NCBI GenBank assembly: GCA_039793395.1
Contig: JBAMLV010000020.1
Coordinates: 4,418-68,417, forward strand
Direction: 5' to 3'
Length of the DNA: 64,000 bases
DNA from: a bacterium
Lineage (GTDB): Bacteria; Hydrothermota; Tepidihabitantia; Tepidihabitantales; Tepidihabitantaceae
Part shown: in pieces, positions 1 through 64,000 of the stretch
How positions within the stretch are numbered: the stretch's first letter is position 1
Layout: every line of letters begins with the position of its first letter
Program-made: the position numbers and the translations under genes
Notes under the pieces: generated by a model
The model's input: the letters and a program-made list of their open reading frames with translations, nothing else
What the model was told of the DNA's origin: nothing
The model's database searches: none

Positions 1-1
1 G

Positions 2-784
2 ATTATTATCGGGCTGGCAAAGCCCACCCGCGGTTATGCGCTGGTGCTGGGTAAACCGCCCCGGGAAACCAGGGTGAAGCACCGGGTCGGTTTTCTGCCG
101 GAGTCACCATATTTTTATGAATATCTGACCGCAACCGAATTTCTGACGCTGGCGGCGCAGCTTTCCGGAGTCAGCCGTAATGAAATAAAACCCCGGGTGC
201 GGCAGTTGTTGAAGATGGTGCGGCTGGAGCAGGCGGCAAATCAGCAGATGCGGGGCTTTTCCCGGGGGATGCTCCAGCGCGTGGGAATCGCCCAGGCGCT
301 GATCCACGACCCGGAGGTGGTGATTCTTGATGAGCCGATGGGCGGTCTGGACCCGATTGGCAGAAAGGAGTTCCGGGATATTATCGTCGGGCTGCGGGAA
401 CAGGGTAAGACGGTATTTTTTTCCACTCACATCCTTGCCGATGTGGAGATGATCTGTGACCGGGTGGGAATAATCGTCAGCGGCAGGATGGTGGAGGTAG
501 GACGGCTGAATGAAATTCTGACTGGGGAGGTGGAGTCAATTGAGATTACCCTGAAAGGGGTAAGCGGTAAGTTCCGTAAGGGGCTGGAGCGGATTGCCGG
601 GCGCTGTATTGAGGCCGGCGAGTTAGTGCTTTTGAGCGTCAGGGATGAGGAGGAGGTGGAGCGGGTGCTGGCATTTGCCCGGGAAGCGCAGGCAAAGGTG
701 AAATCGATTGTCCCGCGGACGCGGACGCTGGAGGAGTTCTTTATGGCGCGGGTGGACCGGGCGCGGCAGGAGGAGGGTCGCTGA
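2..784 (+). CDS. ABC transporter ATP-binding protein (PilH/XapD-like), 5'-truncated by window edge
   Basis: Frame is open back to base 2 (IIIGLAKPTRGYALVLGK...). Signature FSRGMLQRVGIAQAL, Walker B VVILDEP, H-loop STHIL. Walker A lies outside the window. Confidence 0.9.
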   Translation: MIIGLAKPTRGYALVLGKPPRETRVKHRVGFLPESPYFYEYLTATEFLTLAAQLSGVSRNEIKPRVRQLLKMVRLEQAANQQMRGFSRGMLQRVGIAQALIHDPEVVILDEPMGGLDPIGRKEFRDIIVGLREQGKTVFFSTHILADVEMICDRVGIIVSGRMVEVGRLNEILTGEVESIEITLKGVSGKFRKGLERIAGRCIEAGELVLLSVRDEEEVERVLAFAREAQAKVKSIVPRTRTLEEFFMARVDRARQEEGR

Positions 785-1551
785 TGTTTAACCGGATTGC
801 GGGCATTGCGGTTAATACCTTCCGGGAGTCGGTTCGGGACCGGGTGCTGGCAGCCCTGATTATCATTGCGATTGTCGTGATGGCAAGTGCCAAGGTGATA
901 CAGCCGGTTGCCCTCGGCGAAGCCGAAAAGATTGTCAAAGACCTCGGACTTTCCGCCATCACCCTGTTCTGTGTGCTGATTGCCATCCTGGTCGGCGGCA
1001 GAATCGTTTACCGGGAGGTGGAAAAGAGGACCATCTATCTACTGCTTTCCCGACCGGTGCGCCGGACCGAGTTTATCATCGGCAAGTATCTGGGAATGAT
1101 GCTGGTGCTGGGGGTGAGCCTGCTGATCTTGACCGCCGGGTTTTATCTGGTTTTGGTGCTGACCGGCGTGAAGCCGGACTCGCGGTTACTGCTGGCGGTG
1201 GTGATGACCGGTTTTGAACTGGCAATCCTGACCGCGGTTGCCGTTCTTTTTTCAACCTTTGTCACCCCGATTGCCAGTGCGGTGTTTACCTTTCTGATTT
1301 ATTTTATCGGGCACAGCACCCATCTGCTGAAACAGCTGGCGGCAATGAGTCCGGTGGTGGCGGTGAAGTTTATCGGGCTGTTTCTGTATTATCTGCTGCC
1401 CAATCTGAACAATTTCAATCTCCGTGGGGATGTGGTGCACGGGGCACCGCTGAATCCGCTGGCGATAGTAATTTCCATTGCCTATGCGCTGGTTTACACC
1501 TTTACCCTGCTTTTTATTGCCGTAGTCATCTTCAACCGCCGGGATTTCTGA
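784..1551 (+). CDS. ABC-2 type transporter permease (PilI-like)
   Basis: About six hydrophobic segments; REVEKRTIYLLLSRPVRRTEFIIGKYLG motif; ends FNRRDF; stop/start overlap with the ATPase. Confidence 0.88.
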   Translation: MFNRIAGIAVNTFRESVRDRVLAALIIIAIVVMASAKVIQPVALGEAEKIVKDLGLSAITLFCVLIAILVGGRIVYREVEKRTIYLLLSRPVRRTEFIIGKYLGMMLVLGVSLLILTAGFYLVLVLTGVKPDSRLLLAVVMTGFELAILTAVAVLFSTFVTPIASAVFTFLIYFIGHSTHLLKQLAAMSPVVAVKFIGLFLYYLLPNLNNFNLRGDVVHGAPLNPLAIVISIAYALVYTFTLLFIAVVIFNRRDF

Positions 1552-2444
1552 TGAATCTGACCGAAATCACGAGACCGGTTCCACGTGGCCCGGGCTGGCT
1601 GGTGACACTGCTGCCGGTGGTGCTGGTTGTCTGGGGTTTTGTCGGGGTTTACCTGCTGCAACTGGCATTTGATTCCACCGCCCGGCCCGGGGAGAGGCTG
1701 GTGCAGGAACTCGCCTATTTTCCTTCCGGCGTTGCGCTCCGGGAAATGGCAATTGAATACCGGGAGGCAATGGCAGATTTTATCTGGCTGGTGGCAATTG
1801 ACTATTATGGCCGGCATGAGCAGACCGACCGGCGCTATGAATGGCTGGGCCATATCTTTGAGGTGCTGACCACCCTTGACCCCCGTTTTATCGGTGCGTA
1901 TCACTTCGGGGCGATTACATTGGCCTGGGATGCGCATCAGCCGGTTGAGGCTTTGCGGATTCTATTCAGCGGGATGAAGGCAAATCCGCTTAACTGGCAG
2001 TTGCCATTTGACGCCGGGTTTATCAATTACATCCTGATTGGAGACTATCAGTCAGCTGCCAAGTTGTTTCAGGTGGCATCAAAACTGCCCGATGCCTGGC
2101 CGATTATTGAACGGTGGGTGCCGTATGCGACCGCGCGCAGCGGCGATTTCGCAACTGCCCGGGAGATGTGGAAGGACCTTTATTACAGCACCGATAACAA
2201 GAAATTGAAGGAGCTGATTGTCCGCCAGTTGAAATGGTTGAAACTGGAAGAGGGGCGGGCAAAGATTCAAAAGGCGGTGGACCGGTTTATTGAAAAGGAA
2301 AAAAGAGTGCCGGCAGGTATTCAGGAACTGCTTGAGCGCGGGTATCTGCAGGAACTGCCGGAAGAACCCTATGGCGGCAGGTATTATCTTGAGGGTAATC
2401 AGGTCCGGACCACAACCCCGGCAAGCCGCCGCGGTTCGGGATAA
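1551..2444 (+). CDS. Membrane-anchored TPR-like protein (PilG/XapA-like accessory of pilus-linked ABC transporter)
   Basis: N-terminal TM helix, helical repeats (LDPRFIGAYHFG, NPLNWQLPFDAGF), C-terminal pilin-like tail (LLERGYLQELPEEPYGG); TGATG-coupled to the permease. Confidence 0.55.
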   Translation: MNLTEITRPVPRGPGWLVTLLPVVLVVWGFVGVYLLQLAFDSTARPGERLVQELAYFPSGVALREMAIEYREAMADFIWLVAIDYYGRHEQTDRRYEWLGHIFEVLTTLDPRFIGAYHFGAITLAWDAHQPVEALRILFSGMKANPLNWQLPFDAGFINYILIGDYQSAAKLFQVASKLPDAWPIIERWVPYATARSGDFATAREMWKDLYYSTDNKKLKELIVRQLKWLKLEEGRAKIQKAVDRFIEKEKRVPAGIQELLERGYLQELPEEPYGGRYYLEGNQVRTTTPASRRGSG

Positions 2445-2447
2445 AAC

Positions 2448-2475
2448 TTGACAAGAGCAGGATGGATACTATAGT
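2448..2475 (+). promoter_or_regulatory. Sigma70-type promoter for pilin operon
   Basis: TTGACA (2448-2453), 16-nt spacer, TATAGT (2470-2475); AAAGGAG SD follows before ATG 2496. Confidence 0.7.
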
Positions 2476-2495
2476 ATTTCAGTAAAGGAGATTTT

Positions 2496-3032
2496 ATGGT
2501 GTGTAAAAACCGCGGTTTTACCCTGGTGGAACTTTTGGTGGTCATTCTCATTCTGGGGGTGCTGATGGGTATGGCGGTCCCGCGATTTTCCGGTATCCGC
2601 ACCCAGGCCCGGATTGCGGCGATGAAGATGAACCTGCACAATGTGCAAACCGCAATTGAGCTGTTTCATCAGGAGTTCGGTTACTATGCCGAGGATTTTT
2701 ATGAGGATGGTTACGGCTGTATCTTTCCGGGTGGTGAGTATGATGTCCGCATCGGTAAGCTGCCCACCAATCCGTGGACGGGTAAGGAGATGGACCCGGA
2801 TGAGTTCAATCCTGAGGATTATGATGACATCACCGAAATCAGTAATACCGATGAATATGGGCCAAATGATGTTTATGGTTATGACCCCGGGAATATCGTT
2901 TATAAGGTGTATGACCCACCCGGTGCTGCCTATCCCACTCATTACGGTCTTTTGGGTATTGACCACAGCGGTTCTTCAATCCGGGATTTTGATGCGGATG
3001 GCGATGTGGTGATATTTGTCCTGCACAACTGA
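2496..3032 (+). CDS. Type IV pilin / GspG-like prepilin (probable major pilin)
   Basis: Class III signal NRG|FTLVELLVV with E5, P22; LPTNPW motif; first gene after promoter with strong SD. Confidence 0.85.
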   Translation: MVCKNRGFTLVELLVVILILGVLMGMAVPRFSGIRTQARIAAMKMNLHNVQTAIELFHQEFGYYAEDFYEDGYGCIFPGGEYDVRIGKLPTNPWTGKEMDPDEFNPEDYDDITEISNTDEYGPNDVYGYDPGNIVYKVYDPPGAAYPTHYGLLGIDHSGSSIRDFDADGDVVIFVLHN

Positions 3033-3041
3033 GGGGGCACA

Positions 3042-3638
3042 ATGGCTAAAAGGTTATTCTTGACACTGGGGAAGCGAAAATCTATAATTCAATTAGTGAC
3101 CAGCAGAAGCTACTCAGGCCGCGGGTTCACGCTGGTGGAACTGCTGGTAGTGATTTCAGTACTGGGAATTCTGCTTGCCTTTTTTGTGCCGACGATGATT
3201 TCCCGGGTGACAACCAATGCGCGCCGCACCGCCACCCTGCAGGAAATGAATACGCTCCGCGAGGCGATAATGGGTAATCCGGATTTAAGAATCGGGGGTG
3301 AGGTTGCCGGTTACGGCTTCAAGCAGGATGTTGGCCGGTTGCCCCGGGACCTGGTGGAGCTGGCAACGAGGAATCCGTTTGAAGGCATATATGCCCAGCG
3401 GATGTATGTGGGGAAGGAGACGCTGCCAGCCTGGAACCCGTATATTCAGAAAGGCTGGAATGGTCCATACATTCGTGAGGATGGGGAAATGGGTTATCTG
3501 TATGACGCCTGGGGGACCGAATACAAGTTCTGGATTGAGAATAACGAGACCCTTGGTCTGGTGAGTGCGGGTCCGGATGGGTTGTTCTGGGGCCAGCCCG
3601 GTGCAGTTAAGAATGATGATATCAGGGTGAGGTTCTGA
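3042..3638 (+). CDS. Prepilin-type N-terminal cleavage protein, GspG-like pseudopilin
   Basis: RG|FTLVELLVV; DVGRLPRDLVEL, WNGPY, DAWG and LVSAGPDG motifs typical of T2SS-G domains. Confidence 0.85.
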   Translation: MAKRLFLTLGKRKSIIQLVTSRSYSGRGFTLVELLVVISVLGILLAFFVPTMISRVTTNARRTATLQEMNTLREAIMGNPDLRIGGEVAGYGFKQDVGRLPRDLVELATRNPFEGIYAQRMYVGKETLPAWNPYIQKGWNGPYIREDGEMGYLYDAWGTEYKFWIENNETLGLVSAGPDGLFWGQPGAVKNDDIRVRF

Positions 3639-4438
3639 TGAAAAGAGGATTTGAGCGGGGTGTGACCCTGATTGAACTGCTGGTGGTGATTATGATTCTG
3701 AGCGTGATTCTGACAGCCGCAATCAAGACCTGGGATGTGACGCTGGAGCGGGGGCGGTTTGAACAGACCCGGCAGAAGCTGGACCGGCTTGCCAAAGTGA
3801 TTACCGGTGACCCCGATTATGTGGTTGGCGGAGTGCGTGCCGATTTCGGATTTGTCGGTGATATGGGGGCGTTACCCCGGAGTTTAAGCGACCTTGCCAG
3901 TCCACCTGCCTGGGTATCGCCGCCGGAAAGCAGCCGCTGGCGCGGTCCTTATATCAAGTCAACATTTGCTGAGTCGCCAGAGGGTTACCGGATTGACGGC
4001 TGGGGAGATACGATTATCTTTGAACGGGACAGTATGTTTTTGCGGAGCTATGGTGGCGGTGGACTGGTTGACCGGACCAAATGGATTACCAAGGGGTTAG
4101 GTTATACACTTAATGACCTGCTGCATAATGTGGTGGACGGTTCAATTGTTGACCAGCGGGGAGTGCCCCCCCCGGATTCATTGCTGCCCAGGATTACGGT
4201 CCAGCTTGAATATCCCAGACAGGGTGTTTTATATCGCGACAGTTATACACCAGCAACCAATGGCCAATTTGAGTTCCGGGATGTGCCGCAAGGGATTCAG
4301 ACACTCCGGGTGATGGTATGGTTTTACTATCCGCCACCAGCGCGGTGTGATACGCTGGTAAAGGCGGTGACGGTATTTCCGCGCGTGGGCGCGCGTGGTG
4401 TTGAGGTCCGGTTGAATGTGGACTGGAACAGTATGTGA
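3638..4438 (+). CDS. Prepilin-type protein, GspG-like domain plus C-terminal beta-sandwich extension
   Basis: RG|VTLIELLVV; DMGALPRSL, WRGPY, DGWG; extension VDGSIVDQRG...NGQFEFRDVPQG resembles a carboxypeptidase-regulatory-like domain. Confidence 0.8.
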   Translation: MKRGFERGVTLIELLVVIMILSVILTAAIKTWDVTLERGRFEQTRQKLDRLAKVITGDPDYVVGGVRADFGFVGDMGALPRSLSDLASPPAWVSPPESSRWRGPYIKSTFAESPEGYRIDGWGDTIIFERDSMFLRSYGGGGLVDRTKWITKGLGYTLNDLLHNVVDGSIVDQRGVPPPDSLLPRITVQLEYPRQGVLYRDSYTPATNGQFEFRDVPQGIQTLRVMVWFYYPPPARCDTLVKAVTVFPRVGARGVEVRLNVDWNSM

Positions 4439-4446
4439 GGTGGAGT

Positions 4447-5568
4447 ATGAAGAGGAAATTTTCGGGATTTACGCTGATGGAACTTTTGGTGGTATTGTTA
4501 ATTATCGGTATTCTCAGTACCGTGGCACTGCGCACGATTGATGCCACCCGGGACCGAGCACTTTTTGACCAGACGACCAGGGAGATGCGGGAACTGGCTT
4601 ATGCGATGGTCGGGAATCCGGAGCTGGTGGCAAATGGTCAGCGGGTTGATTTCGGATTTTACGGGGATATGATGCGGCTGCCCAATGATCTGCGGGAACT
4701 GGTGGAGAACACCACCAATTCTCCGTTCTGGCACGGACCCTACCTGCGCCGGGAGTTTTTGCAGGACAGCGTGGGCTATCGTTATGACGCCTGGGGCAAC
4801 CCCTATACATTTAATCCGGTGACCGGCACAATTGCCACCATTGGCAATGGCAAGTATCCGATGACCATCCGGGTGGTGGATTCGGTTGCCCATCTGACCA
4901 ATAACACCATCTTCGGCAATATCACCGATGCGGACAACAATCCGCCCGGTGATAAGGCTGCCACCGTCGGGGTTTATCTTTATCTGCCGAATGGCACCAG
5001 TTATTTCACCCGTCCGGATGCCGGTGGTTACTATGAATTTTCACCTTTAACCCACGGCAGTGTTCCAATTGGCCATCACAAGATTGTCGCCAGAAGGCCC
5101 GGAGGTGATTCAATCGTGAAATGGGTTACCGTGGTGCCCCGGAGCCGGACGATTGTGGATTTTCGCTTCAGCCGGCTGTTCCGGAATTACCTGCAGCTGG
5201 TCGGGACACCAAAACTTTCGGGCGACAGTACCGGGTTTACCATTGCGGTGGTTAATCCGGGCAGTAATCCGGACACCATCAGCTCAATTCAGTTTATTGA
5301 GGCGCCGGACAGCGCCTATATGAGCTGGCTCTACATCCGCAATCATGAACAGCGCCAGTGGGAGTATTCCCCGCGTCCGGGCAGGGGCGATTCCTTTGCC
5401 ATAATGCCGAGCCCGTTTGTGATTGGCCCGAACGGGGAGGAAGTGGTGGAGTTTAGTTTTTACAACTTTTACAAAACCCCGATCGGCGGGGACACGCGCA
5501 ATATCTATAATCAACTGTTCCGGCTGAGGTTTAACGATGGTTCGGAGTTCAGTGTCCGACCCAGGTGA
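4447..5568 (+). CDS. Large prepilin-type protein, GspG-like domain plus two beta-rich domains
   Basis: SG|FTLMELLVV; DMMRLPNDLREL, WHGPY, DAWG; IFGNITDAD...GGYYEF domain. ATG 4447 preferred over GTG 4435 because GAGGTGGAG precedes it. Confidence 0.8.
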   Translation: MKRKFSGFTLMELLVVLLIIGILSTVALRTIDATRDRALFDQTTREMRELAYAMVGNPELVANGQRVDFGFYGDMMRLPNDLRELVENTTNSPFWHGPYLRREFLQDSVGYRYDAWGNPYTFNPVTGTIATIGNGKYPMTIRVVDSVAHLTNNTIFGNITDADNNPPGDKAATVGVYLYLPNGTSYFTRPDAGGYYEFSPLTHGSVPIGHHKIVARRPGGDSIVKWVTVVPRSRTIVDFRFSRLFRNYLQLVGTPKLSGDSTGFTIAVVNPGSNPDTISSIQFIEAPDSAYMSWLYIRNHEQRQWEYSPRPGRGDSFAIMPSPFVIGPNGEEVVEFSFYNFYKTPIGGDTRNIYNQLFRLRFNDGSEFSVRPR

Positions 5569-5589
5569 ATTTTGACATAAGGAGGCAAA

Positions 5590-7194
5590 TTGGCAACTAA
5601 AGTCTTCGGCGGGGGTGGTAAGGGCACCCTCTGTATTGATATCGGCTCCAATTCAGTTAAGTTTGTCAAGGTTGAAGGGGGCAGGGTTGTGGACTATGGA
5701 TTGAAGGAGATTGGCGAGGCGTTTGATGTCCCCTCAATCTTGCGGGAGCTGATCAAGGATTACAAGCCGCGTGAGGTTTATACCTTCGTATCCGGACCTT
5801 CGGTCAGTGTCCGCCAGGCGCCGTTCCCGAAGATGAACCGCCGGGAATTAAAGGATGCGATTCTCCTCCGGCTGGATAAATATTCGCCGTTCACGCTGGA
5901 TGAGGCGATATTTGACTTCAAGACCCTGGGGCCGGTGCGTGAGGCCGGGGCGATCAAGGATAATGTGATGGTGATTGCAGCACGGAAGGATATCATTTCC
6001 GACCACATCTCAACCCTGCGCAAAGCCGGTCTGGAACCGTCGGCAATCAGCGTTATTCCGTTTGCCCTGCAGGCGGCGGTGAAGAAGTTCGGCCGGGTGC
6101 GTCCGGATGAGACCATCTGCCTGCTGGACATCGGTGCCGAGTTTACTGATATCATTTTTATGAAGGGTGAACGGCTGGATCTGGCGCGCACCGTGACCAC
6201 CGCCGGGAATGCAATTACCGAGGCGATGACCGTCGCCATTACGACCGAAGAGGGACAGCTGGCGCTGGATGCCTACGATGCCGAGGAGCTGAAACGTAAA
6301 TACGGAATACCACCCGAAGATTCCACCGAGCGGTTACCATCGGGGATTATGGTCAAGCGGCTGGTAACCCTGCAGCGACCGGCGCTGGAACGATTTGTTG
6401 CCGAAATCAATCGTTCGCTGGATTTCTACCGCCGGGAGTTCGGAGAGCAGAAGGTTGACCGGTTGCTGATCTGTGGCGGCACGGCAGCGCTGAAAGGGCT
6501 GCGCGAGTATCTGCAGACCAGCCTGGGAATTCCAACCGAAATTTTTGATCCGTTCAAGGATTTCGGCCTTTACCGTCCCGGGACAACACCGCAGGAGGAA
6601 ATCGGTTACCGGCTGGTGGCGGCCCTCGGGCTGTATTACGACCATACCGCAGTTGACCTATTACCGGTGGAGATGAAGGCGGGTAAGTTTATTGCCCGCG
6701 ATGTCCGGATGATGACCATCGGCGGCATCCTCTGGGTCGGACTGCTGATTTTAGGCTACATTTTTGTTGCCGGCTGGTCCGGTATTTCCACCGGGCAGGT
6801 TTCCAGATTAAAGAACGAAATCAAGGCGACCGAGGAGCAGAATCGCAGCTATTTTGAACTGGAAAAGGAGATATCCGAACTGGAGGCAAGGCAGAAGGCG
6901 CTGACCAGTGTTGTCGGTGAGGTGATGCCGGCGGTGCCGGTGATGGCAAAAATCTCCAATATTGTGCCGGCAAATATTCAGCTGAATACATTTACGCTGG
7001 CCAATCGCACCAATGTCAAACTGACCGGGGTGGTGAGTGGTGAACCGCATCTGCTGGATGTGGACCTGGCGCAGTTTCTGATTGACCTGGAACGGAGCCC
7101 GACCTTTAAGCAGGTGCAGTTAGTTTCCAAGAACCGCACCAGCCTTCAGGGTGAGACGGTGCTGGAATTTGAAATTCAGTGTGTGACGGAGTAG
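5590..7194 (+). CDS. pilM: Type IV pilus assembly protein PilM fused to a PilN-like domain
   Basis: IDIGSNSVK and LDIGAEFT actin-like motifs, ICGGTAALKGL; then VDLLP (PilN INLLP-like), TM helix, coiled coil, ferredoxin-like PilN tail. TTG start after TAAGGAGG. Confidence 0.85.
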   Translation: MATKVFGGGGKGTLCIDIGSNSVKFVKVEGGRVVDYGLKEIGEAFDVPSILRELIKDYKPREVYTFVSGPSVSVRQAPFPKMNRRELKDAILLRLDKYSPFTLDEAIFDFKTLGPVREAGAIKDNVMVIAARKDIISDHISTLRKAGLEPSAISVIPFALQAAVKKFGRVRPDETICLLDIGAEFTDIIFMKGERLDLARTVTTAGNAITEAMTVAITTEEGQLALDAYDAEELKRKYGIPPEDSTERLPSGIMVKRLVTLQRPALERFVAEINRSLDFYRREFGEQKVDRLLICGGTAALKGLREYLQTSLGIPTEIFDPFKDFGLYRPGTTPQEEIGYRLVAALGLYYDHTAVDLLPVEMKAGKFIARDVRMMTIGGILWVGLLILGYIFVAGWSGISTGQVSRLKNEIKATEEQNRSYFELEKEISELEARQKALTSVVGEVMPAVPVMAKISNIVPANIQLNTFTLANRTNVKLTGVVSGEPHLLDVDLAQFLIDLERSPTFKQVQLVSKNRTSLQGETVLEFEIQCVTE

Positions 7195-7197
7195 ATT

Positions 7198-7773
7198 ATG
7201 AGCCTAATTGAAAGAAGAGTTGTTCTCATTGGTATTGTGATATATGTGGTGCTCGGCATTGGAGCCTGGTTTTTACTCTATCAGCCCCGAATCAAAGCAA
7301 GACAGAAGACGATGGCGGAAATCAGGGACCTGCAGAAGCAGCTGGAGGAGACCAAGGCGCGCATTGCTCAGATGCCCCGCCTGCGTCAGCGGAAGGAGCA
7401 GCTGGAAGCAGAAATCAGCGGTATCTGGGCAAGGGTTGTTCCCCGTTCTCAGATGCTGAGTCTGTTCCGGGACCTTGCCCGGGAAGCGGAACAGCAGCGG
7501 GTGCACTTTTTGGAGATTATTCCTCCGGGGCTGGATACCCTGCTGCAGGAAGAGGGACCGAGTGCGCAGGTGCGGCCGGTGCCATTTATGGTAACAGTCC
7601 AGGGCCGGTATCTTGATATCGGAAGATTTGTTGAAGGGCTTGCCGATTATCCCTATTTTGTGCGGGTCCCGGATTTTGATTTCAGCGCTCGTGAGGATAT
7701 CAGACCGGAAGTGGAGGCGAAACTGCTGGTGAATATCTATGCCTCAAGTCTTGCGGGCAGGAGTAATTTGTGA
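7198..7773 (+). CDS. pilO: Type 4a pilus biogenesis protein PilO
   Basis: N-terminal TM, coiled coil, VPFMVTVQGRYLDIGRFVEGL motif; position after pilMN. Confidence 0.8.
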   Translation: MSLIERRVVLIGIVIYVVLGIGAWFLLYQPRIKARQKTMAEIRDLQKQLEETKARIAQMPRLRQRKEQLEAEISGIWARVVPRSQMLSLFRDLAREAEQQRVHFLEIIPPGLDTLLQEEGPSAQVRPVPFMVTVQGRYLDIGRFVEGLADYPYFVRVPDFDFSAREDIRPEVEAKLLVNIYASSLAGRSNL

Positions 7774-8318
7774 GAAGGGTAATTCTGATTGTTATCGTCG
7801 CGGCGGTGGTGGTGATTGGCGGCGTGATGCTGTTCCGGAAGCCGAAGGCATCAGCCAGTTCACGCCGGACGCAGCAGACCGATTCGGTAGCCGGGCAGAG
7901 TGCAACCACAACTCGGGGTAAGACTGTCGGACGGATAAAGGCGAAAACCAAGGAGGAGCGGGCGGCGGAACGGAAAAGGCTCCGGGCTGAGGAACGAAAG
8001 CGGAAACGGGAACTCAAGCGCCAGGAAAGGGAGCGGCGCCGGATGCTCAAATATGCCCGGAGTCGTCGCGGCACCCGGAAGAGTGCAAGCCGGAAGGGCA
8101 CCTATTATGTGGTGAAGGCGATTGTTTCGCTGGGGGACGACAGCTATGCGCTGATTGATAACCGCCGGGTGCGGGTCGGTGATGTGGTGATGGGAAGAAA
8201 GATTGTGGCGATTGGAACTGACCGGATTGAGGTCGAGGCGTTTGGACGCCGAACCACGGTTCGGGTAGGGGAAAGTCTGGTGCCGACAAGCTATTTTACG
8301 CAGCGAAAAAGAGGTTAG
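7770..8318 (+). CDS. PilP/GspB-like protein with long Lys/Arg-rich segment
   Basis: TM anchor, highly basic linker, C-terminal ALIDNRRVRVGDVVMGRKIVAI beta domain; located between pilO and pilQ. Confidence 0.55.
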   Translation: MRRVILIVIVAAVVVIGGVMLFRKPKASASSRRTQQTDSVAGQSATTTRGKTVGRIKAKTKEERAAERKRLRAEERKRKRELKRQERERRRMLKYARSRRGTRKSASRKGTYYVVKAIVSLGDDSYALIDNRRVRVGDVVMGRKIVAIGTDRIEVEAFGRRTTVRVGESLVPTSYFTQRKRG

Positions 8319-8351
8319 ATAGAATGGTAATTTTTTAAAGAAAGGAGCACC

Positions 8352-8807
8352 TTGAGACCGAGAATTATGGTAATTTTAGGTTTGGGGGTCGCGGTGCTGG
8401 CGGTATTTACCCTGGTGCGCTCCCGACCGCCGGTTGCTCCACAGGTGATTACCGGGGCGGCAGCCGAGGTAACGCAGCAGGTCCGGGGTAAAGCAGCCGC
8501 AGTGCGGACCGCAGTTCAGGAGGCGGTGGCACCGCTGACTCAGCAGGCGGCAAGACAGCCGGCAGTTGCGGAGCCGGTTGTATGGGGAAGCGACCCGTTC
8601 GTGCGGGACTGGATGCTGATGAGTGAGGTTGCCAATCTGAATCTGCGGGCGATTACCGTAACCAGTGGCGGTGCGAGTGCTTTGATTAATGACCAGATTG
8701 TTCAGGTTGGCGACTTGATCAGCGGGAAACGGGTGGTCAGGATTGAACAGGATCAGGTAACGCTGGAACAGGGTGGCAGGACATTTACCTTGACACTGGG
8801 GGAGTAA
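8352..8807 (+). CDS. Second PilP/GspB/MshK-like protein
   Basis: TM anchor, WGSDPF, ALINDQIVQVGDLISGKRVVRI domain similar to preceding gene; TTG start after AAGGAG. Confidence 0.55.
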   Translation: MRPRIMVILGLGVAVLAVFTLVRSRPPVAPQVITGAAAEVTQQVRGKAAAVRTAVQEAVAPLTQQAARQPAVAEPVVWGSDPFVRDWMLMSEVANLNLRAITVTSGGASALINDQIVQVGDLISGKRVVRIEQDQVTLEQGGRTFTLTLGE

Positions 8808-8810
8808 ATT

Positions 8811-10406
8811 ATGAAAAACAAAATAACCGTCTTTTTGACAGCAATTTTATTTCTGGGTGTCCTGTGGACAGCGCAGGCACAGGTTGCGGTTAAGGATGTG
8901 GCAATTGACAAGCTGCTGGATGAGGTGCGGGTAACAGTTGCCTGTGGCGGCACGCCGAACATCAGTTCGTTTGTATCGCAGGAGCCGCCGGCGGTGGTGG
9001 TGGATATTATGGATGCGGTTTCGCAGGTGGCACAGGAGCGGATAAGCTCAAGCTATTACCCGGTAACGGCAGTGACGGTCAAACCGAGCGAAGCGACCAG
9101 CGGTGTCCGGGTAACAGTGCTGCTGCACCATTTAGTCCGGCATCGGATTACCAATGAAAACGGGGTGATTACCATCAGTCTGGGAACCCAGCCGCTGCCT
9201 CCGCCTCCGCTGCCGGCGCCAGAAGACCAGTTCAGTGGCAAACCGCCGTTGACCCTCTTGGTCCAGGATGCGGAGGTGACCAGTGTGCTCCGGATGCTCG
9301 CCCGACAGTTTGACCTGAACCTGATGATTACTCAGGATGTGAAGTCAATTGTCAGTGTCCGGCTGAATCAGGTCCCGTTGCGTGCCGGCCTGGAGGCGCT
9401 GGTGAAGGCGGCGGGCTGTAATATTGTCGAGGACCGGAGCGGAGTGCTGATCGTCAAACCGGTGAAGAAGGAGATGTATGGCGAGTTGCAGACCCGGGTT
9501 TTTGAACTGGATTATGTGGAGGCGGGTGATGTCATCAAGGCGATCAAGAAGGCACTGTCGCCAGCTGGTGAGGCGGTTGAAGGTTATCGCCGGGTGGGAA
9601 CTCAGGGCGGCGGATTTACCAGAAGTGGGGTACTGATTGTCTCCGATGTTCCGGAGGCACTGGATGAGGTGGCGAAGATCATCGCCGAACTTGACCGACC
9701 GATGCCCCAGATTGCGATTGAGGCGAAGTTTATTGAGACCACCCATTCGTATGAGGACCGCTGGGGAATTGACTGGAGGCCGGTAGCATCCTTCGGAACC
9801 GAACTGCCGAAGATCGGTGAAGAGGTGGCGCTTCCGGTAATTGTCAAGGATATGCTGCTTGGTAAAATTTCGTTTGCTAAATTTACCGCCGCGCTGGAGG
9901 TACTGAGTTCGCGGGGGCGGTCCCGGGTGCTGGCAAATCCCAGAACGGTGACAACGGATAATCAGACCGCAATGGTAAGTATGGGACTGGATATACCGAT
10001 AAGAGAAGTGCACAAGGACCCGAATACCGGCGAAATTACCTATACCTGGAAAACCCGCTCAGTTCCCATCCAGCTGGAGGTTACGCCGCATGTGACCTCC
10101 GATGGAATGATTACCATGCATGTGAAACCGTCGGTGCAGGCGATTACCGGCTGGGTGGGTTCGGCTGATGACCGGCAGCCGATTGTTGCCAAGCGCGAGG
10201 CTGAAACTCAGGTCAAACTTGGCGAGGATGAGGTGGTGGTCATTGGCGGACTGGTGCGCGACGAGGAAACCCGGACTGTGGGTAAGATTCCGCTGCTCGG
10301 GGACATTCCGATTCTCGGACATCTGTTCAAGAAGACCGCAATTGAAAGGACTAAGAGCGACCTGATGATATTTATTATTCCGCACATCATTAATCCGGAG
10401 GGATAG
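8811..10406 (+). CDS. pilQ: Secretin PilQ/GspD family with AMIN-like N-terminus
   Basis: Signal peptide, STN-like domain, QIAIEAKFIE, VLANPRTVTTDNQTA, GKIPLLGDIPILGHLFK secretin motifs. Confidence 0.92.
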   Translation: MKNKITVFLTAILFLGVLWTAQAQVAVKDVAIDKLLDEVRVTVACGGTPNISSFVSQEPPAVVVDIMDAVSQVAQERISSSYYPVTAVTVKPSEATSGVRVTVLLHHLVRHRITNENGVITISLGTQPLPPPPLPAPEDQFSGKPPLTLLVQDAEVTSVLRMLARQFDLNLMITQDVKSIVSVRLNQVPLRAGLEALVKAAGCNIVEDRSGVLIVKPVKKEMYGELQTRVFELDYVEAGDVIKAIKKALSPAGEAVEGYRRVGTQGGGFTRSGVLIVSDVPEALDEVAKIIAELDRPMPQIAIEAKFIETTHSYEDRWGIDWRPVASFGTELPKIGEEVALPVIVKDMLLGKISFAKFTAALEVLSSRGRSRVLANPRTVTTDNQTAMVSMGLDIPIREVHKDPNTGEITYTWKTRSVPIQLEVTPHVTSDGMITMHVKPSVQAITGWVGSADDRQPIVAKREAETQVKLGEDEVVVIGGLVRDEETRTVGKIPLLGDIPILGHLFKKTAIERTKSDLMIFIIPHIINPEG

Positions 10407-10442
10407 CCGCGGGTGGAAGGATGAAGTGGCGACCGCCGTAAG

Positions 10443-11579
10443 ATGAATATTGATGAACTGCTGAGATATGCAGCCAAGTATGGAGCTTCGGACCTGCACA
10501 TCACTGCCGGTAACCCGCCGATCATCCGGGTTAACGGCCGACTGAAGAAAATCCCCGGACCAGCGCTGACGGCCGATGATGCCCAGGCGCTGGTCTTTTC
10601 CATTCTCAGTGATGAGCAGCGGCAGGCAGTGGAGCGGAAACGGGAGATTGACCTGTCATATACCTGGGGTGCGGCGACGCAGCGGCTGGTGCCGGATGCG
10701 TTGACCCTGGAATATATCACTCCGGAGCGGGTCCGGGCGCGGGTGAATGTTTTTCTGGATTTGAACGGTATCGGCGCCGCCTTCCGGATTATTCCGGCGA
10801 AAATCAGAACCCTGGAGGAACTGCCGGCACCGCCGTCAGTTGCTGAACTGACCCGCTGCCATTCTGGACTGGTGCTGGTTACCGGTCCGACCGGTTGTGG
10901 CAAATCCACCACTCTGGCAAGTATGATTGACCTGATTGACCAGGAGCGAGCGGTGCGGATTATTACCATTGAGGACCCGATTGAGTATATTTTTCATCCC
11001 CGGAACTGTTTAATCAGTCAGCGGGAAATCGGTACCCATTCGCGCTCGTTTGCTTCGGCGCTACGTGCCGGCCTGCGTGAGGATCCGGATGTGATTCTGG
11101 TGGGTGAGATGCGGGACCTGGAGACCATCAGCCTGGCGCTGACCGCGGCTGAAACCGGGCATTTGGTGCTTTCCACCCTGCACACGAACAGCGTTGCCGA
11201 AACCGTGGACCGGGTGATAGATGTTTTTCCGGGAGACCAGCAGGAGTATGTGCGGCAGATATTTGCGAGCGTGGTGCGGGGTATCATTTCCCAGATGCTG
11301 CTGCCGCGCCGCGATGGCCGGGGCCGGGTGGCGGCGATGGAGGTGCTGATTGCCACGCCGGCGGTTCGGAATCTGATTCGGGAGGCAAAGATTCACCAGA
11401 TTCCCTCGCTGGTGCAGACCGGCTTCCAGTACGGAATGCAGACGATGGACCAGAGTCTGGAGATGCTGTTGAAAAAAGGGTTGATTTCTGCCGAGGTGGC
11501 TTATGCGGTGGCAAACGATAAGAGGATGTTTGCGCCGCCCGAGACGCCGGTTTCTGCTCCGGGGCCAAAGGGTCAGTGA
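10443..11579 (+). CDS. pilT: Type IV pilus retraction ATPase PilT
   Basis: ASDLHI, Walker A GPTGCGKSTT, TIEDPIE, LREDPDVILVGEMRD, ETGHLVLSTLHT, AVRNLIRE. Confidence 0.95.
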   Translation: MNIDELLRYAAKYGASDLHITAGNPPIIRVNGRLKKIPGPALTADDAQALVFSILSDEQRQAVERKREIDLSYTWGAATQRLVPDALTLEYITPERVRARVNVFLDLNGIGAAFRIIPAKIRTLEELPAPPSVAELTRCHSGLVLVTGPTGCGKSTTLASMIDLIDQERAVRIITIEDPIEYIFHPRNCLISQREIGTHSRSFASALRAGLREDPDVILVGEMRDLETISLALTAAETGHLVLSTLHTNSVAETVDRVIDVFPGDQQEYVRQIFASVVRGIISQMLLPRRDGRGRVAAMEVLIATPAVRNLIREAKIHQIPSLVQTGFQYGMQTMDQSLEMLLKKGLISAEVAYAVANDKRMFAPPETPVSAPGPKGQ

Positions 11580-12373
11580 ACTGGTTGCTCTTTGCCCTGC
11601 TGGGCCTGGTGCTGGGCAGTTTCTTTAATGTCTGTATCTGGCGGCTGCCCCGCGGTGAGTCCATCAGTTATCCCCCTTCCCACTGTCCGCACTGTAAAAA
11701 AAGGATTCGCGCCTATGACAATATTCCGGTGGTGAGTTATCTCTTTTTACGGGGTCGGTGCCGGGACTGTCACCAGCCAATTTCAGTCCAGTATCCGCTG
11801 GTTGAAGCGGGCACGGCACTGCTGTTTGTGCTTGCCTATGCCCGGTTCGGATTTGAGCTGCCGGTACTGCGGGCACTGATTTTCATCGGCTTCTTAATGG
11901 TGCTTGCCGGTATTGACATTAGCCATCAACTGCTACCGGTGCAACTTTCATTTGCCGGACTGATTATCGGTCTTTTGACCGCGCTGTTGCCGGTTTTCCG
12001 GACCGGAATCAAGCCGGCGGTCCTGGGAGCGTTAATCGGTGCGGGGTTTGTTTTTTTCGCCTGGGCGTTGTGGCGGTTTGTGCTTGCCCGGCCTTTTGCC
12101 CGGATGGGTGTAAGGCAAAAGGAGGCGATGGGCTGGGGTGATTTACCGTTTGCAGCCATGGTTGGAGTTTACACCGGACCAAAAGGGATGGTGGTGGCGC
12201 TGGGGGTGGCGGTGGTCACCGGCGTGCTGTTCGGGCTTGGGGGCAGAGTTGCCGGCCGGCTCAGGAAGGGTCAGGAGGTGCCTTTTGGACCGTTTCTGGC
12301 GCTGGGTGGACTGGTTGGGCTTTTCTGGGGGGAGCAGGTTTTCAACTGGTATCTGAAAATGGTTTTGCCCTGA
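11576..12373 (+). CDS. pilD: Prepilin peptidase/N-methyltransferase (A24)
   Basis: GSFFNVCIWRLP, CPHC/CRDC zinc motif, MGWGD catalytic motif, VPFGPFLA. Confidence 0.95.
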   Translation: MNWLLFALLGLVLGSFFNVCIWRLPRGESISYPPSHCPHCKKRIRAYDNIPVVSYLFLRGRCRDCHQPISVQYPLVEAGTALLFVLAYARFGFELPVLRALIFIGFLMVLAGIDISHQLLPVQLSFAGLIIGLLTALLPVFRTGIKPAVLGALIGAGFVFFAWALWRFVLARPFARMGVRQKEAMGWGDLPFAAMVGVYTGPKGMVVALGVAVVTGVLFGLGGRVAGRLRKGQEVPFGPFLALGGLVGLFWGEQVFNWYLKMVLP

Positions 12374-12395
12374 GTTGCAGTAAGCGGTAAAATTA

Positions 12396-12422
12396 AAAGG
12401 CGGGGGAAAGACCCCCGCCTTT
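12396..12422. terminator. Bidirectional rho-independent terminator
   Basis: AAAGGCGGGGG-aaaga-CCCCCGCCTTT between convergent pilD and OmpA-domain genes. Confidence 0.85.
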
Positions 12423-12438
12423 GGTTTTAATACGGTTA

Positions 12439-14373
12439 TTATTTGACAATCACGAATTCAACCCGGCGGTTGAGCTGGCGGCCTTCTTCGGTGTCGTTGG
12501 AGGCGATGGGCTGCGACTCACCCAGCCCTTTGGCACTCAGACGTTTCGGGTCAATGCCGCCATACTGGACGAGGAAGTTCATTACCGCATAGGCGCGCTT
12601 TTCCGAGAGGATGCGGTTGTAATCTTCTGAGCCGAGGTTGCAGGTGTGGCCGCGGATTTCAACCACGATGTCCGGGTTTTCTTTCATAATCTGTGCCGCC
12701 TCCATCAGCGCCGGATATGATTCGGTGCGCAGGGTCGCCTTGCCCAGTTCAAAGTAGACACCCTTGAGGGTCAGAACCATTCCCTTGGCTACCAGTTCAA
12801 AGGTGCGTTGGGTGGTTTCCCCTTTGTTGATGGTAAAGTTGGTGGTCTGGACCACATAACCGGGTGCCTCCACCTTGAGCTCATAGGTACCGACCGGCAG
12901 TTCCAGGCTGAAGCCGCCGGTGATGCTGTCGGTGGTGAAGGAGGGCTTTTCGCCCTGGGTGAAGCTGATGGTTGCCCGAATCGGTTTACCGGTCTGTTTG
13001 TCAACCACCTTGCCGCTGAAGGTGCCCTTCATCTCCAGCGAGGTGAGGCCAATGTTGAGTTTGGTTACGGTGCCGTCTTCAACCTCAATTGCCCTTTCTT
13101 CCGGGAAGTAGCCATCTTTTTCAATCCGGACCGCAACCAGTCCAGCAGGAACATTGTCCACCCGGAAAAAGCCGGTCAGTGGATTGGAACTGAGCGGCGG
13201 TAGTTGGGTGGCGATAAACGTGATTCGGGCTTCCAGCGGCTTGCCGTTATAGGTGTCGTAAATTCTGCCGGTAACCGTGCCGTACGGGACGAGCGGTTTC
13301 AGTTTAAAGGTGTAGGCGGCATAACCCCGGTCCGGAATGACCAGCGGTACCGCTTCCGGAATATAACCCTCCCGGGATGCCTCCACAATCACCACACCGG
13401 CAGGTAGTTTTTCCAGATAGAAGGTGCCGTTTTCCGGGTCGGTCTTCAGTGCCGGCAGATGCCGGTGGATGAAGCGGATTTTTGCCGCCAGCGGTATGCC
13501 GGTGCGGGCATCCTCAACCTTACCCACCAGTCTGCCCCAGGGCTTTTCGGGCGGTTTCGGAAAGGGTGAGACAAAGGTAAGCCCGATGAGCGCCTCGTAT
13601 TCCGGGACAGAGTCGGTGAGGCCGAGTTCAACTCCGCCGTTCAAATGGACGGTTCCCATCTTGATGCGGACACCCGGGGTAATTCTTGCCCGGGGTGTAT
13701 AATCTTTGCCAAACAGGGAGGTGAGACCGGGACCGGCATCGGCTTCGGAACTGGCTTCAATGAAAAGGTCAACCGCACTGGAGCCAAACTCAATTCCGAC
13801 ACCGGCGAACTGCTGTGCCGTTCCGGTCAGGGTCCGACCGTAATTGAGCATCAGGGTGGGCAGGGTTTTATAGAGTTCCCAGAAACGGAATGCGGCAATT
13901 GCGCGCCAGGTGCTTTTGTCCATAAACAGCCGGTCCAGAAATCCGTCCGACTGCTGATAGGTGTAGGTGCTTTTAGGCATAACCCACTGTCCGGCACCGG
14001 CAAGTTTAACGACCGGTAAAAACGGCAGCGAGAGTTTGGCACCAACTATCTGCCCCTGCCAGTCATAGAACAGGTCGTAGGGGCTGGTCCGGAAGTCAAT
14101 GACCCCGACCATTGAGCCGAAAAATTCACAGTACGGGAATGGGGCATAGTTCATCTCCATACCGAAAAGCGGACCCCGGTACATCGTAACATTGTCACCG
14201 AGATTGGTGCGGTTAAGCATCCAGCGACTGGCAAAGACCAGCGCACCGTCCTCTTCAACCCGGGCATCCTGGACCCGGAACAGACCCCGACCTCCACCCA
14301 GCGCCGGGTCAGCGAACCCCGGTCCGGTAAGGATGAAGAGCAGGGTCAAGGAGCTGATAACCCTCTTTTTCAT
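12439..14373 (-). CDS. OmpA-family protein with N-terminal beta-strand-rich region and three carboxypeptidase-regulatory-like domains
   Basis: Signal peptide; repeats GKVEDARTG, GRIYDTYNG, GKVVDKQTG; C-terminal VYFELGKA, IRGHTC, LSEKRA, NRRVEF. Confidence 0.88.
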   Translation of the reverse strand: MKKRVISSLTLLFILTGPGFADPALGGGRGLFRVQDARVEEDGALVFASRWMLNRTNLGDNVTMYRGPLFGMEMNYAPFPYCEFFGSMVGVIDFRTSPYDLFYDWQGQIVGAKLSLPFLPVVKLAGAGQWVMPKSTYTYQQSDGFLDRLFMDKSTWRAIAAFRFWELYKTLPTLMLNYGRTLTGTAQQFAGVGIEFGSSAVDLFIEASSEADAGPGLTSLFGKDYTPRARITPGVRIKMGTVHLNGGVELGLTDSVPEYEALIGLTFVSPFPKPPEKPWGRLVGKVEDARTGIPLAAKIRFIHRHLPALKTDPENGTFYLEKLPAGVVIVEASREGYIPEAVPLVIPDRGYAAYTFKLKPLVPYGTVTGRIYDTYNGKPLEARITFIATQLPPLSSNPLTGFFRVDNVPAGLVAVRIEKDGYFPEERAIEVEDGTVTKLNIGLTSLEMKGTFSGKVVDKQTGKPIRATISFTQGEKPSFTTDSITGGFSLELPVGTYELKVEAPGYVVQTTNFTINKGETTQRTFELVAKGMVLTLKGVYFELGKATLRTESYPALMEAAQIMKENPDIVVEIRGHTCNLGSEDYNRILSEKRAYAVMNFLVQYGGIDPKRLSAKGLGESQPIASNDTEEGRQLNRRVEFVIVK

Positions 14374-14456
14374 TATGTACCTCCACCATTTAGATTAATA
14401 CTGACTTTGCTCGGCCGGGGAATAACCCCCTTGATGCTGACTTTTTCATTGACCTG

Positions 14457-14485
14457 ATTTTACATTGTTTTCCGCAGTTTGTCAA
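14457..14485 (-). promoter_or_regulatory. Sigma70-type promoter for OmpA-domain gene
   Basis: Minus strand TTGACA (14485-14480), 17 nt, TAAAAT (14462-14457). Confidence 0.7.
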
Positions 14486-14502
14486 TAGTTAATCGCTTTC
14501 AG

Positions 14503-15471
14503 TTATTCCTGAATATGAAATTCAATAATGTCCTTATCCTGCAGGGTCTGGGTCCTTTCAACCCGCTGGCCCGAAAATACATCGGTCCGCCAGAGCCGGG
14601 CATAGGCGAGTTTGCGGGCAAAGTCCTTGTGCAGTTGAAGGGCAGCATCAAGTACCGTTGCCCCGTGCTTCAAGATCACCGGCTCCTGCAGATCGGGCGG
14701 TTTCCCGGGCTTTTTGGTATAAACCCGGATGATGTTCAGGGTGGTAAATACCCGGCGCCGGAACTCCTCCAGCCCCTGACCGGTGATTACCGAAACCAAA
14801 AGCACCTCCATCTCACCGAGCAGTTCCCGGAGAATGGCAAGCCGGTCCAGGACTTCGGGGGCATCAGCTTTGGTGCCGATGAGCAGCCGCGGTTTAACCG
14901 TAACTCCTTCACCAGGAGCGGTGCCGATGCGGTTCTGCTGGAGCAGTTCCTGAATTTGACCGGTAGTTTCCAGAACCGAGTCATCGCTTAAGTCCAGCAG
15001 CCAGCAGATGGCATCAGCGGTGCGCAGGATGTGAAAAAGCCATGCCGGGGAATCGGGAACCAGGGGCGGGGTGTCAATCAGTTGGATCTGAATGTCCTCA
15101 TATGGCATCATTCCCGCCAGCGGCCGGGTGGTGGTGAAGGGATAGGGTGCAACTTCGGTATTCAGTCCGGTCAGGGTCTTGACCAGCGCCGACTTGCCGC
15201 AGTTGGGTGCGCCGAAGAGCGCAACCTGACCTGCCCCCTGTTTTTCCACCGAATACCAGTCGGTGCGCCTGCCGCCACCCCGGCCGGCGGATAGTTCCCG
15301 GCGGATTCTGGCGATGCGGCTTTTGATGTCCGCCTGCATTTTTTCCGTGCCCTTGTGCTTGGGAATGGTGGCAAGCATTTCTTCCAGGCAGAGCAGTTTT
15401 TCCTCCGGGGTCTTTGCCTGTCGGAACCTCTCCTCTGCCTGTTTGTATTCCGGGGTCAGGTTTGCGGGCAT
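14503..15471 (-). CDS. OBG/DRG-family GTP-binding protein with C-terminal TGS domain
   Basis: MPANLTPEY...IPKHKGTEK N-terminus, G1 GAPNCGKS, YPFTT, TKAD, TGS domain IRVYTKKPGK...IEFHI. Confidence 0.88.
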   Translation of the reverse strand: MPANLTPEYKQAEERFRQAKTPEEKLLCLEEMLATIPKHKGTEKMQADIKSRIARIRRELSAGRGGGRRTDWYSVEKQGAGQVALFGAPNCGKSALVKTLTGLNTEVAPYPFTTTRPLAGMMPYEDIQIQLIDTPPLVPDSPAWLFHILRTADAICWLLDLSDDSVLETTGQIQELLQQNRIGTAPGEGVTVKPRLLIGTKADAPEVLDRLAILRELLGEMEVLLVSVITGQGLEEFRRRVFTTLNIIRVYTKKPGKPPDLQEPVILKHGATVLDAALQLHKDFARKLAYARLWRTDVFSGQRVERTQTLQDKDIIEFHIQE

Positions 15472-15509
15472 AATGCCGGTTTGGGCGCGGTTCTATCCGG
15501 ACTGCTGCA

Positions 15510-16781
15510 TTACGCTGATAACATTCGGCTGGCGCTGACATCCATAAACACCAGACCGGAAACAAGTTTCGGGTAGAAGTCGGTTGACTTCTGGGGCATA
15601 CGCTCCCGCTGTTGTGCCAGTGCTTGAACCTGTTCGGGTCGGGTGGGGTTGAGGAACAGTGCCAGTTGATATTCACCGGAATTGACCCGGGCGAAGGTGT
15701 CCTCCCAGTAGCGCTCATAGCCAATTTTGGCCTCAACCTGGTCCGGTTTGATACCGAACACCCGGTCAATCACCAGCGCGTGGAGCAGGGCAACATCCAG
15801 TTCCCGGTATCGGGGACTGCGGTCCTGGAGAATGTCAATTACCGTCGGTGATTTCAACCGCAGGAGATAACTTTTCCCCGGACCGTAATAGAGCACATAG
15901 GCATGCTTTTGATGGGCTGCCAGTTCCGTCTTTGCCTGCGCGTCGGCAACCGGCTTGACCACAAAGTATTCAGCCAGGCGGTTCAGCGCTTCATCCGGGC
16001 TGAGGCTGGTTCCCCTGAGCAGGCGATGAGTCGGCAGGATGACCAGACCCGGGTCGGTGATTTTGAAGCAGGCGGCGGTTTTGAACCTCAGGGCGGCGTT
16101 CTCGGGCACCTCCTTTTTTTTCTCCATCTCCTGAAGGTAGTTGAGCGCGGTTTCGTAACGGTGATGGCCATCAGCAATCAGGAGCACCCGGTTTTGTAGT
16201 GCCTGACTGATTGCCCGGAGCCGGTCCGGTTCAGCAATCCGCCACAGCCGGTGGATAACACCATAGTCATCGGTTACCTGGAGCAGGGGGGCATTCCGGG
16301 TGGTAAGCAGCGGGTCAATCTCGCCCGCCTCATCCGGGTAAAGCAGGAATATCTGCTCGTAATCCTTTTCGGTTGCCCGGAGCAGGTTCAGCCGGTCGGC
16401 TTTTGGTCCGGAATGGGTGAACTCGTGGGGCAGAATTGTGCCCTTTTCAAACTCCTCCACCCGGACCGCACCGATGAAGCCCCGGCGCCGGATGGTTTTG
16501 CCGTCAAGACTGAACTCCTCTTCCAGCACATAGAATGCGGGTGTGGGGTCTTCAATCAAAACCCCCTGGTTCAGCCATTCGGTGCAGGTCCGGGCTGAGT
16601 TTTCATAGGGGCGGTCGCCACCGGGCAGGATCAGCCGGACGAAGTTGAACCGATGCCGGGCAAGGTAAGTTGCCTGCAGCTGCGGGGTGATTTTATCATA
16701 GGGCTGGGTGATGACCGCACTCAGGTCCGCGATTTTCTCCGGATTGTAGCGGATTGCCGGAAATGGTCGGACATCAGCCAT
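15510..16781 (-). CDS. DUF1015 family protein
   Basis: VRPFPAIRY, ILPHEFT, LIADGHHRYETA, MPQKSTDFYPKL motifs; coupled to serA. Confidence 0.88.
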   Translation of the reverse strand: MADVRPFPAIRYNPEKIADLSAVITQPYDKITPQLQATYLARHRFNFVRLILPGGDRPYENSARTCTEWLNQGVLIEDPTPAFYVLEEEFSLDGKTIRRRGFIGAVRVEEFEKGTILPHEFTHSGPKADRLNLLRATEKDYEQIFLLYPDEAGEIDPLLTTRNAPLLQVTDDYGVIHRLWRIAEPDRLRAISQALQNRVLLIADGHHRYETALNYLQEMEKKKEVPENAALRFKTAACFKITDPGLVILPTHRLLRGTSLSPDEALNRLAEYFVVKPVADAQAKTELAAHQKHAYVLYYGPGKSYLLRLKSPTVIDILQDRSPRYRELDVALLHALVIDRVFGIKPDQVEAKIGYERYWEDTFARVNSGEYQLALFLNPTRPEQVQALAQQRERMPQKSTDFYPKLVSGLVFMDVSASRMLSA

Positions 16782-17686
16782 CAGTCGCCTCCCTTCAGGG
16801 CATCCCGGACCTTTTCGGCAATCTGGACTCCGGCCCGGCGCTGTCCTTCTTTGGTCTGGGCACCGATGTGAGGGGTGCCGATCACCTGGGGCAGGGAAAA
16901 GAGCCGGAAGTCCTTCACTGGTTCCTCCTCATACACATCAAGGGCGGCAGCAGCCACCTGACCGCTCTGGATTGCCTCAAACAGGGCGGTTTCGTCAATC
17001 ACCCCCCCGCGCGCACAGTTGATGATGATTACCCCCTTTTTCATTCGGGCGAATGCCTCTTTATTCAACAGGTGATAGGTTTCCGGAGTTTTCGGGATGT
17101 GCAGGGAGATGAAGTCCGATTTTGAAAGCAGTTCCTCGCGCGAGCAGAGTTCGCCATACTGGGGTTTGCGTCCAGAGCGGTTATTCACCAGCACCTTCAT
17201 CCCCAGGGCGAGCGCCCGTTTTGCCAGTTCGGTGCCGATTCTTCCGGAGCCGATGATACCCAGGGTTTTACCGTAAAGTTCAATCCCCTTGAACGCCTTT
17301 TTCTCCCACTTGCCGGCGCGCAGCGAGGCGGTTGCCTGCGGGATTTGCCGGGCACAGGCGAACATCATTCCCAGTGCCAGTTCGGCAACCGAGACCGAGG
17401 TTGCTTCCGGGGTGTTGACCACTTTGATCCCGCGGGCTTCAGCCGCCTTGTGGTCAACATTATCAAGGCCAACTCCGGCCCGGCCGATGACCTTGAGGTT
17501 TTTGCCGGCATTGATGACCTCGGCGGTAACCTTGGTGGCGCTGCGGACGATGAGCGCATTATACTCCGGGATTATTTTGAGCAGTTCTTCCGGGCTGATG
17601 CCGGGTTTTTCATCAACGGTGAAACCGGCGTCGGTGAGAATTTTAACGCCTTCCGGGTCAATCGGGTCGGTGATAATTATCTTCAT
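16781..17686 (-). CDS. serA: D-3-phosphoglycerate dehydrogenase / D-2-hydroxyacid dehydrogenase (no ACT domain)
   Basis: IGRAGVGLDNVD, GIIGSGRIG, INCARGG, AALDVYEEEP, TPHIGAQT; 301 aa. Confidence 0.85.
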   Translation of the reverse strand: MKIIITDPIDPEGVKILTDAGFTVDEKPGISPEELLKIIPEYNALIVRSATKVTAEVINAGKNLKVIGRAGVGLDNVDHKAAEARGIKVVNTPEATSVSVAELALGMMFACARQIPQATASLRAGKWEKKAFKGIELYGKTLGIIGSGRIGTELAKRALALGMKVLVNNRSGRKPQYGELCSREELLSKSDFISLHIPKTPETYHLLNKEAFARMKKGVIIINCARGGVIDETALFEAIQSGQVAAAALDVYEEEPVKDFRLFSLPQVIGTPHIGAQTKEGQRRAGVQIAEKVRDALKGGD

Positions 17687-17722
17687 TTTTACTCCTTTGG
17701 TTTGATAAATTTCGGGTCCTTT

Positions 17723-17751
17723 ATGATAACCGATTATCAGGTTTCAGTCAA
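17723..17751 (-). promoter_or_regulatory. Sigma70-type promoter for serA-DUF1015
   Basis: Minus strand TTGACT, 17 nt, TATCAT; AAAGGAG SD before ATG 17686. Confidence 0.65.
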
Positions 17752-17856
17752 CGATGGGCAGGGGTTTTGTTGGTGGTGCTGAGGAGCGCGAATGCTGCCG
17801 GATAATTGCTGGATTATCAATGGTAATTTCTGCGGGGTGGATTTAACCGGAAATGA

Positions 17857-17885
17857 TTGACAGCAGGTGGGGTTTATGCTATAAT
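17857..17885 (+). promoter_or_regulatory. Consensus sigma70 promoter with extended -10 for the gingipain-like gene
   Basis: TTGACA (17857-17862), 17 nt, TATAAT (17880-17885), preceded by TGn. Confidence 0.85.
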
Positions 17886-18085
17886 TTGTTGCCCGCAAGG
17901 GCAAGGTAATAGAGGCACGAGTTTATGTGCAGGCTCGGCATCAATGCGACGCTGCCCATCAGCCACCAGCAACTGGTGGATAATTATCTGATAGTTCCGG
18001 TTTTAATTTTTCAATCGCCATTCAAATCAACCGCGGTTGCGGTTGACAAAATATTCAAAAACCCAGCTCGCCGAAAGGAGGCGCA

Positions 18086-21000
18086 ATGAGGAATAAGGTC
18101 ATTATGATTACAGTTATTATCGGACTGAGTGCCGGTTATTTATTTGCCGCCGGCTGGTCCGGCAGTTTTCAATTCCGTCCGAACTCATTCGGTGTTCAGT
18201 CAGTCGTCAGGGATGGCAGGAGTTTCACCATTCTGACTCCGGGGGAAAATGCGGTTGCTGGACGCCCGGGTTTGTATAATGATTATCTGAATGAACCCGG
18301 GAAACCGCTTTTGCCCTGCTGGACATTTACGCTGGTAATTCCCCAGGGAATGAAGGTAGGTAATATCCGGGTAACTGAGCAGGGGGTAACCGGCATCAGG
18401 GCCGACTTTCCGCCTTATCCGGCGCAGCTACCGGTTCCATTTTCCCGACAGACACTTCCGGATTTTGTGCCACCAGACCCCCGGGTCTATACCGGCACCG
18501 AACTCTGGCCCGAAGCGCATTATGCGCTCGGTCCGGTTGGTGTCAAGTCCGGGTTCCGGCTGGTAAACATTACGCTGTATCCGGTCCGGTATGACCCGCA
18601 GTCCGGTTCATATTTAGTCAGCCAGCAGTTGCGGGTGGAGGTTGATTTTATCCCGGACCCGATGGCTGAAGTTTACACCCTGACGCCAAAACAGTTGCAG
18701 GTGTTCTCTGCCGGGGTAAGGAGCATTGTTGCCAATCCGGAAGATGTTCCCCGGTTTGCGCCGAGGGTAAGGTCGACCGATTTCGGCACTTATGATTATG
18801 TGATTATCACCAACTCCACGCTTGAACCCCATTTTCAGCGGTTGCTGAACTGGCGCAAACGGCTCGGCTGGTCGGGTATCATCAGGACAACCAGCTGGAT
18901 TAACTCCAATTACTCGGGCCGGGACCTGCAGGAAAAAATCCGCAACTTTGTCCGGGATTACTTCAACAATTACGGCACGATGTGGGTTCTTCTGGGTGGT
19001 GATACCGCGGTGGTGCCGACACGGCGTGCCCGTGCCTACTGTGCAGGTGAGACCGGCAACATCCCCTGTGACCTGTATTATGCAGACCTGCAATATTCCT
19101 GGGATGCCAATAATGACAACATCTTTGGCGAGTACGGGATTGACACCACCGATTTGTATTATGACCTTTATATCGGCCGGGCAAGTGTGGATGACACCGT
19201 TCAGGTCAGGACCTTTGTCAACAAGGTGATTACCCACGAGTCCGGTCCGCCAACCGACTATCTGCGCCGGATACTTCTGGTCAGCGGCTTTCTCTGGTCT
19301 GGTTATGATGAGACCCAGTCCAACGATTCAATCGCCAACATCACCCCGGCCGGCTGGTCCGATGTTTACATTGAGAACCCGGGCAATACGACGATGGTCC
19401 GGGATTCGCTCAATCACGGGTTTCAGTTCTGTCATATGGTGGGCCATGGGAATGACTACGGCATTTACCACAATTCTACTGCCTATTACAGCACCTCGGT
19501 CATCTCCGGGCACAACAATGGCTCCCGGGTGGGGTTAATCAACTCGATCGCCTGCTATCCGGGAAACTTTGAAGTTAGTGACTGTCTGGCTGAAGCCAGC
19601 CACAACTGTGCGACCGGTGGGGCACTTTCGGTGATTATGAACTCCCGTTATGGCTGGGGCATGCCGCCGGTGATCGGTCCATCAGAAAAACTGGACATCC
19701 GTTTTTATGACTACTTCTTCAATCACGATACGATGCCCATTGGCCTGACCCATGCCGAGTCCAAGGAGGTTTACCGCAATTTTGCCAATAATAGTGATGG
19801 TGCGTGGCGCTGGTGCTATTTTGAACTCAACTACTTTGGAGACCCGCTACTTGTGATGTATGAAAATGTGCCCCAGCAGTTGAACGCCAGTTTCAGCAGT
19901 CCGATTAACATCGGGATTCAGAACTTCACCGTCACGGTAAGTTCGGGTTCAAGTCCGGTGGCGCAGGCGCTGGTGTGTCTGTGGAAGGGTAGTGAGGTTT
20001 ATGAGCGTAACTACACCAACGCCTCGGGCCAGGTGACATTTACCATCAATCCCACGACCCCGGGTTATATGTATGTCACCGCCTCCAAGCCCAATTATCT
20101 GCCCGACCTGGACTCCTGTCAGGTGGTGGCGACCAGGCAGGATGTCGGGGTCAGCAGGATAATCACCCCTTCGGGAACAGTGGATTACGGCACGGTGCTT
20201 AATCCGACCGCGGTGATTAGAAACTACCTGCCGGTGCCGGTTGCCAATGTGCCGGTCCGGATGGTAATTGCCGGTGGTTATACCAGCACCGAGGTGATTT
20301 CCCAGATTAATGGCAATGATTCGGCAGTTGTCCAGTTTACCTCCTGGACCGCATCACCTGCTGGCAATCTCGGAGTCAGGTGCTCAACGATGCTTGCCGG
20401 TGATACCTTCCCGAATAATGACGCTGTTACCGGCAGCGTTTTTGTCCGGTACCGGGATGTGGGTGCGGTTTCGGTCAATGTGCCGGCAACGGTTGATTCC
20501 GGAACGGTGGTCAGTCCGCAGGCGACGGTGCGCAACTACGGCAACACCAACGAGACCTTTAACATCCGCCTGGTGATTGCCGGCACCGCTTATGACCAGA
20601 CCCGGTCGAAGACCCTGGCCGCGGGGGCAATTGATACGGTGAACTTTCCTACCTGGACCGCGTTAGAGCGGGGTACTCATGTGGTCCGCTGTTCAACCCG
20701 ATTGAACGGGGATAACAATCCGGGAAATGACCGGGCAACTGCAACCACCTTTGTCCGGGTCCGGGATGTGGGCTGCGTCCAGGTTATTTCACCGGCGGGC
20801 AATATTGATTCCAGCGCTACGGTGCCGGTGCGGGCAAAGGTCAGAAACTATGGTAATACCACGGAAAGTTTCACACTCAAGTTCCGGATTACCGGACCGG
20901 TGAACTGGAGCGACAATGCCAGTGTCAGCAATCTGGCACCGGGTGAATCGGTGGTGGTGAATTTCAATGACTGGACCTGCGGACCGCGGGGCAGTTATGC

Positions 21001-23560
21001 GACCGCCTGCTCAACCGAGCTCAGCGGGGATATGCGGTCGGCAAATAACCGCGCAACCGGCAGTTTTAATGTCAATATTCACGATCTGGCGGTCCGGGGA
21101 ATCACCAGTCCTGGTGCGCAGGTTGATTCCGGTGCACTGGTGGGGGTTCAGGTGGTGGTAGCGAATCAGGGGACGGTTCAGGAGAATGCGAAGGTTTATG
21201 TCCGGATTGGCAGTTATTACCGGGATTCGGCACTGACCGCAATACCGGCAGGCAGCGTTGAGACGGTGGATTTGCCCGCCTGGCGGGTTAGCGCCCCCCG
21301 GGGTAATGTTACCGTTTTCTGCTCCACCTATGTTTATAACGACATCAACCGCAGTAATGACACCCTGAGTTCCCTGACCACGGTGGTGGTTCATGATGTT
21401 GGTGCGGTCAGTATTGTGGCACCGACCGGCGCAGTTGACTCCGGAGCGGTAATTGCTCCGCGGGCAAGAATCAGAAATTACAGTTCGGTTGCCGAAAACT
21501 TCAGCTGCCGGTTTACCATTTCGGACGGTTATATTGCCCAGATTTCGGTTACCCTGCCAGCCGGTAGTGATTCGGTAATTACTTTCCCGGTATGGAATGC
21601 CAATACCCCGGGCAGTTTCTCAACCCGCTGTTCAACCCTGCTGAGTTCAGACCAGAATCCGGCAAACGACCGGGTAACTGGGTCGGTTCAGGTGATTGGC
21701 ACTGATGTTGGAGTGGTGGCGATTGTTGCCCCGGTTGGGCAGATTGACCCGGGTCCGGTGACACCAGTTGTCCGGCTGGGCAACTTTTCCCCTGCGCCCC
21801 GGAGCTTTGTCAGTTATCTCAGGATAACACCGCTGGGTAACACCACGCCGGTATTTGCCGACTCAGTTCTTGTGGTCGGGTTGCCGAGCGATTCGGTCCG
21901 GGAGGTGGCGTTTACCGAGTGGAATGCGACCGGGGGCAGATATGTGGTCCGGTGTTCGGTCGGGATTGGGGACCGTAATCCGGCAAATGATACGCTGAGT
22001 GCGGCCTGTCAGGTGGTGACCCATGATGCCGGGGTGGTTGCGCTGATACCGCAGGGTGAGATGCGGCCGATGGTGGTGGCACCGATTGTCCGGGTGCGCA
22101 ACTATGGGGATGCAAGTGAAGACTTTCAGGTTGCGCTCTTAATTGTGGATACGGTCAGCGGTCTGGTGGTTTATGAGGACTCAAATGAAGTGAGTGCACT
22201 GGCACCCGGTGAGTTGCGCGAGGTGCGGCTTGGTTCCTGGGCCGCAACCATCGGTTATTACCGGCTGACCGGACTGCTGAGTTTGCGCGGTGATATCAAT
22301 CCCCAGAATGATACTTTAACCGTCAAACTGAAGGTTTCACCCGGTGCCATCGGCTGGCTGCGACGGCCCGATGTGCCGACTGGCAGTAAACCGGTCAAGG
22401 CAGGTGGCGCGCTGGCAGCAATCGGAACCGATTCCCTGTTCATATTTGCGCTCAAGGGGAACAAGACCCTGGAGTTCTACCGGTATGATGTTGCGGTCGG
22501 GCTGTGGCGCACAATGGCGCAGCTGCCACCCGGTCCTTCAGGCAAGCCGGTAAGTAAGGGCGGTGCGCTGTGCTCGGATGGTGAGCGCTATATCTATGCC
22601 ACCAAGGGCAACAGCACCCTGGAGTTCTGGCGCTATGACATTATCAACAACACCTGGGAACGACTGCCGGATGTGCCAGCCGGTGCCAAGGAGCTCAAGG
22701 GTGGGACCGGACTGGCTTATGTCCGGCGCGGGGATACCGCTGAGGTGTACTGCCTGAAGGGTTCCAACACGCTGGAGTTTTATGTCTATTCAGTCGCGGC
22801 CAATACCTGGTATCCCCGGGCGCAGGCGCCAATCGGGATGTATGGTAAGAAGTTCAAATTCGGGTCGGCACTGTGTGCGCATCAGAATGAGCGGTTGTTT
22901 GCCATCAAATCCAGTGTTAATGAGTTCTACGAGTATTCAATTGCTGAAGACCGCTGGATAACCAGAGCCAGTGTTCCGGACTACTCCTCATCGGGTAAGC
23001 GGTCGCGGTGCAAGGATGGCTGCGGCTTGACCAGTGATGGCAACAATACGCTTTATGCGCTTACCGGTGGCAACCGGGATTTCTTCTACTGTTACAACAT
23101 TGAAAATAACAGCTGGATTGAACTGGCACCGATGCCCACGGGTCCGGCAGGCAAGCGGGTGAAGGCGGGTGGTGCGTTGACCTTCCTGCAGAAGCAGGTG
23201 TGGGCACTGCGGGGCAATGGCACAAACGAGTTCTACGCCTATGTGCCGGATACGATGAGCCTGTTCAGTGCCCCGCCGCCGCGTTCCGGTGTTGCCGGTG
23301 CCGAGCCGGTCTGGTCCGGGTTTGCCAGTGTGTCGGTGCTGCCCAATCCGGCGCACCACCAGTTGTGGCTGGTCAATTCCACTCGCAAGCCGGTGGAGGT
23401 AGCGCTGTTCTCAGCCGCGGGGGAGTTGCAGTTCAGGACCACGCTGGGACCGAAACAGCACTACCGGTTTGACAGCTCCCGACTGGCGACAGGTATCTAT
23501 CTGGTCCGGGTTGAGGGCGCCGGTCAGAATCGCAGTTTCAAACTGATTATCCAGCACTGA
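18086..23560 (+). CDS. C25 family (gingipain-like) cysteine peptidase with propeptide, CARDB-like repeats, Kelch-like propeller and T9SS-like C-terminal domain
   Basis: Signal peptide; YDYVIIT, WVLLGGD, DLYIGR, catalytic MVGHGN and SIACYPG, FGDP; C-terminus VLPNPA...LATGIYLVRV...KLIIQH; AAAGGAGG SD. Confidence 0.9.
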   Translation: MRNKVIMITVIIGLSAGYLFAAGWSGSFQFRPNSFGVQSVVRDGRSFTILTPGENAVAGRPGLYNDYLNEPGKPLLPCWTFTLVIPQGMKVGNIRVTEQGVTGIRADFPPYPAQLPVPFSRQTLPDFVPPDPRVYTGTELWPEAHYALGPVGVKSGFRLVNITLYPVRYDPQSGSYLVSQQLRVEVDFIPDPMAEVYTLTPKQLQVFSAGVRSIVANPEDVPRFAPRVRSTDFGTYDYVIITNSTLEPHFQRLLNWRKRLGWSGIIRTTSWINSNYSGRDLQEKIRNFVRDYFNNYGTMWVLLGGDTAVVPTRRARAYCAGETGNIPCDLYYADLQYSWDANNDNIFGEYGIDTTDLYYDLYIGRASVDDTVQVRTFVNKVITHESGPPTDYLRRILLVSGFLWSGYDETQSNDSIANITPAGWSDVYIENPGNTTMVRDSLNHGFQFCHMVGHGNDYGIYHNSTAYYSTSVISGHNNGSRVGLINSIACYPGNFEVSDCLAEASHNCATGGALSVIMNSRYGWGMPPVIGPSEKLDIRFYDYFFNHDTMPIGLTHAESKEVYRNFANNSDGAWRWCYFELNYFGDPLLVMYENVPQQLNASFSSPINIGIQNFTVTVSSGSSPVAQALVCLWKGSEVYERNYTNASGQVTFTINPTTPGYMYVTASKPNYLPDLDSCQVVATRQDVGVSRIITPSGTVDYGTVLNPTAVIRNYLPVPVANVPVRMVIAGGYTSTEVISQINGNDSAVVQFTSWTASPAGNLGVRCSTMLAGDTFPNNDAVTGSVFVRYRDVGAVSVNVPATVDSGTVVSPQATVRNYGNTNETFNIRLVIAGTAYDQTRSKTLAAGAIDTVNFPTWTALERGTHVVRCSTRLNGDNNPGNDRATATTFVRVRDVGCVQVISPAGNIDSSATVPVRAKVRNYGNTTESFTLKFRITGPVNWSDNASVSNLAPGESVVVNFNDWTCGPRGSYATACSTELSGDMRSANNRATGSFNVNIHDLAVRGITSPGAQVDSGALVGVQVVVANQGTVQENAKVYVRIGSYYRDSALTAIPAGSVETVDLPAWRVSAPRGNVTVFCSTYVYNDINRSNDTLSSLTTVVVHDVGAVSIVAPTGAVDSGAVIAPRARIRNYSSVAENFSCRFTISDGYIAQISVTLPAGSDSVITFPVWNANTPGSFSTRCSTLLSSDQNPANDRVTGSVQVIGTDVGVVAIVAPVGQIDPGPVTPVVRLGNFSPAPRSFVSYLRITPLGNTTPVFADSVLVVGLPSDSVREVAFTEWNATGGRYVVRCSVGIGDRNPANDTLSAACQVVTHDAGVVALIPQGEMRPMVVAPIVRVRNYGDASEDFQVALLIVDTVSGLVVYEDSNEVSALAPGELREVRLGSWAATIGYYRLTGLLSLRGDINPQNDTLTVKLKVSPGAIGWLRRPDVPTGSKPVKAGGALAAIGTDSLFIFALKGNKTLEFYRYDVAVGLWRTMAQLPPGPSGKPVSKGGALCSDGERYIYATKGNSTLEFWRYDIINNTWERLPDVPAGAKELKGGTGLAYVRRGDTAEVYCLKGSNTLEFYVYSVAANTWYPRAQAPIGMYGKKFKFGSALCAHQNERLFAIKSSVNEFYEYSIAEDRWITRASVPDYSSSGKRSRCKDGCGLTSDGNNTLYALTGGNRDFFYCYNIENNSWIELAPMPTGPAGKRVKAGGALTFLQKQVWALRGNGTNEFYAYVPDTMSLFSAPPPRSGVAGAEPVWSGFASVSVLPNPAHHQLWLVNSTRKPVEVALFSAAGELQFRTTLGPKQHYRFDSSRLATGIYLVRVEGAGQNRSFKLIIQH
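20141..22340 (+). repeat. Seven tandem ~100-aa CARDB/Ig-like protein repeats
   Basis: Units begin DVGVSRII, DVGAVSVN, DVGCVQVI, DLAVRGIT, DVGAVSIV, DVGVVAIV, DAGVVALI and end near N[DN]xxT/S; boundaries approximate. Confidence 0.75.
22350..23250 (+). repeat. Six Kelch-like beta-propeller blades
   Basis: Recurring (GGAL)...ALKGNxTxEFYxY...W...P units; boundaries approximate. Confidence 0.75.
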
Positions 23561-23586
23561 CAGCCGAGCCGAAGCGAAAACAGAAC

Positions 23587-23616
23587 GGGGGCACCGCAGG
23601 GTGCCCCCTGATTTTT
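23587..23616. terminator. Rho-independent terminator
   Basis: GGGGGCACC-gcag-GGTGCCCCC followed by TGATTTTTT, between convergent genes. Confidence 0.85.
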
Positions 23617-23625
23617 TACTGCCGG

Positions 23626-25149
23626 TTATTTCAGTGTGCCGACCGTCTGTTCCACCGCCTGCAGCAGTTTTCCGGAGCGGACCAGTTCAGTCAGGCGGTT
23701 GATGTCGTATTGAAGCGGCCGGTCGGCTTCCAGTTTCGGAACAGTCTGACGGATGAGTTCATAGGCGACCGCGGTACCTTTGCCCAGTTTTAGCGGTTTT
23801 CGGAACTCCACCGCTTGAGCCCCGCTGAGCAGTTCAATCGCAATAACAAACCAGGCGTTATCCAGAATCTGCTGGGTCTTGCGCGCCGAGGTGAAAGACA
23901 TGGAGACAAAGTCCTCCTGGTCGGCAGCAGCCGGGATTGAGCCGGTGGCAGCGGGAGCGGCGAGAATGCGGTTTTCACAGATGAGCATTCCTTGGGTGTA
24001 CTGGGTGAGCATCAGTCCGGAGAACATTCCGGCACCGCGGGTAAGGAATGCCGGCAGACCAGCAGAGAGGTTGCGGTTTAACAGCCGATTGGTGCGCCGT
24101 TCTGAAAGGACCGCAATCATCGTGATTCCGGCGCCGACCAGGTCCAGCGCCAGTGCCAGCGGTGTGCCCTGGAAGTTGGCACCGGTGAGATATGCCTGGT
24201 CATCCGGGAAGAAGAGCGGATTGTCACCAACACCGTTCAGTTCAATCTCAAACATCTGCCTTGCCCAGTGCAGAGCATCTTTTGCTCCACCAACTACCTG
24301 AGGTGTGGAACGCAGGGAATAGGCGTCCTGAACCTTCTTGCCCGGCTGTTTCAGCATTTCCGAGTCTTCGGTCAGGCGCCTGATGTTCTCGGCACAGGCG
24401 ATTGCCCCGGGATAGCCCCGTGCGCGGTGAATCCTTTCATCATAGGCAGCCATATTGGCGTTGAGCACCTCCAGAGTCAGTGCCGCGGCAATCTCTGAGG
24501 TTTTGAGATACCGGTCGGCGTCAAACAGCTGGAGCGCACCCCAGCCGGCGGTCATATTTGAGCCGTTGATGGTTGCCAGACCGTCCCGGGCTTCAAACTC
24601 AATCGGCTGAATGCCCGCGGCTTTGAGCGCTTCAGCGCCGCTCAGCCGTTTACCCTGATAATATGCCTCCCCTTCACCGAGCAGGACCAGTGCCATCTGG
24701 CTCATCGGTGAAAGGTCGCCGCAGGCACCGACCGACCCCCGGTCAAATACTACCGGTGTTACACCCCGGTTCAGCAGTTCAATCAGCAGCTCCACCACTT
24801 TAAGGCGGATTCCGGAGTTGCCGTTTGCCAGGACATTAATCCGGGAGCAGATGGCAGCCCGGACTACCGGTTCGGGCAGAGGCTCACCACAGCCGGCAGA
24901 ATGGGAGTAAACCAGATAGCGCTGGAATTGGCGGGTCTGTTCCGGGGTGAGAATTACTTCGGAAAGTTCGCCGATACCGGTGGTGATGCCATACATCACG
25001 GCACGGGCGGCGATTTTATCCTCAACAAACTGGCGGCAGCGGTTTATCCGTTCCCGGGCAGCGGGGGCAAGTTCCACCTTTTCCCGGTCCCGTGCCACCT
25101 GCACCAGTTGCTCAATTTTTAAACTCTTGCCATCAATCACCACTGCCAT
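23626..25149 (-). CDS. hutH: Histidine ammonia-lyase (MIO family) with Ala-Cys-Gly triad
   Basis: YGITTGIG, LVYSH (SH specificity pair of HALs), GSVGACGDLSP, QDAYSLRSTPQV, DNPL, ANFQG, QEDFVSM. Confidence 0.88.
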   Translation of the reverse strand: MAVVIDGKSLKIEQLVQVARDREKVELAPAARERINRCRQFVEDKIAARAVMYGITTGIGELSEVILTPEQTRQFQRYLVYSHSAGCGEPLPEPVVRAAICSRINVLANGNSGIRLKVVELLIELLNRGVTPVVFDRGSVGACGDLSPMSQMALVLLGEGEAYYQGKRLSGAEALKAAGIQPIEFEARDGLATINGSNMTAGWGALQLFDADRYLKTSEIAAALTLEVLNANMAAYDERIHRARGYPGAIACAENIRRLTEDSEMLKQPGKKVQDAYSLRSTPQVVGGAKDALHWARQMFEIELNGVGDNPLFFPDDQAYLTGANFQGTPLALALDLVGAGITMIAVLSERRTNRLLNRNLSAGLPAFLTRGAGMFSGLMLTQYTQGMLICENRILAAPAATGSIPAAADQEDFVSMSFTSARKTQQILDNAWFVIAIELLSGAQAVEFRKPLKLGKGTAVAYELIRQTVPKLEADRPLQYDINRLTELVRSGKLLQAVEQTVGTLK

Positions 25150-25617
25150 TTACCTTCCTCCTTTCAGTCGCATTTTCTGAATATGGCTGCCGGGCCAGTA
25201 AACCCGCTGGCAACGGGGGCAGCGCCGAAACTCATTATGAATCTGATAGATATAGAACGGCACCGCCGGTCGTGCCTGCTCCCGGCTGATTTTCTTTAGC
25301 ACCTCATTGCAGACCGAGCAGCGGGTCAATACCCCGGTTTCGTCTTTCTTTTCTTCGGTCTGGATATTCAATGCCTGGCAAACCTGCTCAACCTGCCGGT
25401 CAACATTTTCACTTTCCAGTAGGAGCACATCGGGCAGGTTCTTCATCCGGTAATACCGGGTGAGGAAAATTCGGCGGTCCGCTCTTGCCTGACGATAGGC
25501 ATCCAGGCTCTTGAGCCCGCGCTCATAACGGACATCAATACCCAAAAGACGAAGCCGCCGGGCAAGGGTTCCAAGCATCACATCACAGAATAGCCGGGGT
25601 GGCTCAGTTTTATTCAT
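25150..25617 (-). CDS. Mut7-C RNase domain protein (DUF82)
   Basis: CDVMLGTLARRLRLLGID, RIFLTR, zinc ribbon CSVC...CPRC, VYWPGSH. Confidence 0.88.
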   Translation of the reverse strand: MNKTEPPRLFCDVMLGTLARRLRLLGIDVRYERGLKSLDAYRQARADRRIFLTRYYRMKNLPDVLLLESENVDRQVEQVCQALNIQTEEKKDETGVLTRCSVCNEVLKKISREQARPAVPFYIYQIHNEFRRCPRCQRVYWPGSHIQKMRLKGGR

Positions 25618-25626
25618 TAACGGTAA

Positions 25627-25654
25627 AATTTAATCATTTGTGCTGATAAATCAA
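25627..25654 (-). promoter_or_regulatory. Promoter for Mut7-C/hutH, near-leaderless
   Basis: Minus strand TTGATT, 16 nt, TAAATT, 9 nt, ATG; no SD. Confidence 0.55.
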
Positions 25655-26010
25655 GCACCGCGATGGCGAGCAAAATTTACCGGTAAAGGTTTGTTTTTAG
25701 GTTTGATGATGCTACGCCGTTAGGTTTGCTTTTTCCGGGTCTAATTGGCGATGTTTTCAGTGCCAGCGTCAGAAGTGAAAATTTTGGCAGGCAGAGTTTT
25801 TAATAAGGCTGGTGGTTTAAGCGCAACTTCCAGTTGATGGCTGGCTTCGGGATGACCCCCGGGGTTGCCCCCCGGCAGGTTTGCCATTTTGCGCACGAAC
25901 AGTTTTACGGAATTAACCCATTGAGAAATCAGGAGTTGCCGGAAGAGACCGGTTAATCGTGTTTCCCGGAAAGAGCCGGGATGACGCCTGATAATTTTAT
26001 GGTTAAATTG

Positions 26011-26038
26011 TTGACAAATGAGTCGGGTTGAATATGCT
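26011..26038 (+). promoter_or_regulatory. Promoter for thyX, near-leaderless
   Basis: TTGACA (26011-26016), 16 nt, TATGCT (26033-26038), 8 nt, ATG 26047; no SD. Confidence 0.65.
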
Positions 26039-26046
26039 GTGAAAGT

Positions 26047-27594
26047 ATGAAGGTCAAACTCGCGGGCTTCAACATTGAGCAGGAGCTGATTGAGAATTTG
26101 ACGAAGAATCGCCGGGTGGTGCCAACACCAGAGACAATTGCTGCCGCTTATGCCCGGGTGAGCCGGAGTAAAAAGTCGGTTGAGGCGCTGCGCAGCGAGG
26201 CGCGGCGGGAACTGAAAAAGGCGCGGCAGTCAAATCAGACGATTGTTTTTGAGATGGGCCACCACTCAATTGCCGAGCATGCGGTATTTAACTTTGACAT
26301 TGAGGGCGTTTCCCGGCTGGCGGTGGAGGCAATTGAGCATCACCGGCTGGCATCGTTTACCGAGCGTTCGCAGCGTTATGTGCAACTGGAAGAGCGGTTT
26401 GTTGTGCCCCCCGAGATTCAGGATTCGGAGTTTTTGAGCGACTATCTGAATCTGATGCGGATTCAGTATGAGACCTATAACCGGCTGGTGGAGCGGCTGA
26501 AGGAGCATTTTGCCCAGACCCGGACCGACTTGAAGGAGCACCCGGAACGGCTCGAAAATCTCGCCAAGGAGGATGCCCGTTATATCACGCCGCTGGCAAC
26601 CCAGACCCAGCTCGGAATGACCATCAATGCCCGGACCCTGGAGTATATGCTCAGAAGGATGGCGGCAAGTGAACTTGCCGAGGTGCGGAGCCTGAGCGCC
26701 GAATTGCTCCAGGAGGCAGAGGTGGTTGCACCATCGCTTTTGATCTTCACCGGACCGACCGAATATGAGCGGCAGACCTATCAGCGGCTGGCAGAGTTTG
26801 CCGGCAGTTTTATGACCCGGCCGTTTCCGCGCCGGCCGCGTAATCTGATTGCGATGTCGGCTTCGGATGTGACGCTGGTTGATTATACCCAGAATGCGGA
26901 TAATAAACTGCTGGCGGCACTGCTGCACACCACCTCGCAGGCAACCTATGCCGAGTGCTTTTCCCGGTCGGAGAAGCAGACCCTTGCCCGGAAAAAGGAG
27001 ATTTTCAAACTTGCCTGTCAGGACCTGCAGGCTTATGATGCGGTTTTGCGGGAGTTTGAGCATCTGTATGTGACCTTTGAACTGGTGATTTCGGCGGCAT
27101 GTTTTGCCCAGTTGAAGCGGCACCGTTTGACCACCATTACCTGTCAGCCCTATGACCCGGATTTGGGCTGGACGATTCCGGTTTCAATTGCCGAACTGAA
27201 GGAGCACAAAAGTTTCAAAGAGGTGCTGAGTCTGACCGAGGAGGTTTACGACAAAATTGCGGGTGTTAACCGGGCGGCGGCACAGTATGTGCTGACCAAT
27301 TCCCATCAGCGCCGGGTGCTTTTGACCCTGAATGCGCGCGAACTTTATCACCTTTCCCGGCTGCGCCAGGACACTTCGGCGCAGTGGGACATCCGGGACA
27401 TTGTCAGCCGGATGGTGGAGCAGGCACGGAATGTGATGCCGCTGACCTTGCTGCTTGCCGGGGGCAAGGACAGTTATCCGAGGGTTTATCAGGAACTTTT
27501 CGGTCAGGAGCCGAGGGTGGTCAAGCTGGAACTGCCTCCGCCCCGGCCCCGGGTGTCAAACAGTCAACCGCGGAATAATAACAAAAGGGATTAG
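26047..27594 (+). CDS. thyX: FAD-dependent thymidylate synthase with two ThyX-like domains
   Basis: GHHSIAEH, HHRLASFTERSQRYV, EDARYITP, AQWDIR; second half repeats the fold (EFEH, QLKRHRLTT, AAQYVLTN, LNARELYH). Confidence 0.85.
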   Translation: MKVKLAGFNIEQELIENLTKNRRVVPTPETIAAAYARVSRSKKSVEALRSEARRELKKARQSNQTIVFEMGHHSIAEHAVFNFDIEGVSRLAVEAIEHHRLASFTERSQRYVQLEERFVVPPEIQDSEFLSDYLNLMRIQYETYNRLVERLKEHFAQTRTDLKEHPERLENLAKEDARYITPLATQTQLGMTINARTLEYMLRRMAASELAEVRSLSAELLQEAEVVAPSLLIFTGPTEYERQTYQRLAEFAGSFMTRPFPRRPRNLIAMSASDVTLVDYTQNADNKLLAALLHTTSQATYAECFSRSEKQTLARKKEIFKLACQDLQAYDAVLREFEHLYVTFELVISAACFAQLKRHRLTTITCQPYDPDLGWTIPVSIAELKEHKSFKEVLSLTEEVYDKIAGVNRAAAQYVLTNSHQRRVLLTLNARELYHLSRLRQDTSAQWDIRDIVSRMVEQARNVMPLTLLLAGGKDSYPRVYQELFGQEPRVVKLELPPPRPRVSNSQPRNNNKRD

Positions 27595-27597
27595 GAG

Positions 27598-27948
27598 ATG
27601 ATTGTCAATAGTGAGGCGGAACTGAAACAGGCGGTAAAGAACAAAGAGCCGGAACTGGTGTTTACCGCGCCGGCGCTGATAAAAAAGGTAAACCGGCTGA
27701 TGGCATTACGGATGGCGGTCAATGTGCTCTTTTTTGCCATCCTCGGACTGGCGGTGCTGATGTGGGCAAATCCGCTGAAGATTGCCTTCTTTGAATCCGG
27801 CTCGGGCCGGCTGGTGCGGCAGATTATGCTTTTGGTCGGCATTGGTCTGCTCTTTGCCGATTATCTGATGCCGGTGGCAAGGCTTTATAAAATCAGCGCC
27901 AAAACCCAGGGGCAATTAAAACTGGTGTTAAGGCGGCCGCAGAAATAA
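27598..27948 (+). CDS. Small hypothetical membrane protein (2 TM)
   Basis: GGAG SD, two hydrophobic segments, fills the gap in a co-directional run. Confidence 0.65.
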   Translation: MIVNSEAELKQAVKNKEPELVFTAPALIKKVNRLMALRMAVNVLFFAILGLAVLMWANPLKIAFFESGSGRLVRQIMLLVGIGLLFADYLMPVARLYKISAKTQGQLKLVLRRPQK

Positions 27949-27961
27949 AAGGAGGTGTTGA

Positions 27962-29725
27962 ATGCGGTCGGTAATTTTAATTCTTATTTTGACCGGTTTC
28001 TCCTTTGCCCAGTTGAGTTATATTGAGTCCTCCAGCGGTTTTTATAACAGTCCGGGATTGGAGGAAGGCAGGACCGAGATTGAGTTTGCGGACATCAACG
28101 GTGATGGTAATGTGGATATCGTCTCAATTGGTGACCACGGCAGCCCCTATGTCAATACCCAGGAGCACGGGGTGATGGTCTGGTTTGGTGACGGCAATGG
28201 CAACTGGAATGTGTATCAGTATGGGAACTTCGGTTATGGCGGAATTGCGGTCGGTGATGTCAACCGGGATGGGAAATGGGATGTCGGCTATGGAATGCAT
28301 CACAACTATTCGGGTGAGGATTTGGGCGATGATATGCTGGAGGTGGCGCTGGGGGACGGTACCGGAATGATGTGGACCGCCTGGGATGACGGGTTGATGC
28401 CCGGGGGTGCGTGCTGGGGAATGTTTTCAACCGACTTTGCCGATATTGACCATGACGGTGACCTGGATGTCGGCTCCTGCTCATTTGGCTACGGTGTTGG
28501 ACTGAGGGTGTATCTAAATCAGGAGAACGGCACCTGGCAGCAGTGCTGGGGCACACCGGAAAGTATCAACAGCAGTATGGAGTTCTATTTCCGGGATGTG
28601 AACCGGGACGGCAATCCGGACATTATCACCGCTACTGCTGGTCCGGCGGTCTATTTTGGTGACGGTACGGGGCAGTTTTATCCTGGTGATTCCGGTCTGC
28701 CCAGGTCCAGTTACGGCTTTGAGGGGATATCGGCTGGTGATGTGGACAATGACGGCGGTGCTGATGTTGCACTGGTTAACGCCACGCGGGGAATTGAGGT
28801 CTGGCGGTATAACGAGCTAACCCGCGTCTGGGAAAATTTTTCCGGAACTCTGCCGGCGGTGGACAGTTTCTGGGCAACGCAACTGGTTGATATGAATCGG
28901 GACGGGTATGTTGACCTTCTGGGTTTACATCGGCGGTATGTGAAGGTCTGGGCCGGTGATGGTCAGGGCAACTGGCAGGAATTGGCAACGGTGGCACTAA
29001 ATCGCAGTACCGATTATGGGACATTCCGTGCCGGTGCCGATTTTGACCATAACGGCTTTCCGGATTTTGCCCTGATCGTGGAAGAAGGGACCTGGCCCAA
29101 TTATCGCAACTATGCCCGGGCGTTCCGGGAGACATCACCGAGGGAGAGTCTGAATATCTTTCCCGTGTTTCCCCGGGGTGGCGAGCGATTCTGGAACGGT
29201 TCGGTTCAGTTTATTGACTGGTGGAGTGAGGCACCGGGGGCAGAGTCAAGCCGGGTGCGGTTAGAACTATCGGTTAGCGGTCCGGCAGGACCATGGATGC
29301 TCATTGCCGACAGTTTGAAAAACAGCGGCCGGTTCCAATGGCTGGTGCCGGAGACGCTCAGTTCCCGGAACTGTTATATCCGGTATACCGTTTTCAAGGG
29401 CTCACAGCTCAGCAGTGCGGTTACACCCGGTCCATTCTTTATCGGCAATCCAGCCGGGGTTGCGGCTGAGCAGCCGGTTTTTTACGAGCCAGGATTTATC
29501 CAGATTGTGCCCAATCCAGCACGAGGGCGGACAAAAATTTTACTGTCCGCACCTTTGAACCGGGATGAGCTGGTAACGGTCGGTGATGTTACCGGCCGGG
29601 AGTTTTTCCGCTCGCAGGTAAGGGCGGGCGCCGGGCCGGTGGTGATTGATTTGCACCCGCTTAATCCGGGTGTTTATTTCATCCGGTTAAGCCGGTTCCA
29701 GACCCGTCTGACAGTAATAAAATAA
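27962..29725 (+). CDS. FG-GAP/VCBS repeat protein with T9SS-like C-terminal domain
   Basis: Signal peptide; repeated DxNxDG motifs (DINGDG, DVNRDG, DIDHDGD, DVDNDG, DMNRDG, DFDHNG); tail IVPNPA...LNPGVYFIRL. Confidence 0.85.
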   Translation: MRSVILILILTGFSFAQLSYIESSSGFYNSPGLEEGRTEIEFADINGDGNVDIVSIGDHGSPYVNTQEHGVMVWFGDGNGNWNVYQYGNFGYGGIAVGDVNRDGKWDVGYGMHHNYSGEDLGDDMLEVALGDGTGMMWTAWDDGLMPGGACWGMFSTDFADIDHDGDLDVGSCSFGYGVGLRVYLNQENGTWQQCWGTPESINSSMEFYFRDVNRDGNPDIITATAGPAVYFGDGTGQFYPGDSGLPRSSYGFEGISAGDVDNDGGADVALVNATRGIEVWRYNELTRVWENFSGTLPAVDSFWATQLVDMNRDGYVDLLGLHRRYVKVWAGDGQGNWQELATVALNRSTDYGTFRAGADFDHNGFPDFALIVEEGTWPNYRNYARAFRETSPRESLNIFPVFPRGGERFWNGSVQFIDWWSEAPGAESSRVRLELSVSGPAGPWMLIADSLKNSGRFQWLVPETLSSRNCYIRYTVFKGSQLSSAVTPGPFFIGNPAGVAAEQPVFYEPGFIQIVPNPARGRTKILLSAPLNRDELVTVGDVTGREFFRSQVRAGAGPVVIDLHPLNPGVYFIRLSRFQTRLTVIK

Positions 29726-29738
29726 AAAGGAGGAAGCG

Positions 29739-30587
29739 ATGGGACAAAAAAAAGTGGCGGTGCTGGCAGCGGTGTTGATTTTAGCGCTGTTCGGCTGCCA
29801 TAAGCAGGATGTTGCTGCTGACCGGGCAGCGATTATAGCGCTGGTGGAGAAGGATACGGTTCACTTTTCTGCCAGCACCAGCCACGATTCAACCACTGGT
29901 GGTGGTTACTTTGCTGCCGGCGAAACGCTGATTTTCTGGTGGCGCGGTCCGCAGACTCATGATACCGCCGTGATTAATGTGGAGATTCAGGGCGACTCGG
30001 CAGTGGTCTCCTGGTCCAGACACAACTTCGGCTATCTGCACATCCTGGCACAGGTGCCGGATACCGCACTCCAGTTGTGGAACAAAAATCTGGTGGAGAC
30101 AGCCCGGTTGCGTGCTATCTTCCGGCGTGAGGGCAAGGAGTCGGATACTGACCGGGGCTGGCGGCTGAAAAAGATTTCGCTGGCGACCGCAGCGTCCGAT
30201 TCGGTCAACACCGTGCGGATTGATTCGGTTCGGATTCAGAGTTCACTCCGGGGAATTACCATCCGGGCGCCATTGGCAACCTATTTTGCGCTGGACAGCC
30301 TGTTCTGGTTCACCCCGGGTGAGGAGGTGACGGTCACCCTCTGGACCAATGCGACCGAAGGTGTTGCCTTTCTCCATACCTTTATATTAATCTGGCCCTT
30401 TTATGTCCGGGTGCCGTTTCCATATCAGGGCAACGGGGTTTTCCAGGGCACCTGGCATGCTCAGGTGGTGCCTTCGTTCCGGTTTGCCATCTTTGACCTG
30501 ATGGCGCGCTCAACTCTCTATACGCCGGATGCACCCTATGACTTCAACGGCTGGCTCTTCCCCTATCAGGTTAGAACTGCGGACTAA
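29739..30587 (+). CDS. Hypothetical lipoprotein
   Basis: AAAGGAGG SD; basic N-terminus, hydrophobic core, lipobox LFGC. Confidence 0.7.
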   Translation: MGQKKVAVLAAVLILALFGCHKQDVAADRAAIIALVEKDTVHFSASTSHDSTTGGGYFAAGETLIFWWRGPQTHDTAVINVEIQGDSAVVSWSRHNFGYLHILAQVPDTALQLWNKNLVETARLRAIFRREGKESDTDRGWRLKKISLATAASDSVNTVRIDSVRIQSSLRGITIRAPLATYFALDSLFWFTPGEEVTVTLWTNATEGVAFLHTFILIWPFYVRVPFPYQGNGVFQGTWHAQVVPSFRFAIFDLMARSTLYTPDAPYDFNGWLFPYQVRTAD

Positions 30588-31065
30588 GATGTTTATTTGA
30601 TTTAATGGGAGGGCTTTGCTCTCCCATTTTTATTTTTTCCCGCATCCGGGCGATTAGCATTTCCGGCTGCGTGCACTGGCGGGCGAGTTGTTCAAACGGA
30701 CAGATGCCGGTGCCGGTCCGGTTGCTGATTTCGGCAACCAGCGTTTCGTAATAAAACGGGATTTGTGCTTCCCGGAGGCGGAGAGCAGCGTGAGCCGACA
30801 TCGTGCGGGCGATCACCTCCTTTACCCTCAGGTGGATGAAAATGGAGCCGGCACAGGTACCGACAATCCGGTCAACAACCGTGGCGCCGTTCAGTCCGGA
30901 AGGGAAAAGAGCGGTTAATTCCAGCAGCGGCTTAACGCCCGGTTCCCGGGAAACAAACAGAATCTTCCCGGATTTGAGTACAATCAGGCGGGCGCCTTTT
31001 CGGCCAAGCAGTTGAAGCAGGCTTTTTGCCCGAACCGGGCGGACCCGGGGTTTGTCCGCGGACAT
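30571..31065 (-). CDS. DUF1893 family protein
   Basis: GVKPLLEL, VVDRIVG, ISNRTGTGICPFEQ motifs. Confidence 0.75.
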   Translation of the reverse strand: MSADKPRVRPVRAKSLLQLLGRKGARLIVLKSGKILFVSREPGVKPLLELTALFPSGLNGATVVDRIVGTCAGSIFIHLRVKEVIARTMSAHAALRLREAQIPFYYETLVAEISNRTGTGICPFEQLARQCTQPEMLIARMREKIKMGEQSPPIKSNKHLSPQF

Positions 31066-31071
31066 AGAAAT

Positions 31072-31099
31072 ATTTTGAGCCTCAAAACTGTCAGGTCAA
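31072..31099 (-). promoter_or_regulatory. Promoter for DUF1893, leaderless geometry
   Basis: Minus strand TTGACC, 16 nt, CAAAAT, 6 nt, ATG. Confidence 0.5.
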
Positions 31100-31117
31100 A
31101 CATTTTTAAGATTTTTC

Positions 31118-31145
31118 TTGACAGCGGATGTTGAATTTGTATTTT
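31118..31145 (+). promoter_or_regulatory. Promoter for hydrogenase operon
   Basis: TTGACA (31118-31123), 16 nt, TATTTT (31140-31145), 7 nt, TTG 31153. Confidence 0.6.
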
Positions 31146-31152
31146 TTATTTC

Positions 31153-32166
31153 TTGGACACTTACTTCCTACCAAACGAGCAGCGCGGTTCCTGGCTTGCC
31201 CGACTGGCAGGTAAATTTGATGTTTTTTATCCGGGGGTGGTTGAGGAGCGGGTACACTGGCAGAAATACAACCCCTCAGATTTTCAGATTGAGCAGCTGG
31301 CGTTAAGGCAGATTCGTGCGGCGGAGCCGATCAAGCCTTTTCTTTTTGCCCCACGGGAACGGGTGGCATCATTCCCCGAACCGCTGGCGCCCGAACCGGA
31401 ACCGGTCCGGGTGCTTCTTTTTGGACTCAAGGGTTGTGATTTGCGCGGCCTCGCAGTTCATCAGAAGATGTTTCTGGAAGGTGAGTTTGCCGACCCGTTT
31501 TATGCCCGGCGGCGGCAAAACACCTATTTTATCTCTGCCGACTGTCCGGTACCGGAGAAGAGTTGCTTCTGCAATCTGCTGGGACTGAATCCGTTTGTGA
31601 CTGAGGGTGTGGATTTGAGCCTGACCGAATTGCCTGATGGCTGGTTGGTTGAGGTAATTTCGGAGCGGGGCCGGGAGCTGGTCGACAGTGAATTTAAGCC
31701 GGCGACCGAGGAGCAACTGCGCCGGCGCCAGGCACAACGGGACCAGGCGGTTCAGTTTTTAAAGGAGCAGAATCCTAAGCCCTTGAATCCGAATCTGGCG
31801 CAGGCAATTGCCGAACGGACCGGGGATACAAAATTCTGGGCCGAAGCCGCGGCAGGTTGTGTGGAGTGCTTTGGCTGTCTCACCACCTGCCCGACCTGCT
31901 TCTGCTTTCTGCTTTACGACCAGGGCAATGCCGAACAGTTTGAGCGCAGCAGGGTCTGGGATTTCTGCTATCTGCCAATGTATGCCCGGGTTGGCGGCGG
32001 TGCAAATCCGCGGCCGCGGTTTATCCAGCGGTTCATCAATCGGTTTCACTGTAAGTTTATGCACTTCAAGAACCAGAACGGCTTTTACGCCTGTTCCGGC
32101 TGCGGCCGGTGCTTCACCACCTGTATGGGTAAGATTGATATCCGCAACATTCTGGGGCAGTTATGA
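31153..32166 (+). CDS. 4Fe-4S dicluster protein, sulfhydrogenase beta subunit HydB / AsrA-like
   Basis: GLKGCDL, CPVPEKSCFC, CVECFGCLTTCPTCFCF, RFHCKF, CSGCGRCFTTCMGKIDI. Confidence 0.88.
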   Translation: MDTYFLPNEQRGSWLARLAGKFDVFYPGVVEERVHWQKYNPSDFQIEQLALRQIRAAEPIKPFLFAPRERVASFPEPLAPEPEPVRVLLFGLKGCDLRGLAVHQKMFLEGEFADPFYARRRQNTYFISADCPVPEKSCFCNLLGLNPFVTEGVDLSLTELPDGWLVEVISERGRELVDSEFKPATEEQLRRRQAQRDQAVQFLKEQNPKPLNPNLAQAIAERTGDTKFWAEAAAGCVECFGCLTTCPTCFCFLLYDQGNAEQFERSRVWDFCYLPMYARVGGGANPRPRFIQRFINRFHCKFMHFKNQNGFYACSGCGRCFTTCMGKIDIRNILGQL

Positions 32167-32978
32167 GCAATCCTTATCAGCCGGTTGTTACCAGAATCCT
32201 TAATGTCATTGAGGAAACCCCCAACATCCGGACCTTTGTTCTCAAGCCGGAAAAAGAGATTCCGTTTCTTGCCGGACAGTTTGTGGAACTGACCATTCCG
32301 GGATTTGGTGAGGCACCGTTTACCCCCTCATCTTCCCAGTTTCAGCGGGAGACCCTGGAGATGACGATTATGAGGGTGGGCAGGGCAACCTCGGCGCTTT
32401 TCACCCGGCAACCCGGTGATTTATTGGGCGTCCGTGGTCCATATGGCAAGCCCTATCCGCTGAAGGAGTTTGAGGGCCGGGATATATACATTGTTGGCGG
32501 CGGAGTTGGACTGGCACCCCTGCGTGCCCTGTTTCTGGCGCTGGTGCACGAGATTAAGAAATATGGCCGGATTTATCTCCGTTACGGTGCCCGGACTCCC
32601 AGGGATATCGTTTACAAGCAGCAGTTGAAGGAGTGGGAGAAAATCAATGGTGTGGACATTGACCTTTCGGTGGACAGTGCGACTGAGCCCTGGGAGCGGA
32701 AGGTGGGGGTGGTGACCTGTCTGATGGATGAAATTCCCTGCGATGTAAAGAAGAGCGTGGCGGTGGTGTGCGGGCCACCAATTATGATGAAGTTTGTCAC
32801 CAAAAGGCTGCTGGAAGCCGGGTTTCCGGGTAAGAACATCTATCTGTCAATGGAGATGAATATGTCCTGTGGGGTTGGTCAGTGCGGACACTGCCGGCTC
32901 GGGCCCTATTTTACCTGCAAGGATGGCCCGGTTCTCACCTGGGAGCAGATTAAGGACATTGAGGAGCCGTTCCTGTGA
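32163..32978 (+). CDS. FAD/NAD(P)-binding 2Fe-2S protein, sulfhydrogenase gamma subunit HydG / AsrB-like
   Basis: GQFVELT, GEAPFT, VRGPYG, GGGVGLAPLR, VCGPPIMM, MSCGVGQCGHC...CKDGPV. Confidence 0.9.
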   Translation: MSNPYQPVVTRILNVIEETPNIRTFVLKPEKEIPFLAGQFVELTIPGFGEAPFTPSSSQFQRETLEMTIMRVGRATSALFTRQPGDLLGVRGPYGKPYPLKEFEGRDIYIVGGGVGLAPLRALFLALVHEIKKYGRIYLRYGARTPRDIVYKQQLKEWEKINGVDIDLSVDSATEPWERKVGVVTCLMDEIPCDVKKSVAVVCGPPIMMKFVTKRLLEAGFPGKNIYLSMEMNMSCGVGQCGHCRLGPYFTCKDGPVLTWEQIKDIEEPFL

Positions 32979-34570
32979 AGACCGTCAGGAAATTTGTGTG
33001 CGACTTCTGTCTTAACGGGTGCAACATCGGGATTCTTTTTGACGGTTATCAGTACCGGATTGAGTATCTGACCGAGGAACCGCCCAATTACGGCCGGCTG
33101 TGTCCCAGGGGAAACAGTGCCAGTATCGTCATTGACCATCCGAAAAGGCTCTGCTATCCGCTCCTTGATGGCAAAGAGATAACCTGGCAGCAGGCGCTGA
33201 ATACGATTCAGCAGTGGCTGGATGAGTGTTCCGGCAGGGAACGGGCAGTTGTTTATAGCCGGGGGTTGAGTCCAGCAGAAGCGGCAACGGTTGCCGGTTT
33301 TGCCCGGCAGCTGGGAACGGAAAATCTGGTGTGCGGTTATCTGGAACCGGACAACTTTTTAGGTGTTCAGCTGGCAGGGGTGAGGAGGGCAAAACTGGAA
33401 GAGGTGCAGTCCGCCCGGGCAATCCTTTTGGTGGGTGATGTGTTCAGCGCTTCACCGGTGGCAGCAAAATTCATCCTTGACGCCCGGTATGCAGAAAGAA
33501 ATAGCCGGCTGGTGGTGATTGATTCCATCCGGACCAGGCAGTCTGGATTTGCCCAGCTGTTTCTGCTGGTGAAGCCCGGAACCGAATACCGGGCGCTGGC
33601 AGCAATTGCCGGTATCCTGGACCCGAAGCTGAATCTGGATGTTGACCGTTTTGCCGTTGAATGCGGGGTGGAGCGAAGCCGGCTGGAAGAGGCGGCGGCG
33701 ATTTTGAAATCCACGCCCGCAGGTCTGGTGGGCGCGGCTGCCAGTTTCGGCCGGGTTGCCAATCCCCTGCTCCACAGTTTGTGTGCCCAGCTGGTGGCAC
33801 TCAAGACCGACAAGCCCTTTGCCGGTTTTGCCGAGGCGCTGATTCCAAATGGAAGGCTAAGTTTCCAGCAGTTTCAGGAAAAGGTTGTTCAGGGGCAGAT
33901 TAAGATGATTTTCTGGTTTGGCGGGCTTTTCCCGTATAGCTATCCTGAAGTTTTCCCAGCGCTGAGTCAGGTTCGGTTTCGGGTAGCAACAACCATTTTC
34001 CGGTTGAGTTCACCCCTGCCCGGGCTGGTGCTGCCAGTGGTAAGTGAATTTGAGAAGTCCGGCAGCGGTGAAACTCTGTGGCGGCAGGTGAGCCGGGAGC
34101 CGGTTGTCAGACCGGTGAGCGGTTCAAGACTGATCAGTGAGATTATTCAAGGGATTACCGGCAGCACCGCTACCGAGTCCCTGAATGTGCCGGTGCCGGT
34201 TCAGGTTGATAAATTGCTGGAATGGTTAGCAGGTTCCCGCAAGCCGGAGCCGGTTTCCGGTTATCTATTGGTTGGCGAACGCCGGGCAATCGGCATCGGT
34301 GAGTTTTACGATTCAGAAGAAGAGATCACTGTTAATCCAGCGGATGCCCGGCAGCTCGGGGTGAAGGATGAGGAGCTGGTAACGGTGAAGAGCCGAACCG
34401 CCGAGGAGCAGTTCCGGGTGAAAGTTTCGGGTGCGGTACCGGCTGGTGTGCTGGTGGTCGGGGTTGACGCGCACCGGAACCGCCGGCTGTTTTCAGTAGA
34501 ATTTGACGAGCCGGGCGGCATTGCTACAATTCCACCGACCAAGGTTGAAGTATGGCGGACTCAGGGATAA
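32975..34570 (+). CDS. Molybdopterin-oxidoreductase-fold protein (NuoG C-half/Fdh alpha-like), apparently lacking the metal ligand
   Basis: CDFCLNGC...LCPRG 4Fe-4S motif, RLCYPL, ITWQQAL, LVVIDS, C-terminal VNPADARQLGVKDEELVTVKS domain; no C/U-H at the Fdh ligand position. Confidence 0.75.
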   Translation: MKTVRKFVCDFCLNGCNIGILFDGYQYRIEYLTEEPPNYGRLCPRGNSASIVIDHPKRLCYPLLDGKEITWQQALNTIQQWLDECSGRERAVVYSRGLSPAEAATVAGFARQLGTENLVCGYLEPDNFLGVQLAGVRRAKLEEVQSARAILLVGDVFSASPVAAKFILDARYAERNSRLVVIDSIRTRQSGFAQLFLLVKPGTEYRALAAIAGILDPKLNLDVDRFAVECGVERSRLEEAAAILKSTPAGLVGAAASFGRVANPLLHSLCAQLVALKTDKPFAGFAEALIPNGRLSFQQFQEKVVQGQIKMIFWFGGLFPYSYPEVFPALSQVRFRVATTIFRLSSPLPGLVLPVVSEFEKSGSGETLWRQVSREPVVRPVSGSRLISEIIQGITGSTATESLNVPVPVQVDKLLEWLAGSRKPEPVSGYLLVGERRAIGIGEFYDSEEEITVNPADARQLGVKDEELVTVKSRTAEEQFRVKVSGAVPAGVLVVGVDAHRNRRLFSVEFDEPGGIATIPPTKVEVWRTQG

Positions 34571-35046
34571 AGGTGCAGAGCCGGAAGCGGCTTTTTGTTC
34601 GGCTGGATTACTGTATTGGCTGCCGGTCGTGTGAGGCGGCATGCCGGAGCCGGTTCAAGGGTGAAGCCCGGGTCCGTTATGCCGAGGTGAATGAAACCAC
34701 ACTCATTCCCCTGCCCTGCCGGCACTGTGAGGAGCCGCTGTGTGCTGCTGCCTGTCCGTTTGAGGTTATTAGAAAGGATGAGCAGGGGGGGATTGTCTAT
34801 CAGTCCAGTGTTCACTGTGTCGGCTGTCGCTCCTGTATCCTTGCCTGTCCGTTCGGGGTGCTGGACAAAGAGCTGTTGCGCCGGATGGCACAGAAGTGCA
34901 ATCTGTGTCAGGACCGGCCTGAGGGCCCGCGCTGTGCTGCCAGCTGTCCGACCGGGGCGCTTTGCTTCATTGACGAGGGTGAAATTGCGGAGCAGCAGGT
35001 GGGTAAGCGGACAACCGCCCGGCTGCCGTTCTGGAGGCGGGTATGA
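34552..35046 (+). CDS. 4x[4Fe-4S] ferredoxin-like subunit (HycB/HydN-like)
   Basis: CIGCRSCEAAC, CRHCEEPLCAAACP, CVGCRSCILACP, KCNLC...PRCAASCPTGAL. Confidence 0.9.
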   Translation: MADSGIKVQSRKRLFVRLDYCIGCRSCEAACRSRFKGEARVRYAEVNETTLIPLPCRHCEEPLCAAACPFEVIRKDEQGGIVYQSSVHCVGCRSCILACPFGVLDKELLRRMAQKCNLCQDRPEGPRCAASCPTGALCFIDEGEIAEQQVGKRTTARLPFWRRV

Positions 35047-35999
35047 GCACTTGGCTTACGGGCTGGCGGCTGGTGCTGGGTTTTATTTTCACGATGGTGA
35101 CGGTGCCGATTGCCGGGCTGGTGCTTACCTGGGTGGACCGGTTCGTTTCTGCCCGGGTTCAGTGGCGCAAGGGTCCACCATTCTATCAGCCCTTTGCCGA
35201 CCTGCTCAAACTACTTCTGAAGCAGACGGTGGTGCCGGAGGGTGCGGTCCGGTCGGTGTTTCTATTTGCCCCGCTGGTTGGACTGGCAGGAATGATTTTG
35301 GTGGGAATGATGCTCTTTTACAGCAATTTTAATGTGATTGTCAGTCAGCAGAGTTCATTTGTCGGCGATATCATCGTGCTGCTTTATCTCTTTGCCCTGG
35401 TCCCGCTTGCCTTCATCGTTGGTGCCTCGGCATCAAGAAATCCGGTTGCCGCGGTGGGAGCGTCCCGGGAGATGACCCTTTATCTCGGTTACGAACTGCC
35501 GTTCGTGCTGGCGCTTTTGGTGCCGGTTGTCAAGGTGGCACAGCGCTGGGGTGTTGCCAGCGGGTTGCGCCTCGGCGGCATCATTGCCTATCAGCAGCAG
35601 TTCGGACCGGTGCTTTATTCCATTTCCGGCGTGATTGCCGCGATTATCATCCTGTTTGTCATTCAGGCAAAACTGGGCTATGTGCCGTTTGACATTCCCG
35701 AAGCCGAGCAGGAGATAATGTCCGGAGTAATTGTTGAATATTCTGGCGCACCGCTGGCGGCATTTCGTCTCACCCGGGCGATGATGTTTGTGCTCCTGCC
35801 CCTGTTCCTGATTACCATTCTCTGGGGTGGAATTCGGGACTGGTGGGCAGTGCTGAAATTGCTGCTGATTGTGGTGCTCGTCGTCCTGATGAAGAATACC
35901 AATCCGCGGTTGACCGTTCATCAGGCGTTGAAGTTTTTCTGGTTTATTCTGACCCCGCTGGGAATCGTGGGATTGATTCTGGCGTTCATTGGCTTATGA
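35043..35999 (+). CDS. mbhM: Membrane subunit NuoH/HycD/MbhM family
   Basis: RVQWRKGPPFYQPFADLLKLL, VPFDIPEAEQEIMSGVIVEYSG, KNTNPRLT. Confidence 0.88.
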   Translation: MSTWLTGWRLVLGFIFTMVTVPIAGLVLTWVDRFVSARVQWRKGPPFYQPFADLLKLLLKQTVVPEGAVRSVFLFAPLVGLAGMILVGMMLFYSNFNVIVSQQSSFVGDIIVLLYLFALVPLAFIVGASASRNPVAAVGASREMTLYLGYELPFVLALLVPVVKVAQRWGVASGLRLGGIIAYQQQFGPVLYSISGVIAAIIILFVIQAKLGYVPFDIPEAEQEIMSGVIVEYSGAPLAAFRLTRAMMFVLLPLFLITILWGGIRDWWAVLKLLLIVVLVVLMKNTNPRLTVHQALKFFWFILTPLGIVGLILAFIGL

Positions 36000-36412
36000 A
36001 GGATATTAGGCTCTGGGGACTGAAGAAATCGCCCTGGGTTTACCATGTGGCGGCAGCATCCTGTAACAACTGCGACATTGAGATTCTGGAACTCTTGACC
36101 CCGCGCTACGATGTTGAGCGGTTCGGAATTGTTTTAGTCGGCTCACCCCGGCATGCCGATGCGCTGCTGGTAACCGGGGTAATTAATCGGAAGTCACTGC
36201 CCCGGGTGCTTGAGGTTTATGAGCAGACGCCGAAGCCCTGTCTGGTGATTGCGGTCGGCACCTGTGCCTGTAACTGTCACATCTTCCGGAACTCCTACAA
36301 TGCGGTCGGTCCTTATGACCGGCACATCCCGGTTCATGCCTATATCCCGGGCTGTCCACCCAAACCCGAGGCGATGATTATGGGTGTGGTAAAGGCGTTG
36401 AGCAAACTATGA
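35996..36412 (+). CDS. mbhJ: Hydrogenase small subunit NuoB/MbhJ family
   Basis: SCNNCDIE, YDVERFG, SPRHADALLVTG, AVGTCA, IPGCPPKPE. ATG 35996 overlaps the preceding stop; ORF-track start 35843 is too far upstream. Confidence 0.92.
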   Translation: MKDIRLWGLKKSPWVYHVAAASCNNCDIEILELLTPRYDVERFGIVLVGSPRHADALLVTGVINRKSLPRVLEVYEQTPKPCLVIAVGTCACNCHIFRNSYNAVGPYDRHIPVHAYIPGCPPKPEAMIMGVVKALSKL

Positions 36413-36864
36413 GGAGCGATTCGCTAAGTAAGTTACAGGAAAGATTTCCTCAGGCAGAGGTGTTTGAGAAAAACCCCCGGCGGCTTTATATAAAAGTGCC
36501 GAAAGAGCAGATAACCCCGGTGGCAAAATTTCTGCACAACGAACAGGGAATGCGGCTTTCCATCTGCACCGGCATAGATACCCGGGACGGCTTTGAGGTT
36601 CTTTATCACTTTTCCGAAGATGCTACCGGTGTGATTTACACAATCAAGGTGCTGGTGCCCAAGGATGACCCGAAGGTTGATTCGCTCGGGTCGTGGTTTC
36701 CGGCGGCACAATGGATTGAACGGGAGATGCACGAACTGCTGGGAATAGAATTTGTGGGTCATCCGAACCTGATTCCTTTATTGACATCGGACAGCGACTG
36801 GGAAGCGGACCGGCATCCTTTGCGCCGGGACTATGAGAAAAGGAATGAAGCCCATGAGCGATGA
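36409..36864 (+). CDS. mbhK: NuoC/MbhK family subunit
   Basis: RLSICTGID, FEVLYHF, WIEREMHELLGIEFVGHP, HPLRRD. Confidence 0.9.
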   Translation: MRSDSLSKLQERFPQAEVFEKNPRRLYIKVPKEQITPVAKFLHNEQGMRLSICTGIDTRDGFEVLYHFSEDATGVIYTIKVLVPKDDPKVDSLGSWFPAAQWIEREMHELLGIEFVGHPNLIPLLTSDSDWEADRHPLRRDYEKRNEAHER

Positions 36865-38044
36865 GGTAAAGAACCGCCGGATTGTGCCGATTGGTCCGTA
36901 TCACCCGCTTCAGGAAGAGCCGGAGTTCTTTAAACTGATTGTTGAAGGTGAGCAGGTGGTGGATTTAGAGATTAATATCGGTTATAACCACCGGGGTCAT
37001 GAGTTCATCTCTCCGGAACTGACCTATGAGCAGGTGCCGTTTCTGGTGGAGCGGATCTGTGGCATCTGTTCTAACTCCCATCCGCTGGCAGCGGTGCTGG
37101 CGATTGAGGACTGTGCCGGTATTAAGCCACCACCCCGGGCAAATTACATCCGTTCAATCATCCATGAACTGGAGCGGATTCACTCCCACCTTTTGTGGCT
37201 GGGGCTTGCCGGACACTTCATCGGTTACAATACGGTCTGGATGTGGGCGTGGCGGTATCGGGAGCATATCCTGCAGGTTTTTGAGATGATTACCGGCAAC
37301 CGAAACCATTATGGTGCAAACAAACCGGGCGGGGTGCGCTGGGATATCAAGCCGGAGCAGGTGCCTGAAATTCGTGCTGCTCTGGACCTGGTGGAGCAGA
37401 AGACACTGATGCTCACCAAGGCGATTCTTGACGACCCGGTGACGAGGGCACGGCTGGAAGGGGTGGGGATTCTCACCCGGGAGCAGGCAATCGCCTGGTC
37501 GGTGGTTGGTCCAACCGCGCGGGCATCCGGGGTGGATATTGATGTCCGCCGGGATGACCCGCACTGCGCCTATGACCAGGTGCCCTGGAGTGTGATTGTT
37601 CTACCTGAAGGCGATGTGCTTGCCAAGGCAAAGGTAAGATTGCTGGAGATTTTTGAGTCAATTAAAATCATCCGGGGTTGTCTGGACCGGCTGCCGGACG
37701 GCCCGATTGAACTGCGGATAGATGAGATTCCGCCGGGCGAAGGGATTGGCAGAACCGAAGCACCGCGGGGTGAGGTCTTTCATTACATCCGTTCGGACGG
37801 AACGAACCGGCCGCTCCGGCACAAAATTCGGGCACCCAGTTATATGAATATCGCCTCCAATGTGGTGGCGGTTAAGGGCGGGTCAATTGCCGATGCGGCG
37901 TTGACCCTGGCTGCGGTTGACCCTTGCTACTGCTGCACCGAACGGATGGCGGCATTTGAAGACGGCAAGCTGAAGTATTCGGGCCAGGAACTGCTACGGC
38001 TTTCCTGGGAAAAGACCGAAAAGCTCCGGGAGCGGCTCAAATGA
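36854..38044 (+). CDS. mbhL: Group 4 [NiFe] hydrogenase large subunit (MbhL-like)
   Basis: IGPYHP, HRGHE, L1 motif ERICGIC, L2 motif DPCYCCTER, EAPRGE, RAPSYMN; 32-aa C-terminal extension after the L2 Arg. Confidence 0.93.
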   Translation: MSDEVKNRRIVPIGPYHPLQEEPEFFKLIVEGEQVVDLEINIGYNHRGHEFISPELTYEQVPFLVERICGICSNSHPLAAVLAIEDCAGIKPPPRANYIRSIIHELERIHSHLLWLGLAGHFIGYNTVWMWAWRYREHILQVFEMITGNRNHYGANKPGGVRWDIKPEQVPEIRAALDLVEQKTLMLTKAILDDPVTRARLEGVGILTREQAIAWSVVGPTARASGVDIDVRRDDPHCAYDQVPWSVIVLPEGDVLAKAKVRLLEIFESIKIIRGCLDRLPDGPIELRIDEIPPGEGIGRTEAPRGEVFHYIRSDGTNRPLRHKIRAPSYMNIASNVVAVKGGSIADAALTLAAVDPCYCCTERMAAFEDGKLKYSGQELLRLSWEKTEKLRERLK

Positions 38045-39252
38045 GTTTCGGCAACTGGTTGACTTTTGCCGGCGGTAAACTGGAGGTTTTCCTGACCCTG
38101 GTTTTCGGTTTTATCGGTCTGATGGCGCTGGTTTACTCCCTTGCCCGGGTGAAAGGTACGGCGCGGGAAAAGGCAGAATACTATATTTTCCTGCTGGTGC
38201 TCATCGGTGCCGGCATTGCCCTGGTCTTTGCCCGGGAAATACTTTTGATTTTTGTGATGTGGGAACTGGCAACAATTGCCCTCTGGCGCCTGGTCTCCTA
38301 CTTCCGGGATAAAGAGGCGGTTGATGCCGGCCGGTGGGCGTTTTATATCAATTTCGCCGCGGCCGCGGTTATGCTTGTCGGTCTGGTAATGATCTGGCTG
38401 GAATTCGGCACCTGGAATCTGGACCGGCTTGCCGGCCGGAGCCTGCCGCTGTTGCCGGCGCTCTTGGTGCTGGTAGGGATTGTTGCCAAATCCGCAGCGC
38501 TACCATTATATATCTGGCTCCCCCGGGCATATCGGCAGGCACCGGCAGCGGTTTGTGCATTGCTTTCCGGTGTGGCGGAAAATCTGGGGCTGGTGCTGTT
38601 TCTGAAACTTTTTGTCCTGACGGTGCAGGTTCCGGATTTATTTTATCTCATCAGTGCGATTGTTGCGCTCAGTTCCAGTCTGGTGGCGGGTGGGGTGGCA
38701 ATTAATTCCAGAACCATCCGGGAGACGCTTGCCTATTCCACGGTCAGCCAGCTGGGATTTATTCTGCTGGCATTCTCGGTGCGCGGTTACTATGGCATCA
38801 CCAGTGGTCTGCTTTACATTCTGGCACATGCGGTCGCCAAATCCGGGTTGTTCTTTGCAACCGGGGCGGTTGAGGATGGAGCCGGCACCGGTGAACTGGA
38901 ACGGCTTGGCGGCTGGGCAAAGGTATCTCCGGCACTCGCCGGTGCAACCGGGGTGCTGGCACTTTCAATTATGGGGCTGCCGCCGACCCTTGGATTTTTT
39001 GCCAAACTGGGGGTGGTGCTGGCTGCGGTGCGCAGTAACTTGCTGTACGGTATTGGGGCGCTGGTTGCGGCGTTGTTCACGGTGCTTTATCTGAGCCGTT
39101 TTTACACCCGGGTTTTTCTGGGTGCAAATGGAAGCCAAAATGCCCGGGTTTCAAAAATTGCCATTACCCTGGTGATAATTATGGCGGTGGTCTCCATCGG
39201 CGCCGGTCTTTTGTGGTTTGTGCCGGTCGGGTTTGTTGGCGGAGGCTGGTGA
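38041..39252 (+). CDS. Proton-conducting antiporter-like subunit (short MrpD/NuoN-like)
   Basis: FVMWELATI, AKSAALPLYIWLPRAY, TLAYSTVSQLG, HAVAKSGLF, GLPPTLGFFAK. Confidence 0.85.
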   Translation: MSFGNWLTFAGGKLEVFLTLVFGFIGLMALVYSLARVKGTAREKAEYYIFLLVLIGAGIALVFAREILLIFVMWELATIALWRLVSYFRDKEAVDAGRWAFYINFAAAAVMLVGLVMIWLEFGTWNLDRLAGRSLPLLPALLVLVGIVAKSAALPLYIWLPRAYRQAPAAVCALLSGVAENLGLVLFLKLFVLTVQVPDLFYLISAIVALSSSLVAGGVAINSRTIRETLAYSTVSQLGFILLAFSVRGYYGITSGLLYILAHAVAKSGLFFATGAVEDGAGTGELERLGGWAKVSPALAGATGVLALSIMGLPPTLGFFAKLGVVLAAVRSNLLYGIGALVAALFTVLYLSRFYTRVFLGANGSQNARVSKIAITLVIIMAVVSIGAGLLWFVPVGFVGGGW

Positions 39253-41180
39253 TGCTGGCAAATTCGTTTGTGCTGATGATACTCTTGCCGGCTGTAACCG
39301 GACTATTGGGCTATCTGATTGGCAGGTTAAGGAATGAGTTCAGTTTTATCGGCACGGTTGCTTCGCTCTATTATGCGCTCCGGCTGTTTCTTTTGTCCCG
39401 GGGCGGCGAACCGTTGAGTCTGACCCTGATGGAAATTGCGGGCATTCCGCTCGGTTTCCGGCTGGACCAACTTTCCGGGTTCATCCTTCTGTTTGTCAGT
39501 ATCTTTACCACGCTGATACTTTTCTATTCATTCCGGTATATGCGTGGCCGGGAAGGAACCCGGGGTTATTACCTTTATTCACTTCTGATTCTTGCCTTTG
39601 CCAACGGTGTGGTGCTCGCTACCAATCTGGTTACGCTCTTTTTCTTCTGGGGCGGTTTGCTCCTGTTGCTCTATGCCATTCTGCTAATCGGTCGGGGTGA
39701 AACCTTCAGAACTGCGCGCAAGGCGCTGGTCATCGTCGGGCTATCCGATTTTGCAATGCTTTTAGGGCTGGTGCTGCTGATTGTCCGGACCTATGTGCCG
39801 GGCGGCTGGATTGAACTGGCACCCCGGGTACCACTTCCACTCTATGACCCGGCGCTGGTTGCCGGTTTTGTCCTCATCACCGCGGGTGCGCTTGCCAAAG
39901 CGGGCGCGATGCCACTGCACACCTGGATTCCAACTGCGGCTGAAACCGCCCCCGCGCCGGTAATGGCACTGATACCGGCTTCACTGGACAAACTGTTAGG
40001 CATTTATCTTTTAATCCGGCTCACGGTTTATATGTTTGACATCGCCAGCAATATGGTGCTGCGCAATGTGTTGATGGCAGTCGGTGCGGGGACGATCCTC
40101 TTTGCGGTGATGATGGCGCTAATTCAGAAGCGGATGATGAAACTGCTGGCTTTCCATGCGGTATCGCAGGTGGGGTATATGGTCCTGGGAATTGGCACCG
40201 GAATCCCGGTCGGAATTGCGGGTGGACTGTTCCATATGCTCAACAATGCGATTTACAAGACCGGGCTGTTCCTTGCCGGTGGTTCGGTTGAGCACTGGGC
40301 AAAGACTGATGAACTGGAGAAACTGGGTGGGGTGGGCAGGCAGATGCCATTAACATTTGTCTCCTTCTTTATCTGTGCAATGGCGATTGCCGGGGTGCCG
40401 CCCTTGAACGGCTTTTTCTCCAAGTGGATGGTTTATCAGGGAGTGCTGGGTGTTGGCATTGAGGGGAACCGGCTGTTTCCAGTTTTTCTGGTGGCAGCGA
40501 TGTTTGGTAGTGTGCTGACTCTGGCGTCGTTTTTAAAGCTGATACACGGACTGTTTCTCGGGCAGCGTCCCCAAACACTGGCGCGGGTCCGGGAGGTAAG
40601 CATGACGATGTGGCTGCCGCCGTTTCTGCTTGCACTTGCCTGTGTCGCATTTGGTGTTTTCGCTTATCAGTTGCCGCTGCGCGGGCTCATCATCCCCGGG
40701 CTCAGGTTTTACGACCTGAATCTCACCGGGGTCTGGAGCCCGATTCCGGCAACGCTCTTGCTGCTGGCAGCGCTCGGTCTGGGCGCGATAATTTATTTTG
40801 CGGGCACGGCGGTCCGGCCGGTTACCGGCAGGACATTTGTCGGTGGCGAGCGGATTGGTTATAATGAGGAGAGCCGGGTGCCGGGAACCGCATTCTACTC
40901 CTCGGTCAAGCAGATGCCGATTGTCGGTGACCTGCTGGTTTTTGGTGAACGCGGGGCATTTGACCTCTATAACTGGCTGATAGGGATTTTCCGGGTGGTT
41001 GGCTATGTCTTCCGCGAAGGGGTTGACCGGGCGTTGCAGGCGCTGACCGAATTTATTGGCAAACTGGTTTATTACTTCGGGCTCGGGCTCTCTCGGATTC
41101 ATACCGGTAATTTGCCCCTTTATCTCTCGTGGGTATTCTTAGGTGCGGTGATTTTTTATCTGCTGCTGTTTTTGAGGTAG
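39252..41180 (+). CDS. Antiporter-like subunit MrpA/NuoL-like with C-terminal extension
   Basis: RLDQLS, KAGAMPLHTWIP, LLAFHAVSQVGY, KTGLFL, GVPPLNGFFSKW, IHTGNLPLYL. ATG 39252 overlaps prior stop, after GGAGG. Confidence 0.88.
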   Translation: MLANSFVLMILLPAVTGLLGYLIGRLRNEFSFIGTVASLYYALRLFLLSRGGEPLSLTLMEIAGIPLGFRLDQLSGFILLFVSIFTTLILFYSFRYMRGREGTRGYYLYSLLILAFANGVVLATNLVTLFFFWGGLLLLLYAILLIGRGETFRTARKALVIVGLSDFAMLLGLVLLIVRTYVPGGWIELAPRVPLPLYDPALVAGFVLITAGALAKAGAMPLHTWIPTAAETAPAPVMALIPASLDKLLGIYLLIRLTVYMFDIASNMVLRNVLMAVGAGTILFAVMMALIQKRMMKLLAFHAVSQVGYMVLGIGTGIPVGIAGGLFHMLNNAIYKTGLFLAGGSVEHWAKTDELEKLGGVGRQMPLTFVSFFICAMAIAGVPPLNGFFSKWMVYQGVLGVGIEGNRLFPVFLVAAMFGSVLTLASFLKLIHGLFLGQRPQTLARVREVSMTMWLPPFLLALACVAFGVFAYQLPLRGLIIPGLRFYDLNLTGVWSPIPATLLLLAALGLGAIIYFAGTAVRPVTGRTFVGGERIGYNEESRVPGTAFYSSVKQMPIVGDLLVFGERGAFDLYNWLIGIFRVVGYVFREGVDRALQALTEFIGKLVYYFGLGLSRIHTGNLPLYLSWVFLGAVIFYLLLFLR

Positions 41181-41183
41181 TTT

Positions 41184-41729
41184 ATGATTGAACTTTATCT
41201 TCTGCTGGCGGTGATGCTGGCGGCGGCGCTGGTTGCCAGCGAGACCAGTAACCTGTTGGCGGCGGCGGTTGCCCTGGGACTGGTCGGCTTCAGTGTGGCG
41301 ATTATGTTCATCCTGGTTCAGGCGCCAGACCTGGCAATAGTGCAGATTGTGGTGGAGACACTGACCGTGGTTTTCTTTACCGCGGTCATCCTCCGGACGA
41401 CCGACATTGACACCACGGTTACTCAGGGGTTGAAGATGGAAACGGCGATGTTCATTGCCGCTTTTCTGGCGTTCGGCGGACTGTTTCTGGCGTTGATTAT
41501 CGGCGTGCTTCAGGAACTGCCGCGCTTTGGCGAACCGGTGATGCGTATTGCCCAGCAGTATGTGCAACTCGGACTTGAGCGGACCGGGGCGGCGAATATC
41601 GTTTCCGCAATCATTCTTGACTTCCGCGGCTATGATACATTAGGTGAGGCGACGGTGCTCTTTACCGCCGTGGTCGGGGTGCTGACGGTGGTGCGCCTTG
41701 CCAGCCGGAAAAAGCCAGGGGAGTTTTAA
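41184..41729 (+). CDS. MbhD/MbhE-like (DUF4040 + MnhB-type) fusion subunit
   Basis: QAPDLAIVQIVV, GAANIVSAIILDFRGYDTLGEATVL. Confidence 0.85.
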   Translation: MIELYLLLAVMLAAALVASETSNLLAAAVALGLVGFSVAIMFILVQAPDLAIVQIVVETLTVVFFTAVILRTTDIDTTVTQGLKMETAMFIAAFLAFGGLFLALIIGVLQELPRFGEPVMRIAQQYVQLGLERTGAANIVSAIILDFRGYDTLGEATVLFTAVVGVLTVVRLASRKKPGEF

Positions 41730-41730
41730 G

Positions 41731-42171
41731 ATGCGCGGGATGTCGCTGATTGTCCGGGTGATGACCGGTCTGCTTGCCGGGATACTGATGCTCTACGGCG
41801 GTTACATCATTCTCCACGGTCATCTGACTCCCGGGGGTGGTTTTGCCGGCGGGGTGCTGGTGGCGGCGGCACTGATTCTGGTTTCGCTGGCACACGGGTC
41901 GGTGGAGCAGGTGGAGCGCCGGGAGTATATCCTCTCGTCAGTCTTTGAGAGTTCAGGCGGGTTGCTGTTTCTCGGTCTGGCGCTCGCCGGCTACATTGCT
42001 GCGGACTGTTTCTTCCGGAATGCCGGACTGTTTTTCATCGGTCAGCCCTTACAACTGGTAAGCGGTGGACTGATTCCGCTGGCAAACATCGCCATCGGCT
42101 TGAAAGTCGGTGCCGGGCTGTTTGCCATCTTTCTGGCACTCGGTGCCTCAAGATTTGTGATGAAGGAGTAG
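41731..42171 (+). CDS. mnhB: Na+/H+ antiporter subunit B (MnhB/MbhF)
   Basis: HGHLTPGGGFAGG, NIAIGLKV. Confidence 0.88.
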   Translation: MRGMSLIVRVMTGLLAGILMLYGGYIILHGHLTPGGGFAGGVLVAAALILVSLAHGSVEQVERREYILSSVFESSGGLLFLGLALAGYIAADCFFRNAGLFFIGQPLQLVSGGLIPLANIAIGLKVGAGLFAIFLALGASRFVMKE

Positions 42172-42173
42172 CG

Positions 42174-42527
42174 ATGATTCCCTATGTTGCCTGTGTGCTT
42201 TTGTTTCTTATCGGTCTATATGTGGTTATTTCCAAGCGGAATCTGATTAAGATTGTCATTGGATTTTCTCTGATTGAATATGCGGTCAACCTGTTCTTTG
42301 CCCTGGTCGGTTTTAAAAAGGGGGCGCTGGCACCAATCATCACCACCCTGGAGCAGGTGCGGATGGGTGTGAACCGCAACTTTGTTGACCCGGTGCCCCA
42401 GGCGCTGGTGCTGACCGCAATCGTCATCGGTCTGTCCACGACCGCGCTGATGCTTTCCCTCGCAATGCGGCTTTATGAAAAGTATAAAACCTTTGACATT
42501 TCAGAAATCAGACGGCTGAAAGGATAG
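42174..42527 (+). CDS. mnhC: Na+/H+ antiporter subunit C (MnhC/MbhG)
   Basis: RNLIKIVIG, DPVPQALVLTAIVIG. Confidence 0.92.
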   Translation: MIPYVACVLLFLIGLYVVISKRNLIKIVIGFSLIEYAVNLFFALVGFKKGALAPIITTLEQVRMGVNRNFVDPVPQALVLTAIVIGLSTTALMLSLAMRLYEKYKTFDISEIRRLKG

Positions 42528-42529
42528 CG

Positions 42530-44035
42530 ATGGAAGGCAGGATATTACCGCTGTTTGTCGCCATTCCGCTTGCCGGTGCATTTCTGGTACCGCTTTTGTC
42601 CAAACTGTGGTCCAGATTTTCCGACCTGATTGCCAGCATCGCCAGTGCACTGCTGCTCGGGATTTCAATTTACAGCTGGTTGATAATCAGTGCCGCCGGT
42701 GTGCCGCTGCATTACTGGGTCGGTGGCTGGCGTCTTATTGGCATTGCGATGTGGTTTGATGCCCTGACCGCGCTCGTGGTCTTCATCATTAATATTGTCG
42801 GTTTCTGTGCCACCATTTATTCCATCCGATATCTTGACCGCTACACCTCGGGCCGGTGGAAGTTTTTCACCCTGCTGCTTTTGCTCATCGCCGGACTGAA
42901 CGGACTGGCAATTTCCGGTGACCTGTTTAATATGTTCGTATTCATTGAGATTTCGGCGATTGCCAGTTATGCGCTGGTGGCATTTGGCACCGAAGAGGAG
43001 GAGGTGGAGGCGGCGTTTAAGTATATGGTGCTGGGTGAGGTCGGGGGAGCAATTCTTTTGTTTGGCATTGCGCTCCTTTATGCCCGGGCATCGACGCTCA
43101 ATCTCGCCCATCTTTCCCAGGTGCTTGCGGGTATGGGCAGGACACCATTCTACTGGTTTGTGATTGCCACCCTGCTGGTCGGCTTTGCCATTAAGATGGG
43201 GATGGAGCCGTTCCATGCCTGGCTGGCTGATGCCCATTTTTCAGCACCGGCGCCGATTTCAGCAATGCTCTCCGGCGTCTTCATCAAGATTACCGGTGTT
43301 TATGGGATGTGCCGGTTGATGTTCAATGTATTCGGGGTTTCCCGGCTGGAGACACCGGCATTCTTCAACCTGTTAATCGCCTTCGGTGCGGTCTCAATGG
43401 TGCTGGGCGGACTGCTGGCTTACACCCAGAGCGATTACAAGCGGCTGCTCGCCTATTCCAGTATCAGTCAGATTGGCTATCTCCTGGTGGCGCTGGGGAT
43501 TGGTAATTTCTGGGGTATAGCGGGCGCACTGTTTCACATTATTGCGCATGCGCTTGCTAAGGGCACCCTGTTTCTGGCAGCCGGTTCGGTTGAGCGTCAG
43601 GCTGGTACCCGCAACCTGGAGCAGCTCCGGGGTCTGGAGCGGGTGATGCCGGCCACCACCTGGTCGCACATCATCGCTTCCTTCTCAATGGCGGGGTTAC
43701 CACCGTTTGCCGGCTTCTTCTCCAAGTTGTTCATCATCATCGGCGCCCTAACAGCCCGGATGTACTGGCTGGCTTTTCTTGCGGCCCTGTTCTCGGCGGT
43801 GACCCTCGGTTATTTGACCAAAGTGGTCAATCTGTCTTTTTTTGCCCGCAAGGATGAGCCGCCAACTACTGCCCGGGAGGCACCGGCACTGATGGTGCTG
43901 GCAACCCTGCTTTTGGTGGTGCTGGTGCTGGCAGCGGGTCTGGGGTTCAAGGGGGTGCTTGACCATCTGGTCGGACCGGCGGCAAAAGTGCTTTTGAACG
44001 GGCTGGAATATGCCCGTCTGGTTCTGGGAGGATAG
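42530..44035 (+). CDS. mnhD: Na+/H+ antiporter subunit D (MnhD/MbhH)
   Basis: GDLFNMFVFIEI, AAFKYMV, PFHAWLADAH, KRLLAYSSISQIGY, GLPPFAGFFSK. Confidence 0.92.
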   Translation: MEGRILPLFVAIPLAGAFLVPLLSKLWSRFSDLIASIASALLLGISIYSWLIISAAGVPLHYWVGGWRLIGIAMWFDALTALVVFIINIVGFCATIYSIRYLDRYTSGRWKFFTLLLLLIAGLNGLAISGDLFNMFVFIEISAIASYALVAFGTEEEEVEAAFKYMVLGEVGGAILLFGIALLYARASTLNLAHLSQVLAGMGRTPFYWFVIATLLVGFAIKMGMEPFHAWLADAHFSAPAPISAMLSGVFIKITGVYGMCRLMFNVFGVSRLETPAFFNLLIAFGAVSMVLGGLLAYTQSDYKRLLAYSSISQIGYLLVALGIGNFWGIAGALFHIIAHALAKGTLFLAAGSVERQAGTRNLEQLRGLERVMPATTWSHIIASFSMAGLPPFAGFFSKLFIIIGALTARMYWLAFLAALFSAVTLGYLTKVVNLSFFARKDEPPTTAREAPALMVLATLLLVVLVLAAGLGFKGVLDHLVGPAAKVLLNGLEYARLVLGG

Positions 44036-44524
44036 GTGGCACGCCGATTTGCCTATTTTCTTGCCGGACTTTTGGTCTGGTTGCTCTTAGGCTGGACCCT
44101 GAACTATCAGGAGGTGATTGTCGGTGCGGCGGTGGCGCTGATTGCCGCGGGGATGTTTGGCGGTTATTTACCGCTGGAACCGAAAAAACTGCTCAATCCC
44201 GCCCGCTGGTTCTGGCTGCTGGTCTACATTCCGGTATTCGGCTGGCAGTGTCTCAAGGCAAATATTGATGTTGCGCTGCGGGTGCTCTCGCCGGGTTTGA
44301 ACCTGAAGCCGGGAATTGTCAAAATCAAAACCGGTCTGAAAAGTGACATTGCCAAGGTTTTTCTTGCGAACTCAATTACGATGACCCCGGGAACCCTGAC
44401 CGTGGAGATCAAGGACGACACCCTTTACATTCACTGGATTGAAATCCGCAGTGATGACCCAGAGGAGATGGCAAAAATGATTAAAGGACCGTTTGAATTC
44501 TTTCTGAAGCGGATTTTTGATTAA
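44036..44524 (+). CDS. mnhE: Na+/H+ antiporter subunit E (MnhE/MbhA)
   Basis: ANIDVA, KPGIVKI, LANSITMTPGTLT, LYIHWI. Confidence 0.92.
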   Translation: MARRFAYFLAGLLVWLLLGWTLNYQEVIVGAAVALIAAGMFGGYLPLEPKKLLNPARWFWLLVYIPVFGWQCLKANIDVALRVLSPGLNLKPGIVKIKTGLKSDIAKVFLANSITMTPGTLTVEIKDDTLYIHWIEIRSDDPEEMAKMIKGPFEFFLKRIFD

Positions 44525-44533
44525 GGAGGCGGA

Positions 44534-44785
44534 ATGGTGCCAATTATTGTATTGGTTCCGGCGGCGCTGTTCTGCCTGTATCGGGCGCTGGTTGGACCTT
44601 CAATTGCCGACCGGGCGATTGCGGTGGATATGATGGGTGTGGTTTTTTCGGCAATCACCGCGCTGGTCGCACTCAAATTCAGGCTCAGCTATCTGCTGGA
44701 CATTGCAATTGCGCTGGCGGTAATTTCCTTTATCGGTGCGCTGGCGCTGGCGAAGTTTCTTGAGAAAAGGAGCCTTGATGATTAG
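44534..44785 (+). CDS. mnhF: Na+/H+ antiporter subunit F (MnhF/MbhB)
   Basis: GPSIADRAIAVD, LDIAIALAVISFIG. Confidence 0.9.
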   Translation: MVPIIVLVPAALFCLYRALVGPSIADRAIAVDMMGVVFSAITALVALKFRLSYLLDIAIALAVISFIGALALAKFLEKRSLDD

Positions 44786-45149
44786 CGTGCTGGCGCTGAT
44801 TTTTCTGTGGCTGGGGGTTGCCTTTGTGCTGCTCGGGGCCCTGGGACTGGCAAGATTCCCAGACCTCTACAACCGGATGCAGGCCGCGACCAAATGTGTT
44901 ACCCTTGGAGTATGCGGAATTATGATTGGCATCTTTTTGCGCTCGGGTTTCAATTCCCTTGGTATCAAGGCGCTCATCTGTGCCCTTTTCATCCTTTTCA
45001 CCGTGCCCGTTTCCAGCCACGCCCTGGTCCGGGGTTCGCTGATCGCCGGGGTTAAACTCTGGCGGGGCACGGTCAAAGACGAGTTTACGGCTGACCGGGG
45101 TGGTGCATCAATCATTGAAAGCAATACCGGCAGCGGGGAGGAGCGATGA
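44778..45149 (+). CDS. mnhG: Na+/H+ antiporter subunit G (MnhG/MbhC)
   Basis: GLARFPDLYNRMQAATK, PVSSHAL; ATG 44778 after AGGAG. Confidence 0.9.
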   Translation: MISVLALIFLWLGVAFVLLGALGLARFPDLYNRMQAATKCVTLGVCGIMIGIFLRSGFNSLGIKALICALFILFTVPVSSHALVRGSLIAGVKLWRGTVKDEFTADRGGASIIESNTGSGEER

Positions 45150-45757
45150 GGTTGCCATTACCAAAAATCCGGGAACTGGCGGAGGCGGTGCGGGCGGTGG
45201 TCAAAGGGCCGTTTACCACCAGATTTCCGAAAAAGGTAGATTCAGTCCATCCGAACTTCCGGGGTATCCTCAAATTTCGGGATGAGCTGTGTATCTGCTG
45301 TGGTGCCTGCTCTCAGGTGTGTCCAACCGATGCCCGGGAATTGATTCTTGACCGGCAGAAAGGGGTGATGCGGATTGTCCATCATGCGGACCGCTGCATC
45401 TACTGCGCCCAGTGTGTCAAAGCCTGTCCCACCCAGGCAATCTATCACACCCCGGAGTTTGACCTTTCCCGCACCGAGCGCGGCGGCTGGGATACCTTTG
45501 TGGAAAAGGAGCTTGTCTGCTGTGAAATGTGTGGCGAGCCATTTGCCACCAGGGCGCAGCTGCTGCATATTGCCCATAAAGTGGGCGATTTAGTGAATGC
45601 CAATCCGACCCTGCTGTTAACCCTTTATCAGCAGCTGGGGGTGGCGGTCCCGGAAACCGCACCGGCAACAGTCCTGCCCTACCGTTCGGGCACGATGCGC
45701 ATCCTCTGTCCGGACTGCCGGCGCAAGGTCTATATGACCGAACAGTGGGGCTATTGA
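45146..45757 (+). CDS. mbhN: 2x[4Fe-4S] subunit NuoI/HycF/MbhN family
   Basis: TTRFP, FRG, CICCGACSQVCP, CIYCAQCVKACP, extra CEMC...CPDC pair. Confidence 0.88.
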   Translation: MRLPLPKIRELAEAVRAVVKGPFTTRFPKKVDSVHPNFRGILKFRDELCICCGACSQVCPTDARELILDRQKGVMRIVHHADRCIYCAQCVKACPTQAIYHTPEFDLSRTERGGWDTFVEKELVCCEMCGEPFATRAQLLHIAHKVGDLVNANPTLLLTLYQQLGVAVPETAPATVLPYRSGTMRILCPDCRRKVYMTEQWGY

Positions 45758-45793
45758 GCCAATAGCAGTTCCATTTTTAAAAACTGGCAAATC

Positions 45794-45821
45794 TTGAAAA
45801 CCGGTATTTATTTATTATAAT
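45794..45821 (+). promoter_or_regulatory. Promoter for WG-repeat gene
   Basis: TTGAAA, 16 nt, TATAAT; AAGGAGG SD downstream. Confidence 0.65.
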
Positions 45822-45855
45822 ATAATCAGTCGGAGCAGAAAGGAGGGATAATGTT

Positions 45856-46623
45856 ATGGATGGCAGGGCAGAAGCAACGGCAGCGTCCGGTCTGATTCCG
45901 GTCAAGGTTGCGGGGAAATTTGGCTTCAGCGACACTGCCGGCAGAGTGGTTATTGAACCGCAGTTTGACTTTGTCTTCCCCTTATCCAATGGGATGATAT
46001 TAATTGAGATGAACGGCAGGTATGGCTTTCTTGATAAAACCGGCCGGGTGGTGGTCCCTCCCCGGTTTGATTATGCCGGAGTATTCCACGAAGAGCGGGC
46101 GGTGGTGGGTATTGCCGGCCGGTATGGCTATCTTGACCCAAGCGGTAGTTTTATCTGTGAACCGCAGTTTGACTGGGCGGGTGATTTTTGCGAAGGGATG
46201 GGAAGGGTGCAGCAGGGTTTTAAGTGGGGGTTTATTGACCGCTCTGGCCGGTTAGTCATTAGCCCGCAGTTTGATTATGCGGATGACTTTTCGGAAGGGC
46301 TCGCCCGGGTGAAGGTTGGCGGAAAATGGGGCTATATTGACCCGACCGGTGCGCTGGTGATTAAGCCCCAGTTTGACTGGGTGTGGTCTTTCTGGGAGGG
46401 AATGGCACGGGTGCGGTCAGGCGAAAAGCTGGGGTATATTGACAAAAGCGGTAAGGTCGTCATTTACCCGCAGTTTGATGATGCCGGTCAGTTCTGCGCC
46501 GGCCGGGCTGCGGTGCAGATTGATGGCAAGTGGGGATGTATTGACCGGATGGGCAATTTCCTCATTCCTCCCCAGTTTGACAATCCGGTGTGCCTGTGTG
46601 AGCGAGCGGGGCATAACCATTAG
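45856..46623 (+). CDS. WG (KWG) repeat-containing protein
   Basis: Seven ~35-aa repeats of GK[WYF]G[FY]ID..G..VI.P[QR]FD...F.EG.A.V. Confidence 0.9.
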   Translation: MDGRAEATAASGLIPVKVAGKFGFSDTAGRVVIEPQFDFVFPLSNGMILIEMNGRYGFLDKTGRVVVPPRFDYAGVFHEERAVVGIAGRYGYLDPSGSFICEPQFDWAGDFCEGMGRVQQGFKWGFIDRSGRLVISPQFDYADDFSEGLARVKVGGKWGYIDPTGALVIKPQFDWVWSFWEGMARVRSGEKLGYIDKSGKVVIYPQFDDAGQFCAGRAAVQIDGKWGCIDRMGNFLIPPQFDNPVCLCERAGHNH

Positions 46624-46636
46624 GCGGGGTGAAATT

Positions 46637-47647
46637 TCAGTCAGTTTTGAGGGCGTGGCCCAGGGCGCCAACCAGGTCAATCGCCTTGACCGGACACACC
46701 TGGACACACTGGCCACAGCCGATACACTTTTCCGGCAGCACCCGGTGCTGTTTGTCCGGTTCACCGACAATCGCCTTGAACTGGCAGACCTTGACGCATT
46801 CACCGCAGCCGGTGCAGCGGGGGTTGATGGATGCCTTGGGCCGGCCGGGTGCCCGGTCAATGAATGATTTGGTAGGGCATTTGTGCACGCAGATGCCGCA
46901 GTCAATGCATTTTTCAAAGTCCATTACCGGCAGGTTGCGCTCCATTGTCAGGGCGCCGACCGGACAGACCCTGACGCATAAACCGCAGGCGATGCAGCCG
47001 ACTGAACATACCTCCTTGACTGCCCTGCCCCGGTCATGGGAGACACAGGCGAGATAGACCAGTTTTGAGCGGGGGATGAGGACCAGGGTGCCTTTTGGAC
47101 ATTCGGCGACACACCGGCCGCAGCCGATGCATTTCTTTTCGTCAATTTCGGGCAGGCGGTTTTCGCCCATTTTAATCGCATTAACCGGACAGACGGTAAC
47201 GCAGTGGCCCAGTCCAACGCAGCCGTAGATACAGGCTTTCGGACCGCCCAGTAGCAGCGCAGCCTGACGGCAGTCCTGTGCCCCTTGATACTGGAAACGG
47301 CTGGGTGCCTCTTTTTTGCCGCCGCGGCAGATCAGGACCGCCACCTTCGGTTCAGCCGCGGTGACCTGCTGACCCATAATTTCGCCAATCTGACGGGCAA
47401 CCGCGGGTCCGCCAACCGAACAGGCATTGAGCGGTGCCCTGCCGGCAACAATCGCGGCTGCATAGCCGTCACAGCCGGGATAGCCACAGGCACCACAGTT
47501 GGCACCGGGCAGGACCGAGCGGATTCTTGCCTCCCGTTCGTCAACTTTGACCACCAGCTTGATGGCGGCGATGAGCAGGATGATGCCGAGGATGAGTCCC
47601 AGGCCGCCGAGGGTGAGAAGTGATTTAATGACCAGTGACCAGTCCAT
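46637..47647 (-). CDS. rnfB: Rnf complex subunit B
   Basis: TM anchor, LPGANCGACGYPGC, multiple CxxCxxCxxxCP ferredoxin motifs. Confidence 0.93.
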   Translation of the reverse strand: MDWSLVIKSLLTLGGLGLILGIILLIAAIKLVVKVDEREARIRSVLPGANCGACGYPGCDGYAAAIVAGRAPLNACSVGGPAVARQIGEIMGQQVTAAEPKVAVLICRGGKKEAPSRFQYQGAQDCRQAALLLGGPKACIYGCVGLGHCVTVCPVNAIKMGENRLPEIDEKKCIGCGRCVAECPKGTLVLIPRSKLVYLACVSHDRGRAVKEVCSVGCIACGLCVRVCPVGALTMERNLPVMDFEKCIDCGICVHKCPTKSFIDRAPGRPKASINPRCTGCGECVKVCQFKAIVGEPDKQHRVLPEKCIGCGQCVQVCPVKAIDLVGALGHALKTD

Positions 47648-47649
47648 GG

Positions 47650-48237
47650 CTATGAGATGCCGAACAGGGCGGTAAAGCCCATAAATGCCAGTGAAACCAG
47701 TGCGGCACCGATGAAGGCAATCGGGTAGCCCCGAAATGCCGGGCTGACCGGTGCGTCATCAAGCCGTTCCCGGATGGCGGCAAAAAGGATGATCGCCAGG
47801 GCAAAGCCGAGTGCGGTGCCGAGGGTAAAGATGGTTGCCTGCAGGATATTGAACTGATAGTTGATGTTGAAGAAGGTGACCGCAAGGATGGCGCAGTTGG
47901 TGGTGATGAGTGGTAGGTAGATGCCCATCGCCGAGTAGAGGTTGCGGACATAGCGCTTGAGGAACATCTCCACAAACTGAACCAGTGCCGCAATGACCAA
48001 AATGAAAACCGCAGTGCGGAGAAAGACCAGACCGAGCGGCAAGAGGATGGTATGGTATAAAATCCATGAGACCCAGGAGGCGAGCAGCATTACGAACAGG
48101 ACCGCGGCGCTCATCCCGACCGAGGTGGCGACCGAGGTGGAGACGCCAAAGAAGGGACACAGGCCGATGAAGCGCATCAGGATGATGTTATTCACCAGCA
48201 GGGCGGCGAGGAAAATTTTTGCCGGATTGGAGGACAT
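47650..48237 (-). CDS. rnfA: Rnf complex subunit A
   Basis: NNIILMRFIGLCPFFGVS, GIYLPLITTNCAIL, IRERL. Confidence 0.95.
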   Translation of the reverse strand: MSSNPAKIFLAALLVNNIILMRFIGLCPFFGVSTSVATSVGMSAAVLFVMLLASWVSWILYHTILLPLGLVFLRTAVFILVIAALVQFVEMFLKRYVRNLYSAMGIYLPLITTNCAILAVTFFNINYQFNILQATIFTLGTALGFALAIILFAAIRERLDDAPVSPAFRGYPIAFIGAALVSLAFMGFTALFGIS

Positions 48238-48240
48238 AAC

Positions 48241-48858
48241 TTAACTTTTGCCCCAGCCGAGTTTGTTGACCAGTGCCTTGAGCAGACCGATAAGGAAAAA
48301 GGCACCCGGCGGGAAGATGGCAAAGAGCATCGGCGCGGCCCGGTATGCCGGCGGCAGGACCGGTTTGCCGAAGAAGGTGCCGGCACCGACAAGTTCGCGC
48401 AGGGTGCCCATAACGAAGAGCACCAGCGTAAAGCCGATTGCCTTGCCCAGACCGTCAAGAAAGGAGTCCAGGATACCGTGATGAGAGGCAAAGGCTTCAG
48501 CCCGGCCGAGGATGATGCAGTTGACAACAATCAGGGGTACGAATACGCCGAGAACCCGGTAGAGGTCGGGCTGGTATGCCTGCATCAGATAGTCAATGAT
48601 GGTAACCAGGGTAGAGATGATGACGATGAAAATCGGAATCCGGACCGAATCGGGCACCAGTTTGCGGATTGCCGAGATGACGATATTAGAGCCGATGAGC
48701 ACAAAGGAGGCGGCAAGCGCCATACCGAGGCCGTCGCGGGCAGTGACGGTGGTCGCCAGGGTCGGACACAGACCGATCATCAGAATCAAGGTCGGGTTTT
48801 CCCGGATAATGCCCGAAGTCAGATAGGAGAGGCGGGATGTTTTTTTACTGCTGTTCAT
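48241..48858 (-). CDS. rnfE: Rnf complex subunit E
   Basis: ENPTLILMIGLCPTLA, VRIPIFIVII, PLIVVNCIILGRAEAFA, PPGAF; ATG 48858 after GGAGG. Confidence 0.95.
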   Translation of the reverse strand: MNSSKKTSRLSYLTSGIIRENPTLILMIGLCPTLATTVTARDGLGMALAASFVLIGSNIVISAIRKLVPDSVRIPIFIVIISTLVTIIDYLMQAYQPDLYRVLGVFVPLIVVNCIILGRAEAFASHHGILDSFLDGLGKAIGFTLVLFVMGTLRELVGAGTFFGKPVLPPAYRAAPMLFAIFPPGAFFLIGLLKALVNKLGWGKS

Positions 48859-49417
48859 TTTCCCCTCCGGATTCAATTACCAGCAGGTTGCGGTATTTTT
48901 CCAGAGCCGCACGCAGGCCATCGGTGACCGCGCGCGAGGTGATGGTGGCACCGGTAATGGCTTCAATCGCGCCGCCGTCCTTTTTCAATTTCAGTTCGGC
49001 GGCGGTTCGGCCGACAAACTGTTCCCGGAATGCGGGTTCGGTTGCCTTGAGTCCGAGTCCGGGGGTTTCTTTTAAGCCTTCAGCCGCGCTGGCAATCCGG
49101 ATGGCAATAACCCTTCCCTGCGGGTCAATACCGGCGGTAACCGGCACCGGTCCACCATAGCCCTGATGGGCGGTCTTGACAATTGAGCCAATCCGGGTTT
49201 TACCCTGATAGGCAAACCAGACCATGGAGTCCGGGGTGGCGGGTTCAAACCGGTCGGCTTCAGGCAGGACCGCATTGAAGGCGGCTTTGAGCCCGGCGAC
49301 ATTGCGCTGGTATTCAATCTGGGCTCGGGTGATGGCGTAAACCTGAGCCAGTGCAAATGCCGAGAGCAGGCAGGTGATAAAGAGCGCAAGAACCATCCAG
49401 ACTTTGCTCTCCTTCAC
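48845..49417 (-). CDS. rnfG: Rnf complex subunit G
   Basis: TM anchor, QGYGG, ETPGLG, FMN-binding AITGATITSRAV. Confidence 0.93.
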   Translation of the reverse strand: MKESKVWMVLALFITCLLSAFALAQVYAITRAQIEYQRNVAGLKAAFNAVLPEADRFEPATPDSMVWFAYQGKTRIGSIVKTAHQGYGGPVPVTAGIDPQGRVIAIRIASAAEGLKETPGLGLKATEPAFREQFVGRTAAELKLKKDGGAIEAITGATITSRAVTDGLRAALEKYRNLLVIESGGENEQQ

Positions 49418-50466
49418 TTTTTCCTCCTGGTGCCAAACACCCGGGGCGGGGTCAGCCGGTCAATCAGCGGCGTGGCAACATTCATTAACAGAATTGAGTA
49501 GCATACCCCTTCCGGATATCCACCCCAGAGCCGGATGAGCACCGTGAGAATTCCGCAGCCAATGCCAAAAATGACTCTGCCCCGGGCGGTCAAAGGTGAG
49601 GTTACATAATCGGTTGCCATATAAAACGCGCCCAGTATTAGACCGCCGGAAAGCAGATGGAAAAGGGTGTAATTCAAGAGCCCGGCTTTGTTACCGGGTA
49701 GGACCAGTACCAGCGCGGCAACGGTCAGCAGATAGGAAAGCGGAATCCGCCAGTCAATCACCCGGAGCGCAATCAGGAAGATGCCGCCGACGAGGAGCAA
49801 AAGTGCCGAGGTTTCACCGATACAACCGCCGCTCGTGCCCAAAAACAGTTTTTTTAATGTTGACCAGGATTGCAGGTGCTGATAAAGCAGCTGCGGATCA
49901 CAGGTGGGTCGCACCAGTTTTGCGCCCTGTTTGAGCACATTGAGCGGGGTGGCGGTGGTGACCGCATCGGTGCAGATGGTGAGCGCTTCCGGTGGCAGGG
50001 CGGAGATTGTGCCACCATGCGGGGCAAGCCAGGTGGTGGTCAGCTGGGTGGGCCAGGACGCCACCAGAAATGCCCGGCCGGCAAGTGCCGGGTTGATGAA
50101 GTTATGACCCAGGCCACCGAAGAACTGTTTGGCGATCAAGGTGGCAAAGGCGCTGCCGACCACCGGAATCCACCACGGGACTGCAGGTGGCAGGTTAAAT
50201 CCAAGCAGGAGTCCGGTCAGTGCGGCACTGCCGTCAAGGAGGGTGACTTTTCTGCCGAACAGGCGCTGGCCGAGGGCATCAAACAGCAGGGCTGAGGCGG
50301 TGCTGAGACCGGTGATGAGCAGTGCCCGGAGTCCATAGAAGTAGATTGCGCCAGCAAATGCGGGCAGGAGGGCAAAAGCCACCACCCACATCAGTCTACT
50401 CACCGTGACCGGTGCGGTGATGTGCGGGGCAGCGGTGACGGTTAAATGCGGTCGGGCTTCGTTCAT
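49414..50466 (-). CDS. rnfD: Rnf complex subunit D
   Basis: APHI, KQFFGGLGHNFINPALAGR, TTATPL, GCIGETSA, FYMATDYVTSP. Confidence 0.95.
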   Translation of the reverse strand: MNEARPHLTVTAAPHITAPVTVSRLMWVVAFALLPAFAGAIYFYGLRALLITGLSTASALLFDALGQRLFGRKVTLLDGSAALTGLLLGFNLPPAVPWWIPVVGSAFATLIAKQFFGGLGHNFINPALAGRAFLVASWPTQLTTTWLAPHGGTISALPPEALTICTDAVTTATPLNVLKQGAKLVRPTCDPQLLYQHLQSWSTLKKLFLGTSGGCIGETSALLLLVGGIFLIALRVIDWRIPLSYLLTVAALVLVLPGNKAGLLNYTLFHLLSGGLILGAFYMATDYVTSPLTARGRVIFGIGCGILTVLIRLWGGYPEGVCYSILLMNVATPLIDRLTPPRVFGTRRKK

Positions 50467-50469
50467 GAT

Positions 50470-51771
50470 CTACAGTTTTAGCCGGGCAATTTCCGATTTG
50501 CCAAACTTGAAGTTGTGCACCAGTCTGATTTTTGCCGGACAGACATAGGCACAGCACCCGCACTCAATGCAGTCAAGCAGATGCTCGTTTTTGGCGGCGG
50601 CAAAGCGCTTTGCCCGGATGTGGTAGTTGAGCCGGGTTGGGGAAAGGCCCATCGGACATGCCTGAATACAGCGGGCACAACGGATACAGTCCTGTTCCGG
50701 TTCTTCGCGGAGTCGGTTAAAGACGATGACTCCAGATGTGCCCTTGAGTACCGGCACCTGGTCCGAACTGACCGCAATGCCCATCATTGGGCCACCGATA
50801 ATGATTTTCTGGGGCTCACCGTTATAACCGCCGCAGAATTCAATCAGGGTGCTGATTGGGGTGCCGATGCGCACCCAGAGGTTTTTCGGCTCCCGGACAC
50901 CGGCACCGGTTACCGTTACCACCCGTTCATAAAGCGGACGGTTGAACCGGACCGCATTGCGGACCGCAAAGGCGGTGCCGACATTCTGGACAATACAGCC
51001 AACATCCGCGGGCAGGCCGCCAGAGGGCACCTCCCGGTTCAGGCAGGCTTTTATTAACTGCTTTTCCGCACCCTGGGGATATCTGGTCTTCAGTTTCACC
51101 ACCCGGAACCCGGTGCCGGCAGCGGCATCGCTCAGCGCCTCAATCGCATCCGGTTTGTTGTCCTCAATGGCGACGAGCACATTTTTCACCCGGAGTGCCC
51201 GGGCAAGGTAAGTTGTGCCTTCAACAATTTCCACCGGTTTTTCCAGCATCAGCCGGTGGTCGGCGGTCAGGTAGGGCTCGCATTCGCAGCCGTTGATGAG
51301 CAGGGTGTCAACCGGTTTGTCCGGCGGCGGCAGGAGTTTGAAAAAAGTTGGAAAGGCGGCGCCACCAAGTCCGACAATGCCGGCAGCGTGCACCGCCTGA
51401 ACAATCTGCTCCGGGCTCAGGTTAGCGGTGTTTCGTTCCTGAATTGAATCCGCGAGTGTATCGTTGCCGTCCGAGTCAATGATCACGGTGGTGGTGAGCC
51501 GGCCGGTAAGGGGATGGGGCAGTTCCTCAATCTCGGCAACCGTGCCCGAGATTGGGGAATGGGTCGGAACCGAAATTTTCCCGCCCGGTTCGCCAATCAC
51601 CGAGCCGGTTAATACCCGGTCCCCTTTTTTGACCACCGGTTTGGAGGGCGTGCCGAGGTGCTGGGACAGGGGCAGATAAACCCGTGCGGGCAGAGGGGCA
51701 ACCTCAATCGGCTTGTGTTCAGTTGCCGCTTTGCAGTCCCGGGGATGAACTCCACCGCGAAATCGCATCAT
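50470..51771 (-). CDS. rnfC: Rnf complex subunit C
   Basis: FRGGVHP, QHLG, GIVGLGGAAFPT, INGCECEPYLTAD, YPQGAEKQL, CIRCARC, CIECGCCAYVCP. Start moved from TTG 51816 (upstream of the predicted -35) to ATG 51771. Confidence 0.95.
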   Translation of the reverse strand: MMRFRGGVHPRDCKAATEHKPIEVAPLPARVYLPLSQHLGTPSKPVVKKGDRVLTGSVIGEPGGKISVPTHSPISGTVAEIEELPHPLTGRLTTTVIIDSDGNDTLADSIQERNTANLSPEQIVQAVHAAGIVGLGGAAFPTFFKLLPPPDKPVDTLLINGCECEPYLTADHRLMLEKPVEIVEGTTYLARALRVKNVLVAIEDNKPDAIEALSDAAAGTGFRVVKLKTRYPQGAEKQLIKACLNREVPSGGLPADVGCIVQNVGTAFAVRNAVRFNRPLYERVVTVTGAGVREPKNLWVRIGTPISTLIEFCGGYNGEPQKIIIGGPMMGIAVSSDQVPVLKGTSGVIVFNRLREEPEQDCIRCARCIQACPMGLSPTRLNYHIRAKRFAAAKNEHLLDCIECGCCAYVCPAKIRLVHNFKFGKSEIARLKL

Positions 51772-51784
51772 AAATTTAAGTAAA

Positions 51785-51812
51785 ATTTTAATTAGCGGGC
51801 TATTAGTGTCAA
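51785..51812 (-). promoter_or_regulatory. Promoter for rnfCDGEAB
   Basis: Minus strand TTGACA, 16 nt, TAAAAT, 13 AT-rich nt, ATG; no SD. Confidence 0.7.
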
Positions 51813-52175
51813 GCAAATTACAAATGAATCTCCAGCCAGCTCATTGCCGGGCTTACCGGTTGCTGGTGACAAAATTGAGCCGGTAAACAATGATTAAGTT
51901 TGGTATTTCCGTCGGTTATGAGTTTCAGCACCAGTTTTGGCCATAGCCCACCGGGCAGTCCCCCCTACGGTTGGGGGGATGGTGGTGCTGACCGCACCGC
52001 TAATGGTTCCGGTTTGGATTCAGGGTATGGTTCTGAAGCTGACCCGCGGTCTGGTTATTGCCGGAGTTCGGTCTGGGGTTTGGTTGAGGGGAGGGAGGAT
52101 GGCTGAATAATCGGTTTTGATTGTTGAACCGGGGAGAGTGCGGGAGGGGGCTTCGGGTGCAGATTTCAGCCCGGT

Positions 52176-53024
52176 TCAGTCCAGGGTCCGGGAGTAGATT
52201 TGCCGGCGCCGGGCTTCAAGCAGGTCTGGTTGCTGACCCTGCCATTCGGCTGCGGAGATAATCCGGCCCGGGCAGGTTTCCCGGAGCCGGTTGAGCCAGT
52301 CAATGCCGTTGAGAGAGCGTAACAGGTGGTGGTCGAGGATGAGCGTTTTGACCACCCGGCACAGCCGGAGTGCATTGGTAAACGCCCAATTTAATGCCGC
52401 CGGCGAGAGCTGTGGCAAATAAATCGGTGGTCCAGCAGCAAAAAGTATGTCCGGTTGCCAGTTGATGATGATGTTTACCGCCTGTTCATCCAAAAGCTGG
52501 ATGTCTGAGGCGTGGACAAATACCGTTTCCGAATCGGTGATTTTGGTCATCAGCACCGTGCCCCGGCCCGTCTGGCCATGGAGGACCGGGAAAGAGAATT
52601 CAAGTCCGGGTTCAACCCGGCAATCGGCAATAATCAGGTGTCTGCCCAGTTCGGCAGCAAAATCAAGATGCCGGGTGTTCATCAGTCGGGTATTTGCCTG
52701 CCGGCTCTTGACATAGATGCGGGCGGTGCGCAGCGCAGTGGTGAATGCGGTCAGGGAAAGCTGGACCGGGTCGGGCTGTTTCAGCGGTGCGTGGTCACCG
52801 TGAAAATGGCTGATGACGATGTCGGTAACCCCGGGCAGGATGTTGATAATCCGGTTGCGGACTTCAGCCGCCCGTTTCAGTTCCAGTTGATGGGGTGCGA
52901 AGCCGAAGCGCCGGGGTGCAAGTGCGACTCCGGGGTCAATGAGCACCAGGCGGTCACTGGTTTTCACCAGGCAAGCCATGCTGCGGACCCCGAGCGATTC
53001 GGCACCTAAAATGGTGATTTCCAT
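52176..53024 (-). CDS. Metallo-beta-lactamase-fold hydrolase, UPF0282/COG2248-like
   Basis: AESLGVRSM, IDPGVALAP, ISHFHGDH, HASDIQ, LDHHLLRS. Confidence 0.8.
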   Translation of the reverse strand: MEITILGAESLGVRSMACLVKTSDRLVLIDPGVALAPRRFGFAPHQLELKRAAEVRNRIINILPGVTDIVISHFHGDHAPLKQPDPVQLSLTAFTTALRTARIYVKSRQANTRLMNTRHLDFAAELGRHLIIADCRVEPGLEFSFPVLHGQTGRGTVLMTKITDSETVFVHASDIQLLDEQAVNIIINWQPDILFAAGPPIYLPQLSPAALNWAFTNALRLCRVVKTLILDHHLLRSLNGIDWLNRLRETCPGRIISAAEWQGQQPDLLEARRRQIYSRTLD

Positions 53025-53066
53025 CTGCCCGAATAAGGGTAATTAACATTTTGGCGGTTTCAATCG

Positions 53067-53094
53067 TTGACTTCAGCCGGTCAGGGCATATCTT
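53067..53094 (+). promoter_or_regulatory. Promoter for dat, leaderless geometry
   Basis: TTGACT (53067-53072), 16 nt, TATCTT (53089-53094), 7 nt, ATG 53102. Confidence 0.6.
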
Positions 53095-53101
53095 ATTGCT
53101 G

Positions 53102-53986
53102 ATGGCTGATTATGCCGATTTCTGTTATCTCCGTTCGGCTGATGAGCCGGCGGGCAGGATTGTGCCGAAGCGTGAGGCGCGGATATCACCTGATGACCGG
53201 GGTTTTTATTTTGCCGACGGTGTGTATGAAGTGCTGCGAACCTATCAGGGCCGGCTTTTCCGGCTGGAGGAGCATCTGAACCGGTTTCGGAACAGCCTGG
53301 CCGCAATTAAGATTGAACTGCCGGATGTCGGGGCAATCGGCGATATCTGTCAGGAGCTCTTGGTGCGGAATGGGTTGGCAGGCCGGGATGTGTTCTTTTA
53401 TATTCAGGCGACGCGCGGGGTGTGGGGGCGTAATCTGTTGTTTCCACCGGCGGGGGTGATACCAACACTTTATATCTCAGTTACCGAGATTGTTCCGCCG
53501 GAAAGTGAGCGGATGAATGGCATCCGGGCAATTACGGTTGAGGATGTGCGGTGGGGACGGTGTGATATCAAGGCAATCGGGCTTTTGGCAAGTGTGCTGG
53601 CAAGGAACCGGGCTCAGGCTGCCGGGGCAGATGAGGCGCTTTTTGTCCGGGATGGGGTGCTGACCGAAGGGACCCATACCAATCTGTTTCTGGTCCGGGC
53701 GGGCAGGGTCTTGACCCATCCGCTTAACCGGTTTATCCTGCCCGGTGTTACCCGGACAGTGGTGCTGGAGCTTTGCACCCGGCTCGGGCTGGAGGTTGAG
53801 GAGCGTGGGGTGCGGGAAGATGAACTGAACCAGATGGATGAGGTATTTGTCACCAGCACCACCTGGGAGGTGGTCCCGGTGGTGATGATTAATAATATGC
53901 CGGTGGGCACCGGTAAGCCGGGAGCGGTTACCCGGCGACTGCAGCAGGCTTTTCAGGAGTATGTTGCCGGGGAAAGGGAACGGTGA
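53102..53986 (+). CDS. dat: Aminotransferase class IV, D-amino-acid transaminase-like
   Basis: DRGFYFADGVYEV, HLNRF, YIQATRG, RCDIKAIGLL (PLP Lys), TEGTHTN, ILPGVTR. Start moved from TTG 53051 to ATG 53102. Confidence 0.85.
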   Translation: MADYADFCYLRSADEPAGRIVPKREARISPDDRGFYFADGVYEVLRTYQGRLFRLEEHLNRFRNSLAAIKIELPDVGAIGDICQELLVRNGLAGRDVFFYIQATRGVWGRNLLFPPAGVIPTLYISVTEIVPPESERMNGIRAITVEDVRWGRCDIKAIGLLASVLARNRAQAAGADEALFVRDGVLTEGTHTNLFLVRAGRVLTHPLNRFILPGVTRTVVLELCTRLGLEVEERGVREDELNQMDEVFVTSTTWEVVPVVMINNMPVGTGKPGAVTRRLQQAFQEYVAGERER

Positions 53987-53990
53987 TAGG

Positions 53991-55664
53991 GTGAAGGTAA
54001 TAATGGTGACATTGCTGGGGGTGTGGGTCGGGTTTGCCTCAATTCCCCTGCCCGCGGTTCCGGACTGGAGTTCAGTGGATAATGATTATTCAACCGGTGG
54101 TGCGTTTGCCGATGTTGACAACAACGGGTTTCTGGATTTCTGTATCAGTAACGGGAATGATATGGCTTATGATTACAATGCGGTTTACTATAATTTCAAC
54201 GGCAGCCTTGAAACCAGTGCCTCCTGGCGTTCATTGGATAACGGCTATTTTGGCCACTGTTATGCCGGTGATGTGAACAATGACGGGCTGCCGGACCTGG
54301 CAGTTGGCTATTTAGGTAGTGGCACGAGTGGCGACTTTCAGGCGCGGATTTATCTGAATAATGGCTCGGGGCTGGACTGGATGCCGTGGTGGCGTTCTGC
54401 CGACCGGCATGCTTCGTTTGACTGTGCGCTGGGTGATTTTGACCTGGACGGGGACCTGGACCTGGCGATTTCAGCCGGTGATGCGTATGGACCTGATGGC
54501 GATTCAGCCCGGATTTATCGGAACCAGAATGGGGTTTTTGATTCTCTAGCCTGCTGGACTGCCGAGGACAGTGTGCCTTCCGATGCGGTCCGGTTCTGTG
54601 ATATTGATAACGACGGTGACCTGGACCTGTTTGTCGGGCACCGGCGCAAGGTGGTGATGTATGAAAATCATCAGGGGGTACTGGACACCAGACCGGCATG
54701 GGTTGCCCGGCAGAATATCGGCTGGGTGCTGCGTCTGGATTTTGGTGATTATGACCGGGATGGATTTATGGACCTGGCAGTCGCCGCCAATGACCAGCTG
54801 GGTGACCCGAACAGTATCAAGGTTTTTCACAATAATAACGGCCGCCTGGATACCATCGCCAGTTTTAATATGCAACGCCGGGGGACAAATAATTACTCTT
54901 CCTGTGTTGCCTGGGGTGATGTGAATGGTGACGGGTTTTTAGAACTGGCTGCTGGTGGCTGGTGGAAACCGGTCCGGGTTTATGCCAATCGTAACGGGGT
55001 GCTGGATACGCTCCCTGAATGGCAGTGGCAGCCGTCAAATCCGAACGGGCTGGTGTGTGAGGCGCTGGTCTGGACCGATGTCGGTAACCGGCATTTAGTG
55101 AATGCAACCGATGTTTGGAGCGGAGACGGCAGGCGTAAACTTTTCAATCTTTCGCACCGACCGGTTCAGTTTCTGGACAGCGTAATCGTAAACGGGGTCC
55201 GGGTTTTGCCCGGGAATTACTGTGCGGATTTAGCCGGTGCCTGGGTGAGCTTTGCGGTTGCACCGGATTCAGGAAATGGGAATGTGGCTTTTTATTACCG
55301 GTATTCCGCCTTCCCGGATCTGGCGGTAACCAACTGGGACCGGTCAAATGGCAATTATCTGTTTATGAATACCACCGCCACCGGTGTTGAGCACAATCGC
55401 CTGGCTGCTGGATTGGGGGTTTTCAGGGTTACACCCGTAATTGGTAGCGGCAGGATGGGGGTTGAGTTTACCGGTGCGGTCAGCAGGCAACCGGTAATCC
55501 GGATTTATGCCCAGGATGGCAGGCTGGTGCGCATTCTCAAGCCGGAAAATGGGGGTGTGGTCTGGGACGGGAAAACGGCTGCGGGTCGGCCGGTGCCGGC
55601 TGGAGTTTATATCGTCAGTGCGGAGGGCTTTCAATCGGTCAAGGTAATCCGGCTGGGAAGATAA
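53991..55664 (+). CDS. FG-GAP/VCBS repeat protein with FlgD-Ig/T9SS-like C-terminal domain
   Basis: Signal peptide; DVDNNG, DVNNDG, DFDLDGD, DIDNDGD, DYDRDG, DVNGDG; tail IYAQDGRLVR...WDGKTAAGRPVPAGVYIV. GTG 53991 chosen as start. Confidence 0.85.
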   Translation: MKVIMVTLLGVWVGFASIPLPAVPDWSSVDNDYSTGGAFADVDNNGFLDFCISNGNDMAYDYNAVYYNFNGSLETSASWRSLDNGYFGHCYAGDVNNDGLPDLAVGYLGSGTSGDFQARIYLNNGSGLDWMPWWRSADRHASFDCALGDFDLDGDLDLAISAGDAYGPDGDSARIYRNQNGVFDSLACWTAEDSVPSDAVRFCDIDNDGDLDLFVGHRRKVVMYENHQGVLDTRPAWVARQNIGWVLRLDFGDYDRDGFMDLAVAANDQLGDPNSIKVFHNNNGRLDTIASFNMQRRGTNNYSSCVAWGDVNGDGFLELAAGGWWKPVRVYANRNGVLDTLPEWQWQPSNPNGLVCEALVWTDVGNRHLVNATDVWSGDGRRKLFNLSHRPVQFLDSVIVNGVRVLPGNYCADLAGAWVSFAVAPDSGNGNVAFYYRYSAFPDLAVTNWDRSNGNYLFMNTTATGVEHNRLAAGLGVFRVTPVIGSGRMGVEFTGAVSRQPVIRIYAQDGRLVRILKPENGGVVWDGKTAAGRPVPAGVYIVSAEGFQSVKVIRLGR

Positions 55665-55680
55665 GGAAAGGCAGGGAAAT

Positions 55681-56445
55681 TTGGCGACCGAGGAACCGGT
55701 CAGTGGTGAACTGCTGAACCGGCTTGCCCGGTTTGGCCGGGTATATCTGCTGGATACGGTCAGTTCGACCAATGATTACGCATTTACCCTTGCCGGGCAA
55801 AACGAGCCAGCGGTGGTGATTGCCCGGCATCAGACCAGAGGCAGAGGCAGGTTCCGGCGGCGCTGGTTTGCCGATGAGGAGAGCCTGATTTTTTCCGTGC
55901 TTTTTTTCCCCAAGCCGGATTTTACCGTCAGGGCAGGCATAACGCTGGTTGCGGGTCTGGCACTGTGCCGGGCGATTGAAGCCGATGCTGGCACTGCCGA
56001 GCCGCCGGTCCTGCTCCGCTGGCCCAATGATGTGGTGATCAACGGCAGAAAGGTGGCAGGGATTCTGTGTGAGCAGCGCCGGGATGCGGTGGTTGTTGGT
56101 ATCGGGGTGAATGTCAATCAGCCGCACCTGCCGGAAAATCTTGCGGAAGCCGGGTCGCTGTTGATGTTGTATGGTCGCAGGTTTGACCGGTTAAGTCTGC
56201 TGGACCGGTTTCTGCCTGAGTTCTTTCAGGCGGTGGAAATGATGGAAAAGGGAAATGCGGGTCCGGTCTGGGAGGATGTTAAGCGGCGCAGTGCGGTGAT
56301 AAACCACCGGGTGGAGGTGCGGACGCTGCTGCGACGGCAGACCGGCACGGTGATTGATATTGATGAAGCCGGCAGGATTGTGCTGCGCACCGATTCGGGC
56401 CGGCTGGTAGTGCTGAGTGCGGGTCAGGTGCGGCAGTTGCGATGA
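55681..56445 (+). CDS. birA: Biotin--protein ligase without HTH
   Basis: TVSSTND, QTRGRGRFRRRW, RWPNDV, KVAGIL, GIGVNV. Confidence 0.92.
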   Translation: MATEEPVSGELLNRLARFGRVYLLDTVSSTNDYAFTLAGQNEPAVVIARHQTRGRGRFRRRWFADEESLIFSVLFFPKPDFTVRAGITLVAGLALCRAIEADAGTAEPPVLLRWPNDVVINGRKVAGILCEQRRDAVVVGIGVNVNQPHLPENLAEAGSLLMLYGRRFDRLSLLDRFLPEFFQAVEMMEKGNAGPVWEDVKRRSAVINHRVEVRTLLRRQTGTVIDIDEAGRIVLRTDSGRLVVLSAGQVRQLR

Positions 56446-57176
56446 TTCTGACGCTGCTTGTGGGAAATACCAATACCCGGCTGGCGGTTTTTGATCGCCG
56501 CCGGCTGGTTCGCGTCAGGGTGATACCGAGCGGACGGATTGATGATTACCTAAATAAAATCAAACTCAGCCCGCGAATTGAGGGGGCGGTTATGGCTTCG
56601 GTGGTGCCGAAGAAAACACTGCCGCTGTTCAGAATTCTGAATCGGCAGGTGCCGACGCTGCTGGTCAATTCGCGCACGCCGGTGCCGCTTAAGTTCAATT
56701 ATGACCGCAAGCTACTGGGGGCAGACCGGCTGGCAGTCGCGGCTGGTGGTTATGCCCGTTTTCAGAGGGAGCTGGTAATTATTGATTTTGGAACCGCAAT
56801 CACCTTTAATCTGGTGAACCGTTACGGGTTTTTCTCCGGCGGACCAATTGTGCCCGGACCGGACCTGATGCTGGATGCACTGGCACAGGGAACTGGTAGG
56901 CTACCCCGGGTTCACTGGTCAGCCCGGGCTCGGACCATCTGTACCCGGACCAAGCCGGCAATTCAGGCCGGGGTTTTCAATCTGCTGATTGGTGGACTGA
57001 GCCGGATTTTAGAAAAGGTTGTTGCTGAAGCCGGGGGTAATACCCAACTGGTGGTCGGCACCGGCGGTGCGGCCCGGCGCTTCCGCCGGTATCTGGATAT
57101 CCGGGTGGTGGATCAAAATCTGGCAAGCCGGGGGCTTGCCGAAATATATTATTTTAACAGGAGGCAGGATGAATAA
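56442..57176 (+). CDS. coaX: Type III pantothenate kinase
   Basis: VGNTNT, ASVVP, LGADR, IDFGTAITF, GTGG. Confidence 0.92.
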   Translation: MILTLLVGNTNTRLAVFDRRRLVRVRVIPSGRIDDYLNKIKLSPRIEGAVMASVVPKKTLPLFRILNRQVPTLLVNSRTPVPLKFNYDRKLLGADRLAVAAGGYARFQRELVIIDFGTAITFNLVNRYGFFSGGPIVPGPDLMLDALAQGTGRLPRVHWSARARTICTRTKPAIQAGVFNLLIGGLSRILEKVVAEAGGNTQLVVGTGGAARRFRRYLDIRVVDQNLASRGLAEIYYFNRRQDE

Positions 57177-57705
57177 GACCGGTGTCTTTGTTGATGTGCA
57201 GAATGTTCAGGAGACCTTTGAGCGCCAGGGCAAGGAGGTGCGCTACGATGCAATTATCCGTCATATCATTACCACTGGCAGACGGGAGCAGGAAAACTGC
57301 AAGTTTGTTGCCTTTGTCCCTTTCCGGCGCGACGATGAGCGCCGGCAGCGGCTGATTGATGCGCTTTCATTTCAGGGCTACCGGGTGGTGGCAAAACCGG
57401 TGCGCGAGCGGCCGGACGGCACAATTAAGGCGAATATGGACATTGAGATTACGCTGGAGATTCTGTCAATGAGTGAGTGGCTGGATGAGATTGTGCTGGT
57501 GACCGGTGACGGCGATTTTGTGGCACTGGTTGACTGGTTGTCCAAGCGGGGGAAGCGGGTGATTACCATTGGCCTGGGACGGGGCTACACCTCGGTGGAG
57601 CTGATCCGTGCCTGTGATGAATATATCAACCTTGATGAGATTGAGGGGGCAGTCAAGACCCAGAGCATTAACCGGGAATGGGAAGCGCCACCACCGATTG
57701 CCTGA
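57169..57705 (+). CDS. NYN domain protein (LabA/DUF88 PIN-like)
   Basis: FVDVQNV, KANMDIEI, VLVTGDGDFVALV, GKRV, ACDEYI; ATG 57169 after AGGAGG. Confidence 0.9.
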   Translation: MNKTGVFVDVQNVQETFERQGKEVRYDAIIRHIITTGRREQENCKFVAFVPFRRDDERRQRLIDALSFQGYRVVAKPVRERPDGTIKANMDIEITLEILSMSEWLDEIVLVTGDGDFVALVDWLSKRGKRVITIGLGRGYTSVELIRACDEYINLDEIEGAVKTQSINREWEAPPPIA

Positions 57706-58394
57706 AGGGGATTTTCCTCGGGCTGGATACGAGCGGGCTCCGGACCGGTCTGGCACTGGTTACCCGGGAACGGACGGTTTATGAAATCAACACCGACACC
57801 GGCATAAGCCATAACGAGTCCTTGCTTTTGCTGCTGGAACAGGCTTTTGCTGCGGCGCGGGTAAGTATTGCGGAACTGAGCGGTATCGGGTTAACGATTG
57901 GACCCGGGATGTGGACGGCACTGCGGGTGGGTTTAAGCGTGGTTAAGGGGCTGGTATTGCCACAGTCACTGCCGGTAAAAGGGGTAAATACGCTCTCAGC
58001 AGTCAGCGCCACTGCAGCCCGAACCAGACTGCCGGTACTGGCGGTGCTGGATGCCCGGCGGGGTGAGGTTTATGCGGCGCTGTATCGGCAGGAGGCGGTG
58101 CTGATTCCGCCGTGTGCGGTTGAGCCGGCACAGCTGGCAACGCGGGTGGCAGAATATAATCCAGGAGCTGGTGTGGCACTGGCTGGCGACGGCAGTGAAC
58201 TGGTTAAGCCGGCACTGGCCGCAGCCGGGGTTCAATTTGAAGACACCGGCGTCCGGCAGGCATCACCGGCGGTGGTCGCCAGACTGGGGATGGAACTGCT
58301 GAATCGGGACGGGCCGGATGGGCTTGCCGAGCTGGAGCCGGTTTATCTGCGCCGGACCGATGCGGAAATTAACCGGGAACGGCGCGGCGGTTAG
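57678..58394 (+). CDS. tsaB: tRNA threonylcarbamoyladenosine biosynthesis protein TsaB
   Basis: LGLDTSG, SHNESLL, IGPGMWTALRVG, LDARRGEVY, LEPVYLR. Confidence 0.92.
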   Translation: MGSATTDCLKGIFLGLDTSGLRTGLALVTRERTVYEINTDTGISHNESLLLLLEQAFAAARVSIAELSGIGLTIGPGMWTALRVGLSVVKGLVLPQSLPVKGVNTLSAVSATAARTRLPVLAVLDARRGEVYAALYRQEAVLIPPCAVEPAQLATRVAEYNPGAGVALAGDGSELVKPALAAAGVQFEDTGVRQASPAVVARLGMELLNRDGPDGLAELEPVYLRRTDAEINRERRGG

Positions 58395-59332
58395 AGGTCT
58401 GCCAGCAGCCGGATGACCAGCGATTGATATTCCCAGACTTTTACCCGGCTGTGATACTGATAGCCGATGAGTATTTTCAGCCGTTCGTGCACCGGGATGT
58501 TGAGTGCCGGCAGGACCCGCCACTGGATTTTACCATCTTCCCAGCGGATGGCTTCCAGGCTGACGGCCGGGGCAAGCGGGGTCAGGGCGGTTTCAATCCG
58601 GATGTCACCAGCCGGAAGAGTGACATTCTGATAACGCCGGAGGGCAAATTCCGGGACGATTATGAGCGGTCCGAATTGCAACTTGGTTTCAAGACCGGCG
58701 CCAAGCCAGGGGACTGCTGCCGGTTGCATCCAGCCGTAATAGAGCCGGCCGCCGAGGCTGATACCGGGCCAGGGTTTAATTACCACCCGGGCAAAGAGGT
58801 CCTTTGCCGAATTGTCATCCCCGCGGTTCGGCCCGGTGCCGTTGACCAAACCACCGACCAGCCAGAAATCGGGTTCTGTCGGTGTGCCGGCGCGGAACCA
58901 GCCGAGAATGCCGATGTCCCGGATGTCCGAGGGCTTGAGAATGGCGGTGTAATAAAGAATTGGATACTCTTCCAGGGCGAGCTGTTTTTCGTTAATTTCG
59001 CTGTTGAAGCTCAGGGGCAGTTTTAGCTGTCCCAGTTTTAATCCCAGTCCGTTCGTCCAGGTAAATTCAACCGTGAGGTCACGCAGGTTCATCCGGCTGA
59101 AGTCAAATTCCAGCCGGGTGCAGGCATTGGGGGTGATTTTACCGGTCAGGGCGACTGTTGCCTGCCGGTGCTGGAACTCAAACTGGTTGGTGAACCAGCC
59201 TTTTGCCCCACCGCGTGAAAAAAGGGCCGTGCACCAGATTAAACCGTCAATTGACAGGCGTTCAGGAATCAATGTCTGTTCGGCGCCCAGGGTGCTGATG
59301 ATCGTCAGTGTCAGAACCAGCGATTTCCCCAC
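58391..59332 (-). CDS. Porin, OprO/OprP-like
   Basis: Signal peptide, KLGQLKLPLS, RDIG, NGTG...DDNSAKDLFARV, amphipathic beta strands; GTG after GGAGG. Confidence 0.75.
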   Translation of the reverse strand: MGKSLVLTLTIISTLGAEQTLIPERLSIDGLIWCTALFSRGGAKGWFTNQFEFQHRQATVALTGKITPNACTRLEFDFSRMNLRDLTVEFTWTNGLGLKLGQLKLPLSFNSEINEKQLALEEYPILYYTAILKPSDIRDIGILGWFRAGTPTEPDFWLVGGLVNGTGPNRGDDNSAKDLFARVVIKPWPGISLGGRLYYGWMQPAAVPWLGAGLETKLQFGPLIIVPEFALRRYQNVTLPAGDIRIETALTPLAPAVSLEAIRWEDGKIQWRVLPALNIPVHERLKILIGYQYHSRVKVWEYQSLVIRLLADL

Positions 59333-59353
59333 TGGACCTCCGGGTTAGAAGAA

Positions 59354-59448
59354 TGGCGGAGGCGGGTAGGAATCGAACCTACCGGTCAGCTTAACGCCGA
59401 CCATACGGATTTGAAGTCCGCCAGGCACACCAGCACCCATCCGCCTCC
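59354..59448 (-). tRNA. selC: tRNA-Sec (anticodon UCA)
   Basis: Reverse complement GGAGGCGG...GCGGA-CTTCAAA-TCCGT...GGTCGGC-GTTAA-GCTGACC-G-GTAGG-TTCGATT-CCTAC-CCGCCTCC-GCCA: 95 nt, 8-bp acceptor stem, 6-bp D stem, long variable arm, encoded CCA. Confidence 0.96.
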
Positions 59449-59455
59449 GCTTGTT

Positions 59456-61411
59456 TCAGTGTTGAATTACCACTTTTCTTGTCAGCCGCGCTGCCGGGTG
59501 TTCAAGGCGCAGAAAGTAGACGCCAGTTGGAAGGTCCTTCAGTTGCAGCCGAAACCGGGTCTCGCCGTTCCTGCGGTCAATACCAAATTCCCGGACCAGC
59601 ATACCGGTCCGGTCAAAAAGTTTTAGCGTCAGGCTGTTTGCCAGCGGGAGGTTAAAGTTTATGAGCCCGTCAGCACTGATCGGATTGGGTGTGACCGTCA
59701 GTACCGGTGGTTGCAGTTCCGACCGGGGTTCGGCGACGGCGGTAGTTTCCTGCCAGACGATGAGCATGCGGCTGAGCGTGTCGTTGGTTCGCCGTTCATC
59801 ACCGGCAAGATTAACCCAGGCGGTGACGGTATATGTTTCCGCGGTATCAGCGATGAATTCGGCAAAGTTCATCGTGTCCACGGCACCGGGAGTGAGCACC
59901 ACCCAGGTGCTGTCAAGATAGGAACCGGGTTCAATTTTCAGGTAGGCATAGCCGCTGTCCGGGTTGATGGCGAGGTTCTGGACAACCACCTGCGGGAACA
60001 GGGTTTCGGCAATATATAATGACTCGGGAATGAGCAGGGCAGTGACCGCCAGGTCGTGCTGGACTTCATAAAGTTTGAGCAGTAAGAGGTCAATGTTGAG
60101 TGAATCAAAGAAGGTAGTGCCGGCTGCGACCAGTTGACCGGCAGGACGGAGTGCAATCCGATAGCCCCAGTCTTCGTTATGGCTTGCCGGGTTGTCCCAG
60201 CGCCAGAAATAGAGCGGGTTGCCTTCATTGTCGTATTTCAGGATGGTCAGGTTCATTCGGCTGGTTCGGGATTCACCGGTGCCAATGACGAAAATCCTGC
60301 CGGCCGTGTCCACGGCGATATCGGCACCGGCATCCTCCCACCCCTCCGCATCATAACGCTGGGTCCAGCGGGGCAGACCGGCAGGGGTGTAGGCAACGGT
60401 GGTGATGTCGTAGTCGGTGACATCGTCAAAACTGGTGCCGGTGACAAAGACATTGCCGGTGGCGTCAATGTTAACCGCGGTCAGCAGGTCTTCGTTGTTT
60501 GCCGGATAGCGGTTGTAAGCCCGGGCCCAGAGTGATTCGCCGGTAGCAGCGCGGTATTTCATTGTAAAGTAGTTGTAATCCTGATTGTCATCCCAGACGA
60601 TGCCGCCGACGATGATCGAGCGGGTGGTCGGGTCAAATACCACTTTCATTCCGTAATCATCACCCACCCAGGGCCAGTTGTTTTTGCGCCGGAGCCATTG
60701 CTGGGTGCCGTTGGGACGGTAGCGGATGGTGGCGATATCGTAGTCGGTGCCGTCATCATAACTGGTCCCGGTAACATAAATGTTATTGGAGTCATCCACG
60801 CAGATGGCATAGGGGATGTCTTCGTCATTTTCCGGGGTGCGATTGTAATAACGGACCCAGATGGTATCACCGGTCTGGGAGTTATAACAGATGGTGCAGT
60901 AGTCAATGTTATAGTTAGCATCGGAACAGTAACCGGTGACGATTACCCGGCCAAGCCGGTCCAGCACCAGGGCGTGGGCGACATCATCCTGGTTGATTGC
61001 CCGGCGCCAGGTTTTCGCCCAGAGCAGTTGACCGGTCGGTGAATACTTCAGGGTGACCATATCCTGATCGAGCAGGGTATCAATCGTCCAGCCGCAGATA
61101 AATACATTACCGGCACTGTCAACCACTATTGCCGAAGCCGAGTCGTCCTGATTCGCCCGGCCGTTATAGGTGGCGGTCCAGACAACTGAACCGTCCGGGC
61201 GGTATTTGCGCACGAAAATGTCAGTGGTGAGCGCAGTGGTGGTGGTCATTCCGGTAATATACACATTGCCGGAGTGATCGACATAAATGTCAGAAAAAAC
61301 ATCCTCCTGGCCTGTGCCACCATCAATGGTCCGGAGCCAGCTGGTATCCAGTTGCGCCCGGGCGATGGCCGGCAGCAGCAGGAGAAAAACGAGCGGACAA
61401 AGCCGGTTCAT
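59456..61411 (-). CDS. SBBP-type beta-propeller repeat protein with CARDB-like and T9SS-like C-terminal domains
   Basis: Signal peptide; repeats of D..GNV[YF][IV]TG.......D....KY...G...W; HDLAV...NDTL domain; tail VTPNP...LPTGVYFLRL...KVVIQH. ATG 61411 after GAGGAGG. Confidence 0.85.
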   Translation of the reverse strand: MNRLCPLVFLLLLPAIARAQLDTSWLRTIDGGTGQEDVFSDIYVDHSGNVYITGMTTTTALTTDIFVRKYRPDGSVVWTATYNGRANQDDSASAIVVDSAGNVFICGWTIDTLLDQDMVTLKYSPTGQLLWAKTWRRAINQDDVAHALVLDRLGRVIVTGYCSDANYNIDYCTICYNSQTGDTIWVRYYNRTPENDEDIPYAICVDDSNNIYVTGTSYDDGTDYDIATIRYRPNGTQQWLRRKNNWPWVGDDYGMKVVFDPTTRSIIVGGIVWDDNQDYNYFTMKYRAATGESLWARAYNRYPANNEDLLTAVNIDATGNVFVTGTSFDDVTDYDITTVAYTPAGLPRWTQRYDAEGWEDAGADIAVDTAGRIFVIGTGESRTSRMNLTILKYDNEGNPLYFWRWDNPASHNEDWGYRIALRPAGQLVAAGTTFFDSLNIDLLLLKLYEVQHDLAVTALLIPESLYIAETLFPQVVVQNLAINPDSGYAYLKIEPGSYLDSTWVVLTPGAVDTMNFAEFIADTAETYTVTAWVNLAGDERRTNDTLSRMLIVWQETTAVAEPRSELQPPVLTVTPNPISADGLINFNLPLANSLTLKLFDRTGMLVREFGIDRRNGETRFRLQLKDLPTGVYFLRLEHPAARLTRKVVIQH

Positions 61412-61449
61412 TTGTCCTCCTCTCAAATTTAGCCTGCACATCTTGTATT

Positions 61450-61478
61450 AATTTACTGATCGAACGGCTAAAAGTCAA
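61450..61478 (-). promoter_or_regulatory. Promoter for SBBP-selC-porin unit
   Basis: Minus strand TTGACT, 17 nt, TAAATT. Confidence 0.65.
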
Positions 61479-61502
61479 TTGCCAGCAAATCGTTTTTATA
61501 AC

Positions 61503-61531
61503 TTGAACTGGAAATGTTTTTCTGTTAAAAT
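61503..61531 (+). promoter_or_regulatory. Promoter for TPR gene
   Basis: TTGAAC, 17 nt, TAAAAT. Confidence 0.55.
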
Positions 61532-61557
61532 GCATATTATTGTGCAGGGATTGACCG

Positions 61558-63243
61558 ATGGACGAAAAAGACACAGCGATCGGGTTTAAGCTGGTGCAGG
61601 AGGCAATCAATACGGTTGACTTTCTGCTGAATCAGAGCCGTTCCCGGTATCCGGGAAGCCTGCCCCCCTTCCATCCGGCGAAACTGACCGCCTGGCGCCA
61701 GGGGCAAACCACGCTTCAGGAGGATAACCCGTTCTTAAAACTGGAACAATCACCGGCAGATGACCCACTGGCAAAAACACTGGAACTACACCGGGCGTAT
61801 GCCGAAGGGCTGCTGATTCACGAACAGCTGCATCAGGTGAGTTTTGACATTGAGGTCCGGGAGGGTTTAATCCAGCGTTCGCTCGGTATTCTGCCGGCGA
61901 GTGAGATGGGGCGCTTTCTTGAAATTCACCCCTGTCCGGCGGTTATGCCGCGGAATATCGCCGATTCTACTGAGAAACTGCTCACTGCACTGGAGATGAT
62001 TGCTCAGCATTTTGGTGCGGCTTCGGCGCTGGCATACATCCTGCTGATTGTTGCTGGACTGCGGGCAAGGTCGGAGTTTGAGAATTACGGCCGGAAACTG
62101 GACCTGTTGTTTGATAAGATTACCGAGGGTTCCGGTGTGAGTCAGATGCTGGAAATGGTGGTTCTGAATGGCCGCCGTGCTGGATTTGAACCCCAGTTCC
62201 GGCTGCTGGTGGCAATAAGAGAGCGGCTCTGGGAGCTGAAGCCTACCCGGCTGGCACCGTCCGGATTTCTGCTGACCAAGGTGATTGATGCCTATCTGTC
62301 AAATCGTCCTGGTGCCGGTAATGTTCTGGGGCTGGCATTGCTTGATGGTATTATCGTTGGTAAGTTCGGTTTTGAAGTGCACTATATTTTCAATGCCGGG
62401 GTGATTACGCTGGAGATACTGGTTGGCAACCGTAGCGTCTACTGGGACCCGACTCGGGCAACACCGCTTTCATTTGAACCGCTGACTGGCGGTAAGAGGC
62501 TGAGGTATGCCGACCTGCTCGGTCTGACCTATGCCAGTATCGCCAATCAGCACTTCATTCAGACCTACTGGGACCGGGCGATTGAAAATTTTCAACGGGT
62601 CCTGGAGCTGATGCCCGATTCACTGGAAACCTATGCCGACCTTGGACTGTGCTATCTGCGGAAAAACCAGCCGGAACGGGCAATTAAAATTATTGAAGAG
62701 GGTTTGAAGATTTCAGCCAATTCACCGGCATTACAGCATCTTCTGGGTCATGCCTATGCCCAGGCAAATCAGTGGCGCAATGCGATTATTGCTTACAAAA
62801 AGGCGGTGCAGCTGGCGCCGAAACAGCCGGAGGTGTGGTATAACATGGGGCTTGCCTATGAAAAGATGGGGGCAGCGGGACAGGCGGAGGCGGCTTTTCA
62901 GATGGCGATTGAACTGAAACCGGATTACACGAATGCCCAGCTGGCACTGGGCAACCTTTATCTGGAACAGCAGAAGCCGGATGAGGCGATTCGCCTGTAC
63001 CGGGAGGCGCTGAAGCACGACCCGAATCTGGTTGCCGCCTATTACAATCTGGGTCGGGCTTTTTATGAGAAGAAAGACCTGGATAATGCGATTGCTGCCT
63101 ATCAGAAGGCGGTGAAACTCAATCCCAAACATGCCGGGGCCTGGCACAACCTGGGCATTGCCTATCGGGACAAGGGGATGAAGGACAAGGCGGTGGCGGC
63201 GCTGGAGCGGGCGGTTTCCCTGAACCCCAACCTCTTAAGGTAA
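61558..63243 (+). CDS. TPR-repeat protein with N-terminal transglutaminase-like (SirB1-like) region
   Basis: About seven C-terminal TPRs (TYADLGLCY, WYNMGLAY, AYYNLGRAF, AWHNLGIAY); LLTKVID...GNVLGLALL...YWDP region. Confidence 0.8.
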   Translation: MDEKDTAIGFKLVQEAINTVDFLLNQSRSRYPGSLPPFHPAKLTAWRQGQTTLQEDNPFLKLEQSPADDPLAKTLELHRAYAEGLLIHEQLHQVSFDIEVREGLIQRSLGILPASEMGRFLEIHPCPAVMPRNIADSTEKLLTALEMIAQHFGAASALAYILLIVAGLRARSEFENYGRKLDLLFDKITEGSGVSQMLEMVVLNGRRAGFEPQFRLLVAIRERLWELKPTRLAPSGFLLTKVIDAYLSNRPGAGNVLGLALLDGIIVGKFGFEVHYIFNAGVITLEILVGNRSVYWDPTRATPLSFEPLTGGKRLRYADLLGLTYASIANQHFIQTYWDRAIENFQRVLELMPDSLETYADLGLCYLRKNQPERAIKIIEEGLKISANSPALQHLLGHAYAQANQWRNAIIAYKKAVQLAPKQPEVWYNMGLAYEKMGAAGQAEAAFQMAIELKPDYTNAQLALGNLYLEQQKPDEAIRLYREALKHDPNLVAAYYNLGRAFYEKKDLDNAIAAYQKAVKLNPKHAGAWHNLGIAYRDKGMKDKAVAALERAVSLNPNLLR

Positions 63244-63249
63244 CTAAAG

Positions 63250-64000
63250 ATGGGGTTTACTGATTTACCGCTCATCCGCTCACTCAGTAATTTCTTCCGG
63301 TCCACCTTTATCCGGGAGAAACCATTTGTGTGGCAGCCGGGGCGGATTGGGCCCAGGTTTGACTGGCTGGACCACACCCATATTCTGATTCGCGAAGGGC
63401 CGCTTGCCAACAAAGAGATGGAAATTGTTACCGAGATATTCCCGACCAAGGCGAATGTGTTTGTTTCTATGGACGGGGAGAAGATTGGCCGGACCTATAT
63501 TGAAAGAGATCCGCCCGGGGTCGGGGTTATCCTCTGGGACATCGCGGTCAAAGAGGGATACCGCCGGAAGGGCATCGCCTCCATCATGACCTATGTGATT
63601 TTCCGGGAACTGCTTTCAATGCAGAAGACCGCCTTTTTCAAAATCCGGATGATGCGGCTGATGAAGCCGGCGGAGAAAAATATTGAACTGCAGAATGTCG
63701 GCATCGGGGTTATCGGCAACCGGCTCGGCTTCACCCCGGAATTCAACCTGGACCGGCTGCTCCGGCCGGACAATATTGTCAGCCTGGAGGTGCTGCCGGC
63801 GAAGGGCGAATTTCCGCCCAGTTTCAAGATTGTCATCAAAACCTTTCCGCTGGTGCTGATTGCCTTTGTGCTGGATACGGATACACTGAAACCGGTGGAC
63901 GATTTCCGCACCTATGTCCAGCTGACCAAGGACGAATCAACCATTTACAACTGGGTGCGCCGGGGGCTGATTGTCGTCGGCAATGGCAACTACTGGCTGC
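63250..64000 (+). CDS. Hypothetical protein with GNAT-like motif A, 3'-truncated
   Basis: Open frame from ATG 63250 to window end (absent from ORF track, no stop); LWDIAVKEGYRRKGIAS resembles an acetyl-CoA-binding motif. Confidence 0.7.
   Translation, partial: MGFTDLPLIRSLSNFFRSTFIREKPFVWQPGRIGPRFDWLDHTHILIREGPLANKEMEIVTEIFPTKANVFVSMDGEKIGRTYIERDPPGVGVILWDIAVKEGYRRKGIASIMTYVIFRELLSMQKTAFFKIRMMRLMKPAEKNIELQNVGIGVIGNRLGFTPEFNLDRLLRPDNIVSLEVLPAKGEFPPSFKIVIKTFPLVLIAFVLDTDTLKPVDDFRTYVQLTKDESTIYNWVRRGLIVVGNGNYWL

Follow-up and report, generated by a model that had tools for sequence, protein, structure and literature searches.

The MIO enzymes (HAL, PAL, TAL and the aminomutases) are a textbook case of a protein-derived cofactor and have both therapeutic and biocatalytic uses. 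To our knowledge, the MIO precursor has been described in the field as X-Ser-Gly, with an invariant serine. In the histidine ammonia-lyase (HAL) of P. putida (PpHAL), Asp145 and Phe329 drive the cyclisation (mutant structures 1gk3, 1gk2 and 1eb4), Asp145 being needed for it (D145A, structure 1gk3). The S143C variant of the same enzyme reportedly matures to a fully active enzyme (Langer, Lieber & Retey, Biochemistry 1994) and S143A is reported to be inactive; S143T is said, less surely, to be inactive as well. Ergothionase works without MIO, since trimethylamine is a good leaving group. The Ala-Ser-Gly (ASG) triad has been called conserved in all HALs compared in a study that also set out the Ser/His substrate-switch motif and the catalytic set for the HAL of Geobacillus kaustophilus (GkHAL; PMC11432326), and a 2022 review of the family lists variation of the MIO triad at the first position only (PMC9002059). 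No prior description of a natural Ala-Cys-Gly (ACG) MIO precursor was found in the literature searched, which covered few subscription journals.

The window, by which we mean the whole 64-kb stretch of DNA analysed here, from a hot-spring bacterium, contains an ATG-started ORF on the minus strand (23626..25149) that encodes a HAL of 507 amino acids, followed by a stop codon. The protein matches PF00221 (Lyase_aromatic) over its full length (E = 2.3e-169, residues 10-468 on profile positions 1-466 of 466). It scores 575.1 bits against NF006871 (cut-off 524) and 556.1 bits against the hutH equivalog TIGR01225, passing the cut-off of 539.15 by a narrow margin. HALs in the PDB were matched in sequence searches at E = 1e-98 to 1e-91, the best being 7tqr (E = 8e-98). 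An AF2 model of the protein (pTM 0.88) resembled PpHAL (1b8f; TM 0.92, rmsd 2.3 Å, ~35% identity) and SgTAM (2ohy; TM 0.92), and 1gk3, titled 'HAL mutant D145A', was among the structural matches. Residue numbering is that of PpHAL through residue 195, which places a Cys at position 143.

The initial annotation of this DNA had read a minus-strand GCC-TGC-GGC triad with Cys in the place of Ser, and had described the remaining catalytic motifs as intact. Both observations were borne out. Re-reading the codons at 24718..24726 gave GCC (24726-24724), TGC (24723-24721) and GGC (24720-24718), i.e. Ala142-Cys143-Gly144. Within the ORF these codons give FDRGSVGACGDLSPMSQ, and against HAL structures the triad lines up with ASG, the cofactor being written as X in the PDB sequence. 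The window HAL does not match the literal Ala-Ser-Gly motif of the MIO superfamily, the flanking Ala and Gly being kept and the central Ser alone being replaced. Alignment to PpHAL recovered all eight HAL catalytic residues, together with Asp145 and the Ser/His motif, each encoded on the minus strand. These are the invariant Tyr53 (the catalytic tyrosine, 24991..24993), Ser82-His83 (24901..24906), which form the Ser/His substrate-switch motif of HALs (PMC11432326), Asp145 (24715..24717), the invariant Asn195 (24565..24567), the invariant Gln274, Tyr277 and Arg280 in VQDAYSLR (24310..24330), Phe326 (24169..24174, together with Gln327) and Glu412 in DQEDF (23908..23922). The PpHAL equivalents are Tyr53, His83, Asp145, Asn195, Gln277, Tyr280, Arg283, Phe329, which packs on MIO, and Glu414. 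Both cyclisation residues, Asp145 and Phe326, are invariant across the clade, Asp145 being found in 121 of 121 clade members and in all 88 HALs from GTDB loci.

Five further positions make the window HAL a member of what we term the PMxQ subfamily, namely Met149, Gln151, Gln330, Asp412 and Phe416 in PpHAL numbering. Met149 and Gln151 (24697..24705, minus strand) stand where canonical HALs have Leu149 and His151, Gln327 of the window protein replaces the canonical His330, and Asp410 and Phe414, which flank Glu412, replace the canonical Asn/Gly412 and His416. The markers are fixed in the subfamily (54/54); among other HALs, Leu149 and His151 were each found in 30 of 34.

The Cys143 codon (TGC, 24721..24723, minus strand; the family norm is Ser) was also confirmed at the level of assembled (Logan) contigs. 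Ser and Cys codons are one base apart, the sources are metagenome assemblies and the comparison was made by assembled contigs, all of which would suit a sequencing or assembly error, or a decaying pseudogene. However, contigs from two hot-spring runs, of 2024 (contig depth 41) and 2017 (depth 8), showed the same sequence as the window over the codon, and a third run yielded a relative of ~88% identity in which a plus-strand G>A change at 24721 converts TGC to TGT, a synonymous change that keeps the Cys. Moreover, the exact window protein was found on 7 contigs belonging to 3 or more assemblies (including JGI 3300041917, GCA_049969595.1 and GCA_049700775.1), the ORF is intact and of full length, and the Cys is shared by well over 150 independent clusters at 90% identity. 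Artefact or decay can be dismissed for all practical purposes. The Cys143 codon is no sequencing error and the Cys is native.

Among the nearest 120 homologue clusters (90%-identity clusters, 66-99% identity to the window HAL), 112 carry ACG and 8 carry ASG. PMxQ genes in GTDB species genomes were likewise mixed (32 Cys and 22 Ser, n = 54), with both TGC and TGT in use, and TGC or TGT occupied the site at 33 species loci from GTDB. Cys is also common in a second clade, which is unrelated and consists of canonical HALs from Thermoleophilia/Gaiellales; of its 120 clusters, 58 were ACG and 60 were ASG. Ser and Cys were the sole residues at position 143 among 256 aligned family members, and A142, G144, D145, F329, Y53, H83, N195, Q277, Y280, R283 and E414 were invariant across Cys and Ser forms. 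The variant first triad positions SSG, TSG and CSG were seen among family representatives.

The initial annotation had supposed that the Cys might mark an anaerobe-specific subfamily, and neither half of this idea found support. A neighbour-joining tree with Fitch parsimony gave 11 Ser/Cys changes over the 256 sequences, in at least 5 separate lineages, counts of independent switches that are approximate given that the trees are neighbour-joining only. A monophyletic 'ACG clade' is thereby rejected. P0153/P0239, P0209, P0227 and the Thermoleophilia clade are among the lineages that hold Cys independently, and Ser forms are scattered inside each Cys-rich clade. Restriction to anaerobes, judged by the taxon labels of the MAGs carrying ACG, was unsupported. 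The second Cys-rich clade comes from soil Thermoleophilia/Gaiellales, whose cultured members are known as aerobes, and ACG was also found in MAGs labelled Gemmatimonadales, Hyphomicrobiales and Terriglobales and in a Tara Oceans euryarchaeote. Phe416 is fixed in both Cys-rich clades, which prompted the idea that Cys143 is tied to the loss of His416. This was rejected (Fisher p = 0.70), the counts among 50%-identity representatives being 3 Cys/non-His416, 4 Cys/His, 44 Ser/non-His and 81 Ser/His.

Judged from the sequences, the Ser/Cys exchange is recent. P0288 (ASG, codon TCG) and P0281 (ACG, codon TGC) share 98% protein and 96.9% DNA identity, and 4 Ser/Cys pairs were found at identities of at least 90%. 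Both sets of Ser codons, which are disjoint (PMC6872785), are used at position 143 in both subfamilies, and codon-class parsimony gave 22 changes over 87 genes.

Some Cys forms are found in the company of hut genes. The operon at locus L065 is complete, with the order hutH(ACG)-hutI-ftcD-hutU and the Cys form as its only hutH. Locus L019 carries ftcD, an ORF, hutU and hutH(ACG), the sole NCBIfam match of the ORF being FchA at 147 bits, below the cut-off of 275 bits, whilst at L012 hutU begins 76 bp after hutH(ACG). Further members of the PMxQ subfamily, at loci L014, L016 and L030, lie within 7 kb of hutU; at L042 a hutI-like amidohydrolase is found downstream of the subfamily gene, and at L018 a histidyl-tRNA synthetase adjoins a HAL pair. 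In the window itself, hutU, hutI and ftcD were not found by tblastn over the 64 kb, and the ten large ORFs compared with Pfam comprised pilus, secretin, Nuo/Mrp-like and Rnf genes and no hut genes. Immediately upstream of the HAL gene is a Mut7-C RNase-domain gene (25150..25617, minus strand), which is mentioned as context only, being no part of the enzyme. The stop codon of this gene directly adjoins the ATG of the HAL gene, and the two are likely co-transcribed. A conserved Mut7-C-HAL partnership was rejected, as the arrangement was seen again at fewer than 3 of 80 GTDB loci and was absent at the two relatives' loci examined. No RNA runs with the window HAL gene were found.

We propose that the window gene probably encodes an active HAL, with MIO formed from Cys by the loss of H2S. 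The amide nitrogen of Gly144 would attack the carbonyl of Ala142 to give the imidazolone ring and release water, and the side chain of Cys143 would be beta-eliminated as H2S (for Ser, as water), leaving the exocyclic methylidene. The mature cofactor would be chemically identical to the Ser-derived one, and the enzyme would convert L-histidine to trans-urocanate and NH3. Because maturation would erase the identity of the precursor, Ser and Cys may be nearly equivalent selectively at site 143, with lineages drifting between the two. The Cys intermediate would remain functional, since maturation discards the side-chain heteroatom, and TGY would be the sole single-step functional bridge between the AGY and TCN sets of Ser codons, so that the Cys state would be expected to recur. 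Since the final cofactor is probably identical, the practical effect on enzyme function is likely to be small.

MIO formation, H2S release and histidine as substrate are what we infer for the window HAL. A Cys-derived MIO agrees with the comparative pattern, in that Ser and Cys alone are exchanged, A142, G144, D145 and F329 are kept, and Cys genes serve as hutH in hut operons. A native Cys-derived MIO, formed with elimination of H2S, had been suggested in the initial annotation, which also pointed to the S143C variant. The first element of this suggestion stands, as the Cys is native and lies exactly at the position of the MIO serine; the cofactor and the release of H2S are predicted from sequence. 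The accompanying suggestion that the Cys points to a different substrate is unsupported, since ACG and ASG proteins of 98% identity share a hut context.

Two other readings accept a native Cys143 and were weighed against this proposal. It is very unlikely that Cys143 stays unconverted in a MIO-less protein that is inactive or that uses a thiol or another mechanism, as in ergothionase. Ergothionase (6s7j) is indeed a structural neighbour (TM 0.91), and AlphaFold confidence is low at residues 140-144, although any MIO loop would be expected to give this, so that it is uninformative. However, Ser and Cys would not swap freely between proteins of 98% identity if their final chemistry differed, A142, G144, D145 and F329 are strictly conserved, and complete hut operons occur with a Cys form as their only hutH. 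Moreover, the sequence is far closer to HALs (E = 1e-98) than to ergothionase (E = 3e-61), and the engineered S143C protein reportedly matures.

A less remote, though still unlikely, reading is that the PMxQ subfamily is a paralogue with another substrate or reaction (for instance acting on a modified histidine or as an aminomutase), in which MIO still derives from Cys or Ser and the Cys is incidental. The five substitutions beside catalytic residues are fixed in all 54 members, and linkage to hut genes is rare, with hutU lying within 7 kb at 5 of 53 loci of the subfamily but at 14 of 27 canonical ones, and hutI nearby at 3 of 53 against 13 of 27. The absence of hut genes from the 64-kb window points the same way and, like the scarce linkage to hutU, counts against our proposal. 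So do the scores of subfamily proteins, which range from 499 to 556 bits about the hutH equivalog cut-off of 539, more distant members falling below it. At 7 loci the subfamily gene adjoins a canonical-type HAL paralogue that scores far higher with the hutH model (588-699 bits, against 499-517 for the subfamily gene), an arrangement that hints at some functional divergence. Against this, the imidazole-binding and catalytic residues, including His83 and Glu414, are invariant, hut clusters exist in which a subfamily member is the sole HAL (with hutU alongside at L019 and L012, and with the neighbours given above at L014, L016, L030, L042 and L018), and HAL is the top-scoring NCBIfam family throughout. 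Any difference in substrate would belong to the subfamily and be independent of Cys or Ser. Three histidines beside active-site residues (151, 330 and 416) are replaced in the PMxQ subfamily, which might be functionally distinct in substrate, regulation or maturation chemistry, with Cys143 adaptive because H2S would be the better leaving group where dehydration of Ser is poorly assisted. We regard this as doubtful, and favour a HAL with a Cys-derived MIO in which Ser and Cys are close to interchangeable.

Taken together, these data indicate that the Ala-Cys-Gly triad is widespread in nature, occurring in most of one HAL subfamily and in about half of another clade, in both bacteria and archaea. 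A mutagenesis result of 1994 thus becomes a natural phenomenon. Motif annotation that demands a Ser, presumably including the PROSITE pattern, would miss or mis-flag ACG enzymes. Such enzymes may also offer a natural system in which MIO biogenesis could be tracked via the release of H2S, and position 143 would be an unusually clean case of an essential serine moving between disjoint families of Ser codons.

Of the known systems, PpHAL HutH (1b8f, 1gkm) shares with the window HAL its fold, its length, its numbering to residue 195 and the residues Y53, H83, N195, Q277, Y280, R283, F329, E414, A142, G144 and D145. The two differ in the second shell (L149M, H151Q, H330Q, N412D and H416F, from PpHAL to the window HAL) and in setting, the window gene lying outside a hut operon in its 64-kb region. 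Canonical HutH proteins (TIGR01225), such as those of Thermoplasma acidophilum (7tqr) and G. kaustophilus, have Ala-Ser-Gly where the window HAL has Ala-Cys-Gly. GkHAL has the Ser/His switch and the catalytic set in common with the window HAL, which is only narrowly above the equivalog cut-off (556 against 539). The ergothionase of Treponema denticola (6s7j) shares the fold (TM 0.91), but its sequence match (E = 2.8e-61) is much weaker than that to HALs, and the window HAL has every residue of the MIO-forming and HAL catalytic set. Known triad variants differ at the first position, whereas the window HAL differs at the central residue, the future methylidene carbon, where the leaving group would change from water to H2S. 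The closest parallel at this residue is PpHAL S143C, which has the same Ala-Cys-Gly precursor; there the Cys was engineered, whereas here it is natural and conserved.

The HAL gene (23626-25149, minus strand) is an ORF with an ATG start that encodes 507 aa. PF00221 (Lyase_aromatic) covered the protein end to end (Pfam, E 2e-169), which also passed the NCBIfam hutH equivalog model TIGR01225 (556.1 bits, cut-off 539.15) and NF006871 (575.1, cut-off 524). The closest solved structures were HALs (7tqr, 6v6h and the P. putida 1gkm/1b8f series; E 1e-98 to 1e-88), and an AlphaFold model (pTM 0.88) matched P. putida HAL 1b8f with a TM of 0.92 and an rmsd of 2.3 Å, confidence being low only at the MIO loop (140-144) and in parts of the region 364-412. 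The Ser/His ‘substrate switch’ that separates HALs from PAL and TAL (PMC11432326) is Ser82-His83 in this protein. Near-identical proteins are named candidate division WOR-3 in the source databases, and to judge from these names the bacterium belongs there. Ala142-Cys143-Gly144 is encoded by GCC-TGC-GGC at 24726-24718 on the minus strand, within FDRGSVGACGDLSPMSQ. In the alignment, residue numbers are those of P. putida HAL through residue 195, and therefore the Cys lies exactly at the position of Ser143, whose side chain becomes the methylidene of MIO. The other catalytic motifs are intact, as the initial annotation had it: the eight residues defining the P. putida HAL active site (Y53, H83, N195, Q277, Y280, R283, F329 and E414) were invariant whether Cys or Ser was at 143, as were A142, G144 and D145. 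The TGC codon is also real. The exact 507-aa protein was called on 7 contigs, including one from a JGI metagenome and two from NCBI MAGs. At the level of assembled Logan contigs, two hot-spring metagenome runs (2024, depth 41; 2017, depth 8) matched the window exactly over the codon, whilst an ~88% relative in a third run carried a plus-strand G>A at 24721, i.e. TGC>TGT, synonymous for Cys.

The nearest homologues, comprising the 120 closest 90%-identity clusters (66–99% identity; WOR-3, KSB1, Aminicenantes and Terriglobales), contained ACG in 112 cases and ASG in 8. In WOR-3 and Aminicenantes, homologues with 66% identity all used TGC or TGT. Amongst 150 representatives of 50%-identity clusters, covering the more distant family, ASG predominated (120), with ACG in 7 and, as first-position variants, SSG in 10 and TSG and CSG in one each. 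A few of these representatives match no triad pattern or have a replaced loop (e.g. P0254, GSVGYLTHMAH), and may be MIO-less homologues or fragments. A GTDB scan with one genome per species yielded 80 loci, whose HALs, together with that of the window, divided cleanly into two groups. The window's subfamily (54) had Met149, Gln151, Gln330, Asp412 and Phe416 throughout, whereas the other, canonical-type HALs (34) had Leu149 and His151 (30/34 each), His330, Asn or Gly at 412, and His416. Cys143 was present in 32/54 of the former and 1/34 of the latter. That single canonical case, from a Thermoleophilia MAG (L065), pointed to a further, independent Cys-rich clade: of the 120 clusters nearest to the L065 protein (Thermoleophilia, Gaiellales), 58 were ACG and 60 ASG, and L149, H151 and H330 were kept in all of the ACG members. 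Across all aligned full-length sequences, position 143 was only ever Ser or Cys. Cys is the majority state in the window's subfamily and stable over deep divergence, and there its fitness appears to be at least that of Ser. An apparent tie between Cys143 and loss of His416 disappeared when cluster representatives were used (p = 0.70).

The suggestion that the Cys state marks a clade did not hold. P0043 (ASG) shares 79% identity with the window protein, whilst ACG members reach down to 66%. Moreover, two Thermoleophilia/Gaiellales proteins, P0288 (ASG, codon TCG) and P0281 (ACG, codon TGC), share 98% protein and 96.9% DNA identity; non-monophyly is thus robust even without a tree. By neighbour joining and Fitch parsimony, there were 11 Ser/Cys changes in 256 sequences and 22 changes between the codon classes AGY, TCN and TGY in 87 genes, both counts being approximate given such simple trees. 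A restriction to anaerobes likewise found no support in the taxa carrying ACG, which by MAG label include Thermoleophilia/Gaiellales, Gemmatimonadales, Hyphomicrobiales, Terriglobales and a surface-ocean euryarchaeote, as well as Aminicenantes, Bacteroidales, Clostridia and WOR-3. Cultured Thermoleophilia/Gaiellales are generally aerobes, and MIO formation does not require O2 from either precursor.

Cys-type genes fill the hutH slot of histidine-utilisation clusters. At L065 the order on one strand is hutH(ACG)-hutI-ftcD-hutU; this compact operon of soil Thermoleophilia/Gaiellales (L065:9998-15822, plus strand) has an ACG hutH in about half of clusters. In a Tara Oceans euryarchaeote (L019), hutH(ACG) follows ftcD, an ORF and hutU, the only NCBIfam match of the ORF being FchA (methenyl-THF cyclohydrolase; 147 bits, below the 275-bit cut-off), and in a myxococcote (L012) hutU begins 76 bp past hutH(ACG). 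The same neighbours flank both genes of the 98%-identical pair: a hutI-like amidohydrolase lies 10 bp downstream of the ASG gene (within L087:158-3032), and the ACG gene (within L088:1983-5434) has an amino-acid permease upstream and, with the same 10-bp spacing, a downstream ORF broken by the contig end. Where a HAL is the only one in a complete hut operon, it must be active, and a Cys precursor is thus compatible with function.

The most economical reading, and that of the initial annotation, is that Ala-Cys-Gly cyclises like Ala-Ser-Gly, the Cys143 side chain leaving as H2S rather than water to give the same MIO. We infer this from the pattern of exchange, the conservation of residues driving cyclisation and the engineered precedent: Langer, Lieber and Retey reportedly found in 1994 that P. 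putida HAL S143C was converted to fully active enzyme, whereas S143A, and probably S143T, was inactive. At an otherwise invariant catalytic position, only residues that are identical after maturation could exchange. Both Ser codon sets occur at site 143 in both HAL groups (AGC, AGT, TCC, TCA, TCT, TCG), and two residues, Thr (ACN) and Cys (TGY), are one-step intermediates between them. Should Thr be unable to mature, as the S143T variant would suggest, Cys would be the sole functional bridge; lineages switching codon set would then be expected to pass through ACG, some remaining there.

Quite apart from Cys, the window's subfamily stands out, and a divergent substrate or role might be proposed for it. 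The five marker substitutions lie next to catalytic residues, and its members score around the hutH equivalog cut-off (499–556 bits, cut-off 539) versus 588–699 for adjacent canonical-type paralogues. Within 7 kb, hutU is found at 5/53 subfamily loci versus 14/27 for other HALs, and hutI at 3/53 versus 13/27. Moreover, in seven species genomes (L009, L018, L025, L028, L042, L046 and L054) a subfamily gene lies directly beside a canonical-type HAL, which suggests that the two are non-redundant. However, His83 and Glu414 are conserved and some members are hut-linked, both of which point to histidine as substrate, and we consider a divergent role unlikely. The pairs are tandem or divergent (e.g. 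L025:8405-9982 and 9998-11527), and both members have the full HAL catalytic set. The subfamily is scattered over very distant phyla (L004-L083), including Thermoplasmata, Heimdallarchaeota, Bacteroidales, Chloroflexota, Acidobacteriota and Myxococcota; its tree is at odds with taxonomy, which suggests extensive horizontal transfer.

The 64-kb window contains no hutU, hutI or ftcD. A Mut7-C RNase-domain gene (25150-25617, minus strand; PF01927, E 4e-35) abuts the HAL ATG with zero intergenic bases, and the two are therefore probably co-transcribed; in other lineages no such arrangement was observed. No RNA runs with the HAL gene were found. Convergent with HAL is a gene for an 1824-aa protein (18086-23560, plus strand) with Peptidase_C25 (gingipain-like), CARDB-like repeats, a beta-propeller region and a Por/T9SS C-terminal sorting domain. 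Por_Secre_tail also occurs on several further ORFs of the window (27962-29725, 59456-61441). These surroundings would fit a lifestyle of degrading proteins and amino acids, albeit nonspecifically. A 515-aa ThyX (26047-27594, plus strand; PF02511 Thy1), about twice the usual length with two Thy1 stretches, resembles a tandem fusion of flavin-dependent thymidylate synthase. Genes for energy conservation form a long series (31153-44035, plus strand; 46637-51816, minus strand). Those on one strand encode Fer4, FAD/NAD-binding and molybdopterin-binding proteins, then NuoH-like, 49-kDa/NiFe-hydrogenase-like and several Mrp/Nuo antiporter-type subunits; on the other strand lies an RnfC-like gene.

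Public databases annotate ACG proteins plainly as histidine ammonia-lyase. A natural Ala-Cys-Gly precursor was not found in the literature searched, mostly outside subscription journals, and an earlier mention may exist. In a 2024 study, Ala-Ser-Gly was conserved in all HALs compared there (PMC11432326). What appears to be new is that a Cys precursor of MIO is natural, widespread and recurrent in HALs that are ordinary in other respects, which should surprise a specialist only moderately, because mutagenesis had foreseen the chemistry and the mature cofactor is probably the same.

Follow-up and report, generated by a model that had tools for sequence, protein, structure and literature searches.

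A Hun-type Mrp-linked group 4 [NiFe] hydrogenase operon with a putative NAD(P)H input module in a WOR-3 bacterium

The Hun hydrogenase-Na+/H+ antiporter supercomplex was named by Glass et al. 2021 (bioRxiv 10.1101/536078) and reported in Atribacteria, Firmicutes, Omnitrophica, Elusimicrobia, Bacteroidetes, and the cultured Kosmotoga; an optional molybdopterin insert and a CGIC...CYCC signature are already part of that description. In Saganbacteria RX5A, this gene set had been described as an 'enigmatic group 4 hydrogenase' (Matheus Carnevali et al. 2019, PMC6349859). Ferredoxin was proposed as the donor of Hun by the naming authors (bioRxiv 10.1101/536078), NADH has also been named as a possible donor (PMC6469976), and HydDB describes group 4g as putatively ferredoxin-coupled. 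We found no biochemical characterisation of any Hun complex in the literature.

We identified an 18-gene hydrogenase operon of this type at 31153–45757 on the forward strand of the window (the whole 64-kb stretch of DNA that was analysed), which derives from a WOR-3 bacterium of a hot spring (Table 1). Gene types and gene order are those of Hun sensu Glass et al. 2021, including HunAB, HunC, the NuoH/B/C-like subunits, the Mrp-like HunH–O, and a terminal HunP. HunG carries the CGIC (L1) and CYCC (L2) motifs, and a molybdopterin-fold protein (FdhL) likewise lies between HunB and HunC. The operon has 18 genes versus 16 in the published description, the extras being FdhL and an apparently N-terminally truncated antiporter-like subunit. 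The preliminary description of this DNA had presented a tightly coupled 18-gene operon with two antiporter-like subunits as a candidate new complex. Gene calls and Pfam and NCBIfam scans recovered all 18 genes with the expected domains and tight coupling, and the antiporter-like subunits number three in all; novelty cannot be claimed because the same architecture was previously published (PMC6349859; bioRxiv 10.1101/536078). The architecture, which is widespread in uncultured bacteria, is thus already known, and what is added here is comparative evidence on the core parts and a sharpened hypothesis. Drawing on gene content, cofactor motifs, homologies, synteny, and the loss of a formate dehydrogenase site, we lean on balance towards a Hun-type, Mrp-linked, complex-I-like group 4 [NiFe] hydrogenase that would act as a reversible, ion-coupled NAD(P)H:H+ oxidoreductase.

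Adjacent genes of the operon overlap by 1–20 nt or are separated by gaps of at most 9 nt, except at the MnhF/MnhG junction, where the overlap is 50 nt from the GTG start and 8 nt if the internal ATG at 44778 is used. Start/stop overlaps are unbroken over the first eight genes, from hunA to the large subunit gene. Likely starts were taken from the gene calls of an identical public contig; corrected starts are marked in Table 1. A strong terminator-like hairpin at 30604–30628 ends the preceding forward-strand gene. Rnf complex genes lie directly downstream of the operon in the same genome, and machinery for ferredoxin/NAD balancing is thus present.

Table 1. Genes of the Hun operon and the upstream promoter-like site, with positions in the window
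Feature	Position	Strand	Length (aa)	Evidence and remarks
Promoter-like site, TTGACA-16-TATTTT	31118..31145	+		Directly 5' of hunA; 10/12 matches; consensus match only
HunA, sulfhydrogenase-beta/AsrA-like Fe-S subunit	31153..32166	+	337	Pfam Fer4_22
HunB, sulfhydrogenase-gamma/AsrB-like flavoprotein	32163..32978	+	271	Pfam FAD_binding_6, NAD_binding_1, DHODB_Fe-S_bind
FdhL, Mo/W-bisPGD-fold protein, N-terminal [4Fe-4S] motif	32975..34570	+	531	Pfam Molybdop_Fe4S4, Molybdopterin, Molydop_binding, all weak
HunC, HycB/CooF-like 4x[4Fe-4S] connector	34552..35046	+	164	Pfam Fer4_11
HunD, NuoH/MbhM-like membrane anchor	35043..35999	+		Pfam NADHdh, E 6.7e-57
HunE, NuoB/MbhJ-like small subunit, proximal [4Fe-4S]	35996..36412	+	138 (gene call)	Pfam Oxidored_q6; corrected start
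HunF, NuoC/MbhK-like subunit	36409..36864	+		Pfam Complex1_30kDa
HunG, [NiFe] hydrogenase large subunit	36845..38044	+		Pfam Complex1_49kDa + NiFeSe_Hases; CGIC...CYCC signature; corrected start
Antiporter-like subunit 1	38041..39252	+	403	Pfam Proton_antipo_M
Antiporter-like subunit 2, NuoL/MrpA/HyfB-like	39252..41180	+	642	Pfam Proton_antipo_N + Proton_antipo_M; NCBIfam matches; corrected start
MbhD/MbhE fusion, MrpA C-terminal-like	41184..41729	+		Pfam MbhD + MbhE
MnhB/MbhF-like subunit	41731..42171	+	146 (gene call)	Pfam MnhB; corrected start
MnhC/NuoK/MbhG-like subunit	42174..42527	+		Pfam Oxidored_q2
Antiporter subunit 3, MrpD/MbhH-like	42530..44035	+	501	Pfam Proton_antipo_M, E 1.8e-72
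MnhE/MbhA-like subunit	44036..44524	+		Pfam MNHE
MnhF/MbhB-like subunit	44534..44785	+		Pfam MrpF_PhaF
MnhG/MbhC-like subunit	44736..45149	+		Pfam PhaG_MnhG_YufB; true start may be ATG 44778
HunP, NuoI/HycF/MbhN-like 2x[4Fe-4S] subunit	45146..45757	+		Pfam Fer4_7

The large subunit HunG carries both NiFe-binding motifs (RICGICSNSH and DPCYCC), with Cys72/75/361/364 invariant and Cys363 of CYCC present in 99% of 80 homologues. Its best solved relatives, with PDB entries only being scored, are MbhL (6cfw_L, 267 bits) and HycE (7z0s_E, 258 bits). Cys23/26/90/120 of the small subunit HunE are invariant in the alignment of its homologues. HunC, announced in the preliminary description as a 4x[4Fe-4S] protein, indeed has 16 cysteines that are each conserved in 98–100% of 64 homologues and suffice for four [4Fe-4S] clusters; its best relatives of solved structure are HycB3 of HDCR and HycB of E. 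coli FHL. HunP scores higher against HycF (7z0s_F, 59.7 bits) than against MbhN (6cfw_N, 46.3 bits) and has a C-terminal extension with two further CxxC pairs. Its eight cluster cysteines and Cys126/129/188/191 are invariant in 43 homologues.

The membrane-bound hydrogenase (MBH) of P. furiosus (group 4d, PDB 6CFW) has the Mrp-derived arm (MbhA–H equivalents), the MbhM/J/K/L/N core, and the NiFe CxxC pairs in common with the operon. However, it consists of 14 subunits (MbhA–N) with a single antiporter-like subunit and receives ferredoxin electrons directly at MbhN, whereas the Hun operon adds HunA, HunB, FdhL, HunC, and two antiporter-like subunits. Identity with a plain Mbh (group 4d) was ruled out by the four extra cofactor-bearing subunits encoded before the MbhM-like anchor and by HunP being nearer to HycF. 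Antiporter-like subunit 1 seems to lack the N-terminal ~65 residues usual in MrpD/NuoN, as NCBIfam alignments start at profile position ~65–80; many WOR-3-type loci encode it, though not all do, and most Omnitrophota-type loci lack it.

HunA and HunB match the beta and gamma subunits of the group 3b sulfhydrogenase I (SHI) of P. furiosus (PDB 9NEZ) over their full length (9nez_B, E 3.4e-42, and 9nez_C, E 1.1e-48, respectively), with all cofactor motifs; the NADPH-dependent SHI gamma is the closest solved relative of HunB. NCBIfam scores of HunA (ShyB, 169 bits; HydB, 158 bits; AsrA, 109 bits) are all under the equivalog cut-offs, and the scores of both proteins are so by far (169 vs 690 for HunA and 174 vs 650 for HunB), with those against the AsrA and AsrB models also under the cut-offs. 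Sites for FAD, NAD(P), and [2Fe-2S] are predicted in HunB from Pfam domains and motifs. GEAPFTPSS, GGGVGxAPLR, YGARTPxD, VCGPPxMMKF, and Cys236/241/244/252 of HunB are invariant in 63 homologues, and its YGARTPRD segment aligns with TARYGKD of the SHI gamma subunit. In HunA, 15 of the 16 cysteines are invariant in 60 homologues. The FAD, NAD(P), [2Fe-2S], and [4Fe-4S] motifs of the pair are all kept across these 60–63 homologues, which derive from WOR-3, Latescibacterota, Stahlbacteria, Omnitrophota, Planctomycetota, Clostridia, and Endomicrobia. As far as motifs can tell, HunB would have an intact nucleotide site, which does not in itself identify the physiological partner; the choice between NADPH and NADH is only a guess.

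Unlike in SHI and AsrABC, the pair adjoins a membrane group 4 enzyme without alpha/delta subunits or a siroheme AsrC. Neither a soluble HydA and HydD (operon and 64-kb window) nor AsrC or another NIR_SIR-type protein (64-kb window) was found. The absence of HydA/HydD and AsrC reported in the preliminary description held for the window ORFs of at least 150 aa, which with few exceptions were scanned or had public Pfam calls, and hyp genes were likewise missing among them. Identity with a group 3b sulfhydrogenase or AsrABC was rejected on these grounds, as far as the 64-kb window is concerned. Beta-gamma subunits are normally found in soluble sulfhydrogenases and AsrABC, and Bird et al. (PMC6469976) raised a possible reduction of sulfur compounds, both of which would suit a HunAB that stands outside the membrane complex and serves a soluble group 3b HydAD or AsrC encoded elsewhere, or adds sulfur/polysulfide reduction. 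We consider this highly improbable: the start/stop overlaps tie hunAB to the hydrogenase genes, no hydA, hydD, or asrC was found in the 64-kb window, and metatranscriptomes of Atribacteria show joint transcription of the oxidoreductase and the hydrogenase (PMC6469976). Gene order points the same way. The survey that had been suggested for this locus covered 56 informative loci from at least six named lineages, a locus being informative if its upstream sequence was long enough. In 54 of them, hunA-hunB immediately preceded hunC and the hydrogenase genes in the same orientation, and the order hunA-hunB-(fdhL)-hunC-hydrogenase was conserved in these 54 loci across several phyla. From this same-strand synteny we argue that HunAB are part of the complex and not meant for a soluble partner. 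The earlier proposal of an NAD(P)H module on an Mrp-linked [NiFe] hydrogenase fits the SHI beta/gamma homology, the invariant motifs, and the synteny, although not as a new architecture.

The AF2 model of FdhL shows the complete Mo/W-bisPGD fold at high confidence (pLDDT 95.3), with Foldseek TMq values of 0.76–0.81 to Fdh/Nap/FdhF and 0.70 to NuoG/Nqo3. HMM alignments to the F420-dependent Fdh (9t1s_L) and E. coli FdhF gave no counterpart of FdhF Sec140-His141, the position being occupied by Glu-Pro or deleted. The Arg333 loop of FdhF maps to a deleted segment (FdhF residues 316–377 are largely deleted), and FdhL is ~180 residues shorter than FdhF. Judged from these alignments, no recognisable formate dehydrogenase active site is left in FdhL; it has been lost. 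It keeps pterin-binding-like motifs (GDxF...P, IDSIRT, and PGTE), conserved [4Fe-4S] cysteines, and many invariant polar residues, including Glu124, Asp155, Glu204, Glu360, and Arg503, and with these may hold a pterin cofactor. FdhL is missing from 22 of the 54 Hun loci, in which HunB is directly followed by HunC; it is therefore a dispensable accessory rather than the core element of the electron wire that the preliminary description had seen in this NuoG/Fdh-like subunit. FdhL is probably a catalytically dead, lineage-specific accessory of WOR-3-type operons and, by analogy with the NuoG relic domain, would most likely act as a scaffold, or else dock on HunC and provide one more [4Fe-4S] stepping stone.

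Formate hydrogenlyase (E. coli FHL-1, PDB 7Z0S/7Z0T) has the peripheral arm in common with the operon (molybdopterin-fold, HycB-like, HycF-like, and small and large subunits), and the Thermococcus Fdh-Mfh-Mnh complexes (group 4a/4b) combine this layout with an Mrp module, but the flavoprotein/Fe-S dimer that would serve as the Hun input is missing from formate hydrogenlyase. Identity with a group 4a/4b formate hydrogenlyase was excluded by the lack of Sec/Cys140-His141 and Arg333 (FdhF numbering) in FdhL. A substrate-oxidising variant could still be imagined, in which FdhL is an active Mo/W enzyme that passes electrons to the hydrogenase and, via HunAB, to NAD(P)+. Its complete fold and conserved cysteines, pterin-site-like motifs, and polar residues would agree with such a function, as would the position of fdhL, which is that of the fdhF-like gene in formate-dependent Mrp-linked hydrogenases, and the soluble NADP-dependent Fdh3 of Thermococcus onnurineus with its Fe-S and NAD(P) subunits. 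The missing Sec/Cys-His pair and Arg333 loop, the shortened chain, the 22 otherwise identical operons without FdhL, and the absence of molybdenum cofactor genes among the window ORFs scanned make this variant improbable.

With complex I (NuoA–N), the operon has the general logic in common, i.e. a pyridine-nucleotide flavoprotein, an Fe-S wire, a NuoB/C/D/H/I core, and antiporter-like pumps, and in both a molybdopterin-fold relic carries one [4Fe-4S] motif (the NuoG C-terminal domain and cluster N7 in complex I). Complex I uses NuoE/F with FMN and a quinone acceptor, whereas Hun combines an FNR/PyrK-type FAD protein and an AsrA-like subunit with protons as acceptor at NiFe and an Mrp/Mbh-type arm. 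NuoE/NuoF are missing from the operon, the sole Complex1_51K-domain protein in the window being RnfC, and the NiFe cysteines are present in HunG; identity with complex I was therefore rejected.

In the favoured NAD(P)H:H+ oxidoreductase, the peripheral arm would be built as in formate hydrogenlyase from HycB-like, HycF-like, small, and large subunits, with the beta-gamma diaphorase dimer of group 3b (sulf)hydrogenases in the place of formate dehydrogenase. What we infer is how the subunits dock, which donor supplies the electrons, in which direction the reaction runs, and which ion is coupled. HunB would take up electrons from NAD(P)H at its FAD and hand them, via its [2Fe-2S] cluster, to HunA (about three [4Fe-4S] clusters), from where they would cross HunC (four clusters), HunP (two clusters), and the proximal cluster of HunE to the NiFe site, where protons would be reduced to H2. 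The NuoH-like anchor would couple this step to movement of H+ or Na+ together with the Mrp module and the three antiporter-like subunits. By analogy, HunC would cover the site equivalent to the ferredoxin dock on MbhN of the P. furiosus enzyme.

The textbook redox potentials of NAD(P)H (-320 mV) and H2 (-414 mV) are close, so the enzyme should be reversible. From these values, we calculate that H2 formation with electrons from NAD(P)H costs ~18 kJ/mol under standard conditions. At very low H2 or high NADPH/NADP+, H2 would be evolved and ions exported, whereas at higher H2 the ion gradient would drive NAD(P)H electrons onto protons; in the alternative direction, H2 uptake would yield NAD(P)H. 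Since the reaction is endergonic, three antiporter-like modules seem too many for a forward pump.

Energy for a multi-antiporter pump would be available from H2 formation with ferredoxin, the donor in the model of Glass et al. (bioRxiv 10.1101/536078) and the HydDB default for group 4g, in contrast to the NAD(P)H favoured here. Ferredoxin would then feed HunA/HunB/HunC and sustain Mbh-like H2 evolution with Na+/H+ export, with the flavin and NAD(P) site of HunB as a relay or regulatory side door. Ferredoxin could bind at the many exposed clusters of HunA and HunC, and the downstream Rnf complex also suits this model. It nevertheless appears rather unlikely to us, as the invariance of the HunB NAD(P)/FAD motifs across phyla is hard to explain without a pyridine nucleotide, and the nearest solved HunB relative belongs to an NADPH-dependent enzyme. 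In addition, ferredoxin-using Mbh and Ech need no HunAB-like module, and the published case rests on AsrAB taking ferredoxin electrons, although AsrB itself is an FNR-type NAD-binding protein according to Pfam.

The path from formate hydrogenlyase to complex I is believed to have included a step in which FdhF became the NuoG relic. We tentatively suggest, with rather more doubt than conviction, that Hun is an ion-translocating, H2-evolving or H2-consuming counterpart of complex I made from different parts, in which WOR-3 fixed a degenerate Fdh-fold subunit and thereby repeated that step independently. In the energetics of fermentation and syntrophy, a central problem for anaerobes is how to dispose of NAD(P)H electrons as H2; the known answers are soluble group 3 enzymes and electron-confurcating [FeFe] hydrogenases. 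If NAD(P)H is the donor of Hun, a membrane enzyme that links NAD(P)H to H2 via an ion gradient would add a third answer and be a natural complex I analogue with a different front end, and fermenters in many uncultured phyla could re-oxidise NAD(P)H to H2 with the aid of the ion gradient and without electron confurcation. Metabolic reconstructions variously label Hun as 'Mbh, ferredoxin-coupled', 'complex I', or 'sulfite reductase', and the identity of the donor would correct these labels. Large-subunit relatives occur in at least 575 species-level genomes, and the Hun family is dominant in WOR-3, Omnitrophota, Atribacterota, and other poorly known phyla.

The hun operon comprises 18 ORFs, all on the forward strand, to which functions were assigned with Pfam and NCBIfam (see table). 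The preliminary description had read this region as a single 18-gene operon, and both the operon and the gene-level reading are borne out by the ORFs, the domain assignments, and public contigs, with start codons slightly corrected from public gene calls; the public call of the large subunit begins four codons after the start of the 403-aa reading. Adjacent genes overlap by 1–20 nt or are separated by at most 9 nt, except for MnhF and MnhG, which overlap by 50 nt from a GTG start or by 8 nt from an internal ATG at 44778. The motifs RICGICSNSH and DPCYCC mark the large subunit as that of a true [NiFe] hydrogenase, as opposed to a relative of Mbx/Mbs or Nuo type. The first antiporter-like subunit is apparently shorter at its N terminus than MrpD/NuoN-type proteins, by ~65 residues. 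A candidate division WOR-3 MAG (GCA_049972635.1, contig JBMFKG010000004.1) has the molybdopterin-fold subunit FdhL and the entire gene order, 99–100% identical, on its public contigs. Operon DNA is present in hot-spring metagenome runs; the sequence-bearing runs were hot-spring metagenome DNA only, with no RNA runs among them.

Features of the hun operon and its surroundings (window positions)
Feature	Position	Strand	Domains, basis or remark
hun operon, 18 ORFs	31153–45757	+	Pfam, NCBIfam
Sulfhydrogenase-beta/AsrA-like Fe-S protein (HunA)	31153–32166	+	Pfam, NCBIfam
Sulfhydrogenase-gamma/AsrB-like protein (HunB)	32163–32978	+	FAD_binding_6, NAD_binding_1, DHODB_Fe-S_bind
FdhL, 531 aa	32975–34570	+	Weak molybdopterin-oxidoreductase domains
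HunC, 164 aa	34552–35046	+	Fer4_11
NuoH-, NuoB-, NuoC-, NuoD/NiFe-like proteins	Large subunit (HunG) 36845–38044	+	Pfam, NCBIfam
Two antiporter-like proteins, then MbhD/MbhE fusion	Antiporter-like subunit 1 38041–39252	+	Pfam, NCBIfam
MnhB, NuoK/MnhC, MrpD, MnhE, MnhF, MnhG		+	Pfam, NCBIfam
NuoI-like two-cluster protein (HunP)	45146–45757	+	Pfam, NCBIfam
Strong hairpin	30604–30628		Ends the + strand gene preceding hun
Promoter-like site	31118–31145		Ahead of hunA
Promoter-like site	45794–45821		Belongs to the next gene 3' of hun
TM1506-family (PF08973) gene	30571–31065	-	Divergent from hunA
Rnf operon (rnfC, D, G, E, A, B), complete	46637–51816	-	Convergent to hun, 880 bp past its end
Type IV pilus/type II secretion-like cluster	2496–12373		
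Secreted proteins with Por_Secre_tail	18086–23560, 27962–29725, 59456–61441		Large proteins
515-aa protein	26047–27594		Thy1 (ThyX) as sole recorded domain

The preliminary description had put this architecture forward as new, which did not hold. An "enigmatic" group 4 hydrogenase of Saganbacteria RX5A, with relatives in Zixibacteria and Omnitrophica, combines Mrp-like subunits and a molybdopterin protein that could not be classified with the products of cooF-like and asrA/asrB-like genes; these subunits were proposed to form an oxidoreductase module with a role like that of NuoE/F (Matheus Carnevali et al. 2019, PMC6349859). Glass et al. (2021, bioRxiv 10.1101/536078) named the 16-subunit complex Hun and reported it from Atribacteria, Firmicutes, Omnitrophica, Elusimicrobia, Bacteroidetes, and the cultured Kosmotoga, with a CGIC...CYCC motif, a position on a distant branch of HydDB group 4g, and occasionally a molybdopterin protein between HunB and HunC. 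Compared with Hun as they described it, the window operon is a WOR-3 member, and a variant in that it has the molybdopterin-fold insert plus one more antiporter-like subunit. The literature searched contained no biochemical or structural work on Hun. Since the architecture had been described and named before, the operon is a fresh member of a known, uncharacterised kind, and belongs to a large, widespread complex-I-like hydrogenase family of which cultured carriers exist. For the Thermococcus CODH-Mch-Mnh cluster, P. furiosus has served as heterologous host (PMC4731540).

When one genome of each GTDB species was scanned with two peptide patterns taken from the large subunit, at least 599 matches were obtained, at least 575 of them confirmed by tblastn. 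Complete WOR-3 chromosomes (CP070680.1, CP070686.1, CP070705.1, CP070802.1) are among the genomes found. The best 80 of these at least 575 loci, with large subunits 62–92% identical to that of the window, derive from MAGs of WOR-3, Latescibacterota, Stahlbacteria, Omnitrophota, Planctomycetota, Clostridia, and Endomicrobia. ORFs called in these 80 loci were matched to the 18 window proteins, and synteny was counted where at least 6.2 kb lay upstream of the large subunit (n = 56). This gene-order survey across GTDB, proposed as a check in the preliminary description, placed HunA and HunB directly upstream of the hydrogenase and in the same orientation in 54 of 56 loci, with HunC and NuoH/B/C-like genes coming next. 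The two exceptions are L028 (WOR-3 bin1061, CP070834.1), in which a truncated hunC lies behind 2-hydroxyglutaryl-CoA dehydratase-like, URO-D-like, and BcrAD-type ATPase genes, and L042, a reduced K-L-N cluster of just NuoC-like, large-subunit, and NuoI-like genes; the latter adjoins nickel-insertion (LarC-type) and AIR-carboxylase-like genes. The FdhL gene lies between HunB and HunC in 32 of the 54 loci (18 WOR-3, 1 Latescibacterota, 2 Stahlbacteria, 11 unclassified), and HunB leads directly into HunC in the other 22 (14 Omnitrophota, 3 Planctomycetota, 3 Clostridia, 1 Endomicrobia, 1 unclassified). The core kept across phyla is HunA-HunB-HunC together with the hydrogenase and Mrp modules. Antiporter-like subunit 1 was found in most WOR-3-type loci, and most Omnitrophota-type loci have in its place, after the large subunit, an unassigned ORF of ~205 aa. 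Among Clostridia-type loci, L069 has a 925-aa Fdh/NuoG-like gene a few kb upstream of hunA, and L082 and L084 have an upstream Fdh-like match (23–25% identity) plus a second HydB-like gene, which suggests that Firmicutes encode further input modules beside Hun.

Matches to solved structures describe a peripheral arm of formate hydrogenlyase layout on a membrane arm of the Mrp/Mbh type, with the diaphorase pair of soluble hydrogenases appended at the far end of the peripheral arm. The large subunit is about equally near to MbhL of the Pyrococcus furiosus membrane-bound hydrogenase (267 bits) and Escherichia coli formate hydrogenlyase HycE (258 bits), the nearest solved relatives of HunC are the HycB proteins of hydrogen-dependent CO2 reductase and formate hydrogenlyase, and the NuoI-like HunP matches HycF (59.7 bits) better than MbhN (46.3 bits). 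Cofactor sites were scored over 43–80 homologues per subunit. All 16 Cys of HunC occur in 98–100% of homologues, Cys23/26/90/120 of the small subunit are retained, and so are the four NiFe Cys and the additional Cys of CYCC in the large subunit. HunP retains its eight cluster Cys and has two further CxxC pairs (Cys126/129 and Cys188/191), invariant in 43 homologues. These pairs, which may form a zinc ribbon or a further metal centre, lie in a C-terminal extension (residues ~120–203) that the shorter MbhN of P. furiosus (139 aa) cannot contain.

HunA (residues 6 to 330) and HunB (residues 3 to 263) align with the beta (9nez_B, E 3.4e-42) and gamma (9nez_C, E 1.1e-48) subunits of P. furiosus sulfhydrogenase I. 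In HunA, 15 of 16 Cys are invariant, comprising an N-terminal four-Cys group, two CxxCxxCxxxC motifs, and three more common to sulfhydrogenase beta. A soluble partner or sulfur reduction as the role of this pair is nevertheless very improbable. The hyp, hycI, hydA, hydD, asrC, and molybdenum cofactor genes were all missing from the window ORFs scanned, so that the absence of HydA/HydD/AsrC remarked in the preliminary description holds among the scanned ORFs of the 64-kb window. HunB has invariant motifs on its FAD side (GEAPFTPSS, GxRGPxG) and its nucleotide side (GGGVGxAPLR, VCGPPxMMKF), and an invariant [2Fe-2S] site (Cys236/241/244/252). NAD(P)(H) as substrate would most simply account for the nucleotide site. 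Because this FNR-type site is intact and invariant in a subunit that is always co-encoded, we lean towards the window complex being a reversible, ion-coupled NAD(P)H:H+ oxidoreductase. The idea of an NAD(P)H module wired to an Mbh-Mrp hydrogenase is reasonable, and the comparative data add somewhat to its support. A serious rival is ferredoxin, the donor proposed for Hun by Glass et al. (bioRxiv 10.1101/536078); given the HunB site, we rate it possible but rather doubtful. In Antarctic-lake MAG studies, the group 4g enzymes linked to Mrp in Omnitrophota, Cloacimonadota, and Auribacterota go under the name of ferredoxin-dependent Mbh. For an NAD(P)H:H+ oxidoreductase, the standard potentials of -320 mV (NAD(P)H) and -414 mV (H2) mean that the direction of the reaction would be set by the environment: H2 evolution would require H2 to be very low, the NADPH pool to be reduced, or the ion gradient to contribute, and H2 uptake could result in ion export. 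YGARTPRD in HunB is aligned to TARYGKD in the gamma subunit of the NADPH-dependent sulfhydrogenase; judged from FNR-type 2'-phosphate sites, we take this to be a weak hint of NADPH binding.

FdhL has 119 homologues, almost all from WOR-3, and conserved N-terminal Cys (C9, C12, C16, C43). Its AlphaFold2 model, built from 110 sequences (pLDDT 95.3, pTM 0.94), resembles Mo/W-bisPGD enzymes (formate dehydrogenases, Nap, and FdhF inside formate hydrogenlyase; query-normalised TM 0.76–0.81) and NuoG/Nqo3 of complex I (TM 0.70). In profile alignments, the selenocysteine-histidine pair of the F420-dependent 9t1s_L stands opposite Glu-Pro, Sec140 of E. coli FdhF (K-12 genome) falls inside a four-residue insertion missing from the FdhL family, and His141 stands opposite Tyr. 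FdhL is ~180 residues shorter than FdhF, whose residues 316–377 (Arg333, RGQNNVQG loop) correspond to only 18 FdhL profile positions. A MAFFT pairing of the FdhF Sec (written as Cys) with FdhL Cys120 was treated as an artefact, because Cys120 is Ser/Ala in several close homologues and the two HMM alignments disagree with it. We conclude from these alignments that FdhL is not a formate dehydrogenase, the active site of that enzyme being unrecognisable; despite the fold, a catalytic role of any kind appears unlikely. A formate hydrogenlyase was likewise rejected, as FdhL is optional across loci and has neither the Sec/Cys-His dyad nor the Arg333 loop. At matched large-subunit divergence (66–67%), HunC identity to its window counterpart is 45–47% where the FdhL gene is present versus 33–34% where it is missing, a pattern weakly consistent with putative docking of FdhL on HunC, as of FdhF on HycB.

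The Rnf operon downstream of hun implies that the organism is able to interconvert ferredoxin and NADH at the membrane. A conserved Rnf-hun linkage was dismissed, the adjacency being kept only in the closest relative, locus L019. The divergent arrangement of hunA and the TM1506-family gene, a family of unassigned function, recurs in L019, L010, L011, and L016 (WOR-3; 42–44% identity). The pilus/secretion-like cluster encodes four pilin-like proteins with N-methyl motifs, a PilM-PilN fusion, PilO, a secretin, a T2SSE ATPase, and a prepilin peptidase. Por_Secre_tail sorting domains usually identify cargo of type IX secretion; among the proteins bearing them is a C25 (gingipain-family) peptidase of 1824 aa that also contains CARDB and Kelch repeats, and these secreted proteins would suit a protein-degrading lifestyle. 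The 515-aa Thy1 protein is presumably about twice the expected length of ThyX, which suggests a duplicated or fused ThyX.

Follow-up and report, generated by a model that had tools for sequence, protein, structure and literature searches.

A formate dehydrogenase-derived subunit without its catalytic residues, and its probable role as an Fe-S adaptor to a membrane-bound [NiFe]-hydrogenase in candidate division WOR-3

QrcB of the Desulfovibrio Qrc complex and ActB of alternative complex III are cofactor-less MopB subunits which form non-catalytic parts of respiratory complexes. The protein described here would likewise be a molybdoenzyme fold repurposed as a non-catalytic subunit, although QrcB and ActB belong to other clades and to periplasmic quinone-linked complexes, whereas our protein would belong to a cytoplasmic hydrogenase input module. 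In the formate hydrogenlyase (FHL) of E. coli the input module consists of the formate dehydrogenase (FDH) FdhF and the ferredoxin HycB (PDB 7Z0S/7Z0T, 1FDO), with cluster A1 of FdhF supplying clusters B1-B4 of HycB (PMC9474812). In complex I the C-terminal domain of NuoG/Nqo3 is an FDH-derived MopB fold from which the catalytic ligand has gone, leaving only the [4Fe-4S] cluster N7, while in sulfhydrogenase 1 of P. furiosus (SH1, PDB 9NEZ) the beta and gamma subunits oxidise NAD(P)H via FAD, [2Fe-2S] and Fe-S clusters and feed a soluble group 3b hydrogenase (alpha/delta). The only relevant report of the present operon type that we found in the literature is by Matheus Carnevali et al. (2019, PMC6349859, Supplementary Note 5), on an "enigmatic group 4 hydrogenase" from Saganbacteria RX5A that is likened to our locus by gene content: asrA-like, asrB-like, molybdopterin oxidoreductase, cooF-like, hydrogenase and Mrp antiporter-like genes. 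The RX5A oxidoreductase was unclassifiable, had a single cluster and was treated as molybdopterin-containing, and its active site was not analysed (PMC6349859). The operon type has therefore been known since 2019 and the WOR-3 form is a further variant of it, set apart by description in that its protein falls in a subclade of shorter proteins which have added loop deletions.

The WOR-3 locus was analysed within a 64-kb window (the whole stretch of DNA under study, 64,000 nucleotides), and its features are listed in Table 1. The MopB-like gene starts with GTG behind a GAGGAG ribosome-binding site, and has no internal stop codon. Its start overlaps the TGA stop of the gamma-like gene (GTGA) and its 3' end overlaps the start of the HycB-like gene by 19 nt, and these overlapping stop and start codons on both flanks suggest translational coupling. 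The two upstream genes encode full-length homologues of the SH1 subunits (beta-like vs 9nez_B, 3.4e-42 over the full length; gamma-like vs 9nez_C, 1.1e-48), the gamma-like protein being a predicted NAD(P)H-binding diaphorase. Downstream, the large subunit has both Ni-Fe cysteine pairs intact (RICGICSNSH ... DPCYCCTER), and together with the NuoB/C/H/I-like and Mrp subunits this makes the enzyme a group 4 Mrp-linked [NiFe]-hydrogenase. The NuoB-like gene likely uses the ATG at 35996, as the longer ORF with a GTG start at 35843 overlaps the NuoH-like gene, and the NuoI/HycF-like gene is found at the equivalent position in loci L004, L005, L009 and L010. The earlier note on this DNA had placed the subunit in a hydrogenase operon, had described it as shorter than FDH alpha subunits and had found no in-frame TGA despite a tRNA-Sec. 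All of this holds: the beta- and gamma-like genes are upstream and the HycB-like and Mbh/Mrp [NiFe]-hydrogenase genes downstream at all loci examined, the protein is 184 aa shorter than E. coli FdhF (715 aa; other cytoplasmic FDHs 670-685 aa), and the window contains a tRNA-Sec with anticodon TCA (59354-59448, minus strand). Genes for Moco biosynthesis, Mo/W transport or Sel were not found among the scanned ORFs of the window, which at this size is uninformative on the point.

Table 1. Positions in the 64-kb window of the genes of the operon and of the sites within the MopB-like subunit.
Feature	Position	Strand	Evidence and remarks
Sulfhydrogenase beta (HydB/ShyB/AsrA)-like Fe-S subunit, 337 aa	31153..32166	+	NCBIfam ShyB 1.4e-49, HydB 3.7e-46, AsrA 2.3e-31
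Sulfhydrogenase gamma (HydG/AsrB)-like FAD/NAD(P)H/[2Fe-2S] subunit, 271 aa	32163..32978	+	Pfam NAD_binding_1, FAD_binding_6, DHODB_Fe-S_bind
FdhF-derived MopB-fold subunit, 531 aa	32975..34570	+	[4Fe-4S] site kept, catalytic residues gone
FS0-type [4Fe-4S] site	32999..33109	+	C9, C12, C16, C43, R45; invariant in 109/109 members
Former metal-ligand segment GTENLVCGYLEPDN, residues 114-127	33314..33355	+	Alignments; E124-P125 replace SeCys140-His141
Relic domain-III nucleotide-binding motifs	33428..33592	+	VGD155 for GxN, ID183SI for DPR, PGTE204 for PGTD
Deletion site of the FdhF Arg333 loop ("PVRGQNNVQG...", FdhF ~326-375)	33812..33850	+	MAFFT, HHalign
Domain-IV beta-barrel (Molydop_binding), residues 449-496	34319..34462	+	PF01568 38.2 bits vs cutoff 26.8
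HycB/CooF-like ferredoxin, 164 aa, 16 Cys in four [4Fe-4S] motifs	34552..35046	+	HDCR HycB3 (PDB) 3.5e-23, FHL HycB 1.2e-19
NuoH/HycD/MbhM-like membrane subunit	35043..35999	+	PF00146 6.7e-57
NuoB-like hydrogenase small subunit	35996..36412	+	PF01058 4.2e-29; homologue at locus L001 138 aa
NuoC-like subunit	36409..36864	+	PF00329 1.2e-29
Group 4 [NiFe]-hydrogenase large subunit	36833..38044	+	MbhL 6cfw_L 2e-78, HycE 7z0s_E 9.5e-76
Mrp/Mbh-type membrane arm	38041..45149	+	Pfam, ORFs; includes MbhD/E, MnhB, NuoK-like, MnhE, MnhG
Three antiporter-like subunits of the membrane arm	38041-39252, 39213-41180, 42530-44035	+	Pfam, ORFs
MrpF-like subunit of the membrane arm	44534-44785	+	Pfam, ORFs
NuoI/HycF-like 2x[4Fe-4S] subunit (end of the operon)	45146..45757	+	Pfam Fer4_7/Fer4

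The MopB-like protein belongs to a family of about 117 clusters (43-73% identity), which with few exceptions carry the label candidate division WOR-3, and residue conservation was counted among 109 members of this family. A profile scan of species genomes with the WOR-3 family alignment recovered the gene from 36 WOR-3 species, all of them MAGs, and found no cultured host; the locus was also read in the complete WOR-3 genome CP070680.1. Without exception the genes of the 36 species are arranged as beta, gamma, MopB-like, HycB-like, Mbh/Mrp, and relatives with only 25-33% identity have the same arrangement. A pseudogene or decaying gene is ruled out by the whole ORF in 36 species and the invariant residues, and the family is genuine and under selection. 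Within the operon the MopB-like protein is the least conserved subunit in 20/23 WOR-3 loci, and across the WOR-3 loci of this relic-type operon its mean identity is 50.9%, while the large subunit reaches 83.9% and the gamma-like subunit 80.0%. The sequence was present only in DNA runs of hot-spring metagenomes, and a run search for evidence of expression found no RNA runs containing it.

The AlphaFold2 model of the protein (pLDDT 94.7, pTM 0.94) has the four-domain MopB architecture, with an FS0 domain, two alpha-beta-alpha domains and a C-terminal beta-barrel. In Foldseek searches the best matches were FDHs and Nap (TMq 0.78-0.81), with values of 0.75-0.81 when acetylene hydratase and Psr are included, whereas NuoG/Nqo3 reached 0.62-0.74. 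E. coli FdhF shares the four-domain fold (1fdi; Foldseek E 6.7e-29, TMq 0.79) and is matched by HHalign with probability 100 and E 1.6e-60, and the family profile matches FDHs at 1e-32 to 1e-17 and Nqo3 only at 6e-10. Profile scores were otherwise low: among the Pfam domains only the domain-IV barrel exceeds its gathering score, PF00384 (21.7 bits vs 24) and PF04879 (21.2 vs 22.7) falling below theirs, while the NCBIfam models for FDH (TIGR01591, 88.9 bits vs 666.25, with good alignment only at residues 8-214), NuoG (TIGR01973, 36.8 vs 470) and QrcB (29.2 vs 440) were all below cutoff. Some JGI annotations name relatives of the protein "FwdD", and because of this we also considered formylmethanofuran dehydrogenase FwdB+FwdD, a short MopB which binds W/Mo; it was rejected, as TIGR03129 scored 19.9 against a cutoff of 327.8 and the protein has neither the Cys-His pair nor the Arg loop.

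The FdhF/FdhA trait of a CxxCxxxC...C [4Fe-4S] site (FS0) followed by Lys/Arg is present, as C9-x2-C12-x3-C16...C43 and then R45. The catalytic traits are not. The segment GTENLVCGYLEPDN occupies the place of "GTNNVDxCARx[U/C]HGP" of FDHs, and neither a Cys, Sec or Ser at the SeCys140 column nor an adjoining His was found in the HMMER, MAFFT or HHalign alignments. The exact residue in this column varies with the method (E124 in HMMER, P125 in MAFFT, a gap in HHalign), so no single residue can be named as the replacement for SeCys140; what appears robust across the alignments is only that it is not Cys/Sec/Ser-His. The loop with the catalytic Arg333 ("RGQNNVQG") and FdhF ~555-598, a domain-IV segment kept in cofactor-binding relatives, are both deleted according to MAFFT and HHalign. 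The deleted segments probably contribute to MGD binding, a role based here on their conservation in cofactor-binding relatives; published residue-level lists of the MGD contacts of FdhF were sought, and nothing usable was found. The earlier note had read both halves correctly, the intact N-terminal cluster site and the missing Sec/Cys-His motif. It had also named Cys, Ser or Asp as the ligands to be sought at the metal site by alignment, and the column was found to hold E124, P125 or a gap, residue 124 being Glu in 106 members and Asp in three. This list was too narrow, since one alignment puts the near-invariant E124 in the ligand column and arsenite oxidase binds its cofactor without any protein ligand.

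Because SeCys/Cys140, His141, the Arg333 loop and the domain-IV segment have all been lost, the protein most likely does not bind a Mo/W-bis-pyranopterin. We consider it probable that it is a dead relic of a cytoplasmic FdhF/FdhA-type formate dehydrogenase, cofactor-free, which retained the fold and the N-terminal [4Fe-4S] cluster and acts as an Fe-S adaptor between the NAD(P)H module and the membrane-bound hydrogenase. It would serve as the docking point between the NAD(P)H:Fe-S module of sulfhydrogenase beta/gamma type and the HycB-like ferredoxin with its four clusters, and its own single FS0 cluster would probably be one link of an electron chain. We infer that this chain would run from NAD(P)H to FAD and [2Fe-2S] in gamma, the beta clusters, FS0, the HycB-like, NuoI-like and NuoB-like subunits and finally the [NiFe] site. 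The complex would work reversibly as an NAD(P)H:H+ oxidoreductase and couple this reaction to the movement of Na+/H+ via the Mrp-type arm. In one direction an ion gradient or low H2 pressure would power the formation of H2 from NAD(P)H, and in the other NAD(P)+ reduction by H2 would build the gradient. The N-terminal [4Fe-4S] site, the HycB-like ferredoxin and the group 4 hydrogenase are shared with FHL, whereas the additional NAD(P)H module upstream and the Mrp/Mbh-type membrane arm, in place of the HycC/D only of FHL, are not. The proposal of the earlier note, an FHL formate dehydrogenase turned into a scaffold linking a diaphorase to the hydrogenase, agrees with the loss of the catalytic residues and loops and with the gene context. 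Its label of a NuoG-like pseudoenzyme is apt for the missing catalytic ligand and the N7-type cluster, and is otherwise an analogy only, as the protein lacks the N-terminal Fe-S domains of NuoG, is nearer to FDHs than to Nqo3 and has a HycB-like partner, as FdhF does in FHL.

That the protein is purely structural, its cluster lying off-pathway like N7 of NuoG while beta passes electrons straight to the HycB-like ferredoxin, is in our judgement unlikely. N7 of Nqo3 superposes on cluster A1 of FdhF and is off-pathway in complex I (PMC9474812), and the strong sequence divergence of our protein would fit such a role, but the four cysteines and R45 are at least 90% conserved in the wider hydrogenase-linked family, even at 22-30% identity, a constraint that exceeds that on the rest of the protein. 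Furthermore, the counterpart cluster in FHL is on-pathway beside HycB (PMC9474812), and the partner here is HycB-like. These points weaken the structural reading in part, as an N7-type structural cluster would be conserved too.

It is distinctly unlikely that the protein is still a Mo/W-bis-pyranopterin enzyme, with Glu124 as ligand or with no protein ligand, turning over a small substrate and passing the electrons to the hydrogenase and/or, via beta/gamma, to NAD(P)+. Consistent with an active enzyme are the overall FDH/Nap-like fold (TM ~0.8), the Arg loop retained by a longer sister clade, the alignment of residue 124 (E/D in 109/109) with the Sec/Cys column in HMMER, and the conserved dinucleotide-type motifs in domains III and II, in which G154-D155, D183, E204 and E360 remain invariant. 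However, retention of GxN/DPR/PGTD/LP..E..G was rejected as evidence of cofactor binding, since the cofactor-free E. coli NuoG has equivalents, including carboxylates corresponding to the domain-III relics. The PF00384 signal of 21.7 bits is below that of NuoG (63.9 bits; a true FDH scores 244.8), E124 is variable in the wider hydrogenase-linked family, and to our knowledge Glu is not known as a Mo/W ligand in the MopB superfamily. The fast evolution of the protein relative to the other operon subunits also argues against an active enzyme. With regard to the loops, this longer sister clade of 550-600 aa has lost the Cys/Sec ligand and kept the active-site loops, its member P0118 retaining the Arg loop as "FRGGNAVGA", whereas in the 520-555-aa clade, which includes the WOR-3 proteins, the Arg333 loop and the conserved domain-IV segment are gone as well. 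The hydrogenase-linked family shows graded decay in this respect.

The near-invariance of E124-P125 (P125 in 104/109) and E287 in WOR-3 and the short clade could mean that the old active site still serves some use. The old Mo pocket may now house a different, carboxylate-bound site, but a pocket rebuilt for another metal, a nucleotide or a substrate and lined by E124, E287, E435, H500 and R503 is very improbable: all five are (near-)invariant in WOR-3 and the short clade, and E124 and E287 fall on or close to the SeCys140 and Arg333-loop positions, yet the long clade conserves none of the five, they fit no known motif, and their clustering in space is putative.

Our protein and NuoG are alike in their placement, with a module that oxidises NAD(P)H on one side and a Q/hydrogenase module of the complex I type on the other, and in retaining a single equivalent cluster (FS0 or N7). 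E. coli NuoG likewise has GxD in place of GxN, and its "tgR...H" segment is shortened. In contrast, NuoG has fused N-terminal 2Fe-2S/4Fe-4S domains, whereas our protein begins directly at the FS0 motif and gives no Pfam matches to Fer2_4, NADH-G_4Fe-4S_3 or Fer4_Nqo3, all found in E. coli NuoG, and its diaphorase is of the sulfhydrogenase beta/gamma type rather than NuoEF. In a crude NJ tree E. coli NuoG came out as the sister of the hydrogenase-linked family. Long-branch attraction is the probable cause, since another NuoG-like sequence did not group with it; the placement is not trustworthy, and the tree was set aside as a means of telling an independent origin from a shared one. A common cofactor-less ancestor of this family and the MopB domain of NuoG, which would make these operons living relatives of a pre-complex I stage, seems to us improbable; if true, a hydrogenase already containing a dead FDH subunit would have gained an NAD(P)H module en route to complex I.

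How complex I came to have a dead FDH domain (NuoG) between its NADH module and a hydrogenase-derived core is a question of long standing. The WOR-3 operon follows a comparable logic in a [NiFe]-hydrogenase assembled from different parts, i.e. sulfhydrogenase-type beta/gamma subunits, an unfused relic and a HycB-like partner, and offers a model, open to experiment, of the way in which catalytic subunits become scaffolds in respiratory complexes. In metabolic reconstructions from metagenomes, such genes should not be scored as formate dehydrogenases or formate hydrogenlyases. As an NAD(P)H:H+ oxidoreductase with ion coupling, the predicted complex would be of a new type in physiological terms, with relevance to the disposal or uptake of reducing power by uncultured thermophilic fermenters.

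The MopB-like gene inside the [NiFe]-hydrogenase operon is an uninterrupted open reading frame, and the length of 531 aa claimed in the earlier note holds, as does its remark that there is no in-frame stop despite a tRNA-Sec, the single tRNA found in the window by ARAGORN. This tRNA-Sec has the anticodon TCA; the window ORFs that were scanned included no recognisable selA, selB, selD or selenoprotein gene with a TGA. Among annotated proteins, P0001 from a candidate division WOR-3 MAG is near-identical; it is listed as 100% identical, while residue 220 (window 33632-33634) is Asn in the window and Glu in P0001 (…DPKLNLDVD… vs …DPKLELDVD…), a single-residue strain difference. The family comprises ~117 clusters (43-73% identity, 515-570 aa each), almost all from WOR-3, and the sequence was also found in hot-spring metagenomes.

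Curated models match the subunit weakly: only Pfam Molydop_binding exceeds its cutoff (38.2 bits), with Molybdopterin (PF00384, 21.7 bits) and Molybdop_Fe4S4 (21.2 bits) under their gathering scores, and the NCBIfam models Fdh-alpha (88.9 vs cutoff 666), NuoG (36.8 vs 470) and QrcB (29 vs 440) far below theirs. An AlphaFold2 model based on the 109-sequence family alignment was very confident (pLDDT 94.7, pTM 0.94), and Foldseek matched it to whole formate dehydrogenases and periplasmic nitrate reductases (TMq 0.78-0.81), with NuoG/Nqo3 lower (0.62-0.74). As the family profile (FDHs 8e-32 to 7e-17, Nqo3 6e-10, against solved structures) and HHalign with an FdhF-type alignment (probability 100, E 1.6e-60) likewise favour formate dehydrogenases, the protein falls, though diverged, within the cytoplasmic FdhF/FdhA branch rather than the NuoG branch of the fold, FdhF of formate hydrogenlyase (FHL) being nearest by sequence and fold. 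Assignment as a formate dehydrogenase was set aside, three defining features having failed. The 'NuoG-like' of the earlier note survives in that the protein works like the NuoG C-terminal domain; it is not NuoG itself, as it lacks the N-terminal Fe-S domains and NuoEF partners and scores under the cutoff.

Features of the window, with the hydrogenase operon in order
Feature	Position	Strand	Remarks
Type IV pilus cluster	3042-12373	+	three prepilin-like genes with N_methyl motifs, PilM-PilN fusion, PilO, 531-aa secretin, T2SSE ATPase, prepilin peptidase
515-aa protein	26047-27594	+	tandem pair of matches to ThyX (Thy1, flavin-dependent thymidylate synthase), suggesting duplication or fusion of ThyX
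DUF1893/TM1506 protein	30571-31065	-	divergent, just upstream of hydrogenase operon; conserved neighbour, same place in complete WOR-3 genome (L001 7244-7666)
Hydrogenase operon	31153-45757	+	single operon enclosing MopB-like gene
Sulfhydrogenase 1 beta homologue	upstream of MopB-like gene	+	full-length; P. furiosus 9nez_B 3.4e-42
Sulfhydrogenase 1 gamma homologue	upstream of MopB-like gene	+	full-length; P. furiosus 9nez_C 1.1e-48
MopB-like gene	32975-34570	+	GTG start, 531 codons
Ferredoxin (HycB-like)	start overlapped by last 19 nt of MopB-like gene	+	164 aa, four Cys motifs; best solved relatives HDCR HycB3, FHL HycB
NuoH-, NuoB-, NuoC-like genes	after ferredoxin gene	+	
NuoB-like small subunit, longest ORF	35843-36412	+	GTG start inside NuoH-like gene
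Hydrogenase large subunit	after NuoC-like gene	+	both Ni-Fe cysteine pairs; closest MbhL 2e-78, HycE 9.5e-76
Extra antiporter-like subunit	38041-39252	+	between large subunit and NuoL-like
Membrane arm	after large subunit	+	three antiporter-like subunits, MbhD/E, MnhB, NuoK-like, MnhE, MrpF-like, MnhG
NuoI-like protein	operon end	+	2x[4Fe-4S]
Rnf operon	46637-51816	-	complete-looking, immediately downstream of hydrogenase operon
Unassigned 313-aa ORF	58391-59332		flanks tRNA-Sec; unrelated
tRNA-Sec	59354-59448	-	
T9SS-sorted beta-propeller protein	59456-61441		flanks tRNA-Sec; unrelated

The gamma subunit has FAD, NAD(P)H and [2Fe-2S] domains, and its stop overlaps the start of the MopB-like gene (GTGA), with a GAGGAG ribosome-binding site upstream. 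The true start of the NuoB-like subunit is likely the ATG at 35996 (4-nt overlap with the NuoH stop, ~138 aa as in L001, the complete WOR-3 genome locus). The extra antiporter-like subunit (403-423 aa in WOR-3 operons) is missing in the distant operons L003-L005, L009 and L010, giving WOR-3 three such subunits rather than two. In E. coli FHL, electrons pass from the FdhF A1 cluster via HycB B1-B4, HycF and HycG to [NiFe] (PMC9474812); the module found here has the same layout, except that its FdhF is dead and an NAD(P)H module is added. The likely task of the MopB-like subunit is to dock the beta/gamma diaphorase to the HycB-like ferredoxin, and its N-terminal [4Fe-4S] site (FS0) would be a step from the beta clusters to the HycB-like chain, from which electrons would reach [NiFe] via the NuoI-like and NuoB-like clusters. 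FS0 has the motif of molybdopterin oxidoreductases (VC9DFC12LNGC16...RLC43PR45G), and the intact cluster site described earlier extends to the whole family, C9, C12, C16, C43 and R45 (Lys44 in FdhF) being invariant in 109/109 sequences. FS0, the equivalent of NuoG N7, could instead be an off-pathway, N7-like structural cluster, which we consider unlikely. The called start of the comparison protein P0118 (L003 9971-10000 upstream) omits the first FS0 cysteine, and upstream translation (MPQTTKASCLMCSLQC) restores CxxCxxxC, so public gene calls in this family can make the site seem incomplete.

Conversion between NAD(P)H and H2, in either direction, would be coupled in this complex to Na+/H+ movement via the Mrp-type arm. 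As NAD(P)H-dependent H2 formation is uphill under standard conditions, H2 evolution would be drawn forward by an ion gradient, by low H2 pressure or by high temperature; in the reverse direction energy would be conserved. The neighbouring Rnf operon, encoding an RnfB-like polyferredoxin (336 aa), RnfA/E-like and RnfG-like proteins, RnfD (PF03116, 4e-115) and RnfC (Complex1_51K + RnfC_N), may connect the hydrogenase's NAD(P)H pool with ferredoxin.

The active site was aligned with E. coli MG1655 fdhF, napA and nuoG. At residues 114-127 the sequence is GTENLVCGYLEPDN, in place of GTNNVDxCARx[U/C]HGP in cytoplasmic formate dehydrogenases, bearing out the altered ligand segment of the earlier note. 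Alignments differ by one or two residues: HMMER places E124 on the Sec/Cys column and P125 on His141, MAFFT has P125 on the Sec column, and HHalign aligns P125 with FdhF P143 and leaves U140-H141 opposite a gap; by none of the three is there a Cys, Sec or Ser ligand or His at this site. Both MAFFT and HHalign show deletion of FdhF ~326-375 (the 'PVRGQNNVQG' loop with catalytic Arg333) and most of ~555-598, 'STVREVGHYSCRSMTGN' included, segments that FdhF, NapA and the canonical MopB protein P0120 recognisably share, whereas E. coli NuoG keeps the Arg333-type loop and has a shorter deletion in the second. On these alignments, the formate dehydrogenase catalytic apparatus is gone. The dinucleotide-type motifs GxN, DPR, PGTD and ADVxLPxxxxxE are altered (VGD155, D183-S-I, PGTE204, LVLP354...E360) and rank among the most conserved family positions. 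Such conservation might suit a Mo/W enzyme with unusual coordination; it does not show cofactor binding, however, because E. coli NuoG, pterin-free in its solved structures, keeps the equivalents (GED, NVDD, PVED, FAESDG). This known cofactor-free relative gives the stronger pterin-binding signal (PF00384: true FDH P0223 244.8 bits, NuoG 63.9, this subunit 21.7). We infer that Mo/W is absent, and regard a surviving Mo/W enzyme as quite improbable. Of the 109 sequences, 106 have E and 3 have D at position 124, and 104 keep P125, while E124 is not among the positions at least 90% conserved across the whole hydrogenase-linked group, and a pocket rebuilt as a new carboxylate-lined site seems very improbable. 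A further protein, P0119 (895 aa; NuoG/FdsA-like, with N-terminal 2Fe-2S/4Fe-4S domains), has no Cys at the ligand column ('GSNNIAASDQALKK') and retains GSN, DPR and PGTD; it may represent another independent ligand-less MopB lineage.

The operon gene order is kept in the complete WOR-3 genome CP070680.1, in all 36 WOR-3 species genomes found (given a long enough contig), at the locus of a 28%-identical relative and in relatives with 25-33% identity, whose MopB-like proteins have 554-588 aa. An exhaustive profile search gave 129 clusters (50% identity) at E<1e-30 and 1480 at E<1e-10, many of 520-620 aa, matching end to end and with no Cys at the ligand column. In a crude NJ tree the hydrogenase-linked proteins form one clade that splits in two: members of the long branch have no Cys ligand but still carry the Arg-containing loop ('FRGGNAVGA') and the 'H..dgslt' segment, and the short branch, WOR-3 included, has lost both (FdhF ~326-375 and ~555-598). 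In the group as a whole, conservation of at least 90% is confined to the FS0 cysteines, R45 and a few motif residues. The MopB-like subunit is the least conserved in 20/23 WOR-3 loci: its mean identity to the window protein is 50.9%, while the large subunit reaches 83.9%, the NuoB-like subunit 88.4% and gamma 80.0%. With rates compared among these operons' own subunits, this agrees better with a scaffold role than with a catalytic one.

From Saganbacteria RX5A comes a report of the same operon type, there termed an 'enigmatic' group 4 hydrogenase; the active site of this subunit was not examined in it (PMC6349859). To this we add evidence of a catalytically dead subunit, a graded loss of active-site features over two clades, the NuoG calibration and a mechanistic reading; if a cofactor-less ancestor common to this subunit and NuoG were true, the finding would be of considerably greater interest.
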